Positions 1 through 64,000 of a DNA stretch of 64,000 nucleotides are shown in pieces. The DNA is from an uncultured Verrucomicrobiae bacterium (lineage in GTDB: Bacteria > Verrucomicrobiota > Verrucomicrobiia > Chthoniobacterales > UBA10450): assembly GCA_963726745.1 (NCBI GenBank), contig CAVSDR010000006.1, forward strand, positions 736,001 through 800,000, in the 5' to 3' direction. The position numbers and the translations under genes are program-made. The notes below the pieces were generated by a model, which did not search any database, was not told the origin of the DNA, and saw only the letters and a program-made list of their open reading frames with translations. Position 1 is the stretch's first letter; each line of letters begins with the position of its first letter.

Positions 1-1
1 G

Positions 2-220
2 CCCGCCGTCGCCCGCGCCCAGCGCAGCACCCACACCACCCTCTTAGCCGACGAGATCCACCGCGCCGACATGATCGTAAAAGAGCGCCTCGACGGCCTC
101 ATCCTCCAGTTCCGGGAAACCAACCCGCAATTCGTCGCCAACTACCAGAACGCCCGCAAAATCATCGACACCGGCGCGCAACCGAAAGGCCCGGCAACGC
201 CCACGCCGCCTTCGCCGTGA
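2..220 (+). CDS. C-terminal part of a hypothetical protein (5' end outside window)
   Basis: Open frame from base 2 to TGA 218-220: ...LADEIHRADMIVKERLDGLILQFRETNPQFVANYQNARKIIDTGAQPK...; GC-rich third codon positions like host genes. Confidence 0.7.
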   Translation, partial: PAVARAQRSTHTTLLADEIHRADMIVKERLDGLILQFRETNPQFVANYQNARKIIDTGAQPKGPATPTPPSP

Positions 221-303
221 GGTGAGGGAGTAGGTAGGTCTAGGAGACAAAGTCTCAGCAATCTGCCGAGATTCTAGGACTGACCCCTAGCTTTACCTAT
301 AAA

Positions 304-570
304 CTAGACATCGGAACGGCCAGCCGTTCGCTGCATCGCTTGGTTAGGCCTTGGCGTTGCGTCGCCAGCAAATAAGGCAACGACGGCCCCGTGTCCATCG
401 CCCAAAGGCCAAGCCGTCTCCAAGCTGCTAATCAGGTGGACTGGCGAATCGCCGTCGACGCGAAAAGTGATGACGCGGTAGTAAAGCCAAGGGCGCCACT
501 TGGCGATGACCGTATAGCCGACGCGATCTCCTTCGATTGTGCGATCATCATCCACCCAGCGCGGTCTCAT
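304..570 (-). CDS. Cassette ORF, hypothetical (reads into the truncated attC)
   Basis: ATG 2 nt after GTTAGGC; 88-aa ORF whose tail is attC-derived. Confidence 0.5.
   Translation of the reverse strand: MRPRWVDDDRTIEGDRVGYTVIAKWRPWLYYRVITFRVDGDSPVHLISSLETAWPLGDGHGAVVALFAGDATPRPNQAMQRTAGRSDV
313..349 (-). repeat. Truncated terminal attC (R''/L'' half only)
   Basis: GGAACGGCCAGCCGTTCGCTGCATCGCTTGGTTAGGC matches one arm of the other attCs; the CTAACGAGAACAAGAT arm is missing. Confidence 0.75.
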
Positions 571-754
571 AAGCCTAACGAGAACAAGATGAGCGACGGC
601 GGACGAGAGCGCGCATCGCTCGCAGTGGAAGTGTGGAGGTCATCTCAAGTGTGAACGCACAGCGGTCCGCCGTTCGCTCCATCGCATGGTTAGATGGTTC
701 GGCGCGCGACTAATCAGGACGACAGGAGAACATGTCGCTGGTGATGGCGCAGAG

Positions 755-1441
755 TTAATAGTCGTCTTCGGGGTTCGGATACGTTGCTTCGGGATCCTCG
801 AGATGCTCGAGCCCTTCGAGGCCAGTGGCGGGCGAGGTCTGCGGCAGCTCCGGCGGTGCCTTGTCCTGTGGCAGCAACTCGATTAATTTCGCACCCCTCC
901 GAGTGATCTTGTATGACGGCGTGGACCCCGAGTAACCTGTAATCAGCATTCCGAACGAAACCAGCGTTTCGAGATCATCCTGCAGGAAACGGCCATTATC
1001 GCTCGACGAGTAAACATAGTTGTCCACCAACAGTTGGGTCGTGTCACCTGGCGGGATGAATAACATCCCCTGCTTAGAATTGGCTACCAAGCGCAATATC
1101 CCAACCGCGTCATCTGACAAGCCCTGTTGCGGCGCGACAGCGATTGTCAATTCGCTGAAGCCTTCCACGTGGCGCAGGATTTCGACGACCATCGTGTTCA
1201 CCTGGTCAAGCTTCGAAATGATTTCGGCGTGATCTTGCCGCAGCAACTCATCGACTTGCGTCTGCAGGTGATAGGTCTCCGTGACCAGTTCCTTTATCTC
1301 CTCGTGCCGATGGTATTCTAGCCACTCGATAAATTCGCGATGACTCAGATCCTTTCGCGTCCCCATTTCCTGGCGGAACATCCCGATTAGCTGCACCACT
1401 GTGGCAAAGCCAGTGGAGACTGTGAAGGGATCCGCTTTCAA
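755..1441 (-). CDS. Cassette ORF, ~228-aa hypothetical protein with possible C-terminal winged helix
   Basis: Long intact ORF filling the cassette; TTG start at 1441 is inferred (the ORF-track start lies inside the attC). Confidence 0.8.
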   Translation of the reverse strand: MKADPFTVSTGFATVVQLIGMFRQEMGTRKDLSHREFIEWLEYHRHEEIKELVTETYHLQTQVDELLRQDHAEIISKLDQVNTMVVEILRHVEGFSELTIAVAPQQGLSDDAVGILRLVANSKQGMLFIPPGDTTQLLVDNYVYSSSDNGRFLQDDLETLVSFGMLITGYSGSTPSYKITRRGAKLIELLPQDKAPPELPQTSPATGLEGLEHLEDPEATYPNPEDDY

Positions 1442-1563
1442 ACCATCTAACGAGAACAAGATGAGCGACGGCGGACGAGAGCGCGCGTCGCTTGGAGTGG
1501 AAGTGTGGAAGTCATCTCAAAGTGTGGACGCGGAGCGGTCCGCCGTTCGCTCCATCGGCTGGT

Positions 1564-1832
1564 TAGAGCCTTGGCGTCGTCATCGGAGCCTCCCCAACGC
1601 CATCTCGGTCGTTCCCCTTTCCAGAAGCACAGCGCGATCAAGAGCACGCTAAAAAAGATAACCGCCGCGTAAAAGCTGTGTGGATGCGCACGCTCGAACA
1701 ACAGTCCAGCGGAGGAGAGGAGCGCAAATGTAGAAAACCAGATGCGAGCACTCCCTGCCAACGTCTCGGCCATCCCCAGCCGTAGCCATAGCGCTTCGTC
1801 GGGAACCAAGCCTCGTCTTTCGGGAGCGGCAT
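1564..1832 (-). CDS. Cassette ORF, small membrane protein (frameshifted near 1745)
   Basis: MPLPKDEAWFPTKRYGYGWGWPRRWQG in one frame continues as ...VIFFSVLLIALCFWKGERPRWRWGG in another. Confidence 0.65.
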
Positions 1833-2485
1833 ACCTTTTAGGTCTAACGAGCACAAGATCAGCTGCCGCGAGCCCTCTGTGCATGCCACGCAGCATACGC
1901 TCCCGACGGCAGACACTCAAGCGTAAATCGCAGGCTTGCTCGCGGTCAGCTGCATCGCCTGGTTAGGCTGCTCGTCAACCGTATACATAAATCGCGATCA
2001 TCGCGACGCCGATACAGAAGAATATCAGTTCGGGTGCGTGCCGGAATAAGAAGCGATCGATCGTGGCGTCCGGGCCGGATCGATGGTAAAGCACGTTCAC
2101 GGTAGCGCCGAGCTTTAGTGCACGGAGCTCGTCGCAATTTGGGAGACGAAGCATATCGTTTGACCATCCGCGAGCTTGAAACGAGACACGTGGAGCAAAG
2201 GCAACGCCTTCGCCGTTATAATTGCGCGACGAGTTCGATGACCGTGCCGGCTGTCTTCACCCACCGGCGGTAAAGCGCCGCTTCGTGGCAAAAGGTCAAC
2301 GCGGACATGCAGCCGATCGATGACGCCGATGGCAAGATAGGCAGACTGCGCTGTCATGACGGCCTAACGAGAACAAGATGAGCGACGGCGGACGAGAGCG
2401 CGCGTCGCTCGGAGTGGAAGGGTGGAAGTCATCTCAAAAGTGGCGCGCAGAGCGGTCCGCCGTTCGCTCCATCGCATGGTTAGAT

Positions 2486-2834
2486 GGTTGGCGTGCACGG
2501 AGTAGTGGCTCTGTCACGCCGATCACGAAAGCGGCAAAGCTGATAATAAAGGCGCCGAGAGCCAGAAAAAGGAAAACTCCGCATGACCGTGAGCGCAGAT
2601 CGTTTGCAACCTGCGTGTGACGGAAGTGACGAGCCCAAGACCCGCAATACTCGGCGAAGCCAGCAGCACACAGCGACCAAAACCATGCGCAGCGCTGTAA
2701 GCGCAGCAATGCGAAGGAATACGGATGCAACTCGACGGCAGGCTGCCCGGACAAGATGTGCGAGGTAAACTGCGAGAGCCACGAGCAAAAGCGGCGAAGA
2801 TCGCAGCGAACAGAATCTCTTGCGCGCTTTCCAT
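2486..2834 (-). CDS. Cassette ORF, hydrophobic protein, apparently frameshifted
   Basis: ATG inside GTTAGATG; hydrophobic segments MESAQEILFAAIFAAF and FLFLALGAFIISFAAFVIG lie in different frames. Confidence 0.45.
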
Positions 2835-2949
2835 CTAACGAGAACAAGATGAGCGACGGCGGACGAGAGCGCGCGTCGCTCGGAGTGGAACGGTGGAAAT
2901 CATCTTCAATGTGAACGCACAACGGTCCGCCGTTCGCTCCATCGCCTGG

Positions 2950-3462
2950 TTAGGCGGTTCGCGCCGCATGCGAGTGAAGCTCTGATCTAAGGCGCTGAAA
3001 AAACGTCGGAATAAGCTCTCGATCAGGAGACTTCCATTTCCGTCGTTCTGCTCCCTCAACATATCTGGTCGCGGTCATCGGCACGACATAACGTCCGGCC
3101 CACTTCAGATATTCTTGCAGCCGTATCAGCAAGTCCAGCTCAGCGTCAGATACGGTGGTTACGCGACGCACATATTGGCTGAGGCCGTGACCACCATCCT
3201 CTCGGAGAGTTTGCCAATCAATCCCCTGTGCCACTGCCAATCCCTTGATCACGCCTTCGAAGGCGAGCGCGGTCAGAAGCATGAACGAATGCATAAACGC
3301 GAGTTGCTGCTCCCGAATCCCCGGAAGACTAGGATGCTGCGCTCGAGCTTCCATGAAGCGTGGAAAGATGACTTCGGCGGACATGAAGGCGCCCTCAGCC
3401 TGCTCCGACCACGCAAGCGAATCGCTTTCAACGATGCTGTAGATGGACGCTGGATCAGCCAC
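2950..3462 (-). CDS. Cassette ORF, 170-aa putative HEPN-like protein
   Basis: Intact ORF ending at the TAA of the attC R'' box; LAFEGVIKG...GHGL...WAGRY pattern recalls HEPN-fold proteins (recognised by eye). Confidence 0.75.
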   Translation of the reverse strand: MADPASIYSIVESDSLAWSEQAEGAFMSAEVIFPRFMEARAQHPSLPGIREQQLAFMHSFMLLTALAFEGVIKGLAVAQGIDWQTLREDGGHGLSQYVRRVTTVSDAELDLLIRLQEYLKWAGRYVVPMTATRYVEGAERRKWKSPDRELIPTFFQRLRSELHSHAARTA

Positions 3463-3596
3463 GACGCTTACCGCCTAACGACCCCAAGCTCAGCGACGGC
3501 GGAGGGACGGCGCGTCGGCTGCGCAAGCAGCCGGCGTGACGGCCCGGAGCAGTTCGCTGCAGCGCATGGTTCGGCAACGTTGGGTTCATTGGTGAC

Positions 3597-3926
3597 TCAC
3601 GGACCTGGGCCATAACGGTAGCCTGACATGGTGAGCACCGCACCGGCGACAACTGCGAGAAGCGCGAACAGAATGAAGCGGTAGAACGGATAGGTGTCTC
3701 TGCGAAAGAGTGCGACGCAGCCGAGAATGAATGTAATAGCTGCAAGCGGGAGCAAGACGACTCGGAAGAACATAGCTGCAATAAAGAAGACGTTCTGGCC
3801 GGATGCCGACGGTGGCAAAAGCACCGTCACGGCGATGACTCCGAATGGAATCGTGAGCATAGGCAACAACACGCAAAATGGCGCACGTCTCCGGCCGGAG
3901 CCTGAGTTAATCGTGGTTTCGGGCAT
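3597..3926 (-). CDS. Cassette ORF, 109-aa protein with three TM segments
   Basis: Intact ORF starting just after GTTCGGC; three hydrophobic stretches. Confidence 0.75.
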   Translation of the reverse strand: MPETTINSGSGRRRAPFCVLLPMLTIPFGVIAVTVLLPPSASGQNVFFIAAMFFRVVLLPLAAITFILGCVALFRRDTYPFYRFILFALLAVVAGAVLTMSGYRYGPGP

Positions 3927-4076
3927 ACGCGTGGCTAGTCGCCGAACGAGAACAAGATCAGCTACCCTCGGAGCACGGCGCGACGGCTGCTCCGGTAGGT
4001 TCTGCGGGCTTGCAGCAGCCGGCGTGACGTGCGGAGAGGGTTAGCTGCATCGCATGGTTAGGCGCTTTCGGGCGAT

Positions 4077-4616
4077 TCACTTCCTCTTGGTAGAAAGGCT
4101 CGCGAGACGGTCAGTCAGGCTAACAATTGCCTGAGCCATAAAGGGAGCGGCATCGCCACTCAGCATGCTGCTTATCTTGGTGGTTGCCTTTCCGGCTGCG
4201 GCGGCGTCTTGCGGAGGAGCACCGGCTGCTGTTGCGCCAGCAGCGATGATATATCCCCAAGGGTTTTTACCTTTTGCAGGTGTAACTGTAGACTGTGTCT
4301 TCCCCGCTTTTGCGGTAAATGAAACTAAGATGTGGTCGGCAGGACGCTTTTTGAATGGGCCCGCTTTATACAGGTGGGTTAGCGTAAATGTGCCAGTAAT
4401 AGTTCTTCCGTTTTTATCCGGATAGGCGTTCATAACCACGTTCTCTAAGCGAAGGTCATGATTCGCCCGCTTGAAGTCAAATTTTCCATCACCGGCCTTC
4501 TTCACCGTCCCGAGAGCGGGTGTTAAAGCAGTTGCCGCAATTGGTGTATCGGCGAGGCAAATGGATGCAAAAGCCAAAATGGCCGAGCAGGTAACAAATG
4601 TAGTGTATTTATTCAT
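4077..4616 (-). CDS. Cassette ORF, 179-aa secreted hypothetical protein
   Basis: Intact ORF; signal peptide MNKYTTFVTCSAILAFASICLA; visibly AT-richer than host genes. Confidence 0.85.
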   Translation of the reverse strand: MNKYTTFVTCSAILAFASICLADTPIAATALTPALGTVKKAGDGKFDFKRANHDLRLENVVMNAYPDKNGRTITGTFTLTHLYKAGPFKKRPADHILVSFTAKAGKTQSTVTPAKGKNPWGYIIAAGATAAGAPPQDAAAAGKATTKISSMLSGDAAPFMAQAIVSLTDRLASLSTKRK

Positions 4617-7600
4617 GATGTTGATGTTTGGATTGGTTATTGGTGTGTTCTATTAAGAGTGGGACGAGGAAGCGCCTAACGAGAACAAGATCAGCGACCG
4701 CGGGCGAGGGCGCGCGTCGCAAACACGAGAGGGGTTGGAATCATGGAAAGTGTGAACGCAGAGCGGCCCGCGGTTCGCTGCATCGCCTGGTTAGATGCGT
4801 TGCGTGGCATCGCTGACGATCATCGGTGAGTTCGCGCCTGCAACGAGTTGATCGCCGAAGCCGACTTTGGCGAGCTGCCTCGACTCGACCGGACATGACT
4901 CGATGCCTTCGACGACGACACGCAGTAGCCTGTCGCAATGTCTGTACGAATCGAGCTGCAGACTGCGACCTGCTGCCGAAGCGATCGCCGCTCGTCGGCG
5001 AGCCGGACGATAACATCAGTAGCGAGCGCGTCGATCGCCGCGACCGCGAACGCGAATGTGCGGCAGCATCCATCGTGCGCAGCGCGATCGTGACAGACTG
5101 CGGAGACGCTCGAGCAACGCTCGAGCAGTCGCAGCGAGCCGTCGATCATGCTGTCGAGCTGCAACGCACGCGCCAAATGCGCAAGCGATGCACGTGCAGT
5201 AGCGCATGCGTGAGCGCGATGAGCGATGCGCTCATGCAGCATCTAACGAGAACAAGATGAGCGACGGCGGACGAGGGCGCGCGTCGCTCGGAGTGGAAGG
5301 GTGGAAGTCATCTCAAAAGTGGAGCGCACAGCGGTCCGCCGTTCGCTCCATCGCATGGTTAGAGCCTTGCGTCGTGAGCGATCATGCATCGCGAACTTGC
5401 TGCGATCTCCGACGCAGCGTCGGAACAGCTAGCGTGTCCGCCAGACGTGCAGCACTGCCGCCAGATCGACGCTCGGCTCGAACGAGTCGAAACTCCGCGA
5501 CAATGCGCGAAGCTCGCGATGATCGAGCGAGCTCGATCTCGCGAATCGTGTGAACGCGCCGACGCACCGAGGGTTGCGCGATCGAAGCTCGACGCGGATC
5601 GCACGCGTGCGACTCGCGCGACGTGCCGCGTGATGCGCAGCGCGATGACTGAACGACGATCGTGCCGAGCAGACGCGAACGCAGCGACCGCTCGCACGAC
5701 GATGCGCGCGAACGCACGGCAGTGAACCGCGCGATCGCACGTCGATGACGCGAGCGCGTTCATAGGCCTAACGAGAACAAGATGAGCGACGGCGGACGAG
5801 GGCGCGCGTCGCTCGGAGTGGAAGTGTGGAAGTCATCTCAAAAGTGGAGCGCACAGCGGTCCGCCGTTCGCTCCATCGCATGGTTAGATGCTTGCGTGTG
5901 CACGCGATGCGCATGTCGAGAAGCTCATCGATCGGCGTCTGCATGACGATCCATGCGTCGAAGCATCTGCCGAATGCGCGGCGATGACGTGACGACAGCG
6001 CGATCGCTGGCGAGTCGCTGCGCACGACAGCGTGCGAGACATGCTCGGCGACGTGCGCGAGCATGAAGCGCACGCATGCCGGCATCCGTGAGCGCGATGC
6101 GCAGAGTCGACGCCGACTGCGCACTGCCGGTGCGACCGCACGATGCGAGCACTCGCGCGGCCAGCGAGATCGACTCGATGCCGCAGCGACGCGCAGCACA
6201 TACGTCGCAGCGCTGATCGGCGATGCGATACGAGTGCGCTCATACATCTAACGAGAACAAGATCAGCGACCGCGGGCGAGGGCGCGCGTCGCAAACACGA
6301 GAGGGGTTGGAATCATGGAAAGTGTGATCGCAGAGCGGCCCGCGGTTCGCTGCATCGCCTGGTTAGATGCTTAAGCGCGCCATCGAAAGAGTTCTGCGAT
6401 GACGATCCACTTCTTTTCTGAGGAAACCATAGCCGTAGCAATCGTGATACGCTGTGGACCGCAGAACATCAATGCCAAAAGTGTCGGTGTCGGGGTGCGT
6501 GACGAATGTCCCACTGACTTCGCGTCCAGATCGCGGACTGCTCAATCGCGGCGACGTATCGGAGCACAGTTGTGAGAGCCGAGCGACGATAAGCGCTGCG
6601 ATCGTCGCGATACTTCGTCCAGCGCAGCGATGACTGATGTCGCCGCGCGGAATATCGCGATGACGACGCATAGCAGCCGGCGAGAACTGAGCGAAGCAGT
6701 CCGAGCAGCAGGCGAGTCGCGATGCTCAGCGATCTAACGAGAACAAGATGAGCGACGGCGGACGAGGGCGCGCGTCGCTCGGAGTGGAAGTGTGGAAGTC
6801 ATCTCAAAAGTGGAGCGCAGAGCGGTCCGCCGTTCGCTCCATCGCATGGTTAGATGCTTGGGCGTCGCATCAGCGCGAGCTCATCGGCAGACGCGATCGA
6901 ATCGCCGCGAGCTCGCGACGTCATCGAGCAAGCGGCAGATCGCGAACGCAGACGCACGTCGCAGTCCGAAACTCGCCATGCGTGAAGCTCGCGAGATCGC
7001 CGTCGAGCGATCTGCTGCCGGCGAGATGCTCGAGCACGACGCATCGGCTGAAGCGCACGACTGTCGCGATCGATCGCATGCCGCATGCCGCAGCGACCGC
7101 TCGAGCGGCACGCTATCGATGAGCCGCACAGCGCATGCCGAGCGACGCCAGACGCAGCCGCGAATCGGCGACTGCGATGCGATAGGCTGCGAGCGCGCAT
7201 CAGCATCTAACGAGAACAAGATCAGCGACCGCGGGCGAGGGCGCGCGTCGCAAACACGGGTGGGGTTGGAAGTCATGGAAAGTGTGAACGCAGAGCGGCC
7301 CGCGGTTCGCTGCATCGCCTGGTTAGATGCTTGCGTGCGATCGCATTCGAGCACGATCCGCGATGCATCGCAGTCACCGAACTGCTGTGCCAACGGCGAT
7401 CCAGAATCGTGAATGCGCTCCGCGAACATGCGTCAGAGCCGCAACAGATGCTTCGCTGTCGAGACGACGCGCATCGCGACATCGACCGACTCGTCAGCGT
7501 GAGGCAGAGTGCCATCGAGACAGCCATCGTGGATCCGAGACGTGCGATCCGAGGCGTCGCACGAATCGCGAGCGTCGCGGTAGCTCAGCCGAACGAGCTG

Positions 7601-8888
7601 CCGCTGACGCCCGACTCGCAGATGTACCGCGATCGCGGCGCGCTCGACATGCGCTGCCACGCGCAGCGCATGCTGACGACGGACGAGCGTGATCGCAGCG
7701 ATGACGCATGAGCGTGCGCACAGCATCTAACGAGACCCAAGATCAGCGACCGCCGAGGGCGCGTATGGCTGCTGGTTGAAGGTGGAAGTCACGGAAAGTA
7801 GGAACGCGGAGCGGTGGCGGTTCGCTGCATCGCATGGTTAGGTGCGAGCGTGGCCTCGCCACCAGCGTGGCACGTGACCGCCCGCAGTGAACGCATCCTG
7901 TCGGCAAAAGAGCCAGCAACCTGAAGCCGAACGTCGACTGACGCTCCCCTGCTCTGCTCCCGTGCGCGTCGCCATCGTCCTGCGCTTTCTGCAAAATGCT
8001 GTTCGCTCGGCGAGCCACTGCACCGCTCGACGTCCGCCCGGAGAAATTAGCCAGCAACTTCATCGCGACGGTCTCAGCACCTAACGAGAACAAGATCAGC
8101 GACCGCGGGCGAGGGCGCGCGTCGCAAGCACGTGGAGGGGTGGAAGTCATGGAAAGTGTGAACGCAGAGCGGCCCGCGGTTCGCTGCATCGCCTGGTTAG
8201 GCCTATTCGCGTGACTTAGCAGAAGCGCGAGTGATAATGTGACGTTGCAGCCCTCGCGACTCGCGTGCCGCACCAGCCTGAGAATAGTTGTAATCGCCCG
8301 CGTCGTAGCCTCGATTCGGATGCTCGGCATAGCTCTGTCAAGCCTGGACAAACAGCCTCTCGCTCGATCCTGGTTGACCAGATGTCACTACGCGGTGGCC
8401 ATCAGTAGCGCTGTGGCGCAGCCACGTCTCATCGGCCACGCGCCTAATCTTCCGACAAAAGCGTCCACCAGAAGCGCCATCCGGTAGCGTCTGAAAGACG
8501 GTAGCGCAGAAAGATCTTCTCGGGCGCTACTGGATCGACAAGAAAGTGAGAGGCCAAGACGGGTTGAGAGAAGAAGTCGGCGATTCCGCGGAGTAGCGCG
8601 CACGTTGCAGCGGCGCACGCTGTCGGCTAGTGCGCTGCCGGGAATCGGAAGCTAGCGAGGATGACGAATCCAACGCTTGCTGCCTCGCAGCGTCTTCGAC
8701 CGTGCCGCCGAGCTGCCGAGATCAGAATGACGGAAAGGAAAAATAACGCGAGCATGATGTTCGCATCCAGGCCTAACGAGACACAAGATCAGCGACCGCT
8801 GGCGAGGGCGCGCGTGGCTGCAGGTGGAATGTGGAAGTCATCGAAAGCTAGAACGCGGAGCGGCCAGCGGTTCGCTGCATCGCCTGGT

Positions 8889-9265
8889 TAGGCGTTGGTG
8901 TGGGATCGAAGGAGTCTCTCGTCGTCCCCGGGTAATACTTCAGCAAGAGGTCGTGAACGCGAAAGAATGAACCGAAAGCAGCGAGTAGTGATACAGCAAG
9001 TTTCCATGAGACGGTGGCGATGCAGAAACCTGCAGCAGCGCCAAGCAGAAGCCCAATATGAAAACCGTGCTCGGCGGAGCGGGACTCTGAAGCAATGTCG
9101 CCCAGGCCGCGAATCATGCGAGGGATCGCGCAGAGGATGCCGACGAGAACGAGGCCGTAGACAACACTTAGGGCGATGGCGACCTTCCGATTGGCTTTTG
9201 TCTGGCGGCAGATGCGCTCGACGAACTCATCGTCGGTGAGTGTGCGGCGGCGAAAACTGGAGCAT
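8889..9265 (-). CDS. First cassette ORF, membrane protein (frameshift in a T run near the start)
   Basis: ATG 9265 (MLQF) then, in a shifted frame, RRRTLTDDEFVERICRQTKANRKVAIALSVVYGLVLVG...GLLLGAAAGFCIATVSWKL. Confidence 0.6.
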
Positions 9266-9280
9266 GACGTGTCGGCAGAC

Positions 9281-9350
9281 GCCTAACGAGAATTAGACGA
9301 AGGTTCGTCTTTAAAGGCGAACATTTTTTCGCCTATCAAACTTTTGGGGA
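9281..9350 (-). other. Putative attI site with possible Pc promoter
   Basis: - strand GTCTAAT-TCTC-GTTAGGC (L box, spacer, R box) with no attC stem; AT-rich context; TTGATA-N18-TTTAAA upstream. Confidence 0.65.
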
Positions 9351-9360
9351 CTTCGAGTGA

Positions 9361-9714
9361 TCACTTTGCCGGGCGCTTGAAGATGGCGGCGCCTTCGCCG
9401 AGGGAGCAGAGTTCCCAGCCGGCGCGGCCTTGTTCGTTGAGGTAGGCTTCGAGGCGCGGGGCGTAGGCGTCGTAGAGGATCTTTTGCAGGTCGGCGGCGA
9501 TGGAGTAGAGGTCTTCGTGTTCCGCCGCCGGCGTGGGGGTGGGTGGCGGTTTTGGCTCGGGTGTTTTCTCGGGCGGCTCGCTCCTCCAGGCCTGGATGAG
9601 AGGGGCGAGGGAGACGACTTTGTATTCCCATTTCGTGGCCTGCGCGTGCGCCGGGCGCGGCGGCAAAAGCAGGGCGAGGGAGATGGCCAGGAGGAGGTTC
9701 GTTTTCCGGATCAT
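9361..9714 (-). CDS. Secreted DUF4177-like protein
   Basis: Signal peptide ending AHA; KWEYKVV...LNEQGRAGWEL...AIFKRP motifs. Confidence 0.75.
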   Translation of the reverse strand: MIRKTNLLLAISLALLLPPRPAHAQATKWEYKVVSLAPLIQAWRSEPPEKTPEPKPPPTPTPAAEHEDLYSIAADLQKILYDAYAPRLEAYLNEQGRAGWELCSLGEGAAIFKRPAK

Positions 9715-9899
9715 CGGCGCGGAGGAAGGGGGTTTCTCGGCTTGGCTCCGGAGCTGGCGCCGTGGCGATTTCAGCCAAGGGGCGAGCGCCGGATGGACAC
9801 CGTTATAGGCACTCGGTCGGTCGGCGGCAACCGGGAAGGTGGATCCCTTCCCGCAAGGTTCCAGCAAAGCCGCCACCAAGAATCGTAAGTGGCTCGGGT

Positions 9900-10235
9900 T
9901 CAGGCGCGATGACGCCCAATCAGCGGCCGTTTACATCCGATCAGGGGCGATTTACGGCGGCTCAGGGACGGCTGACATCCGAGCAGGGCGCGATTACTTT
10001 CGCTCGGGGGCGGGTGACGTGGAATCAGGGGCGATGCGCAGGCGCGCAGCGGCGGGGCGCGGAGAATCGGGGGCGGTTGACGCTGGCTCTGGGGCGATTT
10101 GCGGGCGAGCGGCGGCGGATGACGGGGATCAAGGCCGGGTGGCGGCGGAGCGGCGACGAAGGACGCGCGCTCGGCGGCGGGGCGCGGGCGCTCGGCGGCC
10201 GGTGACGGTGGAGCAGCGGCGGATCGCGGCGGCGG
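9900..10235. repeat. Degenerate 21-bp tandem repeat (~16 units)
   Basis: Units such as CAGCGGCCGTTTACATCCGAT, CAGGGGCGATTTACGGCGGCT, CAGGGACGGCTGACATCCGAG, CGGGGGCGGGTGACGTGGAAT. Confidence 0.7.
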
Positions 10236-10250
10236 GCGGGCGGCCGGCGG

Positions 10251-11799
10251 TCAGTGCGCGGTTTCGGCTTTTTCTGCGCCCAGGCCGGTGTTCGCGCGGA
10301 CGGTGAGCTCGGCGAATTTCGCTTCGGCCGAAGGCTCGCGGGTGAGGATGGTCCCGAGCCAGGCGCCGAGGAAACCGAGCGGGATGCTGACGATGCCGGG
10401 GTTCTTGAGCGGGAAGAGCGGGTGCGTCTGGAAATCGGGGCTGAGGAGGATGAGGACGATGCTGGAGACGAGGCCCACGGCGAGACCGGCGACGGCGCCG
10501 GTGGTGTTGAAGCGCTTCCAGAAGATCGAGAAAATGATCACCGGCAAGTTGGCGCTCGCGGCCACGGCAAAGGCGAGGCCGACGAGGAAGGCGACGTTCA
10601 CTTTCGGCCCGAGGAGGATGGCGATGACGATCGGCGAGCGCGCCGACGACGAAGGCGGTGATGCGGGCGACGCGCACTTCCGCGCCGGGGCGGTGTTCCT
10701 TCCCGTGATGGAGCACGTTGGTAAAGAAGTCGTGCGCAAAGCTGGTGCTGGCGCTGATGGTGAGACCGGCCACGACCGCGAGGATGGTGGCAAAAGCGAC
10801 CGCGCTGATGAAGGCGAAGAAGACTTCGCCGCCGAGCATCCGCGCGAGCTCAGGCGCGGCCATGTTCGTGCCGCCATGGAGCTTCATGTGGTCCGGCCCG
10901 AGGAGGGTGGCCGCGCCGAAGCCGAAGAAGGTGGTCATGATGTAGAACAAGCCGATCAGGACCATCGCCCAGACGACACTGGTGCGGGCGGTCTTGGCAT
11001 CGGGCACGGTGTAGAAGCGGATGAGGATATGCGGCAAGCCGGCGGTGCCGAAGACGAGGGCCAGGCCTAACGAGATCTGGTCGAGCGGATTCTTGAAGAG
11101 CAGGCCGGGGGTGAGGAAATTGCGCGTCACCGGGAGGCCATCGGCGCCGGTGCAGGTGACGGCGCTCACCGCCTGGAAGAAGCTCGTTAGGCTAAAGTTG
11201 AACCGGCTCATCACGAGCACGCTCAGGAAAAGGCTGCCGCTCATGAGCAGGACCGCCTTGACGATTTGCACCCAGGTGGTCGCGAGCATCCCGCCGAAAA
11301 CCACGTAGACGACCATGAGCACGCCCACGCCGATGACCGCGACCTCGTAGCTCACCCCGGGGATAAGCTGCCTAACGAGAGTGCCGGCGCCGACCATCTG
11401 CGCGATCATGTAAAAGATCGAGACCGTGAGCGTGGAGAGCGCGGCCATGGCGCGCACCGGCCGCTCTTTCAGCCGATAGGCGAGCACGTCGGCCATGGTG
11501 TATTTGCCGGCGTTGCGCAGCGGCTCGGCCACGATGATGAGCACCGTGAGGTAGGCCACGAGGAAGCCGACGGAATACATGAAGCCGTCGTAGCCGTTGA
11601 GCGCGATCATTCCGGCGATGCCGAGAAAGCTGGCCGCGCTCATGTAATCGCCCGCGATCGCGAGGCCGTTTTGCCAGCCGGTAATCCGGCGGCCGGCGGC
11701 GAAGTAAGCGCTCGTCCCCTGGCTGCGGCGGGCGCTGAAGTAAGTGATGACCAGCGTGGCCGCGACGAAGGCCAGGAACATGAGCAGGGCGACGTTCAT
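10251..11799 (-). CDS. actP: Cation/acetate symporter (SSS family), frameshift ~10640
   Basis: [40 protein letters not shown]-terminus (AVAASANLP...NPGIVSIP) in a second frame. Confidence 0.9.
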
Positions 11800-11815
11800 A
11801 GAAGTGGTCGGCTAA

Positions 11816-12160
11816 TTACCGGCGGAAGCGCGCGAGCACGTCGGCGGCCTTGCGATCCCAGCCAGTGGCGACCATCACGTAGATCGCCGCCAGCACCCAG
11901 GCCATGAGGAATTGCGAAAGCGCAAAGGCGTAGGCCAGGTTCATCTCGCCCCAGACTTTTCGCTGCATGAAAGCGGTGTGGTAGCCGACGAGATAGGGCA
12001 GCGCGAAGTAGTAAACGAGGAAGAAGACCGTCGCCGGGACGATGAAACGCGCCTTCGCTTTAATCAGCGCCTTGAACTCCGGCGAGTCCGCGATTTTTTG
12101 CCAGTCGGCCTGGGCGCGCTGGTCCTGCGCGGAGCGTTCGTCGGCAGGTTCCATGGGCAT
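11816..12160 (-). CDS. DUF485 (YjcH-like) membrane protein
   Basis: Two TM segments, SPEFKALIK motif, directly upstream of actP. Confidence 0.85.
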   Translation of the reverse strand: MPMEPADERSAQDQRAQADWQKIADSPEFKALIKAKARFIVPATVFFLVYYFALPYLVGYHTAFMQRKVWGEMNLAYAFALSQFLMAWVLAAIYVMVATGWDRKAADVLARFRR

Positions 12161-12203
12161 CGCGCCTGCATCTAAAGCGGGCCGCTGCGCACGGAAGCAA
12201 TCT

Positions 12204-12545
12204 CTATTTCCCGCAGACGTGCGTGGAGCGGTAGAGCCGTGCGTCCTTCGGATCGGCCGGGTTGACGCAGACCTTGTAGGTCCACTCCGGATGATACCAG
12301 GTCACCTTCTCGAGCGTTTGCGTGAAAGTCTGGCTGCCAGCCATGTAGGCATACGTGAGCGTGTGGCCTTCCACCCGTTTGTCGTCTTCCTCCCAATGGA
12401 CGGGCAAGGCCGCAAAGCCGAGCGCTTCGGTCTCCTGCGAGAGGCGCTTGCTCACGCGCGCCTCGTCCCACAGGACGAAGGCAATGATGGCCGCAGTCAC
12501 TCCACCGACGATGAGGATGGTCCAAATCCAGGTCTTCTTTTCCAT
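12204..12545 (-). CDS. Hypothetical membrane-anchored protein
   Basis: MEKKTWIWTILIVGG N-terminal TM; C-terminal VCVNPADPKDARL. Confidence 0.65.
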   Translation of the reverse strand: MEKKTWIWTILIVGGVTAAIIAFVLWDEARVSKRLSQETEALGFAALPVHWEEDDKRVEGHTLTYAYMAGSQTFTQTLEKVTWYHPEWTYKVCVNPADPKDARLYRSTHVCGK

Positions 12546-12634
12546 AAACGCGGGCCAATAAAGCGAGCCGCAGCGCACCGTGCGACTGCGAATTTTAGGC
12601 AGCAACTTCACCCGCCCCGTGTATCTAGCGGGGG

Positions 12635-14170
12635 ATGCGCACGCGCTGGCTTACTTTCTTGTTGCTGGCGCTCATCCTGGCCGCGCCCTCGGTTTACTTC
12701 CTCGCGAAAGTGCCGCCGCTTTGGCGCGATCTCGATGGCTACCACCAGGTGACGCTCGGGCCGGGGAGAGCCGCCGGGAACGGCCATGGCCTGCTTTACA
12801 GCCTGCTCGCCCGACCACCGCTCTGGGCCGGCTATACCCTCGAACGGCTGCGAGGGATAACGCCCGCCGCGAAGGGGAATTTTTACCTCGAGCCGCAGCT
12901 GACCGACAGCGGAGTCTTCGCGCTCGTGCTAAGCCAACATCTCGGGCTCTGTGCCGGAGCGCTCGCCCTGGTGCTTAGTGCCAGTCGTGTCCCCTGGGTG
13001 CAGGGCGCGCTGGCCTTTTTCTTCGCCAGCAATCCGTCGTTCTATGCGCTGGCGCACTCGGTCGGCTCGGAAAGTCTAAGTCTTCTCGGCACGTTGGCGC
13101 TGGTGGTCGCCGGGGTGCGATTGCTGCGCGGGCCCACGCGGCGCCGCTGGATTTGGTTCGCCGGCGCGCTTTTCGTCTGCATCGCGACGCGCCACGCCAA
13201 TCTCCTGCTCCTGTTGGCGCTGCCGCTGACATTTGCGCTGGTCGCGCTCGAGGGTCGCACGCGCCGGTCGTTGCTTCATGCCGGGATCGCGCTCGGCCTC
13301 GGCTTGCTGGCACTGCTCGCGGGACGCGCCGCCACGCTCGCGCTCACGCGAGCCGAGGGGGTGAAGTTTTACTCCAAGGCCGGGTTCACTTTTCTCTGGC
13401 GGCTCCCGTTTCTCCAGGAGGTGCCAGAGCCGCGCCGGAGCGCACTTCTCGCGGAGGTGAAGGCGCGTGCGCGCACGCCGGACGCGCGGGCGATTGTGGA
13501 CCTCCTCGCGCAGAGGCTGGCGCGCGGAGAACCTCTGGGCCCGGACGCGGTCAACCCCGCCATTCGCCAGGCGCTCCCGGCGAAACCCGGCGAGTCGATT
13601 GTGCGCACGCGCGCGGCGCATGCGGCGCTTAACGAAACGGTGCGCGCCTTCCTCTTGCCGCCGGTGCCAGAACATTGGGCGGCGGCGCACCGCGATTTCA
13701 TCCGCAGCCGAGATGTGACGCCCGCATCCCTGGTGGACGCGCTTTTTCTTTCCACGACCTACTATTTCGACCACCGCGAGATCATGCCGCAGGCCGCCGG
13801 TCTCACCACCTTCCGGCAATACACCGCGCCGGCGCTGATGGCTCTGCCGGAGCGGAATGCCTACCTCCATGCCTGGTCACGGGCCACCGTGCCGCGCGCG
13901 CTGCTTGTCTGGCTGGCGCTTGGTCTTGGATCCCTCCTCCTGGGCGCGCGCCTTCGCGGCGATTTTTTTCCGCTCTGGAGCTATAGCGCGGTGCTTGTAG
14001 GGCTGGGCTTGCTGATGATGCAGCTGACCGCAATGATCGGCGCGCTCATCCCGCGCTACACTTTTCCGCTCTGGGAGCTGCTCTGGTTTGGCAGCATTCT
14101 CTTCGCCGGCGCCATCGGCGATACGCTCAGCCATGGGGAAAAAGTCCGCCGGGCGGCGGAGCCTGGTTAA
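12635..14170 (+). CDS. Polytopic membrane protein (possibly GT-C glycosyltransferase-like)
   Basis: 511-aa ORF with many TM helices and a central soluble loop. Confidence 0.7.
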   Translation: MRTRWLTFLLLALILAAPSVYFLAKVPPLWRDLDGYHQVTLGPGRAAGNGHGLLYSLLARPPLWAGYTLERLRGITPAAKGNFYLEPQLTDSGVFALVLSQHLGLCAGALALVLSASRVPWVQGALAFFFASNPSFYALAHSVGSESLSLLGTLALVVAGVRLLRGPTRRRWIWFAGALFVCIATRHANLLLLLALPLTFALVALEGRTRRSLLHAGIALGLGLLALLAGRAATLALTRAEGVKFYSKAGFTFLWRLPFLQEVPEPRRSALLAEVKARARTPDARAIVDLLAQRLARGEPLGPDAVNPAIRQALPAKPGESIVRTRAAHAALNETVRAFLLPPVPEHWAAAHRDFIRSRDVTPASLVDALFLSTTYYFDHREIMPQAAGLTTFRQYTAPALMALPERNAYLHAWSRATVPRALLVWLALGLGSLLLGARLRGDFFPLWSYSAVLVGLGLLMMQLTAMIGALIPRYTFPLWELLWFGSILFAGAIGDTLSHGEKVRRAAEPG

Positions 14171-14215
14171 GTTGCCCGGCGGACCTCTCCCCTTTCGCTG
14201 GGAAAATTTCGGCCG

Positions 14216-15366
14216 CTACGTGATCACGTAGTTGAGGCTGATCCATTGCCGCCCAGGGTTCCGGCTTGGGCCGCCGCAAGGCATGATCTCATTCGCGCGC
14301 ACTTGCAGGACGTCGACTGTTTCCGCGTCGTCTTCGGTGTCATCGCCGATCGAGCGCGTGGGCGGCACCGGCGGGACGGGCGCGACCGGCGGCACGGGCG
14401 CGATCGCGGGCAGGTCCTTTTGCTCGAGCTTTTCGTAACGCCCGCGCACTTCCGGCGGGAGCTTGGCGCGGTCTTCCTCGGTGTCGACCGGTCCGCTGAA
14501 GAGCAGACGGCCCTGCGGGTCTTTGGCCGTGAGCACTTTTTTGTCGCCCACCATCTCGAGGTTCAATTCTCCCTGCGCGTCGCTGTAGGCGATCTTCGCC
14601 TTGCCGAGATCGATCCGCGTGGTCTTGAGCGCGCCGTTATCGTTCGAAGTAATGATGCGCACTCCGCGGGCCGCGGCCCGGGCGTCGCGGGCGATCTGGC
14701 GGGCTTCGGTGCGGGCCCGGCGCGCTTCTTCCCGCGCCTGGCGCACGGTCTGGTCGATCATCCCGAAATTCATCTCCTTCATCTGGTCGCCTAACGACTC
14801 CAATTCCTGCTCCATCCCGGTCTCGAACTGGTAGCCGAAGTGGTTCCCGGGCCCGCGAAAGTTCGGGCCGCGCCGCGACCGCACCTCGCGTTTGCCGAGC
14901 TTCGCGCTCAATTTCGTCTCCGCGCCTTTGCGCAGGACGGTGAGCGTGACCGTGGCGCCTTCGCTTTGGCTACGGACTAACTTCGAGAGCTGGTTGGGCT
15001 CGGTCAGGACCTGGTCGTTGAACATCTTCAGGATGTCGTTTTGCTGGAGGCCGGCAGCGGCCGCGGGCCCATCCGGGACGACATACTCGACCACCAGGCC
15101 GAAACCTTTCGCGAGCCCGAGCTGATCCGCGACCACGCCGGGGACTTCCGAGGTTTCCACCCCGAGAAAAGTAACCGGCACTTTGGCGCGGCGATCGTCG
15201 CTCTCGTCGTCGTCCTTGTCTTTGTCTTTATCCTTGGTGCGCTCGTTAGGCACGGGCGCGACTTGCGGCGCGGCGCGGGCGCGGGTGGCGGCGGCGGGTT
15301 TTGGGCGGAGGCGGCCAGCGGCAGAAGGCTGGCGGCGGTGAGGAGAGCGAGGCAGGTGGCTTTCAT
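14216..15366 (-). CDS. Secreted PDZ-domain protein (frameshift ~15260)
   Basis: Signal peptide MKATCLALLTAASLLPLAASA; PDZ signature FLGV...GLVVEYVVPDGPAAAAGLQQNDIL. Confidence 0.8.
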
Positions 15367-15391
15367 GATCGTGGGGTTTTCGGGTTGAGAT

Positions 15392-15877
15392 TTACTGGCC
15401 GGAAATGGGGATGAACTCGACCTCATCGGTCGGGTAGGAAACCCGGAGCGATGCGCCCGTGCTCGGGTTGCGCCAATGCAGTGTTTCCTCGGCGCGGGAA
15501 TGCATCCGGCGCACCGGCCGGGTGGCATTGGCCGGGTAGACCAGGCCTTCATTGCGCTGGTTGTAGAGCACGCGGGTAAGCCCGTCGGAGACGTAGCCGG
15601 GCGCGGTCGCCGGGGCGGGTGCGGCCGCCACGCGCGCCGGCTGGCTCGCCGGCCGCGAGGCCCGCTCGTGGCGCGCGAGCAGGAGGAGCGCAGCCGCGGC
15701 AGCGAGGCTGGAACCGAGGGCGAGCCACTGGAAGCGCGGCGCCTTTGGCTGCGGCAACACGGCGGCGGTGGGACGCGACTCGGCGAGCGCGCGTGCCACC
15801 CGGCTTACGAGAGCGGCGTCCGGCGTCGCGGGGCGCAGTTGCTTCAATTCAGCTTCGAGTTCGGAGAAATCATTCAT
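15392..15877 (-). CDS. Putative anti-sigma factor (single TM)
   Basis: ELEAELKQLRP N-terminus plus one TM; overlaps the ECF sigma stop. Confidence 0.7.
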   Translation of the reverse strand: MNDFSELEAELKQLRPATPDAALVSRVARALAESRPTAAVLPQPKAPRFQWLALGSSLAAAAALLLLARHERASRPASQPARVAAAPAPATAPGYVSDGLTRVLYNQRNEGLVYPANATRPVRRMHSRAEETLHWRNPSTGASLRVSYPTDEVEFIPISGQ

Positions 15878-16364
15878 GGGAAGTGAAGTGCTTTTTCAAG
15901 GCCGCAAGCGCATAGCGATAACGCGAGGCCGCGGTGTTTTGGGAAATGCTGAGCACCTGCGCGATCTCGGCAAAAGTGAGTTCGTTCCAGATCTTCATCA
16001 CCAGGACTTCGCGCTGTTCCGCCGGCAGGCGCTCGATCGCAGCCGCGAGCTCGATTTGCGCGTCATCTTGCAGGCTAAATTCTGGCACCGCGACCTGGGC
16101 CCCCTCGGCTACGACAGTGGCTTCGCGGCGCGCCCGGCGGCTGTCGCGGCGGAGCGCATCGAGCGCGATCGAGCGCACGGTGGCGAAGAGCAGCCCGCGG
16201 TTCTCCAGCGAATGCTGCTTGCGCCAGAAACGCACAAACGCTTCCTGCACGATGTCCTCGGCGTCGGCCGCAGTGCGCACGAACTGCCGCGCAAAAAGGA
16301 CCAGCCCCGGCGCCTGCGCGGCAAAGCCCGCCTTCCAGTCCTCCTGCGTGCCCGAACGCTCCAT
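15870..16364 (-). CDS. ECF RNA polymerase sigma factor
   Basis: DAEDIVQEAFVRFW (region 2); LPAEQREVLVMKIWNELTFAEIAQVL...TAASRYRYA (region 4); GAGG upstream of ATG 16364. Confidence 0.92.
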   Translation of the reverse strand: MERSGTQEDWKAGFAAQAPGLVLFARQFVRTAADAEDIVQEAFVRFWRKQHSLENRGLLFATVRSIALDALRRDSRRARREATVVAEGAQVAVPEFSLQDDAQIELAAAIERLPAEQREVLVMKIWNELTFAEIAQVLSISQNTAASRYRYALAALKKHFTSHE

Positions 16365-16391
16365 CACTTCCTCATCGTCTCTGTTCTGGGA

Positions 16392-16415
16392 ACGCCGCCA
16401 ATCGCCGAATTTGTC
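16392..16415 (-). promoter_or_regulatory. Putative ECF promoter GACAAA-N15-CGT
   Basis: Same motif and spacing recur at 16508-16531 and 17476-17499. Confidence 0.6.
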
Positions 16416-16507
16416 TGCAGTGCGCGCGGCCTCGCGGCTCGCGGGGACGAAAGGGGAAAACATGATCGATGGGGAGAGGGTCACGGATTGAATGCTTTAA
16501 TAAGGAG

Positions 16508-16531
16508 ACGCCGCCCGCGGGCTTTTTTGTC
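16508..16531 (-). promoter_or_regulatory. Putative ECF promoter GACAAA-N15-CGT
   Basis: GACAAA AAAGCCCGCGGGCGG CGTCTC on the - strand. Confidence 0.55.
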
Positions 16532-17466
16532 TACCAGACCCGGGTCTTCGCGTCCGTCGCGGACGGACTACCGGGCGTCTCCACGGCGCGCACGAAACGG
16601 ACGCGGCTGTTCTTCAGGTCGAAGGTGACCGCAAAATCCTGCAGCGCTTTGGCGCCGATATTAACCACGTCGCCGAGCGCAGGATGCGTCACTAACGGCT
16701 CGCGGAATTCGTGCCGCCCCAGCCGGAATGTCTCCTGCACGCGCAGCTGTTTGATCTCGATGTCGCCGCTCAGGCTGCGCGCGCGGCCGACCACCGCGGG
16801 CTCCGAAAGAGGCTTCAGCTGCTCCGCCATGGACGTCGGGAGAACGAACGGTCCGATGACGTTGCCGCTGTCGAGATGCGCAGGCGTCTCTGTCCCGCCC
16901 ACTGCCAAGGGCACTGTGAAGATGCCACCGTCGAGCTGCGCGGCGATGATCTCTTTCCCATCGGCCGGGGGAAGCTCGCCCCGCGTGAGACGCAGTGCCT
17001 TTCCCGGAAAATCGAGCGTGACCAGGTAGCCGGCGAAAAGGTCAAGGCCCACGAGGCCATCGAGTTCGCTGAGGCGCGGCATGGCTTTCAGGTTGCGCGC
17101 CCCGGCGGTCACGTCGGCGAAACGCTGGCCGGCGATTTCCAGCGTCTCGAGCTTCACCAACTGAATCTTTTGCGGGCCGCGCCGGCCACCATCGGTCGCG
17201 AGTGCCTCACCAGCGGGAGCAATTCCGAGCTTCGCCGCGACCGACGAATCGATCCGCGCCTGCCCCTGCGCGCCGGTGTCGATCCCAAACAGGAACGGCC
17301 CTTGCCCGTTCAGTTTCACCTCCACAGCCGGTATCGAGTGAATGAACTGGAGTGGAACTTCCTGGGGGCTTTCGGCACCGGCCAGCAAGGCAGGCGTGGC
17401 GAAGAGAACGGCGGCAACAGCGCCGAGAGAGCAGGGAGCGAAGGGGGTTTTGGGAAGACGCAGCAT
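16531..17466 (-). CDS. Secreted two-domain retropepsin-like aspartyl protease
   Basis: FGIDTGA and AHLDSG catalytic motifs; DGLVGLD. Confidence 0.85.
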   Translation of the reverse strand: MLRLPKTPFAPCSLGAVAAVLFATPALLAGAESPQEVPLQFIHSIPAVEVKLNGQGPFLFGIDTGAQGQARIDSSVAAKLGIAPAGEALATDGGRRGPQKIQLVKLETLEIAGQRFADVTAGARNLKAMPRLSELDGLVGLDLFAGYLVTLDFPGKALRLTRGELPPADGKEIIAAQLDGGIFTVPLAVGGTETPAHLDSGNVIGPFVLPTSMAEQLKPLSEPAVVGRARSLSGDIEIKQLRVQETFRLGRHEFREPLVTHPALGDVVNIGAKALQDFAVTFDLKNSRVRFVRAVETPGSPSATDAKTRVW

Positions 17467-17475
17467 AACTACAAA

Positions 17476-17499
17476 ACGTCGCGGCCGGCCTTTTTTGTC
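17476..17499 (-). promoter_or_regulatory. Putative ECF promoter GACAAA-N15-CGT (near-leaderless)
   Basis: Motif ends 9 nt before the protease ATG. Confidence 0.55.
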
Positions 17500-17642
17500 C
17501 GAACCGCGCGGCGCCTGACGGATATTGCCGGCAAGTTCATCCTCCGAGGAGACCGGGCGAATCTCCGGGGCTGACAGCGCGCAGGCTGGCCTCTACGTTC
17601 CAGAAAAGCCGCCGCTAGGCGGCCAATTTTCCCAACGGATTC

Positions 17643-18542
17643 ATGAAGACGACTGCCTGCTGCCTCTTGCTTTCCCTGGCGCTCCTTCCCGGCGGCGCGC
17701 AGGCGCAAGCACCGGAAAACGATCCCTACGCGGCCGCGCGCGCGATCGCCGAGACGGAAGCGAAGTTCTACGAGATGGGCCAGGCCGAGGGAACGCGGGC
17801 CGCCTTTCTCGCCTATCTCGCGCCGGAAGCGATCGTCTTCAGCCCGGGTCCGGTAAGCGCGCGCTCGGTCTGGGAGAAGCGGCCGGCCGCGGGTCTGTCG
17901 CTCAAATGGAAGCCGGCCTTCATCGGGGTGGCGCAAAGCGGCGATCTCGCCTTCAGCACCGGCCCGGCGGAATGGCGCAAGGCGAAGGAGGACGAGAAGC
18001 CCTTCGGCTACGGACAATTTGTGACCATCTGGAAGAAGCAGGCCGACGGTGCCTGGAAGGTGGCGCTGGATGTCGGCATCGAAGTTCCCGGAGCAACCCG
18101 GGAAGAGCCCGCAGAGACGGTCTTCTCCGTCGGCGAACCGTTTGCCCCCGGCGTTTCCACGGAGAAAAAAGCGGTCGCGCGCATGCTCCGGAACGCCGAG
18201 GCGAAGTCGGCTAACGTGGCCCGCACTGATTCCACCGCCTCGGTCATCGGCTCGGCCAACGACGACGTCATCGTCCTGCGCGAGGGGGTTTTCCCTGCCG
18301 CCGGGAAGGCCGCGGCCACGCTCATGCTCAGCGTCGGGCGCGGCGCCTTGACCCGCGAGAAATTAGGCGGCGGGATGAGCGCCGCGGGCGACCTGGTCTA
18401 CAGCTACGGGAGTTACACTCTGAAGCACCCGGAGAAAACCGAGCGCGGGAATTACCTCCAGGTCTGGCGCGCGGAGAGCGACGGCACCTTCAAGCTCGCG
18501 CTCGATTACCAGTCGCCGCTCCCGGCCGAGGAAAAGAAATAG
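17643..18542 (+). CDS. Secreted NTF2-like/DUF4440 tandem-domain protein
   Basis: Signal peptide; SGDLAFSTG...GQFVTIWKKQADGAWKVALD and a second repeat GDLVYSYG...YLQVWR. Confidence 0.8.
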   Translation: MKTTACCLLLSLALLPGGAQAQAPENDPYAAARAIAETEAKFYEMGQAEGTRAAFLAYLAPEAIVFSPGPVSARSVWEKRPAAGLSLKWKPAFIGVAQSGDLAFSTGPAEWRKAKEDEKPFGYGQFVTIWKKQADGAWKVALDVGIEVPGATREEPAETVFSVGEPFAPGVSTEKKAVARMLRNAEAKSANVARTDSTASVIGSANDDVIVLREGVFPAAGKAAATLMLSVGRGALTREKLGGGMSAAGDLVYSYGSYTLKHPEKTERGNYLQVWRAESDGTFKLALDYQSPLPAEEKK

Positions 18543-18553
18543 CGGCGAGCAAT

Positions 18554-20796
18554 TTAGCGCGGCGGCGGCGGTGGCGAAGGGCGGAAGGTGATCGTGGTCG
18601 ATTGCTGCTGCACATTCGGCGTCGCGCTGCCGGTGGTGGCGTCGTAGATCGAGCGGTTCAAATAGATCAGCGCGTCCCGCTGTTCGACGGATCGAAGGAG
18701 GGATCGCCCGCAGGCACCGCGATGTCGAAGGCCGTATCGCCGGTCGTGGTCAGGTCGAGATCGTGATCGATGAACTGTCCCCAGCCATAAATCCAATCGG
18801 AGAGAAAGCGCGCGTTCCCGGAGCCCGCGGTCTGATCGCAGAGCGCGTTGCTGATGAGTCGCGCGCTTGGGCGCGCGCTTCCGGCGGGCGTGGAGATGGA
18901 GTCCTCGTAGGCGGCCGGGGCGAAGCGGAGCAGACCGATCCCGGCCGCGCCCCACGTAGCGTGCCCGGGATTGTTCCCGGTTCCATCGAGCGGCGCAGGC
19001 GCGGAACGAGGGACCGGCGCATTGACCAGCGCAGGCGGCAGAAAGCCGGGCTTCGCCTGCAGGGTCGCGAGCGTGGTCGGTTGGAAGAAGAAGACGTTAT
19101 CCTGCAACTTGGTGAGCGCGGTGTTCCGGCGAATGATGTCAGAGAGACGCGTTTGCTCGAGGGCTTGCAACTGCGGGCCGGAGAACAACCTGCGCATACC
19201 AGAAGCGATCGCCATCGCGGAGTGCGTTCGAATTGATCTGCAATGATGCGTTGGAATGTCGGACCGACGCTTGACCCAGGAGCATGATCTTCCGCCAGGC
19301 CAGCCGACCCAGAGGTCGAGCGCGTCGATGCGCCGTAAACCGAGAGCAATTTGCCTGCAGGCCGACATCGCTCGTGATCTGCGAGAAGTTCGGAGGCGCG
19401 ACAATCCGTAGGCGACGCGTGTGGCGTTGTAATCCGAGAGGCCGTGATCGCGGCCGCGCTGAAGGTTGAGCGAAGCAAGGTCGAGACCGCCGGCCCCGGG
19501 AGGGCCGAAGAGGAAATCTCGCAGCCCGGACACGAGCTGCGTGTCGACTTCGCGAGCATTATCGCTCGCGAGATATTTTAAGAGCGGGTCGGGCCCGGTG
19601 GCCTTGAGGACGGCGGGATTGAAGAAGACTTGAGCGAGCGAGAGCGCCGGGCTGAATCTCGCTGCCGTCATTATCGAGGAACTCGACGTCGTCATTGACC
19701 AGGGTGTGGCCGATGCGATAAGCCGCGGTGGAGAATTCCGTCGCGATGCCGGGATTGACGTCGGGATTGTAGCCGGCGTAAGGCCGGAGAGCGTTCGGAC
19801 CGAGGAGCGCGGGCAGAAATTCGCGATAAGTGATGACCTGCAATTCACCCACGACGAGGCGCCGCGCGGCCTGGAAGATCTGCTCATCGTTCAGCAGCGG
19901 ATTGGCGGCCTTGATCGCGCGCGCAAGCAGATTGTGCTCCGCAGGAAGAGCGTCTGGATAGCCGACAACTCGACGTTTTCATTCGCGCGGACATCGCCCG
20001 CGATGAAGAGCTGATCGTCGGGGAAGATATGCGCGTCATTCGCGTTGGGCAGCCCGAGCGTGTTCAGCGGTGGCAAATTGCCCGCGCTCGTGCGGAGCAG
20101 GCCGTTTTGGAAAGAACGCAGCGCGGCCGCGCGCGACGCATCCGAGCCGTAAATCACCGAGCCGTCCAGGTAGCCGGAAATTTGGGTCGTCTGCTGCCGC
20201 GGATTCGGAGTGCGACGCGCGCAGCGCAAAGGTGTTCGCCCGGGGACGCAGCGTGACCGGCAGGGAGAAATTTCCGTCGCGATCGAGCGGCACGTTGCGT
20301 GCCATTAATGGAGAACGAAACCAACGGCAGCGCGTAGCTGTCGTTGTCACCTTGCCCGCGCAGGAGCAGACCCGGCGAGCCGACGGTCGCGCCATTCGGG
20401 AGATTGAGACTAACGAATGAAAGCGCGCCGCCCGATGGAGGTGGCGGCGGCGGGGCCGCGTCCCGCCGAGGCGCGGACCGGCTGGCTGTCCGCCGGGGCC
20501 GCGGAGTTGCCGCTCCGCGACCCAGCCTTCCGGGCCGTTATCGAAGCGCACTTTCCACCACCACAGATCGCTCGCGCGCACCGGCCCGTCGCTGATCGCG
20601 CCGGGCGCGAAGGCTGGTTGATTCGAGGCCACGCTTCCTGCCAGCGGCGGCGCGGCCCAGAGCGGCGTCGCTCCGACGTCTGCACCGATCGCCGATTTGG
20701 AAGGGCGCCGAATTCGCTCGCCGGCCGCTCGGAGCGGCCCGGACCAGTAATGATGAGACTCGCGAGGACGACAAGGAAGCGGCTGGATTGGCGCAT
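18554..20796 (-). CDS. Animal-type heme peroxidase with N-terminal SH3-like/Ig-like domains (several frameshifts)
   Basis: GYLDGSVIYGSD, AGDVRANEN, QVITYREFLP, EFSTAAYRIGH, DLASLNLQRGRDHG, RLSDIIRRNT, GQFIDHD. Confidence 0.85.
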
Positions 20797-20911
20797 TTGT
20801 CAGTTGGTGGTTCCGCCTCGGTCGTTATATGACAACAAAATGATCGCGGCAGAATTTCGCGGAATCCGCGCACGGTCGGTCATATAAATCCCACTTGCGC
20901 CCACTAATTGC

Positions 20912-21462
20912 ATGAATGGGCAGGAACTGGAGACGAGGAGCGAAGCGGCGAGCGAGCCGGCTGACCTTTCGGCGCAGCTCGCCGAGCTTCACGAAATGAG
21001 CTACGGCTGGGCGTTGAGTTGCTGTTCGCCAATGCCGCCGACGCGGAGGATATTTTGCAGACGTTTACCAGAAAATTTTGCAGGGCCGGGCAGTTTCGAC
21101 GGCCGCTCCACGCTCAAGACCTGGCTCTTCGCCGTGATCCGCAGAACGGCGGCCGAGAACGGCGGCGGCGCTATTTCCGGCTGCTCCGATTGGGCGGCTA
21201 TGCGCGCGAACACGAAGACGATTTCGAGCCGGCAGAACGCGGCGCCGGCCTGGAGAACGCCGAGCGCCTGGGAATTTTCGCCAAGCCTTGGCGAAACTGC
21301 CGCGCCGCCAACAGGAGGTGCTCCATCTGGTTTTTTACCAGGACCTGACGATCGAGTCCGCCGCGCAGGCGATGGGCGTCTCGTTAGGCTCGGCCGCACG
21401 CACTACGAACGCGGAAAACGCCGGCTGGGCGAACGGCTGCGCACCTCGGAGCAATTTCATGA
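20912..21462 (+). CDS. ECF sigma factor (frameshifted)
   Basis: ADAEDILQ, FDGRSTLKTWLFAVIRRTA, LPRRQQEVLHLVFYQDLTIESAAQAMGVSLGS, RTHYERGK spread over frames. Confidence 0.8.
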
Positions 21463-21826
21463 GGCTGAAGACCAGCAACTGCGCGAGCTTTTTGCCGGTC
21501 TCCGCCAGGAAGACGCGAAGCGAGCCCCGGCGTTTCACCGCGTCGTGCGCCCGGCTTCTGCGAAAGCGGCGGCCCGGTCTTCGCGTGGTGGCCGATCGCC
21601 GCGGGACTGGCGGTGGTCGTCTGGTCTTGGCGCTCGGGCATGTGCGCGAGAGCCGGCCCATCTACGCGAGCAACCCGAAAGCTGGGCCGCGCTTACCAAT
21701 TGGCGCGCCTCGACGACGACCTCCTGCCGACTTCGACCGCGGCCTTATCCGGCAAATTCAGCACCCCACCGATTCCTGGATCGACGATTCGCCAACACCA
21801 CCACCAGCGAGGACCAGAAACTATGA
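21459..21826 (+). CDS. Putative small anti-sigma factor (frameshifted)
   Basis: EDQQLRELFAGLRQEDAKRAPAF, located between the sigma and Spy-like genes. Confidence 0.5.
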
Positions 21827-22300
21827 AGATCAAATACTACCTCCTCAGCATGCTTCTTATCGCAGCAGCACCGTCTGCGCGCAAGGCCCACCGCCCGGTG
21901 GTCCATGGGGGGACCGATGGGCCCGCCACCGGGGGGACCGGGCGGCGGCGGTCATCGAGAGGGCGGCGGCCCACCTCCTGGCGGCGATAAGTTAATGGAG
22001 AATTTCTTCCCGGGGGATTTGGTCATGCGCAATCAGAAGGCGATCAGCCTGACCGCCGAGCAGCAGACCGCTATCCGCACCGAGATGCAGAAAACCATGT
22101 CGCGTTTCACCGAGTTGAAGTGGCAGCAGAGCGCCGAGGAAGAAACCATGGACGCGCTGGTCAAGGCGGATCACCCGGACGAAAAGCAGGTGCTCGCACA
22201 ACTGGACAAACTCCTGAGCATCGAGGACGAAATGAAGCGCCTCCATCTCGGCACGATGGTCCGGATCAAGAACATCCTGACCACTGAGCAGCAGATGTAA
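21823..22300 (+). CDS. Spy/CpxP-like periplasmic protein (frameshifted 5' part)
   Basis: Signal peptide MKIKYYLLSMLL; LTAEQQ and LTTEQQ (LTXXQ) motifs. Confidence 0.75.
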
Positions 22301-22417
22301 ACTGCGCGAGTTGAAGCGGCAGAACCGTCCGGCGGAACAAGGTAAATCGCAGCAATCGATGCAGCCGCCCCGTGGCGCGCAACCACCCCCGCGGCGGGCG
22401 CATACCGGTGCTGAAAC

Positions 22418-24721
22418 CTAAAAGCGCATCTTCACGCCACCGTAGTAATTCCGGCGCGACGCGGGGACGATGCCTTCGTCGCGCACTTCGGCCCAGAAAT
22501 CTTCGTCGAAGAGATTGTTGATCCCGGCGAAGACTCCGAAGCGCTCCTCCCGGCCGAAGTTATACTCCGCGGTCAGGTCCCAGACGGTGTGCGCCGGGAT
22601 CTCGCGTTGGAAGGTGTTGTTCGCGTCGGCAAAACTCTGGTCGACATACGTCCCGATGAGGCCGGCCTTGATCGTTTCGTGGAAGTGATAAACGCCGCCG
22701 ACCTTAACCAGGTAATCCGGCGCGTAGCTCGGGGTGAAGCCGCTGTTTGGCCCAGAGGTAAACTCGGCATCGAGCAGGGTGATGTTGCCGTAGAAGTTGA
22801 GCTTGCCGAAAGGCGATTCGCTCCCGCCATGGAGCACCGCGAGCAGGTCGACTTCGGCTGCGGCCTCGATCCCGCGGAAGCGCGCATCGCCCACGTTCCC
22901 GGTGGAGGCGGCGCCATTAGCCAGCGAGATGTCGCCCACCTGGTCCTCGAAATTGAAGAAGAATCCGCTCACGTCGAAACTCAGGTAAGGCAAAGGCTTC
23001 CCGCGCAGGCCGAGCTCAAACTGAAGCGAGCGCCCTTCTTTCAGGTCGCCATTGACCACGCCGTTCGCGCTGGTCGGCACGAGCTCGCCATAGGTCCGCG
23101 GGCGGTAAGCCTGCGCCACTGTCCCGTAAACTTCGAGGCGCGGCGGGCCTTGCGGGGTCATCACCGGGACGATGTTTTTGCCATCGCTGCCGGCGGTGGT
23201 GGGCGCGACGCCTTCGAGGAGGACGTAGTTTGCGCCGAGGCCGAAGAGCGGGATGAAATTGAAGTCCGAGCTCGAGTTCAAGGTCGCGCGGCTGATGTTG
23301 AACTCCTCCTCCACCCCTTGGTCGAGGAACTCCAGCCGCATCCCTGGGGTGATCGAAAGCCGCCCGAACTTGAAGCGGTTCTCGGCGAAGATCGCGCCGT
23401 CCCAGGTCTCGCCCGTGTTCAGGTTGCGCAGTTGCCCGTCGCTCGCGCCTGGAGTGGCGCCGCGTTTGTCCGTCCGGTCCTGGACCGCGTGGTAGAAATA
23501 CAAGCCGCCGGCAAAAGTCGAGGTGTCGCCGCCTAACGAGTAATCATGCCGCAGGCGCAGCTCCGCGCCCTCGGTCCAATCCTCGCGATCCTGGATCGAG
23601 TTCGTGGCCGCCGCGCCGCCGCTCGGCCGCGTGCCGAATCCGCCGCCGCGCTGGCGCTGGCTATAGCGCGAGAGGTAGCCGCCCCAAGCCTTCACCTCGA
23701 GACGCGTCTGCTCGCCCAGGAGCTTCTGGTATTCCAGGGTCGCGAAGTAGCGCTCCAGGCGGAAGAGATCGAAGAAGCGCGTGCTCGCGTTCCGATCGTC
23801 CTCGTAGTAGCGGGAGTTCGCCGGGTTCACCGCTTCGCGCCGACGCAAGCCGCCGGGTTCGCCGTGCTCTTCGTAGTAGGCGTCGAGCGTCAGGATAAAG
23901 CGGCTGGAATCGTCCACGTCCAGGACCAGCTTCACGCTCCCGGCATTCAAATCGTAGCCGCCGTTCGCCTCGCGAAAACCTTCGCGCTCGCGGTGATCGT
24001 AGTAGGCGTAGTAGCTCGCCGCGCCCAGCTTCCCGCTCAGCGAAGTGAAATTTTGGAAGAGCTCGTCGGAGCCGTAGAGATTCTTGGTGAAGAACTCAAA
24101 CGGCACATCGCGCCGCGGCATCTTGCTGATGAAATTGATCGCGCCGCCGGGTTGCGGACCGAACTGCAGCGAGGCCCCCGCGCGCAGGAACTCGATCCGC
24201 TCGACCGCGTCCAGGATCGGCGTGTAATGCGCTTCCGGGAAGCCGAACTGCTCGTTCTTGATCGAGACGCCGTCCTTCAAAATTTGGGTGAACTCACTGC
24301 GCTGCGAGTCGAGCCCGCGGTAGCCGAAATTGATGATCGGCGACGACGGCTCCTCGCTCACGAGCAGACCGGGCGTGGTCGCGAGCACCTCGCGGTAATT
24401 GTTGTTCGCCACGCTCGGGAATTCCTCCGGCTTCACGAACGAGCTCTTCTTGCCGGAGTTAATCCGCGTCCCTTCCACTTCCGGCAGCGCGGGATATTCC
24501 ACCGGCTCGACTTCGAAGCCGCGCACGACCACGTGCTCCAGGTCGACCGTGCGGCCGCTCACCTGCGCGAGCGTGATCTCGCTGTCTGTTTGCGGAAGGC
24601 GCTCACCCTGGGCGTTAAACGACGGTCGCGCTTCGGTCTCGCCAAGCACTGCGGTGATCGCACAAAAAGGCGTGGCGGCGACGAGCGTGAGGGGGAGAAC
24701 CGAGGAAAACAACGAGCGCAT
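22418..24721 (-). CDS. TonB-dependent receptor (FecA-like)
   Basis: Plug motif ERIEFLRAGASLQFGPQPGGAINF; NNLFDED; C-terminal YYGGVKMRF. Confidence 0.92.
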   Translation of the reverse strand: MRSLFSSVLPLTLVAATPFCAITAVLGETEARPSFNAQGERLPQTDSEITLAQVSGRTVDLEHVVVRGFEVEPVEYPALPEVEGTRINSGKKSSFVKPEEFPSVANNNYREVLATTPGLLVSEEPSSPIINFGYRGLDSQRSEFTQILKDGVSIKNEQFGFPEAHYTPILDAVERIEFLRAGASLQFGPQPGGAINFISKMPRRDVPFEFFTKNLYGSDELFQNFTSLSGKLGAASYYAYYDHREREGFREANGGYDLNAGSVKLVLDVDDSSRFILTLDAYYEEHGEPGGLRRREAVNPANSRYYEDDRNASTRFFDLFRLERYFATLEYQKLLGEQTRLEVKAWGGYLSRYSQRQRGGGFGTRPSGGAAATNSIQDREDWTEGAELRLRHDYSLGGDTSTFAGGLYFYHAVQDRTDKRGATPGASDGQLRNLNTGETWDGAIFAENRFKFGRLSITPGMRLEFLDQGVEEEFNISRATLNSSSDFNFIPLFGLGANYVLLEGVAPTTAGSDGKNIVPVMTPQGPPRLEVYGTVAQAYRPRTYGELVPTSANGVVNGDLKEGRSLQFELGLRGKPLPYLSFDVSGFFFNFEDQVGDISLANGAASTGNVGDARFRGIEAAAEVDLLAVLHGGSESPFGKLNFYGNITLLDAEFTSGPNSGFTPSYAPDYLVKVGGVYHFHETIKAGLIGTYVDQSFADANNTFQREIPAHTVWDLTAEYNFGREERFGVFAGINNLFDEDFWAEVRDEGIVPASRRNYYGGVKMRF

Positions 24722-24790
24722 AGCCGCGAAGAAAAGTCGAAGCTCCAGCGCCGCGCAAGAACTTTATGACAAACCTGTAATTTTCACGCC

Positions 24791-25351
24791 ATGCCGACAA
24801 TTGATCCCCTGCCTACCGGCCACGCCGGGTTTGCCCAGCGTCTCGCGCTTGGGCCGCGCCTCGATCCGACCGCTTTCGTCGTGCCCGGCGCCACCGTCGT
24901 GGGCGATGTCACGCTCGAAGCCGAGGCGAGCGTTTGGTTCGGCGCCGTCCTCCGCGGCGACATCAACCGCATCGTCGTTGGCCCGCAATCCAACGTGCAG
25001 GACAACGCCGTCCTCCATCTTTCCGACGACTTTCCCGCACTCCTCGGCGCGCGCGTGACCGTAGGCCACGGCGCGATCGTGCACGCCTGCGCGGTCGACG
25101 ACGAATGCCTCATCGGCATGGGCGCGGTCGTGCTCGACGGCGCGGAAATCGGCGCGCGCTCGATCATTGGCGCAAACGCCCTCGTCACTGTCGGCGCGAA
25201 GATTCCGCCCGGCTCGCTCGTGCTCGGTTCGCCGGGGAAAGTGGTGCGCTCGCTCTCACCGGAGGAGCAGGCCGGCATCCGGCATTGGGCGCTCAAATAC
25301 GTCGAGAACGCGCGTCTCTTTAGGGAGCACTACGAAGCAACTGCTCGTTAG
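24791..25351 (+). CDS. Gamma carbonic anhydrase family protein
   Basis: SVWFGAVLRGD, SNVQDNAVLH, TVGHGAIVHAC hexapeptide repeats. Confidence 0.92.
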   Translation: MPTIDPLPTGHAGFAQRLALGPRLDPTAFVVPGATVVGDVTLEAEASVWFGAVLRGDINRIVVGPQSNVQDNAVLHLSDDFPALLGARVTVGHGAIVHACAVDDECLIGMGAVVLDGAEIGARSIIGANALVTVGAKIPPGSLVLGSPGKVVRSLSPEEQAGIRHWALKYVENARLFREHYEATAR

Positions 25352-26426
25352 CCAATTCCCGCGCGCGTTCGCGCAAAAACTCCGCCGGCCGCGCGAGCGC
25401 GTCGGCTATTTCCACCGGCGGCCGCGCCACTTCGTAGACCGCGTCGAACACGCTTCCGGCGGCGATGTCTTCCACGGTTCCGACAATCGCGAAGACCCGC
25501 TTCCCGGCAGCACGCGCCATGGCGGCCACGCCCGCCGGCGCCTTCCCCTCGGCGGTCTGCGCATCGAGCCGGCCTTCGCCGGTAATCACGATGTCGGCCG
25601 CGCGAATCGCCTCCCGGAGGCCGATCTGCTCCGCCACGATCTCAAATCCCGGGCGCACGGTCGCGCCGCAAAAAGTCATCAACCCGAAGCCCAAACCACC
25701 CGCCGCGCCCGCGCCCGGCGTCGCTCGAAAGTCGCGCCCGAAAGTTTCCGCCGCCACGTCAGCCAGTCGCTCCAACGCGCGCTCCAAGGTTGCTGTCTGT
25801 TCCGGCGTCACGCCCTTCTGCGGACCAAAAACGCGCGTCGCCCCACGCTCGCCGAGGAGGGGATTGCGCACGTCCGCCGCGGCTGTCATTGGCGGCAACT
25901 TCAAGCCGCGCGGCGCCTCGATTCGCTGGAGCCGCGCGAGCCCCGGGACGCGCTCGCCGATCTCCGCGCCCTTCGCATCGAGCAAGCGAAAACCGAGCGC
26001 GCGCGCCAGGCCGGACCCGCCGTCATTGGTCGCGCTCCCACCTAGGCCGATGATGATCTTCTCAACCCCGAGCCCGATCGCAGCCAGCAACATCTGCCCG
26101 GTGCCAAAAGTGGAAGCTGCCAGCGGATGGTGCTCGTTAGGCCGCAACCGCCACAGCCCGGAGGCCTGGCTCATCTCCAGGACCGCGACGCGCTCCGCCG
26201 CCACGCGATAGCGCGCCGTAACCGCACGTCCCAGCGGATCGCACACCGTGCATTCCTGTTCCTCGCCGCCAATCGCTTCCGCCGTTCCCTCCCCGCCATC
26301 CGCCACCGGCAGGCAGACAATCTCCGCCGCCGGCAAAACCTCGCGCAATCCCTCAGCGATTGCTGCCGCCACCGCCGCCGCGCCTAACGAGCCCTTGAAC
26401 TTATCCGGCGCGATCAGGATGCGCAT
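25320..26426 (-). CDS. glxK: Glycerate kinase
   Basis: IAPDKFKGSL, ADGGEGT, GGSATNDGG, GAGAAGGLG, TGEGRLD. Confidence 0.93.
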   Translation of the reverse strand: MRILIAPDKFKGSLGAAAVAAAIAEGLREVLPAAEIVCLPVADGGEGTAEAIGGEEQECTVCDPLGRAVTARYRVAAERVAVLEMSQASGLWRLRPNEHHPLAASTFGTGQMLLAAIGLGVEKIIIGLGGSATNDGGSGLARALGFRLLDAKGAEIGERVPGLARLQRIEAPRGLKLPPMTAAADVRNPLLGERGATRVFGPQKGVTPEQTATLERALERLADVAAETFGRDFRATPGAGAAGGLGFGLMTFCGATVRPGFEIVAEQIGLREAIRAADIVITGEGRLDAQTAEGKAPAGVAAMARAAGKRVFAIVGTVEDIAAGSVFDAVYEVARPPVEIADALARPAEFLRERARELANEQLLRSAP

Positions 26427-26433
26427 TGGAGAG

Positions 26434-27882
26434 CTAGCCTCCAAGCTTCCGCGCAAGGATCTCGCCGACGAGCTGCGGGTTCGCCTGCCCCTTCGAGAGC
26501 TTCATCACCTGCCCCTTGAGGAAATTGAGCGAGGCCACATTCCCCGCGCGATAATCCGCCGCCGGCTTGGGGTTCGCCGCGATCGCCTCGTCGCAGAAGG
26601 CCTCGATCGCGCCGGCATCGCTCACTTGCTCGATCCCCTTTTCGCGCACGATTTCGGCCGCGCCCTTTCCGCTGGCGAACATCTCCGCGAAAACTTCCTT
26701 CGCCTGTTTGCCGCTGATCGTCCCGGCCTCGATCAGGTTGACTAATTCGTCGAGCGACTCGGGCGTCACCGGGCAATCGGCGATCGTTTTGCCGGAATTA
26801 GCCAGCGCATTCTGGAGCTCGTTCAGGATCCAGTTGGCCACGCTCTTGGGCTTCCGCGCGCCGCGGGCCGCGCGCTCGAAGTAGTCGGCTAACGACAAGT
26901 CGCTGGCTAAAACGCCGGCGTCGTACGCGCTCACTTCATACTGCGCGATGAAGCGCGCCTGCTTCGCCGCGGGCAACTCCGGCACACGCGCGCGCATCTC
27001 CTCCAGCAGCGGTGCGGTGTGCACCGGGACGAGGTCGGGATCGGGGAAATAGCGGTAGTCATGCGCGCTTTCCTTCGTGCGCATGAGGAAGGTTTTGCCG
27101 GCGGCGTCGTCCCAACCGCGCGTCTCCTGCGCGAGTGTTTCGCCCGCGGCCAGGGCCGCCGCCTGCCGCTCGATCTCGTAGGCTAAAGCCCGGCGCACTC
27201 CGCTGATCGAGTTCATGTTCTTGATCTCGATTTTCGCGCCTAACGACTCCTGTCCCGCCGGCCGCAGCGAGACGTTGCAATCGCAGCGGAGCTGGCCCTT
27301 TTCCATATCCGCATCGCTCACCCCGCCATAGATCAGGATTTGCCGGAGGGCGGTCAGGAAAGCGAAAGCTTCCTCCGGCGTTTCGATCGTCGGCTCGGTC
27401 ACGATCTCCATCAAGGGCGTGCCCGCACGGTTGAAATCGATTCCGCTCTGGCTCTCGAAGTGGAAGCTCTTGGCCACATCTTCCTCCAGATGAATTCGGA
27501 CTAACGACACCTGCTTCTCGCGCGCTTTCTTTTGCGCGTCCTTCGGGAAGGCGAGCGGATGCAGCGTCACCCGGCCGCCGGTGCAAAGTGGCTCGTCGTA
27601 TTGCGTGATCTGATAATTCTTCGCGACGTCGGGGTAGAAGTAATTCTTCCGGTCGAATTTGCTCACCGCCGGGATCGCACAGTCGAGCATCAAGCCAGTG
27701 AGCACGGTCAGCCGCAGCGCCTCGTGATTGATCACTGGCAAGGCGCCCGGCAAACCAAGACAGGTCGGGCAGGTCTGCGTGTTTGCCTCCGCGCCGAAGC
27801 CGGTCGCGCAGGCGCAGAACATCTTCGAGCGCGTGCGCAATTGCACGTGCACCTCGAGGCCGATGGAGGTCAGATACTTCAC
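26434..27882 (-). CDS. gatB: Asp/Glu-tRNA amidotransferase subunit B
   Basis: IGLEVHVQL, FDRKNYFYPD, DFNRAGTPLMEIV, DYRYFPDPDL; GTG start overlaps the upstream stop. Confidence 0.96.
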   Translation of the reverse strand: MKYLTSIGLEVHVQLRTRSKMFCACATGFGAEANTQTCPTCLGLPGALPVINHEALRLTVLTGLMLDCAIPAVSKFDRKNYFYPDVAKNYQITQYDEPLCTGGRVTLHPLAFPKDAQKKAREKQVSLVRIHLEEDVAKSFHFESQSGIDFNRAGTPLMEIVTEPTIETPEEAFAFLTALRQILIYGGVSDADMEKGQLRCDCNVSLRPAGQESLGAKIEIKNMNSISGVRRALAYEIERQAAALAAGETLAQETRGWDDAAGKTFLMRTKESAHDYRYFPDPDLVPVHTAPLLEEMRARVPELPAAKQARFIAQYEVSAYDAGVLASDLSLADYFERAARGARKPKSVANWILNELQNALANSGKTIADCPVTPESLDELVNLIEAGTISGKQAKEVFAEMFASGKGAAEIVREKGIEQVSDAGAIEAFCDEAIAANPKPAADYRAGNVASLNFLKGQVMKLSKGQANPQLVGEILARKLGG

Positions 27883-28730
27883 GGCTTCTCCTTCTCCTCT
27901 TCCGCGAAGCCAAGCGCTTTCCGGAGGTCGAAGCGCTTGACCGCGCGCGCGATTTCCGGGTCGTTGGCCACCTCGATCAAACGGGGATCTTGCAGGAGCT
28001 GCCAAAATTTTCCCTCAGCCAGCAGGCGCTGGATTTCGGGGTCGGCGCGGAGCGCGAGGATCTTCGGGTGATCAGCCACTTCGGCGACGCCGGGATAGGA
28101 GAGGAAGCGCGAGGCGCGCTCCGGCTTGCTGAAGGTTTCGCCCAGTTTAGCCAGCGTTTCGTAGACGCCCGCGGGGAGGATATCGGCCTGCCGCACGACT
28201 TCGCCCACCGGTCCGAGCTCGATCGAATTTTTCAGCCGCGCCATCGAGGCCACAAGGTCTTCGCTTGACCGCGGGGTAGCCGCGCGGGTTTGCGCTTCCG
28301 CGACGGCGCCGATCGAGCGGATCCCGATGACCAGCAGCCAGATGAAAAAGATTCCGAAGAACAAGCCAAGGACCGCGCCGGTGATCCCATAGACCATCCG
28401 CACGAGCGAAGAACCCTGCTGCGCGGTGCGCTTGAAGAGGATCGTGCCGACCGCGTTGATGATGGAGTAGACCACCGCCGCGAGGATGATCCCGCCGACC
28501 GCGGAGATGACGAAATCCGGCACCTGCAAAACTGGTCGCAGGAAAGGCAGCAGGAGTCCTCCGCCGAAAAACGCCGCTGCATAAGCCGCCAGGAGCGCGC
28601 CCAGCCTAACGAGTTGTCGGGGAAGCCCGAGGCGCCAGCCGCGCACGACCTCGAAGAGGAGCAGGACGACCGCGAAAGAAACAAAAACCGTCTGCCAAAG
28701 CGGCGAGCCGGCGATGAAGCTTTCCTTCAT
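27879..28730 (-). CDS. CvpA family membrane protein
   Basis: VRGWRLGL...GAVLGLFFG with four TM segments. Confidence 0.75.
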
Positions 28731-29818
28731 CTCGCTGGCAAATTCACCGCGCGCTGGCGTAGCGCATGGTCGCAGAGGACGAGCGCCGCCATCGCCTCGA
28801 CCATCGGCACGGCGCGCGGCAGGACGCAAGGATCGTGGCGTCCGCGGGCCGCGAGCGTCGTCTCCTCGCCGGAAGTGGTCACGGTCTGCTGCGGGCGCGC
28901 AATCGTGGCCGTGGGCTTGAAAGCGACCCGGAAAACGATGTCCTCGCCGTTGCTGATCCCGCCCTGCACACCGCCGGAGCGGTTCGACTGCGTCCGCACC
29001 GCACCGCCGCGCATTTCGAAAGCGTCGTTATGCTCCGAGCCTTTCATCCGCGTGGCCGCAAACCCGGAGCCAAGCTCGAAGCCTTTCGTCGCTGGCAGGC
29101 TCAACATTGCTTTCGCGAGGTCGGCCTCGAGCTTGTCGAAGACCGGCTCACCCAGGCCCGCGGGCACGCCGCGCAGGACGCACTCAATGATGCCGCCTAA
29201 CGAGTCGCCTTCCGCGCGTGCTTGCTGGATGGCCTCGATCATCCGCGCGGCGGCGTCGCGGTCGGGACAGCGGACGGCATTGGCTTCCACCTGTGCGCGC
29301 GTGATCGCCGCCGGATCGAGCGCAGCCGCGATCGTGTGCACGCTGGCGACGTAAGCCACGATCTCCAACTCGCTGGCTAAATGAGCCAGCACTTTGCGCG
29401 CGACCGCGCCGGCAGCGACGCGGCCAATGGTTTCGCGCGCGGAAGCGCGGCCGCCGCCCTGCCAGTTTCGAATGCCGTATTTCGCCTCGTAGGTGAAGTC
29501 GGCATGCGACGGGCGAAAAGTTTGCGCCATCTCCGCGTAGGCCTCCGGCCGCGCGTCGGTGTTGCGGACCAGGATGGCGATCGGCGTGCCGAGCGTGTGG
29601 CCCTCGAAAATGCCGGATAAAATCTCCGCGCGATCGGCTTCTTTACGCTGGGTCACGATCTCGCTCTGGCCGGGACGCCGGCGATCCAATTCGACCTGCA
29701 GGTCCGCTTCGCTTAGGGCGATCCGCGGCGGGCAGCCATCGATGACCACACCCACGCCGCCGCCGTGGGATTCGCCCCAGGTGGTGATGCGGAAAAGGTG
29801 GCCAAAGGTGTTCGGCAT
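28727..29818 (-). CDS. aroC: Chorismate synthase
   Basis: [31 protein letters not shown]. Confidence 0.97.
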
Positions 29819-29832
29819 CGCGCGCGCAGCGT

Positions 29833-30993
29833 CTACATCGCGGCAAAGGCCGTGCGGAGATCGTCCTTCAAATCCTCGACGTCCTCGACGCCGACACTTA
29901 ACCGGACGAGCGAATCAGTGATCCCGAGCTTGGCCCGCGTTTCCGGCGGGATCGAGCCGTGGGTCATGAGCGCCGGATGATTAATCAGGCTCTCGACGCC
30001 GCCTAACGACTCCGCGAGCGAGAAGAGGTGAGTGTTCTCGAGAAAACGCCGGGTGCCGGCGAGATCGGTGTCGAGCACGACCGTGACCATGCCGCCGAAG
30101 CCGCGCATCTGGCGCTTGGCCAACTCGTGCTGCGGATGGTCAGGCAGGCCCGGGTAGAAGAGCTTCGCGAGCTTCTTCTCGCTGGTGAGCCACTGTGCGA
30201 TCTCGAGGGCGTTTTGCGAATGTCGCTCCATCCGCAGGGCCAGCGTCTTCAAGCCGCGCATCGCGAGGAAGCTGTCGAACGGCCCGGCGATCGCGCCGAC
30301 CGCGTTCTGCAGGAATTGCATCTGGTCGGCTAATTCCTGGTTTTCCCCGACAACCGCGACGCCGCCAACCATGTCCGAGTGGCCGTTGAGATATTTCGTG
30401 GCCGAATGGATGACCATGTCGAAGCCAAGCTCGAGCGGCCGCTGCGCCCATGGGCTGGCGAAAGTGTTGTCCGAAACGCTGACCGCGCCGTGCTTCCGCG
30501 CGATCTGCGCGACCGCTTCCAGGTCGATCAATTTCAGCAGCGGATTGCTCGGCGTTTCCACCCAAACCATGCGCGTGTTCGGCTTGAAATGCTGCTCGAT
30601 CGCGGCCGCGTCCGACATGTCGATGAAGCTGAAATCGAGATTGGCCGAGCGGCGGCGGACTTTCTCGAAGAGGCGGAACGTCCCGCCATAGAGATCGTCG
30701 CTCACGAGCACGTGCGAGCCGCTCTCGAGAGTGTCGAGCGCGGTCGACATCGCGGCCAATCCGGAGGCAAAGGCCCAGCCGCGGGTGCCGCTCTCGAGAT
30801 CGGCGACGCACTTTTCGTAGGCCAGGCGCGTGGGATTGATCGAGCGCGAGTAATCGTAGCCCTTGTGCCGGCCCGGGCTTTCCTGGACGTAGGTCGAGGT
30901 CTGGTAGATCGGCGTCATGATCGCGCCCGTAGACGGATCGGGGGATTGGCCGGCGTGGATCGCGCGCGTGGCGAAGTCGTGCTGCTTCTTCAT
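29833..30993 (-). CDS. Cystathionine gamma-lyase/synthase
   Basis: [36 protein letters not shown]. Confidence 0.93.
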
Positions 30994-31072
30994 TGGCCGG
31001 AGAGATTACCCAGAATCTGTCCTTGCGCGATCTCCGCTGAGAATGCTGCCAATCGAAGTGACGCGCTGCGGG

Positions 31073-32527
31073 CTACGGCAGGGTCAAATCGTCGGCGGCC
31101 GGCGGCGTCTTCGACATCTGCAGCCGCAGGTAAGCGAGCAGGTCGGTGCGCGTGATCAGGCCGAGGAATTTCTCGCCGTTCATCAAGATGGCGACGCGGC
31201 CGCGATCGAAGACCGCGAGCAGGTCGGAGATCTTCGCGGTCGGCGAGAGCGTCTCCAGCCGATCGGTCATGGCGCTGCCTACTTTTTCGTTAAAGGCGGC
31301 CGCGTCCTGCGTCACTTTCACCAAGAGGTCGGACTCGTCGAGAATGCCGACGGCGCGGTTGGTCTCGTCGACCACCGGGAGCTGCGAGACGTCGGCGGCG
31401 CGCATGCGCTTAAAGGCCGTGAGCAAGCTGTCGTTAGGCCCCACGGAGATGACTTCGCCCTTCTCGTGCCGGCGCGAGATCAGGTCGCTCAGGTCGCCGT
31501 GCATCGGGCGCTTGGTGAAGCCCTGCTCGGCCATCCAGAAGTTGTTGTACATCTTCGAGAGGTATTTGTTGCCGGTGTCGCAAACGAAGGTGACCACGCG
31601 TTTCGGCTTGGTCTGCTGGCGGCAATAGCGGAGCGCGGCGGCCACGAGCGTGCCGGTGGAGGAACCGCCGAGAATGCCTTCCTGGCGCAAGAGTTCGCGC
31701 GCGACCGCGAAGCTTTCCGCGTCCGGGATTTCGAAGGCGTCGGTCACGTAGGAGAGGTCGGCGATATCGGGAATGAAATCCTCGCCAATGCCCTCAACCG
31801 CCCAACTGCCGGCTTCGGTCATCTTCTTGGTCTTGATGTACTCGTAGAGGATCGAGCCCTGCGGGTCGGCCAGGATCATCTCGATCCCGCGGCGCGGGCG
31901 GCAACGGGAGAAGAATTTCCCGAGTCCGCTCAACGTCCCGCCGGAGCCAACGCCAACTACGACCGCGTCCACTTCGTGGCGCATTTGCTCCCAGATTTCC
32001 GGGCCGGTGGAGCGCTCGTGCGCTGCCGGGTTCGCCGGGTTGCCGAACTGGTTCACGTAGAAAGCGCCGGGTATTTCCTCGGCCACCTTGGCGGCGACGT
32101 CCTGGTAATATTCCGGATGTCCGCGCGTCACATCGGAGCGGGCCATGCGCACCTCCGCGCCGAGGGCGCGCACGTGCGAAATTTTCTCCTGCGACATCTT
32201 GTCGGGAATGATCAGGACGCAGCGGTAGCCCTTGGCCGCAGCGATCAAGGCGAGGCCCAGGCCGGTATTGCCAGCGGTCGCTTCCACGATCGTGCCGCCG
32301 GGTTCCAGCAAGCCTTCGCGCTCGGCTTCCTCGATCATCGCCAAAGCGACGCGGTCCTTGATTGAGCCGGTCGGATTCTGGTTTTCGAGCTTGAGGAAAA
32401 GGCGGCAGGGACCGGTGTCCATCCGCGTGACCTCGACCAGCGGGGTGTCGCCGATCAGGCTGAGGATGGCCGGCGGTTTTCCGCGAGCGGCTTCGGCAGC
32501 GAGGATTTCGGTAGGGGCAAGGGTCAT
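31073..32527 (-). CDS. Cystathionine beta-synthase with CBS domains
   Basis: NPTGSIKDR, EATAGNTG, GSGGT, VEGIGED, C-terminal CBS pair. Confidence 0.92.
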   Translation of the reverse strand: MTLAPTEILAAEAARGKPPAILSLIGDTPLVEVTRMDTGPCRLFLKLENQNPTGSIKDRVALAMIEEAEREGLLEPGGTIVEATAGNTGLGLALIAAAKGYRCVLIIPDKMSQEKISHVRALGAEVRMARSDVTRGHPEYYQDVAAKVAEEIPGAFYVNQFGNPANPAAHERSTGPEIWEQMRHEVDAVVVGVGSGGTLSGLGKFFSRCRPRRGIEMILADPQGSILYEYIKTKKMTEAGSWAVEGIGEDFIPDIADLSYVTDAFEIPDAESFAVARELLRQEGILGGSSTGTLVAAALRYCRQQTKPKRVVTFVCDTGNKYLSKMYNNFWMAEQGFTKRPMHGDLSDLISRRHEKGEVISVGPNDSLLTAFKRMRAADVSQLPVVDETNRAVGILDESDLLVKVTQDAAAFNEKVGSAMTDRLETLSPTAKISDLLAVFDRGRVAILMNGEKFLGLITRTDLLAYLRLQMSKTPPAADDLTLP

Positions 32528-32553
32528 AAGAATTTAGTCAGCAGATTCTGGCT

Positions 32554-33037
32554 TTAGTGCGACCACTCGTCCTGGCTGTCGGCGAGGAATTGCTGGAGCA
32601 CCGGGAAGCGGACTTCGCCATAATTTAGCGCGTAACGCAGGTCGCCGCCCTTGAAAACCCAGGTGGTCGGAATCCAGGTGACCGGGAGGTCGAGGAAGCG
32701 CTTGAGCTTGTCGTCGCCGCGGCGCGGGCCGGGATCGGCCACGATGGTGACGTTCGGTTGCTCGCCGATCTCGTATTTCTTCAGCAGGTCGCGTCCGTCT
32801 TCGCCACCGTTCCAGGCGGAGACGAAAATGAAGCGCGTCTCGGGGTTGTCCTTGACCATCTTGGTCCAGCCGCCGCTTTTCATTTCCGCGAGGCAATTCG
32901 AGCACCAGGGGGCCCAGAGATGGACCACGGTGACAGACGGCGCTTTGATCGCTTCGGCGACCTGGGTTTCGGCCGGCGAGATCGCAAAAACCGCCGAGGC
33001 CAGGAACCAAAAAGACGAGCGAGAGGACGACTTTCAT
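32554..33037 (-). CDS. TlpA-like thioredoxin-fold protein (frameshift in 5' part)
   Basis: HLWAPWCSNC motif; WIPTT cis-Pro loop. Confidence 0.8.
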
Positions 33038-33125
33038 CGGGAGAAACGTTCAACGGCCAGCGCTCAACGTCCAACGTTCAATTCGGGCGCCCGGCCCCCC
33101 GGGCAATTCGCTGGGTCCGCCCCAG

Positions 33126-33154
33126 TTGACCACCCGGGGGAACCTGCCTACTTT
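33126..33154 (+). promoter_or_regulatory. Sigma70-type promoter of rpsA
   Basis: TTGACC-N17-TACTTT about 100 nt upstream of the ATG. Confidence 0.65.
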
Positions 33155-33255
33155 CCCCTCCCCTTTTTCCACGGTGAGCGCGGCCTAAGGAACCATCGCT
33201 CCCAGCGGAAACGCGGCCCGCAGCACCTGCGGCCACGCCGGGGAAATCAACCGTT

Positions 33256-34929
33256 ATGGCACAAATGCAGGAACTGCTCGCGAAATCGTTTCGCGAATTC
33301 AAAGAGGGTAGCATCGTCAAGGGACGCGTCCTCGAAATCCGCCCCCGCGAAGTCATGGTCGACATCGGCTATAAATCCGAGGGCATCATCCCCGCGCACG
33401 AGTTCGACGATCTCGACTCGATGGAAGTGGGCGACGAAGTCGAAGTGCTCCTCGAGCGTCTCGAAAACGACGAAGGCATGGTCATCCTCTCGAAGGAGAA
33501 GGCCGCCTATCGCCAGAACTGGAACAAGATCGCCGCGGTCTTCGCGGGCGACGGCCTGATCAAGGGCAAGGTGAAGTCGGTCGTCAAAGGCGGCCTCATG
33601 GTCAACATCGGCGTCGAGGCATTCTTGCCCGCGTCGCAGATCGACATCATCCCGCCGAAGGATCTCCAGCAATTCGTCGGCAACACCTACGATTTCAAGA
33701 TCGTCAAAATCAACGACGACCGGAAGAACGTCGTCCTCTCCCGCCGCGAGCTCATCGAGCAGGAGCGGAGCGAGAAGCGCCAGAAATTCCTCGAAGGCGT
33801 CAAGGTCGGCGACATGGTCAACGGCAGCGTCAAGAACCTGACCGACTTCGGTGCCTTCATCGATCTCGACGGCATGGACGGCTTGCTCCACATCACCGAC
33901 ATGACCTGGGGTCGCCTCGGCCACCCGAGCGAATTGCTCAAGGTCGGCCAGCCGCTCGAAGTCATCGTGCTCGACATCAACAAGGAGAAGGAGCGCGTCT
34001 CGTTAGGCCTGAAGCAGACCCAGAAGAATCCCTGGGATCAAATCGAAGAGCGCTTCCCCGCCGGCCAGAAGGTCAAGGGCAAGATCACCAACCTCGTGCC
34101 TTACGGCGCGTTCGTGGAACTGGAAGAAGGCGTCGAAGGCCTCATCCACGTCTCCGAGTTGTCCTGGACGAAGCGCATCATGCGTCCTTCCGATGTCCTC
34201 ACGCAGGGCCAGGAAGTCGAAGCGGTCGTGCTTGGCGTGAACAAGGAAGAGCAGAAAATCTCGCTCGGCCTGCGTCAGCTCGAAGCCAATCCATGGGATG
34301 AGATCGAGAAGAAATTCACCATCGGCAGCCGCGTAAAGGGCCAGATCCGCAACATGACCGCCTACGGCGCGTTCGTGGAGCTGGAAGACGGCATCGACGG
34401 CATGATCCACGTCTCCGACTTGAGCTGGACCCGCAAGATCAATCACCCGTCGGAAGTCTTTAAGAAGAACGACGAGGTCGAAGCCGAAGTCATCGACATC
34501 GACAAGACCAACCAGCGGATCAGCCTCGGCATTAAGCAACTGAGCGACGATCCGTGGAAGGAAATCGATCAGAAGTACAAGATCGGCGATCTGGTGAAGG
34601 GCAAAGTGACCAAGCTCGCGAGCTTCGGCGCCTTTGTGCAATTAGCCGACGACATCGACGGCCTGGTCCACATCTCGCAGCTGAGCGAAGAGCACGTGAC
34701 CAAGGTGAAGGACATCCTCAAGGTCGGGCAGGAAGTGGAAGCCCGCGTGATCAAGGTCGACAAAGTCGAGCGCCGCATCGGTCTCTCGATCAAGGCCGCG
34801 AACTACAGCGAGGAAGACCTCAAGCGCGAATCCGAAGCGTTCGACAATCTCCGCCCCGGCGAAGACATGGTCGGCCTGGAGAAAGCGTTCGAAGCCGCCG
34901 AGGAGGACTACCGTCCCGGGCAGAAGTAA
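33256..34929 (+). CDS. rpsA: 30S ribosomal protein S1
   Basis: Six S1 repeats (DIGYKSEG, FGAFIDL...DGLLHITD). Confidence 0.98.
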   Translation: MAQMQELLAKSFREFKEGSIVKGRVLEIRPREVMVDIGYKSEGIIPAHEFDDLDSMEVGDEVEVLLERLENDEGMVILSKEKAAYRQNWNKIAAVFAGDGLIKGKVKSVVKGGLMVNIGVEAFLPASQIDIIPPKDLQQFVGNTYDFKIVKINDDRKNVVLSRRELIEQERSEKRQKFLEGVKVGDMVNGSVKNLTDFGAFIDLDGMDGLLHITDMTWGRLGHPSELLKVGQPLEVIVLDINKEKERVSLGLKQTQKNPWDQIEERFPAGQKVKGKITNLVPYGAFVELEEGVEGLIHVSELSWTKRIMRPSDVLTQGQEVEAVVLGVNKEEQKISLGLRQLEANPWDEIEKKFTIGSRVKGQIRNMTAYGAFVELEDGIDGMIHVSDLSWTRKINHPSEVFKKNDEVEAEVIDIDKTNQRISLGIKQLSDDPWKEIDQKYKIGDLVKGKVTKLASFGAFVQLADDIDGLVHISQLSEEHVTKVKDILKVGQEVEARVIKVDKVERRIGLSIKAANYSEEDLKRESEAFDNLRPGEDMVGLEKAFEAAEEDYRPGQK

Positions 34930-34961
34930 GCCGCACCGCAGATCGCTGCGAGAAATTCAAT

Positions 34962-34998
34962 CGGGGAGGCAACGCGTGTTGCCTCCCCGGTTTTGTTT
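34962..34998 (+). terminator. Rho-independent terminator of rpsA
   Basis: GGGGAGGCAAC-GCGT-GTTGCCTCCCC followed by TTTTGTTT. Confidence 0.85.
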
Positions 34999-35297
34999 CG
35001 GGACGAGAACGCGCGCGGGCGTCCCGCAATTAATCACCGCCACCCCGCGATCAAGGCACTCGGCAACGCGGGCTCCTTTAATCTCGATTTGCCGCCGACA
35101 CGCTGCTGAAGCGCATCCGCTCGGCCGGCGGCATGAATTTCTGCTCCGACGGGAACGCCAAGGGCACCATCGATGGTGGTGACGCGTTGTTGTGCGCTGC
35201 CAAGAAAAGGCGGCCTTAGGGCGATTGGAACGTGTAGGTAAGTTGCGCTATGGTCGTCACTTCGGCACGGCTTTTGCGCATTTTTTCAATCTCATCC

Positions 35298-37519
35298 ATG
35301 CGCTTTTGCCTCGTTGTTCTATCTCATTGTCTCCGTTAGCCTGCGGCCTGCGCGTGCCGATACCGCGATCACGTTTACCCGCGCCGAGGTCACGACCATG
35401 GCCGGTCTGTGGGAAACCGATTCGATCGCGCTCACGCCGCTCGCGAACTCGCAATACCCCGCCTATTCGAGCAACTGGCAGTTCATCTTTCCGCATACCA
35501 GCGTCTCCGGCGACGGCGATATTCACAGCGACATGGCCGTCGACAGCAGCGGCACCGGGAAAGCTGGGAACAACAGCGGCGCCTCGCCCATCGTCACCGA
35601 GGTGATCAACGCCACCTCCGCGCAACTCACGGCGCTCAATACCCGCAGCGGCCGCCAGCAAATCTTCCGCGGCATCTTTCGCTTCTATACCGAGCACGCG
35701 TCGGAGCGGCACTTCGAGCTCCATCCGGTGACGGAGTTGCTGGCCTACAACGGCTCCAGCTTCGTGCCCGACCTCGATTACCACTCGAATATCTACGCCG
35801 ACCCGAACGGCACGACGCACTCCGACAGCACCTTGCTCGGCCTCTTTAATGGGGCCCAAAAAGTCACCGCCACGATCGGGAGCGATAACAACCAGGTCGC
35901 TTTCACCTTCGCCAGCCCAAGCGTCAACTACGCGCAGTTCAACGGGGTCGCTTTGAGCGCGGTGCAGAACGATGGCGTAAGCCAGTATTTCCTTTTCCAA
36001 CCCTCGATCTCGCCCACGACCACGGTGCGCTGCCGGCTGGTGGCGAACACCGCCGCCGCGACGGCCGCCGCCGGCTTAAGCGCGAACCAGTCGCTCACGG
36101 TCAATGTGCTGACTCGCACCGACATGGGCGCCGTCGCTTCGCAGATTTCTCCGCTGACCGCCGGGCAAAGCAAAACCTTCCCCCGCCCGATCGAGTTGAT
36201 CGTGCTCGGGGTGCTCAACGTCGGCCCCGGCGGAACCCCAACGCCTACGCCTTCGCCCACGGCGTCGCCCACGGCCACCCCTTCGCCGTCACCGACGGCC
36301 ACGCCCACACCGACGCCCGGCGCGGGTCAGGTCTTCACCAGTGCGAGCTCGATCGGCTTGAGCGGAAGCAACGGCGGCCGCAGCCTCCCTTACCCCGCGG
36401 CGATCAACGTCAGTGCCGTCGTTGGGAAAATCACCAAGGTGAGCGCGCGGCTAAACAACGCCAGCCAGCCGAGCAGCAGTTGGGCGCTCGATCTTCGGAT
36501 CGTCCTCGTAGGGCCGACCGGTCAAAGCGTAGCCTTGATGTCGAACGCCGGCGGCTCCTACTCGCTTGGCGGGGTGACCGTCACCTTTGACGATGCCGCC
36601 GCGAGCGCGCTCCCGAAAACCAGCGCGATCGCCACCGGCAGCTATCGACCGGCGAACTACACCAGCGGCAGTCTCAACATGCCGTCGCCTGCGCCCAGCG
36701 CCACGCCCGGGAGCACCTTGGCGCTATTCAATGGCAGCAATCCCAAACGGCACCTGGAATCTTTACATCTACGACAGCTACAGCTCCGGCAGCGGCTCGG
36801 TCGCGGGCGGCTGGAGCCTCACCTTCGAGACGCAAGCGGTCGCGCCAGACGTGCTCTCGAAAGCCGCGACCACGGTCCGCAGCAGCAGCGCGATCTTGAA
36901 TGGAACGGTCAATCCCTTCGGACAGCCGACAACCTGGCGTTTCCAGTTTGGCCCGGACGCCAATTACGGGAACGATCAGCCATGGCAAAATGCCGGCAGC
37001 GGCACCGCGGCGGCCAATGTCAGCGTGCCGCTGACCGGATTGCTACCGGCGACGACCTATCACTTCCGCCTGGCGGCGACGAATGCCACCGGCACGACTA
37101 ATGGCGCCGATCTCAGCTTTACCACCCCCGCCGCGGTCGACTCCGATGGCGATGGCATGCCGAACGATTACGAGACCGATAACGGCTTCGATCCCGCCAA
37201 TGCGGCCGACGCCGCGCTCGATGCGGATGGCGATGGGATGACCAATCTCCAGGAATACCTTGCCGGGACAAACCCGCGCGTGGCCGCCAGCGTGCTTCGC
37301 CCCACGTCGGTCCTGCGCGATGGCGAGGATTTTGCCATCACCTTCCCCTCGGTCCTTGGGAAAATGTATCGCGTGGAAGCCGCGGAGAGCACCGCCGGGC
37401 CTTGGATGACGTTGCAGGACCATCTTCCCGGCACCGGCGATCCGCTGCTCGTGAGCGACACCGAAGCGTTCGATCTGCACCCGCGCCGCGTTTATCGCAT
37501 CAGCGTGGTGCAACCCTGA
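35298..37519 (+). CDS. Large secreted multidomain protein (unknown N-domain, Pro/Thr linker, P-domain-like, FN3-like, Ca-binding DSDGDG repeats); frameshift ~36745
   Basis: PTPTPSPT linker; DLRIVLVGPTG...NGTWNLYIYD; LTGLLPATTYHFR; DSDGDGMPNDYE / DADGDGMTNLQEYLAGTNP. Confidence 0.8.
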
Positions 37520-37529
37520 CGAGCACGCG

Positions 37530-38114
37530 CTAAAGCGGCAGCTGCAGCTTCAGCTCGCGGTTCTCGGCGAGGGCCGTTTCCAGTTCCTCGACGCGTGCGT
37601 TCAGGCTTTCCTGGAGCGCGAGAATGCGCGCACCCACGCTTAAACGAGCGCGCAATTCCTCCTTATCGAAGGGCTTGGTCAGGTAATCATCCGCGCCGGC
37701 ACGCAGGCCTTCGACCAGCCGTTCTTTCCCGGCGCGCGCCGTGAGCAGGAGGATGTAAACCGACTTGCTGATCTCGCGCAGGCGCCGGCAAATCTCCGGG
37801 CCTTCCATTCCCGGCATCATCCAATCGAGGATCGCGAGCACCGGCTCGTTTTGCGCGCGCAGCGCTTCCATCGCTTCGCGCCCATCCGCCGCCACGATCA
37901 CCTGGTAACCCCACTTCCCCAAAGTGCTGGCTAAAATTTCCCGGGAGACGGCGTCGTCTTCCGCGACCACGACTTTGCGCAGCGCGGCCAGGCCAGCATC
38001 GGTCTTTTCGCCGAGGCGCGTCTCAGGCAGCGGCGGCGGCAAGACCGCTGCGGGCGGCGGGGCCAGCTCCGGCCCGGCAATGTTCCAGCTCGGTGAGAAT
38101 GGGATCGATTTCAT
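37530..38114 (-). CDS. Response regulator (receiver domain plus coiled tail)
   Basis: [25 protein letters not shown]. Confidence 0.9.
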
Positions 38115-40401
38115 ATTTTAGTTCTGCGATGCGCTCGTCCAACCCGGCGAGCTGTTGAGTCCCGGCAAATTCCTCAATCTCGGCCGCGACCTGTGCCGCC
38201 TGCGTGGCGCCGATGTTGCCTAACGAGCCGCGCAGCGTGTGCGCCCGGCGTGCGATCGCCGGCGCATCGCCGGCCGCGTGTTCCTGCTCCAGCTGCGCGA
38301 GCAATCCCGGCGTGCCCTCGAGGAATAACTCCGCGACCCGTGCGAGCAATTCCTCGTCGCCGTCGAATTGCGCGAGCAGCTGCGCGGTCGAGAACGCACT
38401 CCGCGCGGCCGGCTGACCAGCCACCGGCACGCTCGTGGCCAGGCCGCACAGGCGATCGACCGCGGCGCGAACTTTCTCCAGGGAAACAGGCTTCGAGATG
38501 TAATCGTCCATCCCCGCGGCCAGGCAGCGCTCGCGATCGTCGGCGCCGGCGCGCGCGGTCATGGCAATGATCGGGGTGTGGCGGCCGAGGCGGGTTTCGT
38601 TTTGGCGAATGCGAGCCGTCGCCTGGAGGCCATCGAGTTCCGGCATTTGCACGTCCATCAGGATGGCGTCGTAACGCTGCCGCCGCGCGAGCTCGACCGC
38701 TTCGCGGCCGTTCGTTGCCTGGGCGACTTCGTGCCCGTCCTTCGCGAGAATGCCGGAAGCGACCGCGCGATTGACGGCATTATCATCCACCACCAGGACC
38801 TGGAGCGTGATCATCGGCCGCGTCACGGATACGGCGCTCGACGGGGTCTCGCGTCGCGCAGGCGCGGTCTCGGCCGTGGCCAGGCCGACGGTGAAATGGA
38901 AAGTGCTTCCGGCATTGGGCGCGCTTTCGAGCGCGAGGCTGCCTTTCATCAAGGCCACCAGCTGCATGGAAATCGACAGCCCCAGGCCGGTGCCGCCGTA
39001 TTCCCGCGTGGTCGAGGAATCCGCCTGCGCGAACGCCTCAAAAATCAGCGCCTGCTTCTCGAGCGGAATGCCGATGCCGGTGTCGCGCACGGAGAAGCGC
39101 AACCCCACCTCGGCGCCGGCCACTTCCGCGGTCTGCACTCGCACTTCGATCCGGCCGGCCGGGGTAAACTTGATCGCGTTTTCGATCAAGTTCATCAGCA
39201 CCTGCCGCAGGCGCATGGCGTCGCCGGTGACGTACTCCGGCACCGCCGGGTCGACGGTGCACTCGAGCGTGAGGCCCTTGGTGCGCGCGCGCGTGGCCAG
39301 CGGACGGACGGTTCGCTCGAGCACCTCGTGGAGCGAGAAAGGTCGCGCTTCCAGGAGTACGCGGCCGGCCTCGATCTTGGCGAAATCAAGCAGCTGATTG
39401 ATCAACTCCAGGAGCCCGTCGGCCGAGTGCTTCACCATGTCGAGGTAATCGCGCTGCGTGCTCGAAAGCTCGGTTTCAAGCGCGAGCGCGGTCACGCCGA
39501 TGATGCCATTCAGAGGCGTGCGCACTTCGTGGCTGATGTTCGCGAGGAAGTCGCTCTTGGCTTGGTTTGCGGCCTCGGCGTGTTCCTTCGCGCGAACGAG
39601 TTGCTCGCGCCGTTCGGCCAGGAGAACGCTCGCTTCCGCGCAGGCCAGGCCCAGTTTTCCAATCTCGTCGTTGCCCTTGATCGAGATCCGCAGCGGCCGC
39701 TCGTCCTTCAAGGCCTCGGCTGCTTCTGCGATCATCTCCAGCCGGCGCACGACGCTGCGAGAAAAGAGTGTGACCGCGCCGATCCCGATGCCGACGCCGG
39801 CAAACAAAATGAGCGACAGCGCCAACGCGGTGTTCCGGGCGACGGCGGCAGCGCGCTGCTGGCGCACGCCGAGCAAGCGGTCTTCCTCGGCCAGGAATTC
39901 CTGCACGGTCTCGCGCACGGTTTGCATCACCTGGTTTCCCTCCTTTAGCTTGGAGCGCAATTCCTGCGGCGAACGTCCGGCGCCAAACTCGCGCAAGACC
40001 AGGTCGATGAGATCAAGCCGACGCTGGACCATCGGGCGAATGAGGTCGCGAAGATGGTCGGTTTGCAAAGGGTTATCCGAGACCAGGTCGGCGAGATCGG
40101 CGATCGCATGCGGCAATTGCCCCGCCGCCCGGTCTTGCGGCGCGAGGAAGCTCGGGTCGCTCGTGAGCAGATAGCCGCGCATTCCGGTCTCGCTGTCGAC
40201 CAGCAAAGTCAGGAGCAATTGCGCCTGCTGTTTAACCTGGAAGGTGTGGCTGACCCAGCGACCGGCCTCGGCATTCTTGTGCTGCGCGCCGAAGAAAAGG
40301 GCCGTCACCAAAAGCATCGCCACGATCGGTCCGGCGAGGACGATCAGGCTTTTGACCCGGATGGAGAGGTTACGCCAGCTGGCGTGGACGAGAGCGAACA
40401 T
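38023..40401 (-). CDS. Hybrid sensor kinase CHASE3-HisKA-HATPase-REC-Hpt
   Basis: [53 protein letters not shown]. Confidence 0.93.
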
Positions 40402-40461
40402 GCACTTTTGCGGAAGCTGCTCCGTCCTAAGCAGCTTGCGTGCACAGCCTGAGAGCGCTGG

Positions 40462-41850
40462 CTAAAATTCCGCGCTGCCGGGGGTGCGGGCGAAGGGGAT
40501 CACGTCGCGAATGTTCCCCACCCCGGTGACAAACATGAGCATGCGCTCAAACCCGAGCCCAAAGCCGGCGTGCGGCACGGTCCCGTAGCGGCGCAGGTCG
40601 AGATACCATTTGTAATCCGCCGGATCGAGCTGGTGCCGGCGCATGTTCGCTTCCAGGATCTCGAGCCGCTCCTCGCGCTGGCTGCCGCCCACGATCTCGC
40701 CGATGCCGGGCACGAGCACGTCCATCGCGGTCACCGTGGCGTCGTCGTCGTTCAAGCGCATGTAGAACGGCTTAATTTCCTTCGGATAATTGAAGACCGT
40801 CACCGGACACTTGAAGTGCTTCTCGGTGAGCCAGCGCTCGTGCTCCGACTGGAGATTGGCGCCGTAGGCGACGGGGAATTCGAACTTCTCGCCGCTGTCA
40901 GTCAGCAACTTCACCGCCTCGGTGTAGCTGATCCGCTGGAACGGCCGGTCGAGGACGAAGTCGAGCCGCGCGAGCAGTTCCTTGTCGACGAATTTGCCGA
41001 AAAGCTCGAGCTCGTCCGGGCAATGCGCGCGGATGTCGCGGATGAGGTATTTCACCAGCTCCTCGGCCACGTCCATGTTGCCGCCTAAATCGCAGAAGGC
41101 CATCTCCGGCTCGATCATCCAGAACTCGTTCGCATGGCGCGAGGTGTTCGAGTTCTCCGCGCGGAAGGTGGGGCCGAAGGTGTAGACGTTCTTCAAAGCG
41201 CAGGCAAAAGCCTCGGCCTCGAGCTGGCCGCTGACGGTGAGGTAGGTCGAGCGGGCAAAGAAATCCTGCGCGTAATCGATCTCGCCGTTTTCCTTCTTCG
41301 GCGGGTTCTTGGCGTCGATCGTGGTGATGCGGAAAAGTTCGCCGGCGCCCTCGCAATCGCTCCCGGTAATGATCGGCGTGTGGATGTAAACGAAGCCGCG
41401 CTCCTGGAAGAAAGAGTGGATCGCGTAAGCCAGCCGGCTGCGCACGCGGAAGACCGAGCCGAAGAGATTCGAGCGCGGGCGCAGATGCGAAATCTCACGT
41501 AGAAACTCGGGCGTGTGCCCTTTCTTCTGCAGCGGATACGTGTCGTCGGAGGGCCCGACGATCGTGATCTCCTCGGCGATCACCTCCCAGGCCTGGCCTT
41601 TCCCCTGCGACGCGACGAGCTGTCCACGCACAGAAATCGAGGCGCCGGTGATGAGGTGCTGGACCTCGGCGTAATTAGACAGCGAATCGCGCGCGATGAT
41701 CTGCAGGTTCTTGAGCGAAGAGCCGTCGTTGAGCTCGATGAAGGAAAAGCCCTTCGAGTCGCGCCGGGTGCGCACCCAGCCCTGGATCAGGATCGCATCA
41801 GCCGGTTCCGCGCTTTGCAGCGCCGCCTTTACTCGCGTCGGAGAAATCAT
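40462..41850 (-). CDS. asnS: Asparagine--tRNA ligase
   Basis: GWVRTRR, DCEGAGE, LTVSGQL, FRAENSNTSRH, GGSQREER. Confidence 0.96.
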   Translation of the reverse strand: MISPTRVKAALQSAEPADAILIQGWVRTRRDSKGFSFIELNDGSSLKNLQIIARDSLSNYAEVQHLITGASISVRGQLVASQGKGQAWEVIAEEITIVGPSDDTYPLQKKGHTPEFLREISHLRPRSNLFGSVFRVRSRLAYAIHSFFQERGFVYIHTPIITGSDCEGAGELFRITTIDAKNPPKKENGEIDYAQDFFARSTYLTVSGQLEAEAFACALKNVYTFGPTFRAENSNTSRHANEFWMIEPEMAFCDLGGNMDVAEELVKYLIRDIRAHCPDELELFGKFVDKELLARLDFVLDRPFQRISYTEAVKLLTDSGEKFEFPVAYGANLQSEHERWLTEKHFKCPVTVFNYPKEIKPFYMRLNDDDATVTAMDVLVPGIGEIVGGSQREERLEILEANMRRHQLDPADYKWYLDLRRYGTVPHAGFGLGFERMLMFVTGVGNIRDVIPFARTPGSAEF

Positions 41851-41905
41851 CGGAGCGCACTTTCGCGGCAGCGCGGCATCCGACAAGTGAAACGACAACC
41901 AGCGC

Positions 41906-43882
41906 TCAGCGGCCGCCCACCGGCGGAAGCTGGTTTTCGGCGAACGAGAGGTAGGTGTAATCGGTCAGGCCGCGCTCATAATCAGCCAGCAACTTCATCG
42001 CCTCGTTCGGCTTTAGGCGGTCGCTTTTGATCGCGCGATCGACCTGCAGCTTCACCAGGCGCATCAATTCCACCTTGTCCCACTGGGTCAGCGCCAGCAC
42101 CTGGCCGATGGTGCTGCCCTCGATCACTTCCTCGATATACCAGCCGCTCTCCTCATCCGGATCGAGGAAGACGTGCACCTCGGTCACGCGCCCGAAGAGA
42201 TTGTGCAGGTCGCCCATGATGTCCTGGTAGGCGCCGACCATGAAGACGCCGAGATAGTAGGACTCGTTCGGGACCAACCGATGGAGCGGCAGCGTCTCGC
42301 GGACATCCTGCAGGTCGATGAACTTGGAAATTTTGCCGTCGGAATCGCAGGTGATGTCGACCATCGTGCCGTTGCGATCCGGCTGCTCGTTCAGCCGATG
42401 GATCGGCATGATCGGGAACAGTTGCCCGAGCGCCCAGTGGTCCAGGAGCGACTGGAAAACGGAGAAGTTGCAGATGTATTGGTCGCCGAGCGAGGTCTCG
42501 AGCTCCTTCACTTCCTCGGGGACGTAACGCAGGCCACGATGGAGCGCGACGATGCTTTCCGCGAGCTGCCAGTAGACGCTTTCGATCTTCGCCTTGCTGA
42601 CTAAATCCAGCATCCCGAGGGCAAACATCTGCTGCGCCTCTTCCTTGATCTGCTGCGCGTCGTGCAGGCTTTCGCGGCGGTTGTTCCGCTTCAGCTTCTG
42701 CTGCACGTCGAGCATGTCGCGCACGAGTTTGTGATCGCTCTCGGCGTTTTCCACCCGGGCGTTGAGCGCGTTTTTCTCGATCGAGCCGAAGGCCTCGACC
42801 ACGAGCACGGAATGATGGGCCACGATCGCGCGGCCGCCTTCGCTCACGATCGCCGGATGCGCCACGCCCTCGGAATCGCAGACGTCGCCGATGTTCCAGA
42901 CGACGTCATTGGCGTATTCCTGCAGCGAGTAATTCGTGGAGCTGTCGAAGCTGGTGCGCGAGCCGTCGTAATCAACCCCGAGCCCGCCGCCGACATCGAG
43001 GTAGCCGAGCTCATGTCCGAGCTTCGAGAGCTTCGCGTAATAGCGCGCCGCTTCGCGGACCGCGCGTTTAATCGTCGAGATGTCCGGCACCTGCGAGCCG
43101 ACGTGGAAATGCACCAGCTTGAGGCAATGCGCCATGCCCTCGGCCTTCAGGAGGTCGCTCGCGGCCACGAGATTGGTGGTATCGAGGCCGAACTTCGCGT
43201 CTTCGCCGCCGCTGGTGGTCCACTTGCCCGAGCCTTTGCTGTGCAAACGCACGCGCACGCCGATGTGCGGCTCGACCCCGATCTCCTTCGCGATCCGGAT
43301 GGTCTGCTGCAGCTCCTCGATCTTCTCGACCACGATGATGACCGACTTGCCGAGCTTTCTCCCTAAAAGAGCCGACCGGATGTAAGCGCCATCCTTGTAG
43401 CCGTTGCAGACGATCAGGCTTTCCGGGTCCTGGTGCATCGCGAGCGCCGCGATCAGCTCCGGCTTGCTCCCGGCCTCGAGGCCAAAATGGTATTGCTGCC
43501 CGGCGTCGACGATCTCCTCGATCACTTCGCGGAGCTGGTTGACCTTGATCGGGAAAACGCCGCGGTAGTGATTGCGGTAGTTGAACTCGCCGATCGCGCG
43601 GCTGAAGGCGCGGTTGACCGAATCGACCCGGTGCCGCAGCAAATCCTGGAAACGGATCACCAGCGGGAAACCGAGCCCGCGGGCGCGCGCTTCTCGCACC
43701 ACTTCCATTACGTCAATGTTGCCGCCATTTTCCAGCAACGGCCGGGCCTCGGCGTTGCCGGCGGCGTTGACCGTGAAGTAGCCCGAGCCCCACCCGTCGA
43801 CATTGTAGGTGTTGATCGCCGCCTCGATGTCCCAATCAGGCTTCGGTTTCTCGGTTACAGCAGGCAAGGCAACGCGCATCAT
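41906..43882 (-). CDS. speA: Biosynthetic arginine decarboxylase
   Basis: FPIKVNQ, EAGSKPEL, HFHVGSQ, DVGGGLGVDYDG, DITCDSDG. Confidence 0.96.
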   Translation of the reverse strand: MMRVALPAVTEKPKPDWDIEAAINTYNVDGWGSGYFTVNAAGNAEARPLLENGGNIDVMEVVREARARGLGFPLVIRFQDLLRHRVDSVNRAFSRAIGEFNYRNHYRGVFPIKVNQLREVIEEIVDAGQQYHFGLEAGSKPELIAALAMHQDPESLIVCNGYKDGAYIRSALLGRKLGKSVIIVVEKIEELQQTIRIAKEIGVEPHIGVRVRLHSKGSGKWTTSGGEDAKFGLDTTNLVAASDLLKAEGMAHCLKLVHFHVGSQVPDISTIKRAVREAARYYAKLSKLGHELGYLDVGGGLGVDYDGSRTSFDSSTNYSLQEYANDVVWNIGDVCDSEGVAHPAIVSEGGRAIVAHHSVLVVEAFGSIEKNALNARVENAESDHKLVRDMLDVQQKLKRNNRRESLHDAQQIKEEAQQMFALGMLDLVSKAKIESVYWQLAESIVALHRGLRYVPEEVKELETSLGDQYICNFSVFQSLLDHWALGQLFPIMPIHRLNEQPDRNGTMVDITCDSDGKISKFIDLQDVRETLPLHRLVPNESYYLGVFMVGAYQDIMGDLHNLFGRVTEVHVFLDPDEESGWYIEEVIEGSTIGQVLALTQWDKVELMRLVKLQVDRAIKSDRLKPNEAMKLLADYERGLTDYTYLSFAENQLPPVGGR

Positions 43883-43991
43883 TGGTCACCTACGCGCAGA
43901 TGCAAGCGGCAGGCGCGATTTATTCCGCCCGGCCTCGCGCGGGCCGCTGCGCCCCTTGTCATCGCGCGGCTCTCCGGATAGGTTTCGCCCG

Positions 43992-44483
43992 GTGAATAAA
44001 ACAGTCATCGAGGTGCAGGTGAGGGCGGTTTTGCCGACCAGCGGCGGGTGCGCAGTCTTCCTCGGGAACAACGACAAAGTCTTCATCATCTACGTCGACC
44101 AAACGGTCGGGAGCGCGATCACCATGTTCATGCGCGACATCAGCAAGGAGCGCCCGCTGACGCATGATTTGATGAGCCACCTGATGACCGCGCTCGGGGC
44201 GCATGTCGAGCGGATCATCATCAACGACCTGAAAAACGCGACCTACTACGCGCGCATGATCATTCGCGCGGAGAACGAGCTGCAGCAGAAAAAAATCGTC
44301 GAACTGGACGCGCGCCCGAGCGATTGCATCGCCATGGCAGTGCAGCAAAAATCGCCGATCTATGTCAGCCAGGAAGTCTGGGACGAAGTCGACGACATGA
44401 GCGACGTCCTCCGGAAAATGGAGGAGGAAGGGATCAAGCCGGAGACCGAGCCGGACGCGGGCGAAGAGGAAGACGAGGATTAG
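43992..44483 (+). CDS. Bifunctional nuclease family (DUF151)
   Basis: ERPLTHDL, DARPSDCIA. Confidence 0.9.
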   Translation: MNKTVIEVQVRAVLPTSGGCAVFLGNNDKVFIIYVDQTVGSAITMFMRDISKERPLTHDLMSHLMTALGAHVERIIINDLKNATYYARMIIRAENELQQKKIVELDARPSDCIAMAVQQKSPIYVSQEVWDEVDDMSDVLRKMEEEGIKPETEPDAGEEEDED

Positions 44484-44504
44484 CCGGCGACTTCGCCAGC
44501 GGCG

Positions 44505-46268
44505 TTAGCCAATCAAGTCGCCGTAATGCCGCTGCGCCATCTCGCTGCAGCGCGCGAGGATTTCCGTGGGCGTCTCCAGCGCCACCAAGTCGCTGACTAA
44601 TTTCTCGCACTCGATCACCGAGAGCGATTGCACCGCGCGCTTGACCCGCGGGACGAGCGAGGCGCTCACGCTCAACTCGTCCATCCCGAGGCCAAGGAGC
44701 AGCGGCGTCATCACCGGATCGCCAGCCATTTCGCCGCACACACCCACCCAGATGTGATTCGCATGCGCCGCGTCGGCGACCAACTTTAACAGCCGGATAA
44801 CCGCCGGATGCGTCGGCTCGTAGAGGTGCGCGATCCGTTCGTTCGTCCGGTCGACCGCGATGGCATATTGGATCAGGTCGTTCGTGCCGATGCTGAAGAA
44901 ATCCACTTCGCGTGCGAGCGCTTCGGCGCAGAGCGCGGCGCTCGGGATTTCGATCATCGCGCCCACTTCCATCTCCTCGGAAAACTCCACGCCTTTGGTC
45001 CGGAGCTCTTCTTTGCACTCTTCGAGCACGGCGTTCGCCCGGCGCATCTCCATCAACCCGGAAATCATCGGGAACATTATCTTCACGTTCCCGATCGCAC
45101 TCGCCCGGAGGATGGCGCAAAGCTGGGTCTTGAAAATCTCGATGTTTTCGAGGGAATAACGAATCGCGCGCAGGCCAAGGAACGGGTTTTGTTCGTCGTC
45201 CGCCTGACCCTCGGCGACCTTGTCGCCGCCGAGATCGAAGGTGCGAATGATCAACGGCTGCGGCGCGACCCGCTCGGCCACGCTCCGGTAGATTTCGTAT
45301 TGCTGCTCTTCCGTCGGGAGGGTGTTTTGGTTCAGGTAGATGAACTCCGTCCGGTAGAGCCCCACGCCTTCGGCGCCGTTTTCGATCACCGACTCCACTT
45401 CCTTTGGCAGCTCGATGTTGGCCGAGAGGACAATGTGCCGGCCGTCGCGCGTGGTCGACTTCGTCTCGCGCAGGCTGGTGAGCTGCTCCGTGACCAACTC
45501 CTTGCGGTGCTGCAGCTCGCCGTAATGCCAGAGCGTGTCCGGCGTGGGATTGAGAATCAGGAGACCGTTGTAGCCATCGAGGAGCGCTTCCTCGCCTTCC
45601 TCGAGCTTCTCGCTCACGTCGTGCAGGCCCACGATCGCCGGGATCTTGAGCGAGCGCGCCATGATCGCGGTGTGCGACGTCCTGCTGCCTAAATCGGTCG
45701 CAATCCCAAGGACGCGGTCGCGGTTCATCGTCGCGGTGTCAGACGGGGTCAAATTATGCGCCACCAGGACGTGCGGCTCATTCACGCTCAGGAAGGCTCG
45801 TTGCCCTTTTCCCTGGAGATTGCGGATGACACGGCGGGTCACATCCTGGATGTCGAGCGCCCGTTCGCGCAGATACGGGTCGTCGATTTTACTCAGCGTC
45901 TCGGCGTAATGCGTGGCCACTTCCTGGAAGGTGAACTCGACGTTGCAAAGATCGATCTCGAGCTTGCGCAGGACTTCATCGATCAAGGTGCGGTCCTCGA
46001 CCACGAGAAGGTGGGCATCGAAAATCCCCGCGTCCTTGGCCCCGATGGCTTCCGCGATCTGCTGCTGCATCTCGAGAATTTGCGCGCGCGTCTGGATGAG
46101 CGCGCTCTCGAAGCGGCCGATCTCCCCGGAGACATCCTCCGGCTGGATCGGGTAGCGAGCGATCTCCTCGAAGTCGTCACGGGTGACGTAGATCTTCGCG
46201 CGGGCGATGCCGGGGGAGACGCCGACGCCTTGGAAACGCCGCTCGGTTTTCGCCCCTGTTTCGCTCAT
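44505..46268 (-). CDS. ptsI: PEP-protein phosphotransferase (Enzyme I)
   Basis: SRTSHTAI, GLYRTEF, DLGGDK, SIGTNDL, CGEMAG. Confidence 0.96.
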   Translation of the reverse strand: MSETGAKTERRFQGVGVSPGIARAKIYVTRDDFEEIARYPIQPEDVSGEIGRFESALIQTRAQILEMQQQIAEAIGAKDAGIFDAHLLVVEDRTLIDEVLRKLEIDLCNVEFTFQEVATHYAETLSKIDDPYLRERALDIQDVTRRVIRNLQGKGQRAFLSVNEPHVLVAHNLTPSDTATMNRDRVLGIATDLGSRTSHTAIMARSLKIPAIVGLHDVSEKLEEGEEALLDGYNGLLILNPTPDTLWHYGELQHRKELVTEQLTSLRETKSTTRDGRHIVLSANIELPKEVESVIENGAEGVGLYRTEFIYLNQNTLPTEEQQYEIYRSVAERVAPQPLIIRTFDLGGDKVAEGQADDEQNPFLGLRAIRYSLENIEIFKTQLCAILRASAIGNVKIMFPMISGLMEMRRANAVLEECKEELRTKGVEFSEEMEVGAMIEIPSAALCAEALAREVDFFSIGTNDLIQYAIAVDRTNERIAHLYEPTHPAVIRLLKLVADAAHANHIWVGVCGEMAGDPVMTPLLLGLGMDELSVSASLVPRVKRAVQSLSVIECEKLVSDLVALETPTEILARCSEMAQRHYGDLIG

Positions 46269-46370
46269 CTTAGGTGCGAAGCGTAGCGCGATTGTCCAGC
46301 CGTGGCGACGGGAGTTTTCGTTAGACCGCGGCTTGGGAAAAATCTGCGCGCCGCGGGAAGAAAGTGCCGC

Positions 46371-46682
46371 CTAATCCTCGTTGAACTTGTCGAGAATGAG
46401 CTGTTCCAGTTCCTCGAGCGCCTTGGGGGCATCGGGGCCCTCGCAGCGGATGACGAGCTTCGAACCGGGCCCGGCAGCCAGCATCATCAGGCCCATGATG
46501 CTTTTGCCGTTAATCTGCTCGCCATCTTTCTCCACCCAGATCTCCGCGCGGAAGCGGCTGGCAATGCGCACGAACATGGCCGCCGGCCGCGCGTGCATCC
46601 CGTGACGATTCGCGATCGTGACTTCCTTCTCGATCTTCTCGTCCTTGCCGGCGTCGTCGGTTTTGCGGTGCGAAAGAGTCAT
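46371..46682 (-). CDS. ptsH: Phosphocarrier HPr
   Basis: GMHARPA, NGKSIMGLM. Confidence 0.93.
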   Translation of the reverse strand: MTLSHRKTDDAGKDEKIEKEVTIANRHGMHARPAAMFVRIASRFRAEIWVEKDGEQINGKSIMGLMMLAAGPGSKLVIRCEGPDAPKALEELEQLILDKFNED

Positions 46683-47680
46683 CAGCTGATTTTCTTCTGC
46701 ATTAGGTTCAGCAGGCGATCATTAAATTCCACCGCGCTGTTTCGTCCCAGCGATTTCAGCTTCTGGTCCATCGCCGCCACCTCGATCAAGCGGGCGACAT
46801 CGCGCCCTTGCCGCACCGGGATGCGCACATGCGGCACCTGGAGCTTCAGGATTTCATAGAATTCCTGGTCGAGCCCGATCCGATCGACGGCCTCGAGGTC
46901 GTGCCAATCCTCCAGCGTCACCACAAGGTCGAGCCGCTTTTCCAGGCGAATGCTGCCGATGCCAAAGATGGACACGACATTGATGATCCCGATGCCGCGC
47001 ACCTCCATGTGGTAGCGGGTCATGTCCGGCGCGGTGCAGACGAGCTCGCGGCCCTCGAGCACTTTCACGCGCGTGACATCGTCGGAGACAAGGCTGTAGC
47101 CGCGCTCGATCAAGCCCAGCACGGCCTCGCTTTTGCCGACGCCGCTTTGCCCGCGGATGAGCACGCCGATGCCGAGAATGTCGACCATGCTGCCGAACTC
47201 CGTCCCGCCCGGCGCGAAGTCGCCTTCGAGCGCGATCGTGGCCGCGTTAATGAAGCGCATCGTGACCATCGGGGTGCGCAGGACGGCGACCCCGGCTTCC
47301 TCGGCAATCCCGAGGAGCTCGGGCGAAAGATGCGTCCCGCGCGAGATGACCACGCAAGGGATTCTTTGCGCACAGAGAAGACGAAATCGCTCAGCCTTTT
47401 GCCGCTCGGAGAGGCTGCTCAGGTAGGCCTGCTCGGCCGCGCCCAGCACCTGCACCCGCTTTTCCGCGAAGTAGCTGTAGAAGCCGGAAAGCGCCAGGCC
47501 CGGGCGATTGATCGTGGGCTCGCGGATCTTCCGGTCGAAGCCGACGCGCGGCCCCTCTAATTTAAGCTGCAACTTCTCCGCGTGGCTTTCGTAGAAGCTC
47601 TCGACCGTGACCACCGGCACGCTCTTCTTCACCGCGCTGGCCACGGTGACAGACTGCGATCCGGGCGTGGAAGAAGGCAC
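46682..47680 (-). CDS. hprK: HPr kinase/phosphorylase
   Basis: INRPGLAL, GQSGVGKSE, LVSDD, EVRGIGII. Confidence 0.95.
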   Translation of the reverse strand: MPSSTPGSQSVTVASAVKKSVPVVTVESFYESHAEKLQLKLEGPRVGFDRKIREPTINRPGLALSGFYSYFAEKRVQVLGAAEQAYLSSLSERQKAERFRLLCAQRIPCVVISRGTHLSPELLGIAEEAGVAVLRTPMVTMRFINAATIALEGDFAPGGTEFGSMVDILGIGVLIRGQSGVGKSEAVLGLIERGYSLVSDDVTRVKVLEGRELVCTAPDMTRYHMEVRGIGIINVVSIFGIGSIRLEKRLDLVVTLEDWHDLEAVDRIGLDQEFYEILKLQVPHVRIPVRQGRDVARLIEVAAMDQKLKSLGRNSAVEFNDRLLNLMQKKIS

Positions 47681-47739
47681 GCTTTCCTTTATCGCGGAGC
47701 CCGGCGGTTTTCCAAGGGAGAATGCACCGGGGAGCGCGC

Positions 47740-48324
47740 TCAGTTCGTGCCCGGCTCGATCAAGCCAAACTCGCCACTCTTCCGCCGATAGAGCACGTTC
47801 ATGCGCGTGCTCCGGGCGTTCAGGAAAACGATGAACTGGCGGGTCGACATCTCGAGCTGCAGGACGGCTTCGTCGACAAACATCGGCTTCACCGGATAGC
47901 GCTCGCTCTTGACCACCGGATGGTGCGCGCCGTCTTCCTCATCCGGCACGTCCACCGGTTCCATCTCGAGCACATGCTCCTCGAGGTGCTTCACGATGTC
48001 TTTGCGCGGGCGATGCTTTTTCATCAGGCGCGTCTTGTACTTCCGCATCTGGCGCGCGACCTTGTCGACCGCCGCGTCGATCGCGGCATACATGTCGTTG
48101 GTTTCCTCGCAGGCCTCGATCGTGATGTGGTTCGAGCAAACCAGGATGACCTCGGCGGTGTGCCGGTATTTCTCCACCTCGAGGATCACGTGCGCCTCGA
48201 TGATCTTCGGATAATCGAGATGCAGACCCTCGATCTTCTTCGTCACATGATCGCTGATCGCTTCCGTGATCTGCAGGTGACGGCCGGTGACTTTGACGGG
48301 TGGATGGGCATTGGCGGTGAGCAC
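47740..48324 (-). CDS. hpf: Ribosome hibernation factor (long HPF)
   Basis: VTGRHLQIT, DMYAAID, KPMFVDEA, NVLYRR. Confidence 0.9.
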   Translation of the reverse strand: MLTANAHPPVKVTGRHLQITEAISDHVTKKIEGLHLDYPKIIEAHVILEVEKYRHTAEVILVCSNHITIEACEETNDMYAAIDAAVDKVARQMRKYKTRLMKKHRPRKDIVKHLEEHVLEMEPVDVPDEEDGAHHPVVKSERYPVKPMFVDEAVLQLEMSTRQFIVFLNARSTRMNVLYRRKSGEFGLIEPGTN

Positions 48325-48339
48325 GCGAGGTCCTTTCGG

Positions 48340-49137
48340 TTACATCCGGAATCGCTCGCCCAGGTAGAGCTGGCGACTGATCGGATCGTTGATGAGAAAA
48401 TCTTTCGTCCCTTCGCTCTCCACCCGGCCCTCGAAAATCAGGTAAGCGCGGTCCACGATCGAAAGCGTCTCGCGCACATTGTGATCGGTGATCAGAATGG
48501 CGAGGCCGGATTTGCGTAGGTTCACCACGATCTGCTGGACGTCATACACGGCGATCGGATCGACGCCGCTGAAGGGCTCATCTAACATCAGCAGGCTCGG
48601 ATTTGTCACGAGCGAACGTGCGATCGTGAGGCGTCGCTTCTCGCCGCCGCTGAGAGTGATAGCGGTATTTTTCGCCAGCTTCTCGATCCCAAATTGGTGC
48701 AGTAACTCCTCGCAGCGATGCTTCCGCTGCTGCTTCGAAAGCGGGAGCGTCTCGAGGATCGCGAGGATGTTCTGTTCCACGGTCATCTTGCGGAAGATCG
48801 ATTCCTCCTGCGGCAGGTAACCCATGCCCAGGCGGGCCCGTTTGTACATCGGGTAGTTGGTTACATCCGTGCCCGAGAACAGCACCCGGCCGCTGTTCGG
48901 CCGCACCAGGCCGACGATCATGTAAAAGCTGGTGGTTTTGCCGGCGCCATTTGGGCCCAGCAGGCCCACGATCTCGCCCGCGCGCACGTTGATGTTGACC
49001 CCGTTCACGACCGAGCGGCCGTCGTAGATTTTCACCAACTCCTCGGTCTGGAGGACCTGCTCGCCGGTCACCGGCACCGGCAAAGAAATCGGCGCCAACG
49101 GCTGCTCGGCCATGGGCGGCGGCGGGTTCACATTCAT
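48340..49137 (-). CDS. lptB: LPS export ATP-binding protein
   Basis: GPNGAGKTT, YLPQEESIF, LDEPFSGVDP, ITDHNVRETL. Confidence 0.95.
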   Translation of the reverse strand: MNVNPPPPMAEQPLAPISLPVPVTGEQVLQTEELVKIYDGRSVVNGVNINVRAGEIVGLLGPNGAGKTTSFYMIVGLVRPNSGRVLFSGTDVTNYPMYKRARLGMGYLPQEESIFRKMTVEQNILAILETLPLSKQQRKHRCEELLHQFGIEKLAKNTAITLSGGEKRRLTIARSLVTNPSLLMLDEPFSGVDPIAVYDVQQIVVNLRKSGLAILITDHNVRETLSIVDRAYLIFEGRVESEGTKDFLINDPISRQLYLGERFRM

Positions 49138-49820
49138 GGTTTCGCTGGCGGATTAGCCGGCGTTTTCTCTTTCGGTTCCTGGCGAATCTCGGTGCGGCTC
49201 GGCCCTTTGGTCACGAGTTGTCCGGTTTGGTCGATGATCATGACCGTGTCCGGACTGGTCGCGATGTGGGTGTTCATGCCGCTCTGCACCCGCGGTGTCC
49301 CCCGTAGTTCCACCTTGCCATCATTCGCGGTGTAGATCGCCATGTCCGACCGGCCGACCGAACGCTCCGGCGGCTGGCCCGCTTCACCCGGACGATCGCG
49401 CACCACGCCCACGTTGCCTTCCGCGACCGCTTTCTCCAAGCCCTGGCCGCCGAGTCCGCCGGAGGGTGCCGGGCTGGCCGAGGCGTCGGCTGTGGGCGCA
49501 TCATTCTTCGCCAGGTAGACCGTCATCTTGTCTGCCTGCACATTGAAGCGCGGATCCTTCACGATCACGTGCCCGCTGAAGATGCCGATGTGCTTGGCCG
49601 AATCGAAGAAGGCTTCGTCCGCATAGATTTCCGTGGTGATGACTTCGCCCGGCGATTTCGTGCTTCCGCCGAGCGCGGCCTTCACCGGATCGTCCGGCTT
49701 TTTCGCCGCCACGCGGGCCGGCTTGGGCGGCGAATCCGGAGCCGACGTCTGGCCTCGCGCCGCGCTGCCTGCGAGCAGAATCGCCAGGAGAAGAAGAAAG
49801 CCCGCGCCTGGCCGCATCAT
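49134..49820 (-). CDS. lptA: LptA/OstA family protein
   Basis: Signal peptide, FSGHVIV, AEGNV; upstream of lptB. Confidence 0.8.
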   Translation of the reverse strand: MMRPGAGFLLLLAILLAGSAARGQTSAPDSPPKPARVAAKKPDDPVKAALGGSTKSPGEVITTEIYADEAFFDSAKHIGIFSGHVIVKDPRFNVQADKMTVYLAKNDAPTADASASPAPSGGLGGQGLEKAVAEGNVGVVRDRPGEAGQPPERSVGRSDMAIYTANDGKVELRGTPRVQSGMNTHIATSPDTVMIIDQTGQLVTKGPSRTEIRQEPKEKTPANPPAKP

Positions 49821-50337
49821 GGGCGTTTCGCCGGCGCGGTGCGGCTGGGTCCGGTCACGATCATCTTCACGTTTCCTACGAGTGTCCCCTGTCGCGAGAC
49901 GGTGTCGAAGTTCAATTTGTCGCCAGAAAGGTTGAAGTCCGCCCGTTGCACCGTGGTCCGCTCGTGTGAAGTGATCACACGCGTAGTCAGATCCAGGGTC
50001 GAGGCCGGCATCTCGATCATCAGGTCGACCGTGTTCTGCGGGGTGAAAGTCGTCATCTTGAGCTTCTTGAACTCCACGTGCTCGTGGTCCACGCGCTTCG
50101 CATTGCCCGCTTCAAAGCGCGCCCGCAATGGCCCTCGAGGTCGAAATCCGGGAGCACCAGGCCCTTCGCTTCCTGCCCGATCGGCAGTGGAATATTAGCC
50201 AGCGAATTGCCTTTCTTCTCCGGTTCCTCGACCGGTGTGGCCTTGGGCGACGGCTCGGCTGCAAACGCGACTGAAATCGCCAGTCCGATCATTCCCAATG
50301 CCGCGATTCGCGCGCGACCGCTACGAAACGGCAGCAT
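49817..50337 (-). CDS. lptC: LptC-like protein (frameshift ~50128)
   Basis: Between kdsA and lptA; N-terminal TM, then beta-rich ...LSGDKLNFD...GNVKM. Confidence 0.65.
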
Positions 50338-51133
50338 GGATAGCTCTTAACATGCGCAGGTGCTTCGGCAAATTCTTTAGCGGGATCTGGTTAGGCCCGT
50401 CGCTCATCGCCTTCGCCGGATTCTCATGCACCTCCATGAAAACGCCGTCGCAACCCGCGGCCACCGCCGCGCGCGCCAGCACCGGCGCGAGCGCGCCATC
50501 CCCGCCGGTCGTCTCACCCGCCCCGCCGGGCCGCTGGACCGAATGGGTCGCATCAAAAATCACGCGATACCCGAGTTCGCGCATCCAATAAAGCGAGCGC
50601 ATGTCGGCGACCAGATTGTTGTAGCCGAAAGTCGTCCCGCGCTCGATGAAGCAGAACTTCGTGCAACCGAAGGCGGTGAGCTTGTCGGCTATATTCTTCA
50701 CGTCCCACGGCGCGAGGAACTGGCCCTTCTTCACGTTCACCACTCGACCGGTCGCCGCCGCTGCTTCCAGGAGATCAGTTTGCCGGCAAAGAAACGCCGG
50801 GATCTGCAGGACATCGACCGCCGCGCCGGCGATCTCCGCTTCCTCCGCGGTGTGCACATCGGTCGTCACCGGCACCCCCAGTTCCGCGCCGATCTCCGCC
50901 AGGAGCGCGCAACCCTCCTCCACTCCCGGCCCGCGATACGAGCGCACCGAGGTGCGGTTCGCCTTGTCATACGACGCCTTGAAAATAAACGGCACGCCCT
51001 CGCCCTGGCAGATCTCCGCGATCTTCCGCGCCATCCGCCAGGCGAACTTCTCCGATTCAAGCACGCACGGCCCGAGGATGAACGCCGGCTCCTTCCCGCC
51101 GATGGAGACCTTGCCGACTTTGAGCGCTTTCAC
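50321..51133 (-). CDS. kdsA: KDO8P synthase
   Basis: FKASYDKANRTS, QIPAFLCRQTD, KKGQFL, DATHSVQ. Confidence 0.96.
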   Translation of the reverse strand: MKALKVGKVSIGGKEPAFILGPCVLESEKFAWRMARKIAEICQGEGVPFIFKASYDKANRTSVRSYRGPGVEEGCALLAEIGAELGVPVTTDVHTAEEAEIAGAAVDVLQIPAFLCRQTDLLEAAAATGRVVNVKKGQFLAPWDVKNIADKLTAFGCTKFCFIERGTTFGYNNLVADMRSLYWMRELGYRVIFDATHSVQRPGGAGETTGGDGALAPVLARAAVAAGCDGVFMEVHENPAKAMSDGPNQIPLKNLPKHLRMLRAIHAAVS

Positions 51134-51148
51134 TTCCGCGACGATGGC

Positions 51149-51847
51149 TCAGCTTCGGAAATTAGCCAGCCGCGCGAGGTCGAGGCGGCCGGTGTAAATC
51201 GCCATCCCGAGGGCGGCGTGGACGTTCATCGCGAGGAGGGCGTCGATCTCTTCGTAGGTCGTGATGCCGCCGGCGGCGGTCAGTTCGAGCGTGGTTTGCG
51301 CGCGCAGGCTGCGGAACCACTCGAGGTCGGTCCCCTGCATCATCCCTTCCTTGTCCACGTAGGTGCAAAGGACCGCGCCGCAGTAGGGCTCGAGCTGGCG
51401 GATGATCTCGCCCGCCGCGATGCCTAACGACTCTTGCCAGCCCTTGATCACAATCCGGCCATCGCGCGAATCGAGCGCGAGGATGATCGCTTCGCGTCCG
51501 AGCTTGTCGGCTAATTCCGCGAGGAACTCGTGGTTCAAGCCATCGCCACGAAAGGCCGCCGTGCCGACGATGACCCGTTCCGCGCCGGCGGCGCGAAGCT
51601 GCTCCGCTTTCGCGACCGAACGCACGCCGCCGCCCACCCAGACGCGATGCTTCGCCGCGAGGCGCTCGACGATCGCTTCGTTCGAGCCGCGCCCGAGCGC
51701 GGCGTCGAGATCGATCACCTGGATGACCGGAAAGGCGGCGAACTTCTCCAGCATCACCTCCGGCGCTTCGCCTTCGAGCGCTTTCTCGCGCCCCTGGATG
51801 AGCTGGACGACCGCGCCATCCATCAAATCGATGCAGGGGATAATCAT
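51149..51847 (-). CDS. hisA: ProFAR isomerase
   Basis: [33 protein letters not shown]; last gene of the his operon. Confidence 0.88.
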
Positions 51848-52612
51848 GGTGTCGTTAGGCGAACGGGGATGCCGGCAGCGGCGAGGTGTTTCTTGAGATC
51901 GTTCACCGTGTAGGTGCCGAAGTGGAAGATGGAGGCCGCGAGCGCCGCGGCCGCTTCGCCGTCCTCGAAGACGCGCACGAAGTCGTCCGGCTGGCCCGCG
52001 CCGCCGGATGCGATTACCGGGATGTTGACCGCGCGGGCGACCGCGCGAGTGAGCGCGCAATTGAAGCCGGTCTGGACGCCGTCGGTGTCCATCGAAGTGA
52101 GGAGAATTTCGCCCGCGCCGAGCTGCTCCGCGCGCCGCGCCCAATCAACCGCATCGAGCCCTTCGTCCACGCGTCCGCCTTTCGTGAAAACATTCCAGCG
52201 CCCCGTCGCCCACGCTCTTGGCATCGATCGCGAGCACGACCGCCTGCGCGCCGAACGCTTCGCTCAATTCATGCAGCAACTCCGGCCGCCGCACCGCCGC
52301 GGTGTTCACGCTCACCTTGTCCGCGCCCGCGAGCAGCACGGTGCGCGCATCTTCAACCGAGCGCACGCCGCCGCCGACAGTGAGCGGGACGAAAACCTCG
52401 CGGGCCGCGCGCGCGACCACATCGATCAAGGTGTCGCGCGCATCGCTCGAGGCGGTGATGTCGAGAAAGACGATCTCGTCGGCTGATTGCTCGTTATACC
52501 GCTGCGCCAGCTCGACCGGATCGCCCGCGTCGCGCAGCCCGACGAAGTTGACGCCTTTGACCACGCGGCCGTCGCGCAGGTCGAGGCAGGGAATGATGCG
52601 TTTCGCGAGCAT
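51844..52612 (-). CDS. hisF: IGP synthase cyclase subunit (frameshift ~52200)
   Basis: [44 protein letters not shown]. Confidence 0.92.
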
Positions 52613-52614
52613 GC

Positions 52615-53206
52615 TCAAAGGGCGGCGAAACGCTGGATGATCTCGAGCCCGAACGGCCCCGATTTTTCCGGATGAAATTGCACGCCGAAACAGTTGCCGC
52701 GCTCGACCGCGGCGCTGAACGGTCGCGAGTAGGCGCAGATCGCCGCGGCTTCATCAACCACCGGCACGTAAAAGCTGTGCGCGAAATAAACATGCCCGCC
52801 GTTGCCCGCGAAGAGGCGCGAATCGCTCGCGGGCGTGATCGTGTTCCAGCCCATGTGCGGCACGCGTTCGTCGTCCGGGAAACGCTCGACGCGCCCGCGA
52901 AAAACGCCCAAGCCCTTCCGCCTCCGGCGCTTCCGCGCTCCCCTCAAACAGCGCCTGCATGCCGAGGCAAACGCCGAGAAAAAGCGCGTCGTCCGCAATC
53001 CGTTCGCGCAGTGGCTCGCGCAGTTGCAGCTCATCGAGCGCGCGCATCATTTGCCCGAAATGCCCGACACCCGGGAGCACGATCTTGCGTGCGCCGCGCG
53101 CAGCTTCTCCGCGTCGCGCACGAGCTCAAATTTCGCGCCGACCGTTTGCGAAGGCGTTCTGCACCGACTGCAGATTGCCGGCGCCGTAATCGACGATCCC
53201 GATCAC
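52615..53206 (-). CDS. hisH: IGP synthase glutaminase subunit (frameshifted)
   Basis: [35 protein letters not shown]. Confidence 0.92.
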
Positions 53207-53790
53207 AGCAGTCCCTTGGTCGACGGCAGCTGCGTTTTCAGGCGCTCATCGGTCGAGCAGGCGTAGCGCAGCGCGCGCGCGAAGCACTTGAAGATGGCCT
53301 CGATCTTGTGATGGCTCGAGCGGCCATACATCACCTTCAGATGCACGTTCGCCTTCGCGTGCTGGGCGAAGCCTTCGAAGAAATCATGCAGCAACTCGAG
53401 CTCGAGCCCGCCGAGCTCGCGCACCTTCACTTTTGGATCGTAAGCGAGCGCGACGCGCCCGCCGAGATCGATCGCCGCGACCGCGAGCGTCTCGTCCATC
53501 GGCTGGACGAAATAGCCGGCGCGATTGATCCCGACGCGTTTCCCGAGCGCCTTCGCGAAAAGCTGGCCGAGGACAATCCCCACATCTTCGACCGTGTGAT
53601 GTTGATCGACGTGCAAGTCGCCGCGCGCTTTCAGCGTGAGGTCGAAGGCGCCATGCCGCGTGAAGAGCTCAAGCATGTGATCGAGAAAACCGATCCCGGT
53701 CGCGATTTCGTATTTGCCGGTGCCGTCGATCACCAGCCGACCGCTGATCTGGGTCTCGGTGGTGTCGCGTTTAATCGTCGCCTTTCTCAT
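53203..53790 (-). CDS. hisB: Imidazoleglycerol-phosphate dehydratase
   Basis: [28 protein letters not shown]. Confidence 0.95.
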
Positions 53791-54437
53791 AGGACTCGCT
53801 CCAGTTCGTTCACGCTCTCGACCACCGCCTCGGCGCCTTCGCGAAGCAGCAGGTCCGGCGTCGGCGCGATCCCGAGGAAGCGCACGCCGGCGGCCTTCGC
53901 GCTGCGGGCGTCGTCGGGGTTGTCGCCCACGTAGATGAGCGTGCTGCCCGGGTGCGCGGCCGCGATCAGGCGCAAGCCATCGGGCGCCGGCTTTGGATTG
54001 GGAATGTCCATGTCGCCTACGATCGTCGCCCACGAGATCTGCGGGGCGAAACGCTGGAGCGTGAGGTCGATCTCCGCGCGCGGACGACCGGAGAAAATCG
54101 CGAGCGCATACCGCGCGCTCAGCCGCTCGAGCAAACCGTCGCGCGGAATCCAGGTCTCGCGCGTGATCAGCCCGTCGCCGTTCTCGCCGAGGAAAAGCTT
54201 TTGGAAGACAGCCACGACTTCGTCGTAGGGCACATCGCGGCCGGAAGTTTTGCGGACCAATTTCTGCGCAAGCAGCCAATCGTTATTCCAGCCGCCGGCG
54301 TTTTTGTATTCCGCGATCAACTCGTTAGGCGCGGCGGCTCCGGTGAAATGCCGCACCGTCTCGGCGATCGCCGCGAGGTAAGAGCCGCCGACTTCCGCGA
54401 GCACGCCGTCCATGTCGAAAACGAGCACGTCTTTCAT
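53787..54437 (-). CDS. HAD-family hydrolase (candidate histidinol-phosphatase)
   Basis: FDMDGV, KPAP, VGDNPDD; translationally coupled within the his operon. Confidence 0.85.
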
Positions 54438-55490
54438 CGCGCGCGCTCCAGTTCGGCGATGAAACGCTCGGCCTGCGCCGGCGTCCCCACGGTGACCCGC
54501 GCGCAGCCGGCGATCTCATGGCTGCGATCGCGAATGAGCACGCCCGCGTCGCGAAGTTGCTGGCAAATCTCGCCGCACGCGCTCGCCCAATTGCAGGAGA
54601 ACGAAGTTGCCCGCGCTGCGGTAGAACGGCACGCCGAGCCGCTCGAGTTCGGTGTAGATCCATTCGCGCGCCGTCAGCACTTCGCGCACGTAGTTCGCCA
54701 CGTAATCGGGATCATCGACCGCGGCGCGCGCGGCCACGGCAGCAAGCGAGTTCACGCTATAGGGCGACTGCGCTTTGCGAGCGAAGGCGATGTTGCGCGC
54801 GTCGGAGAAGAGACAGCCGAAGCGCATCGCGGCCATGCCGTAGGCTTTCGAGAAGGTGCGGCTGACAAAGAGATTTGCGTAGCGCTCGATCAACGGCAGC
54901 GCGGTGATCCCGCAAAACTCGAAGTAGGCTTCGTCGATCAAGACGGCTGCGTTCGGCGCGCGCTGGAGGATCTGTTCGATCGTCGCCAGATCCGCCGCGG
55001 TGCCGGTCGGATTGTTCGGGTTCGAGATCAAAATCGCACGCGTCTCCGACGTGATCGCCCCCAGCAATTCCTCGAGCGGAAAAGCGAGTGTCCCGGCGCG
55101 GTAATCGACTGTCGTGATCCGCGCGCCGGCGAGCTCGGCGTAGAAGCGATACATCGCGTAGGAGGGCTGGAGGATGATCACTTCCGCACCCGCTTCGACG
55201 AAGGTGTTCATCAACACCTGGATCGCTTCGTCGGTGCCGTTGCTGAAAAGCATCTGCTCCTCCGCGACGCCGAAGTGCTCCGCCAGCCGGGCGCGGGCCT
55301 CGACATATTCCGGATAAATCGCGAGCCGCTCGGCGCTGATCTTTTCGCGCAAAACTTCCGCGACGCGCGGCGAGCAACCTTCGGTGTTCTCGTTGAAATC
55401 AAGCCGCAGTTTGCCTTCGCGGCCTCCTGTCGGCGGCGAATAAGCCGCCATCTTTTGCACGGCGGCGCGTGGTTGCAAGGGAGCGCTCAT
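54434..55490 (-). CDS. hisC: Histidinol-phosphate aminotransferase (frameshift ~54580)
   Basis: LDFNEN, NPNNPTG, DEAYFEF, RTFSKAYG. Confidence 0.93.
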
Positions 55491-56732
55491 GAGAGGCGGG
55501 CCTCCACCGAACGCGCGTGCGCTTCCAAACCTTCCGCGCGTGCCAAGGTCGTCACCGCGGGCGCGATCTGGCGGAGCGCGTCGGGCGAAAGTTTTTGCGT
55601 CGAAATGATCTTCACGAAATCGAGCACCGACAGCCCGCCGCGCAGCCGGGCCACGCCGCTGGTCGGCAAGGTGTGGTTCGGGCCGGTCGCGTAATCGCCG
55701 GCCGCTTCCGGGCTGCAGGCGCCGAGGAAAACGCTCCCGGCATGCTGCACTTCCGCGAGCAGATTTTCGTCGTGCAGGCTGAGGTGTTCGGGCGCGAAGC
55801 GGTTGCTCCAGGCCATGGCCGCGGCGCTGGAATCGAAAAGGATGATTGCGCTGTTTCGCGCGATCGCTTCGCGCGCGACGGCAGCGGTCGTTAGGCCATC
55901 GAGCTGGCGCTCGATCTCGGCGCTCACCTTTTCCGCGAGGGCGCGGGAAGTAGTCAGCAGGATGGCGCCGGCATCGACGTCGTGTTCCGCCTGCGCGAGC
56001 AGGTCGGCGGCGATCGCGCGCGCGTCGCCTTCGTTCGCGATGATCACGATCTCGGTCGGGCCGGCGACGAAGTCGATGCCGACTTCGCCCGCGAGCAGTT
56101 TCTTCGCGGCGGCGACGTAGATGTTACCGGGGCCGACGATGCGGTCGGCGCGCGGGATGGTTTCGGTTCCGAAACGCGAAAGCCGCGATCGCTTGCGCGC
56201 CGCCAAGCAGGAAGACGCGATTGTCACCGAGCAATTCCGGCTGCGCCGAAAATGTCGGCGGAAGGTTTCGGGGTCGTTAGGCAAATGTTCCGCACGCCCG
56301 CGACCTGCGCGGGAATGACGGTCATGAGGACGGTGGAAACGAGCGGGTAACGACCGGCCGGGATGTAAGCCGCGATGGTGTCGAGCGGCCGGACGATCTG
56401 GCCGACGCGCAGCCCCGGCGAAAGTTCGTGCTCGAAGTCGCGCGGCTTTTGCAGCTCGGCAAAGGCGCGGATGTTAGCCGACGCGATCTCGATCGCTTCG
56501 CGCAAAGCCGGCGACAACTTCGCCATCGCGTCGGCTATTTCGCTCTCGCTTACGAGAGATGACTGCGCGCTCGAAGCCGTCGAACTTCCGCGCGTATTCC
56601 CGCAGCGCCTCGTCGCCGCGCGTGCGCACCGCTTCGATGATCGGCCTAACGACCGCTTCCGCTTCGTCGAAGCGGGCGGTTTTGCGCGCGAGGAGCTCCG
56701 CGCTCTCGCTCTCGGTGAAGGATGCGGATCAC
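55487..56732 (-). CDS. hisD: Histidinol dehydrogenase (frameshifted)
   Basis: [44 protein letters not shown]. Confidence 0.93.
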
Positions 56733-57598
56733 AGGACGATCTTGTTGAGCGGATATTCCACGATGCCGGTGGCGCCGGCTTCCTTCAGGCGCGGGATGAT
56801 CGCGCGCACGGTGGCTTCATCGAGCACGGTGTTCATCGCCACCCAGCTCTCGTCGCTCAATTGCGAGATGGTCGGCTTTTGCAGCGCGGGCAGGATCGCG
56901 AGCACGTCGGCTAAATTCTCGCGCGGCGCGTTCAGCATCAGGCCGACTTTGCCGAGCGCGTTGATCGCGCCTTCGAGCAGCATCTTCACGTCGTCGAGCT
57001 TGCGGCGTTTCCAGTCGTCGCCGAGCGCGGCCTTGTTCGCGATCAACTGCGTATTCGACTCGAGCACGGTTTCGACGATGCGGAGATTGTTCGCGCGGAG
57101 CGACGAGCCGGTCTCGGTCACTTCCACGATCGCGTCGGCCAGGACCGGCGGCTTCACTTCCGTCGCGCCCCAGCTGAACTCGACCTTCGCGGTCACCTGG
57201 TTGCGCGCGAGGTAACGCTTGGTCGTTTCGACCAGCTCGGTGGCGATGATTTTGCCTTCCAGATCGGCCGCGGAATTGATCTCCGAATTCGCCGGCACGG
57301 CGAGGACCCAGCGGACTTTGCCGAAGCTTTGCTTGGCGTAGATCAGGTCGGCGATCGGTTGCACATCGGCCGCGCTTTCCGCGATCCAATCGAGCCCGGT
57401 GAGGCCGGCATCGAGGATGCCGTCTTCGACGTAGCGCGCCATTTCCTGCGCGCGGATGAGCATGCACTCGATCTCCGGGTCGTCGATCGCCGGAAAATAG
57501 GAGCGCGTGCTGACGGTGATGTTCCAGCCGGCCTTGCGGAAGAGCTCGATCGTGGCGCGTTCCAGGCTGCCTTTGGGGATGCCGAGTTTGAGTTTCAT
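56729..57598 (-). CDS. hisG: ATP phosphoribosyltransferase (long form)
   Basis: [25 protein letters not shown]-terminal regulatory domain. Confidence 0.95.
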
Positions 57599-57979
57599 GA
57601 TTGGGCGTAAACGGCCTTCGGATCGTAGGTCTGCGGCTCGCTCGTCACCCATTCTTCGTTTTGCCAGCCGCCGAAAGAAGCAACTGGCGTAGCCTTCGTG
57701 GCAGACGCCGGGCCCGAGCGCTTCCACTTTCACGAGGATCGCGTCCGCATCGCAATCGGTGCTGATTTCCCTAACGAGCAGTTTGTGCCCCGAGCTCTCG
57801 CCTTTAACCCAAAGCTTCTGGCGCGAGCGGCTGAAGAAGGTGACCTCGCCGGTCGCGACGGTGCGCCGGAACGCCTCCTCGTTCATGAAGCCGAGCATGA
57901 GGACGCGCCCGCTGGCGTGATCCTGCACGATCGCAGGCAGGAGGCCGTCGAGTTTTTGGAAGTCGAGTTGTGTGGGCAT
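57595..57979 (-). CDS. hisI: Phosphoribosyl-AMP cyclohydrolase (frameshift ~57660)
   Basis: [29 protein letters not shown]. Confidence 0.92.
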
Positions 57980-58014
57980 AAAAAAAGCCCGCGAAACCAA
58001 TCGGTGACGCGGGC
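57980..58014 (-). terminator. Attenuator terminator of the his operon
   Basis: GCCCGCG...CGCGGGC stem plus T7 directly before the hisI ATG. Confidence 0.8.
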
Positions 58015-58050
58015 GGTGAGCTGGAAGTTTTTAGGTTCGAGCGCGCGCGG

Positions 58051-58098
58051 TCACACCGTGCCGTGATGGCTGTGGCGGTGATGGAAGTGCGCGCGCAT
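58051..58098 (-). CDS. hisL: His operon leader peptide MRAHFHHRHSHHGTV
   Basis: 15-codon ORF with 6 His codons immediately upstream of the terminator. Confidence 0.85.
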   Translation of the reverse strand: MRAHFHHRHSHHGTV

Positions 58099-58163
58099 TG
58101 AGGAGCCGGACTATAGCACGCTTTTGCGGCGCGCAAGGTTCGCCCCGCGCGGATGACCGCCAG

Positions 58164-58697
58164 CTAATCGCCCATCCAGGCGAGCTCGAAGCTTTTGCCG
58201 TTCCAAAAGACGAGCGCGGACGAACTCTCCGGCCGGACCATCATGATGGCGTCGCCTTTCGGTTTGGTCTCGCCCAGACTGCTTTTGTCATTCCTGGCGA
58301 CGACATACCAGGCCGGCCCGGGATACTCTTCCTTGATGTCTTTCGAAAGGAGACGCGGCGCGCCTTTGGCGAAGAAGATCGCATCGGCTTCTTTGGCCCG
58401 GTTGCTTTTGGAGACGAGCCGCAGGGCGTAATCCATCTGCCCGTCGCCATCGAAGTCACCCGCCAGGTAGAACGGATTGACGGCGCGATAGCCGATCGCG
58501 TATCCGGCGTTGAACTCACTCGCACGGAATCTCTCCACGACCTGGTAAGGCAGCGAAGCCAGGGCAACCGTCTCGGCACTGGTCGTCCCGTCCGCGGCTG
58601 GCACGGGCGGCGCCTGCAGCCAAAGCAGCGCAGCCGTGGCCAAGGCGGCGCCGACCCAATGCGGACGCTTCCTTTCCGGAACAGCCAGCAATCTCAC
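58164..58697 (-). CDS. Secreted hypothetical protein (GDFDGDG motif)
   Basis: Signal-like N-terminus; AGDFDGDGQMDYA. Confidence 0.7.
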   Translation of the reverse strand: MRLLAVPERKRPHWVGAALATAALLWLQAPPVPAADGTTSAETVALASLPYQVVERFRASEFNAGYAIGYRAVNPFYLAGDFDGDGQMDYALRLVSKSNRAKEADAIFFAKGAPRLLSKDIKEEYPGPAWYVVARNDKSSLGETKPKGDAIMMVRPESSSALVFWNGKSFELAWMGD

Positions 58698-60322
58698 TGG
58701 CCGTCGTCGTTTGGATTGGGCTGCGGCCGCGGTTGCGGAGGGCGTTGCTGTGGCTGCTGCGGCTGTGGTTGCTGGTTGTTTGGCGCAGGTTCGCCGAGCG
58801 CGCGGAAGAAGTTTCCGATGGCCTCGCCGGCCTTGCGGTTTTTCTCTTCCTGGGCCTTCCGCTTGGCCGCGGCCTGGCGATTTTGTTGGTCGATCGCTTT
58901 CTTCTCCGCCAACGCCTTTTCCTTCTGCTTCTTCAAGTCGGCGATCTTTTTGTCGGCGGCGGCTTTGGCTTTCTTGTCCGCCTCTTCTTTCTTCTGCTGG
59001 GCCAATTCTTTCGCCTTCGTGCCTTTCTCCTGCTCGAGCCGGGCGACCAGGGCGACCCGCGCATCCTTGGCGGCCGCCTTGTATTTCTCAGCCAGCTGTT
59101 TGTTTTGCGCCGCTTGCGCCGCGGCCTCGTTCTTGGCCTTGGCGATGGCCTCTTCCTTCCACGGAGGTGGGGTAGGCAGCGACTTCGGAGCCGGCGGCGG
59201 CGTGGTCTTTGGCAGAGGTTTCGTGACCGCGACGGTGCAGAAATGGTCCAGGTAGGTGACCGCTACCCAGCCCGACGCATCGACATACGCCCACGTATCC
59301 GGAACTCGTGGCGCCAGCACGCCGAGACTGTTCGCCTCCTGCACCAGCAGCGCGGTTCCCGGTGCTTCCCAAGCCGCCAAGTCGATCCACACTTCCACCG
59401 GCGGTGCGAAGACTGCGCCCGCGGGCGTAAGCTGCGCGATCCCGAGCACGCCGACGCCCCACCCACTGGTCACGCTTCCTTTCACCGAGGTGATCGGCGG
59501 ATGGTGGTAAAAGAAGGGCGTGCTCCCGGGACCAGACGCTGAGCCGGGAGGAATGACAATCGCACCCCGGCCCAGCCCGAGAGGATAGACGATGCCGCCC
59601 TGCTGGTTGAGGATCGCGGTCGAGAGCGCCAGCAGAAAGTCTGAGACTTTCTCGGTGATGGGCGCTTTGATCTTGGTCGCGGCGGCGGTGGCTTTGGTGC
59701 GTTCCAATTCGGCTTTCGCCCGGGCGGCCTCGGCCTTGGCTACTTCGATCGCCAACTGGTTCGCTTCCGCTTCCGCTTTCGCGACGTCTGCTTCAGTGGC
59801 CGTCGGCGCAGCGGCCGCCTTCTGGCTTTCTTCGGCATCCGCCTTGGCCTTCTCGACAATCTCTTCGGCCTTCTCCGCCTCGCCTTTGGCGCTGACGTAG
59901 CTTTGCTGCGCCGCGGCAGCGGCTTTGGCGGCTTCGTCGGCCTCCGCCTGGGCTTTCGCTACTTCGGCTTCGGCCTTCGCGACGTCGGCCGCGGTTTGCG
60001 CCTGCGCACTTGCGGCGCTTTGAGCCTCGGCTGCAGCTCGGGCCTGGGACTCCGCAGCGCTTTTCGCATCCGCCGCCGCACGCGCGGCCGCAGCCTCAGA
60101 TTGAGCGACCGCATTGTCGCCCTGCGCCTTCGTCCGGGCGTCGGCCTCGGCCTTCAACCTGGCATTTTCCGCCCGTAAAGCGTCAGCATCCGCGCTGGAT
60201 TGTTGAGTTTGCGGACACCCAGTCATCGCGAGGCCAAGGATGAGGAGCGCAATGCAGCTCGCGGCCTTGAGCCATGGGCCACGGATCCCGCGCCCGACTG
60301 AATTTGGAGAGAGAAAGATCAT
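58694..60322 (-). CDS. Putative lipoprotein with Ala/Lys-rich coiled coils around a ZU5-like domain
   Basis: Lipobox-like AMTG-C; QLTPAGAVFAPPVEVWI...LDHFCTVAV. Confidence 0.75.
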   Translation of the reverse strand: MIFLSPNSVGRGIRGPWLKAASCIALLILGLAMTGCPQTQQSSADADALRAENARLKAEADARTKAQGDNAVAQSEAAAARAAADAKSAAESQARAAAEAQSAASAQAQTAADVAKAEAEVAKAQAEADEAAKAAAAAQQSYVSAKGEAEKAEEIVEKAKADAEESQKAAAAPTATEADVAKAEAEANQLAIEVAKAEAARAKAELERTKATAAATKIKAPITEKVSDFLLALSTAILNQQGGIVYPLGLGRGAIVIPPGSASGPGSTPFFYHHPPITSVKGSVTSGWGVGVLGIAQLTPAGAVFAPPVEVWIDLAAWEAPGTALLVQEANSLGVLAPRVPDTWAYVDASGWVAVTYLDHFCTVAVTKPLPKTTPPPAPKSLPTPPPWKEEAIAKAKNEAAAQAAQNKQLAEKYKAAAKDARVALVARLEQEKGTKAKELAQQKKEEADKKAKAAADKKIADLKKQKEKALAEKKAIDQQNRQAAAKRKAQEEKNRKAGEAIGNFFRALGEPAPNNQQPQPQQPQQRPPQPRPQPNPNDDGQ

Positions 60323-60575
60323 GATTTTATGAGGTTGAGTTCGATGGAGGGACTCCAGTGCGGACGACTCTAGGGGAAGACGCTCGAAAGCGTCTATTAG
60401 CCGAAAGTGCTAAATCGCCGCCGCGAAAATACCGCCGAAAATCGTCGAAACAGCGCGCTGGATGGCGGAGTCGATGGTTGAGTGGCGTGGGGAACCCCCA
60501 CGACGGCGTCCTCCCTCGACGAGCTCCATATTTTATGTAGAAAAACAAAAACGGCTTCGCCAGACTGGCCCTTGC

Positions 60576-61850
60576 ATGGAGACGAAAAGGGCGCGGCGGG
60601 CAGCGACTCAGAGCGTGGTCTCGCCACAGGCGAAAGACTTTTCCGGGCCGAACGTGAAGGCGTTGCTGAAGCTGGCCGCTGCGCGCAACGCCGGCGAATT
60701 CTGGAATTCCGCACAAGCTCTCCTGACGCAGGTCGCGCCTTCCTCGATCCGCTGGCTCTGCATTCGGCCCACGAGCATGAGCACAGCCTTGGTGCTCCTA
60801 AGGGAAACGCAGACCGGCGCGCAGAGAAGCAGCGATGAAGCCGGGAGGTCAGGGAGAGACGACGCGGCGCTGTTAAAGGAACTCTTCGCGCGGCACCCAG
60901 CGATTCTCCACTTTCAGCGACGCGTGGGAGTGCCGCTGGTTTACCTGCAGCCGGATCAATTTTCAGCGGCCGGCCAGGACGGGGTCCGCTGGCCTCATCT
61001 GAACCAGGCGCGTTTCGGGGTGGCGCTCGCTTTTTGGAACCGGAAGGAAATCCGCGGGGTGCTGCTTCTCCATCGGATGGAGGAAGAAGGCGATTTTTCC
61101 CCGGCGGAGATCAAGGCTCTGCGACGGTTGCATCCGCATCTCGAGACGGCGCTCCGCCGCATCCTCGCGGCCCGTGCGCATGAGGCGCAGAAACACGTTC
61201 TTGCCGGGATGCTCAAGCCACTCCCGGTGGCCGTAGTGGTGTGCGATTGGCGCTTGCAGATCATCTGCGAAAGCGCCGAAGGCCTCAACGCGCGCACGCA
61301 CTGGGAGATCGGGAAGGAGCGCGCGCGGGCGCTCAATCGATCCGCGCGCCGTGCGCTCCCGCCGGACCTGGCGGCCTATTGCCGCGGGCGGATCGCCGCG
61401 TGGGAGGAGGCAGGCACAGCCGCCCGCGCCAAGATGGAAAAAGAGGAAAAGAAGCTCGTTCTCCCAGAGGCGCCGGAGTTGGAGGTCACCGTAAGCATGT
61501 TTCGGCAAAGTCATTTCCCGCTGGTCCCGCCATTTTTTCTCCTTCGTTTCAATAAGGTGGCGGACGGTGCGACCGCGGCGCCCCTCATGAGCGCTGCTCG
61601 CTTTTCCGGGCTGGCCCTGCTCTCCGCCTCGGAGCGGGAAGTGGCGCATCTGGTTGTGCAAGGTCAGGGCAACAACGCCATCTCCCAGCTGCTCGGAAAG
61701 AGCGTGCACACCGTCAAGGCGCAGATGCAGTCGATCTTCAAGAAGCTTGAGGTGACCAGCCGTTCGAAATTAACCGCGAAGCTGACGCACGGAAGCCTCT
61801 GCTGCTTGTTGACCTCTTACTTCGACCTGCTGGAGACCGCGTTTCTTTAA
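60576..61850 (+). CDS. LuxR-family HTH regulator
   Basis: LSASEREVAHLVVQGQGNNAISQLLGKSVHTVKAQMQSIFKKLEVTSR; start codon uncertain. Confidence 0.85.
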   Translation: METKRARRAATQSVVSPQAKDFSGPNVKALLKLAAARNAGEFWNSAQALLTQVAPSSIRWLCIRPTSMSTALVLLRETQTGAQRSSDEAGRSGRDDAALLKELFARHPAILHFQRRVGVPLVYLQPDQFSAAGQDGVRWPHLNQARFGVALAFWNRKEIRGVLLLHRMEEEGDFSPAEIKALRRLHPHLETALRRILAARAHEAQKHVLAGMLKPLPVAVVVCDWRLQIICESAEGLNARTHWEIGKERARALNRSARRALPPDLAAYCRGRIAAWEEAGTAARAKMEKEEKKLVLPEAPELEVTVSMFRQSHFPLVPPFFLLRFNKVADGATAAPLMSAARFSGLALLSASEREVAHLVVQGQGNNAISQLLGKSVHTVKAQMQSIFKKLEVTSRSKLTAKLTHGSLCCLLTSYFDLLETAFL

Positions 61851-62570
61851 GCCGTGGGCCCACTTCTGCGGCGCCAAAGCAGATCGAAAAGCGCGAAGGG
61901 CGCATAGAGCACGGCGAAGAAAACCAGCGCGAGGCCGTGCATCTGCAACAGGTAGAGCGGCCACGAATCGGAGAGGTAACTAAGAAGCGAAAAGGCTTCC
62001 GGTTTGTGCAGCAGAAAGCCGTAGTTCACGCCGGTGAGCAGGTCGATGCTGAGCGCGCTGACAAAATAAACTTCCGACCAGAGGAAAGCGCGCACCACCG
62101 GAGATCAGGTGAGGCCGGAGGCGGCGGGTGAGCATTAAGAAAATCACGCCGACGATGATTCCCGAGTGCGAAATGAAAAAGGCAAAGAAGCGCGGGTCGG
62201 GGAAGCCGAACGCGAGATTCGGCGTAAGCACGGCCTGCAAAGTGCCGCCTATTCCCCAGAAATAGGCGACCTCAAACCAGCGCCGCCAACCGGTCCACAT
62301 TGCGACCAGGATCACGACCATGGCCCAGTCGCACATTTGCATCGGGAGCATTTGCTCCCAGGTCATGAGCGTGCGGCTGCGGATGAAAACGAGATAGCCG
62401 ACGTAATTACCTACAAGGACAAGCGCGAGCCCAAGCACAATGGCGCGCTCGAGCAGGCGCGAGCCCGTTTGCCGAACGAACGCGGCGAGGGCAAAGGGAA
62501 GCGCAAGCGTGAGGAGGATGACCGCGAGATGCTCCGCGCTCCAGGCGTGAAATTCCGGCGCCGCCTCCAT
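61847..62570 (-). CDS. TIGR02206/YwaF-like membrane protein (frameshift ~62100)
   Basis: LPMQMCD, GTLQAVLTP, FFISHSG, NYGFLLHKP. Confidence 0.8.
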
Positions 62571-62578
62571 CTCGTCGG

Positions 62579-63412
62579 CTAACGAATGACCCAGAGATTG
62601 CACGGAATCACGTCGGTGATCCAGGCGATCTGCGGCGGCAGTTCCGACGTCGGCGTTTTCCTTTCCGCGGGGACGACCAGGAGATCGGCCTCGACCGACT
62701 GGACAAAATCGGACGCGGCAAAACCGGTGTTGCCGCGAATGCACCGGACCTCGAGCGGAATGGCGCTTTTGCCGGCGACTTGCTCGACGAATTCCTCCAG
62801 CGCGGCCTCCTCCTCCTCGAGGCTGCGGGCGTGTTGCTGGCCTTTGGGGACCTTGGTGCGGCGCTTCGCGCGGGCCTCATCGAAAGTGGTGTAGATGCGA
62901 ATCGCGTAGAGTTTTTCGCAGCCCTCCAGTTCGGCCAGATGGAGGGTGCGGCGGAGCGCATCCGCCGTGTGCGCGGAATATTCCGGGACGAAAAACACCA
63001 TGCAGCGAAGCGGCTTCGGATCGCGCTCCGGCCGGGTGAAAAGCAAGACCGAGCACGGCGCCTCGCGCACCAGGGTGCGAGCGACATTCCCGAGAAAAGA
63101 CCGGAGGACGACCTGCTTCTCGAGCGCGCCGGCGATGATCAATTCAACCTCGTTCGCCCGCAACGCTTCCAGGATCGCCTCCGCTGGCGCACCTTGGTGG
63201 TAGTGAATCGAGGTGTCGTTAGGCAGCCCCATGGCCCGGAGCGCGCTGGCAAAACGCTCGCTGGTCTGCGCGGTCTTGCGGCCCACGAAAACAAGGTCCA
63301 GCCGGGCGTTGAGTCGGTCGCGCACCCGCTTCGCTTCCGCCAGCACCTGCTCGAAGCGCGGAGAGAAAGCGCTGGCCACGGCGATGCGCTGGTAGGGCGG
63401 CGGGAGGGTCAT
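62579..63412 (-). CDS. Universal stress protein (tandem USP)
   Basis: YQRIAVA, FLGNVARTLVREAPCSVL. Confidence 0.85.
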   Translation of the reverse strand: MTLPPPYQRIAVASAFSPRFEQVLAEAKRVRDRLNARLDLVFVGRKTAQTSERFASALRAMGLPNDTSIHYHQGAPAEAILEALRANEVELIIAGALEKQVVLRSFLGNVARTLVREAPCSVLLFTRPERDPKPLRCMVFFVPEYSAHTADALRRTLHLAELEGCEKLYAIRIYTTFDEARAKRRTKVPKGQQHARSLEEEEAALEEFVEQVAGKSAIPLEVRCIRGNTGFAASDFVQSVEADLLVVPAERKTPTSELPPQIAWITDVIPCNLWVIR

Positions 63413-63518
63413 GGGCGCGGGAAAGGTCCAACGTCCCGCGCATGCCGTCCACCGGCCAAATCGGCGGCTGCATTGAATGTTGGACGCGCGGCGCCGGACG
63501 TTGAACCTTCTCCGCCTG

Positions 63519-64000
63519 ATGCGGCGCGCGATTTATCCCGGCAGCTTCGATCCCGTGACCCACGGCCACCTCGACGTGATCGAGCGCGCGCGGAAACTTT
63601 TCGACGAAGTGATCGTGGCGGTGGCGCACAACGACCAGAAGAAGCCGCTCTTTCCGCTGGAGCAGCGTCTGGAATTTCTCCGCAGCGCGATCAATGGGCG
63701 CGACCGTGTGCAGGTGGCTTCGTTCGACGGCTTGCTGGTTGATTTCGCGCTCAAGCAGGAGGCGATCGCGGTCATCCGCGGTTTGCGCGCCATCTCGGAT
63801 TTCGAGTTTGAATTCCAGATGGCGCTGATGAATCGCAAACTGGAGGCGCGCGTGGAAACGATCTTCCTGATGCCGAAGGAAGAATACACTTACTTAAGCT
63901 CGCGCATCGTGAAGGAGATCGCGCGTTTAGGCGGCGACATCAGCAGCTTCGTCCCGCCGCAAGTCGTCGCCGCTTTCACGAACCGGCGGTCCCAATCATG
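63519..64000 (+). CDS. coaD: Phosphopantetheine adenylyltransferase (runs to window end)
   Basis: YPGSFDPVTHGHLD, RGLRAISDFEFE, LSSRIVKE; absent from the ORF track because its stop falls past the window edge. Confidence 0.96.
   Translation, partial: MRRAIYPGSFDPVTHGHLDVIERARKLFDEVIVAVAHNDQKKPLFPLEQRLEFLRSAINGRDRVQVASFDGLLVDFALKQEAIAVIRGLRAISDFEFEFQMALMNRKLEARVETIFLMPKEEYTYLSSRIVKEIARLGGDISSFVPPQVVAAFTNRRSQS

Follow-up and report, generated by a model that had tools for sequence, protein, structure and literature searches.

The uptake sequences that have been described come from two families of host-associated Proteobacteria; they are the tags by which Neisseria and Haemophilus recognise and take up DNA of their own kind, and their cognate receptor pilin is ComP, with ComN as a predicted counterpart. 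Other non-palindromic, frame-independent and over-represented signals include Chi and KOPS, which M1, the word described below, resembles in these respects. In the accounts cited here, USS and DUS occur at about 1 per kb (PMC7811141, PMC2397512). The Pasteurellaceae USS has a 9-base non-palindromic core that is mostly genic and has weak flank preferences; it is scarce in newly acquired DNA and is accompanied by a doubling of tripeptides (PMC2817400, PMC7811141), over-represented tripeptides being reported for USS and DUS alike (PMC2817400). In H. influenzae, 17% of USS have a second USS no more than 30 bp away (PMC7811141). The Neisseriaceae DUS occurs in lineage-specific variants, located in the core genome (PMC3630211, PMC2397512), that have a common CTG core (PMC3630211), and stands as a conserved word amid more divergent flanks (PMC2397512). 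Cyanobacterial HIP1 is highly iterated, fairly evenly spaced and linked to transformation (PMC13756078).

The window, a 64-kb stretch of DNA from an uncultured Verrucomicrobiae bacterium, carries a dispersed 9-base word, M1 (GCCTAACGA), that resembles USS in its 9-base non-palindromic core, genic location, tripeptide excess, scarcity in newly acquired DNA and weak flank preferences, with a density (385/Mb here, up to 788/Mb in relatives) within the USS/DUS range. M1 is like DUS in its lineage-specific variants, core-genome location and divergent flanks, and like HIP1 in its iteration, fairly even spacing and probable link to transformation. It differs from USS in sequence and phylum, in having no close inverted pairs, in avoiding its own copies over 300 bp and in sharing one genome with a second, independent word. 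DUS pair in terminators, whereas copies of M1 shun close pairing and none of the 15 proteins scanned scored over the ComP cut-off; DUS dialects retain their common core, whereas the replacement word AAGATCGACA has none with M1. HIP1 reads as a palindrome and its cognate methylases are known, whereas M1, AAGATCGACA and the second word, M2, are non-palindromic, with no cognate methylase identified. Our literature search found no match to the exact words and no mention of a word of this kind in Verrucomicrobiota; subscription papers lay mostly outside it, and k-mer tables in supplements could list them.

M1 in the window and across the genome

The earlier note on this DNA reported that M1 is over-represented inside core genes, which is confirmed: each of its 23 coordinates is an exact copy, and 22 of them fall inside script-called genes. 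On the plus strand, M1 lies in the SLG frame at 11065..11073 (actP-like gene on the minus strand, TCG TTA GGC), 14789..14797 (a hybrid site that the M2 pattern fits too), 23531..23539, 26382..26390, 27238..27246 (gatB-like), 29195..29203 (aroC-like; M1/M2 hybrid), 30001..30009, 38218..38226 and 51422..51430 (hisA-like gene), and in the LVR frame at 11370..11378 (actP-like gene) and 28604..28612; the copy at 56644..56652 is in no called gene and belongs to a frameshifted his region. On the minus strand it reads as SLG at 34000..34008 (rpsA), as PNE at 15243..15251, 21381..21389 (gene call weak), 26134..26142 and 54322..54330, as PND at 31431..31439 and 63216..63224 (usp-like gene; M1/M2 hybrid), in the LT frame at 11184..11192 (actP-like gene), 51852..51860 (hisF-like piece) and 56274..56282 (hisD-like piece), and as GLT at 55888..55896 (hisD-like piece). 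The codon examples offered earlier from rpsA (34000), actP (11370), hisD (55888) and usp (63216) are thus borne out, and the three proposed near-matches (25345, 57769 and 62577; span 25345..62585) are one-off variants of M1. With seven further exact copies inside the integron array (573, 2362, 3473, 4674, 5766, 8771 and 9281), the window holds 30 copies against 0.30 expected and a maximum of two across 100 dinucleotide shuffles.

Genome-wide there are 1,312 copies (681 on the plus and 631 on the minus strand) where Markov models of orders 2-4 predict 16-84, and only GCGCGCGCG is a commoner 9-mer. The enrichment withstands the codon-aware nulls: the 2,810 called genes contain 957 copies, against 11.3 in synonymous-codon shuffles (n=10, maximum 17) and 75.2 in dicodon simulations fitted to the actual genes (five runs, maximum 90). 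Nor does it stem from a shorter TTAG/CTAA bias, CTAA alone being raised only 1.2-1.3-fold. A basecalling effect is ruled out because M1 is the top 8-mer in loci L004, L039, L061 and L066 among others, the contig names of which we take to be of short-read assembler type. A search for dif-like paired half-sites found CTAA-N6-TTAG only five times, two of these being attI sites, and yielded no dif by pattern.

M1 occupies all four reading frames that are free of a stop codon and avoids those that contain one. It reshapes the proteome, SLG being over-represented 1.65-fold and PNE 2.56-fold (reversed controls 1.05 and 1.01). Its density climbs from 0 per 10 kb in windows below 56% GC to 7.1 per 10 kb in those above 67%, despite the word itself being only 56% GC; with low GC as a proxy for recently acquired DNA, foreign DNA therefore appears to lack M1. 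At fourfold sites in the vicinity of M1, local GC did not differ from that of controls. One M1-poor region (C7) holds polysaccharide-type genes.

Spacing, turnover and distribution of the words

Copies of M1 keep apart from one another over about 300 bp and are spaced more evenly than random. Pairs closer than 200 bp number 33 against 101 expected, a dip absent in seven control words, and inverted terminator pairs were not found, M1-M1 pairs within 50 bp numbering 6 against 26 expected. Permissive SLG/PN[ED] sites carry M1 in 659 of 1,130 cases; occupancy is 7/35 where another M1 lies within 100 bp and 64-65% at distances of 300-2,000 bp (<200 bp versus 200-2,000 bp, p=5e-9). Two species that are 94% identical have 69 of 102 M1 sites in common, and 26 of the 33 differences are single bases; divergence is 0.066-0.096 within 500 bp of M1 and 0.053-0.056 farther out. 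M1 sites are kept at 78-84%, compared with 62% for control 9-mers. At one orthologous SLG site in ptsI, the M1 core is present in 11 of 13 high-density and in none of 33 low-density genomes (the PtsI tree being a quick version).

The second word, M2 (consensus SAWnDYGYYGnCTAAWT), has about 2,100 copies in this genome. The pattern A[ATG]nnnGYYGnCTAA finds 30 in the window on either strand, spanning 44..63940, with starts at 44, 8047, 11802, 12595, 14781, 18363, 22917, 26732, 26798, 26879, 26897, 29187, 29367, 30320, 32534, 34642, 37921, 40452, 41075, 44480, 44587, 46361, 49153, 50195, 51501, 56474, 56901, 62569, 63219 and 63927; the earlier note did not mention it. The site at 22917 lies within a 151-letter public contig with no differences. 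GnCTAA is common to M1 and M2, and the spaced left arm of M2 may recall the core-plus-tract layout of USS. M2 is independent of M1: mutual avoidance was not found (199 pairs within 200 bp, 176 expected), and M1 occupancy shows no dependence on distance to M2 (p=0.59). M2 occurs in 0 of 60 relatives and is probably the younger of the two.

M1 is enriched in all 36 genomes of the same family (Chthoniobacterales, including Ca. Udaeobacter, which are very common soil bacteria) and in none of 24 from other families. Its density varies 40-fold among close relatives, and in one clade the unrelated word AAGATCGACA, with no core in common, stands in its place. Branches of the family thus use different short words in hundreds to thousands of copies; M1 is likely to be ancestral, with the AAGATCGACA clade and M2 later. 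The over-represented words of G104 were set aside as clustered rather than dispersed. Three genomes of other families were looked at over one 20-kb stretch each, a thin sample of those families for words of their own: no comparable word was found in G040 and G043, and G042 shows overlapping words that are apparently one repeat.

DNA uptake and competing explanations

Although well short of certain, it is somewhat probable that M1 is an uptake-signal-like tag made by biased DNA uptake plus recombination, a candidate role that is consistent with the genomic pattern. On this view, natural transformation would include a step with sequence preference, most likely the binding of DNA by the type IV pilus, that favours fragments bearing GCCTAACGA(G). 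Such fragments would recombine more often, so that point mutations towards M1 would spread, even via rare codons, until the drive was balanced by mutation and protein constraint. A second copy on one short fragment would bring no gain, and hence M1 would avoid itself within about 300 bp. Specificity would have shifted within the family, from an ancestral M1 to AAGATCGACA in one clade and with M2 added here. The earlier suggestion of an undescribed lineage-specific signal resembling uptake sequences fits every genomic test run, and its Chi/KOPS alternative found no support. Several observations sit poorly with an uptake tag: neither inverted terminator pairs nor, among the candidates examined, a receptor was found, AAGATCGACA lacks a core in common with M1, a single gate that either word suffices to open would not predict the missing M1-M2 avoidance, and the model alone leaves the identity of M1 with the integron crossover end unexplained.

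The proposed search for com and pilin genes recovered comEC, dprA, three pilB, pilT and 19 prepilin-motif matches in this genome, where a comEA-like gene appears frameshifted. Presence of comEC, found in 46 of 49 family genomes, was rejected as a discriminator, and both comEC and pilins occur also in genomes poor in M1, which counts against the uptake reading. The receptor was sought among several candidates. Sets of 31 and 15 proteins, a subset of the proteome, were scanned and gave no ComP or PpdA-type match over the cut-off; in the set of 15, the highest ComP score was 20.4 bits, short of the required 27.3. ComEC of this genome was discarded as a diverged receptor, its domains being not unusually diverged, as was an SNase-HhH ComEA-like protein, present in 29 of 36 family rows, including low-density genomes, and not found in several high-density ones. 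Of two PilX-like proteins with DUF7305, the C6 copy occurs patchily (22/58); the C3 copy first resembled a conserved M1-linked clade and was rejected as a necessary receptor, not being found in high-density G013, G024, G031, G033, G063, G064, G068, G109 and G110 and being present in low-density G002, G003, G012 and G088. An all-against-all comparison of pilins from five genomes found no basic minor pilin common to high-density genomes.

Possible, albeit unlikely, is a cytoplasmic sequence-specific factor that protects or licenses word-bearing DNA, as a self mark against a nuclease, or directs mismatch repair, along the lines suggested for HIP1. If there were two of these factors, each would write its own word independently, which would account for M1 and M2 neither saturating nor avoiding each other, for unrelated words replacing each other and for the absence of terminator pairs. 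An orphan SPPY-type methyltransferase, about 70% identical between genomes, is conserved in the five high-density genomes searched, the set to which the search was confined. It resembles GTAC-specific enzymes and GTAC is depleted (661 sites), so its target is probably other than M1. Against such a factor stand also the non-palindromic form and length of 9-16 bases of the words, the patchy N6 methyltransferases (4/5) and the 300-bp self-avoidance, which repair bias alone does not predict.

Quite improbable is a chromosome-organisation or replication signal under direct selection, of Chi, KOPS, matS/SlmA/Noc or nucleoid-protein type. The retention of M1 against turnover and its even spacing would suit such a signal, but strand polarity is absent: on the G-rich strand the counts for M1 are 414 versus 437 (p=0.45), and those for M2 are 354 versus 351 (p=0.94). 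Regional confinement was not found in 50-kb windows, the 60- to 80-fold enrichment sets M1 apart from Chi and KOPS, and further counter-evidence comes from close relatives, among which density varies 40-fold and one word has taken the place of another.

Relation to the integron

The cassette array (573..8779, minus strand) has perfect M1 at the first six of its positions given above, as attC crossover (R') ends; its other ends deviate from M1 outside the CTAACGA core, and the strict attC pattern fits 13. The attI site (9275..9335, minus strand) ends in TCTCG|TTAGGC, which is M1, and has no adjoining intI; it has 91% column identity to the attI beside intact intI in G034 and G021. The word and the family's attI/attC crossover ends agree over 10 bases. 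The earlier proposal that the word is shared with integron sites thus holds letter for letter as to sequence, but finds no support as to an active mechanism, XerC/XerD and the remnant of a broken intI being all that this genome has.

It is highly improbable, and largely refuted, that the integrase made the M1 copies or acts on them, in which case they would be attG-type secondary sites or scars left by cassettes on insertion and excision, although the crossover-end identity and the solitary attC-type elements found beyond the main array would fit. Dispersed M1 copies are lone half-sites, gained and lost by single substitutions within intact genes, without hairpin, cassette or dependence on IntI, and insertion into core genes would presumably select against such sites. 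The comparison of genomes with and without integrase shows no relation to density: IntI is present in 17 of 37 family genomes (medians 158 versus 147 per Mb, p=0.64) and in 12 of 24 from other families, all without dispersed M1. The same attC ends are found in four genomes of other families, which lack the dispersed word, and M2 and AAGATCGACA are not crossover ends. Bias in codons or short words is refuted, as is an artefact of assembly, for although the assembly contains frameshifts and garbled cassette stretches, the codon and dicodon nulls, the avoidance of stop-codon frames, the presence of M1 in many independent assemblies and the exact public match to an M2 site stand against it.

Cassettes can reach chromosomal integrons via transformation, as described in the source cited (PMC12614218). 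On a further reading, which we regard as distinctly unlikely, the family ancestor acquired a receptor for DNA with specificity for the integron crossover end, importing gene cassettes from DNA in the soil; chromosomal fragments bearing the word by chance would have come in as well, drive would then have spread the word genome-wide, later receptors would have given new words, and two words would now act independently here. Compatible with this origin are the 10-base identity, the same attC ends in word-free sister families and their persistence in the word-switching clade; if true, it would explain where an uptake sequence came from and tie competence directly to cassette capture.

If the uptake reading of M1 is true, the family would be a third independent case, and self-biased DNA exchange would shape soil genomes and proteomes. 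The 40-fold density range, the full replacement of one word by another, an old and a young word in one genome and a possible origin from integron sites are natural experiments beyond the known cases, and make the rise, switching and decay of such signals testable in this family. Other possible uses of the words are in soil metagenome binning, in the flagging of foreign DNA and, once these bacteria are cultured, in their transformation.

Abundance and placement of the word M1

The 9-mer M1 (GCCTAACGA) is present 30 times in the window, comprising all 23 copies listed by eye in the earlier note and a further seven in the cassette array, against a chance expectation of 0.30, in keeping with that note's figure of well under one. 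The source genome (3.41 Mb in seven contigs) carries 1,312 copies, at 324-531 per Mb on every contig, where Markov models of orders 2-4 predict 16-84. Genes were called with our own dicodon model (3,182 calls, 2,810 high-scoring); the high-scoring genes hold 957 copies, compared with 11.3 under a codon-preserving null of synonymous-codon shuffling and 75.2 under the dicodon model trained on those same genes, and CTAA alone is raised just 1.2-1.3-fold in this set. Single-base departures from the word are frequent toward its edges (position 2, 443 copies; position 1, 202) but few in its core (nine at the C of AAC); the extended consensus is GSCTAACGAGTSSW.

No regional confinement of M1 was seen along the genome. 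All four stop-free frames are used; exactly TCG TTA GGC encodes 445 of the 750 SLG tripeptides, and SLG and PNE, both encoded by M1 in its reading frames, are over-represented 1.65- and 2.56-fold, against 1.05 and 1.01 for the reversed controls. With rising window GC, M1 goes from 0 to 7.1 copies per 10 kb, and called genes have about half the density of the sequence outside them. A low-GC region of polysaccharide-synthesis type (G000:C7:49000-82000, G000 being the source genome) is almost free of M1 and of the second word, M2. Copies are scarce near one another, with 33 M1-M1 pairs within 200 bp where 101 are expected and recovery by 300 bp, a dip absent from seven control words. When opportunity is controlled for, 659 of 1,130 permissive SLG/PN[ED] sites hold M1; occupancy, which is independent of codon bias, is 7 of 35 at less than 100 bp from another copy, rises to 64-65% between 300 and 2,000 bp (p=5e-9), and falls back to 50% at distances over 2 kb. 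Between two species that are 94% identical over 160 kb aligned, 69 of 102 M1 sites are common to both, and single-base changes account for 26 of the 33 differences.

Family range and companion words

Among named loci, the closest bear the titles Chthoniobacterales, Spartobacteria, Verrucomicrobia, and Ca. Udaeobacter, the last an abundant group, and the source genome nests among their genomes in a quick PtsI tree. M1 occurs in 138-2,435 copies, each time at least twice its reversed-word control, in all 36 same-family genomes (four of them unpublished, on which no claim rests), and is enriched in none of 24 genomes from other families of the order, where its 1-35 copies always fall under the control. 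The enrichment is real and family-specific. Across 49 family genomes reached via the named loci, a set not summed with the 36 because some genomes may be in both, density is 19-788 per Mb. A clade of 10 genomes spans 365-788, the source genome's own clade 102-604, a clade of eight 26-118, and the clade of 24 that includes Ca. Udaeobacter 19-208. Low-density genomes retain remnant copies at orthologous sites, as at one position in speA (8 of 31), which suggests, on a tree with a weak root, that M1 was ancestral in the family.

A third word, AAGATCGACA, reaches 503-1,588 copies in nine of the 24 Udaeobacter-clade genomes, 62-326 in 14, and 21 in the one richest in M1 (G077); the remaining 26 family genomes of the tree have 10-50 copies, and nine other-family genomes 0-19. 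In the relative G068, GCCTGACGA equals GCCTAACGA in frequency (20 each in 102 kb; loci L157-L160 and L009), representing a relaxed or shifting dialect. Clustered words of the AACCGTGAA family in locus L064 (G104) and of the GGGAACGCC family in L386 (G042) are probably local repeats, not dispersed tags.

A mixture model of 6,288 CTAA sites in the source genome assigned about 1,868 to M1 only, 1,737 to M2 (consensus SAWnDYGYYGnCTAAWT), 362 to both arms, and 2,322 to background. The M2 word AWNNNGYYGGCTAA has 729 copies where its reversed control has 25, and 0-48 copies per genome across 60 relatives; in the source genome, genes hold 546, against 9.8 and 17.0 under the codon-shuffle and dicodon nulls. 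M2 is real, as it avoids stop-codon frames and its site at 22917 lies inside a public 151-letter contig with 0 differences (one site, one study). Its tripeptides are not enriched (1.00-1.12), and M2 is therefore probably younger than M1; its self-avoidance is also weaker (p=0.04). The two words show no mutual avoidance (199 vs 176 pairs), their occupancy does not depend on distance to the other word (p=0.59 and 0.30), and M1 gives no sign of decay in the source genome, where its TTA-to-TTG synonymous variant has only 12 copies. Given this lack of avoidance and decay, the two drives seem to run in parallel. At 19 places in the source genome (e.g., C2:133116, C6:722768), facing M2-like sites share one base in CTAA-W-TTAG overlaps.

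Integron sites

The attI site at 9275-9335 of the window ends TCTCG|TTAGGC and has 91% column identity to the attI beside intact intI in two relatives (G034 and G021). The identity of M1 with the integron crossover end, recognized in the earlier note, holds across the family, whose attC ends read (C/G)TCG|TTAGGC. Two other families have such ends too (four genomes: G054, G040, G055, and G041), and a strict search pattern for attC of this type matched two of 201 phylum-wide genomes, both in the family. By our own estimate, allowing for other matchable features, a 9-10 base match to the crossover end is most improbable by chance. The attC end persists in genomes dominated by AAGATCGACA, so it is not kept in place by the drive acting now. 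Either the integron site was the source of the recognized sequence, or the family passed cassettes to its neighbors.

Elsewhere in the source genome, a broken intI remnant is followed by an attC fragment (G000:C2:58469-58894), a second attI-like site and short cassette array lack intI (G000:C4:149607-151065), and solitary or degenerate attC-like elements lie at C3:633252, C4:24533, and C4:25436. A member of one unannotated family of 170-230 aa proteins adjoins the end of each array (window 71-220; L186:13530-14048; G000:C4:151250-151950); NCBIfam and Pfam searches of the L186 copy gave no match. In genome G157, 16 attC-type ends are spread over seven contigs instead of one array. Cassette sequence at 4800-7700 of the window is garbled and GC-repeat-like, and several his genes at 50300-58000 are frameshifted, which suggests consensus errors in long-read assembly.

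Candidate mechanisms

Any step that favors incoming homologous DNA bearing the word gives rise to this pattern, and uptake is, to our knowledge, the sole demonstrated example at such density. On balance, an uptake-type drive is slightly favored as the explanation of M1. The com and pilin genes named in the earlier note as worth seeking were found, namely comEC (847 aa), dprA, and three pilB-like and pilT ATPases, together with 19 prepilin-motif matches and, presumably, comM- and comF-like genes, assigned by characteristic signatures. A word receptor was sought among candidate pilins, ComEA-like, ComEC, and PilX-like proteins and was not found. The ComEA-type HhH family occurs in 29 of 36 family genomes, with a source-genome copy that looks frameshifted, and fusions of a staphylococcal-nuclease-like domain to a ComEA-type HhH (L221:1489-2535, L222:724-1677, L225:796-1674) carry an N-terminal hydrophobic segment. 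Three minor-pilin operons, one Verru_Chthon cassette-like and two with DUF7305 PilX-like genes (L175:4628-6761, L179:4579-7134, L182:14423-16937), vary greatly and have a patchy distribution in the family.

M1 matches the profile of the uptake words of Pasteurellaceae (USS) and Neisseriaceae (DUS) described in PMC2817400, PMC2397512, PMC7811141, and PMC3630211: it has a comparable density, frame usage, and tripeptide pattern, is scarce in foreign DNA, and lies in divergent flanks. It differs in having no terminator pairs and no receptor found, points that count against uptake together with M1/M2 independence and the presence of competence genes in word-poor genomes. The exact words were not found in the main-text literature searched, nor was any such word reported there for Verrucomicrobiota; PMC12616744 concerns ComN, and related material appears in PMC12614218, PMC13756078, and bioRxiv 10.1101/2025.10.24.684340.

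The main rival, a factor that would protect or repair word-bearing DNA within the cytoplasm, is unlikely. A structural site is distinctly improbable; attG sites, Chi, and KOPS served as comparison kinds, and the Chi/KOPS-type signal proposed in the earlier note is not borne out, as M1 shows no strand polarity (414 vs 437 copies on the G-rich strand). More doubtful still is that M1 copies are integrase products: the source genome has only XerC/XerD and the broken intI remnant, and IntI, which passes the cut-off in 17 of the 37 family genomes, bears no relation to M1 density (p=0.64). Of 24 genomes that lack the word, 12 also have IntI over the cut-off. This null is weakened by the frequent loss of integrons from MAGs. 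Artefact can be dismissed as extremely improbable.

An orphan SPPY-type DNA methyltransferase (L298:5250-6043; G000:C3:981317-982012) is about 70% identical in five of five genomes searched; its neighbor is usually thiG or an OB/HD-type gene, and in the source genome one M1 and one M2 site lie just upstream of it. The genome as a whole is strongly depleted of GTAC (661 sites) and CTAG (961); the enzyme, which we take to resemble GTAC enzymes, probably targets the depleted GTAC.

M1 is not classed as a DUS/USS member, since neither pairing in terminators nor a known receptor was found and its role in uptake is putative. As far as genomes can show, M1 behaves like an uptake sequence, by which homologous incoming DNA bearing the word would be favored, most likely at uptake.
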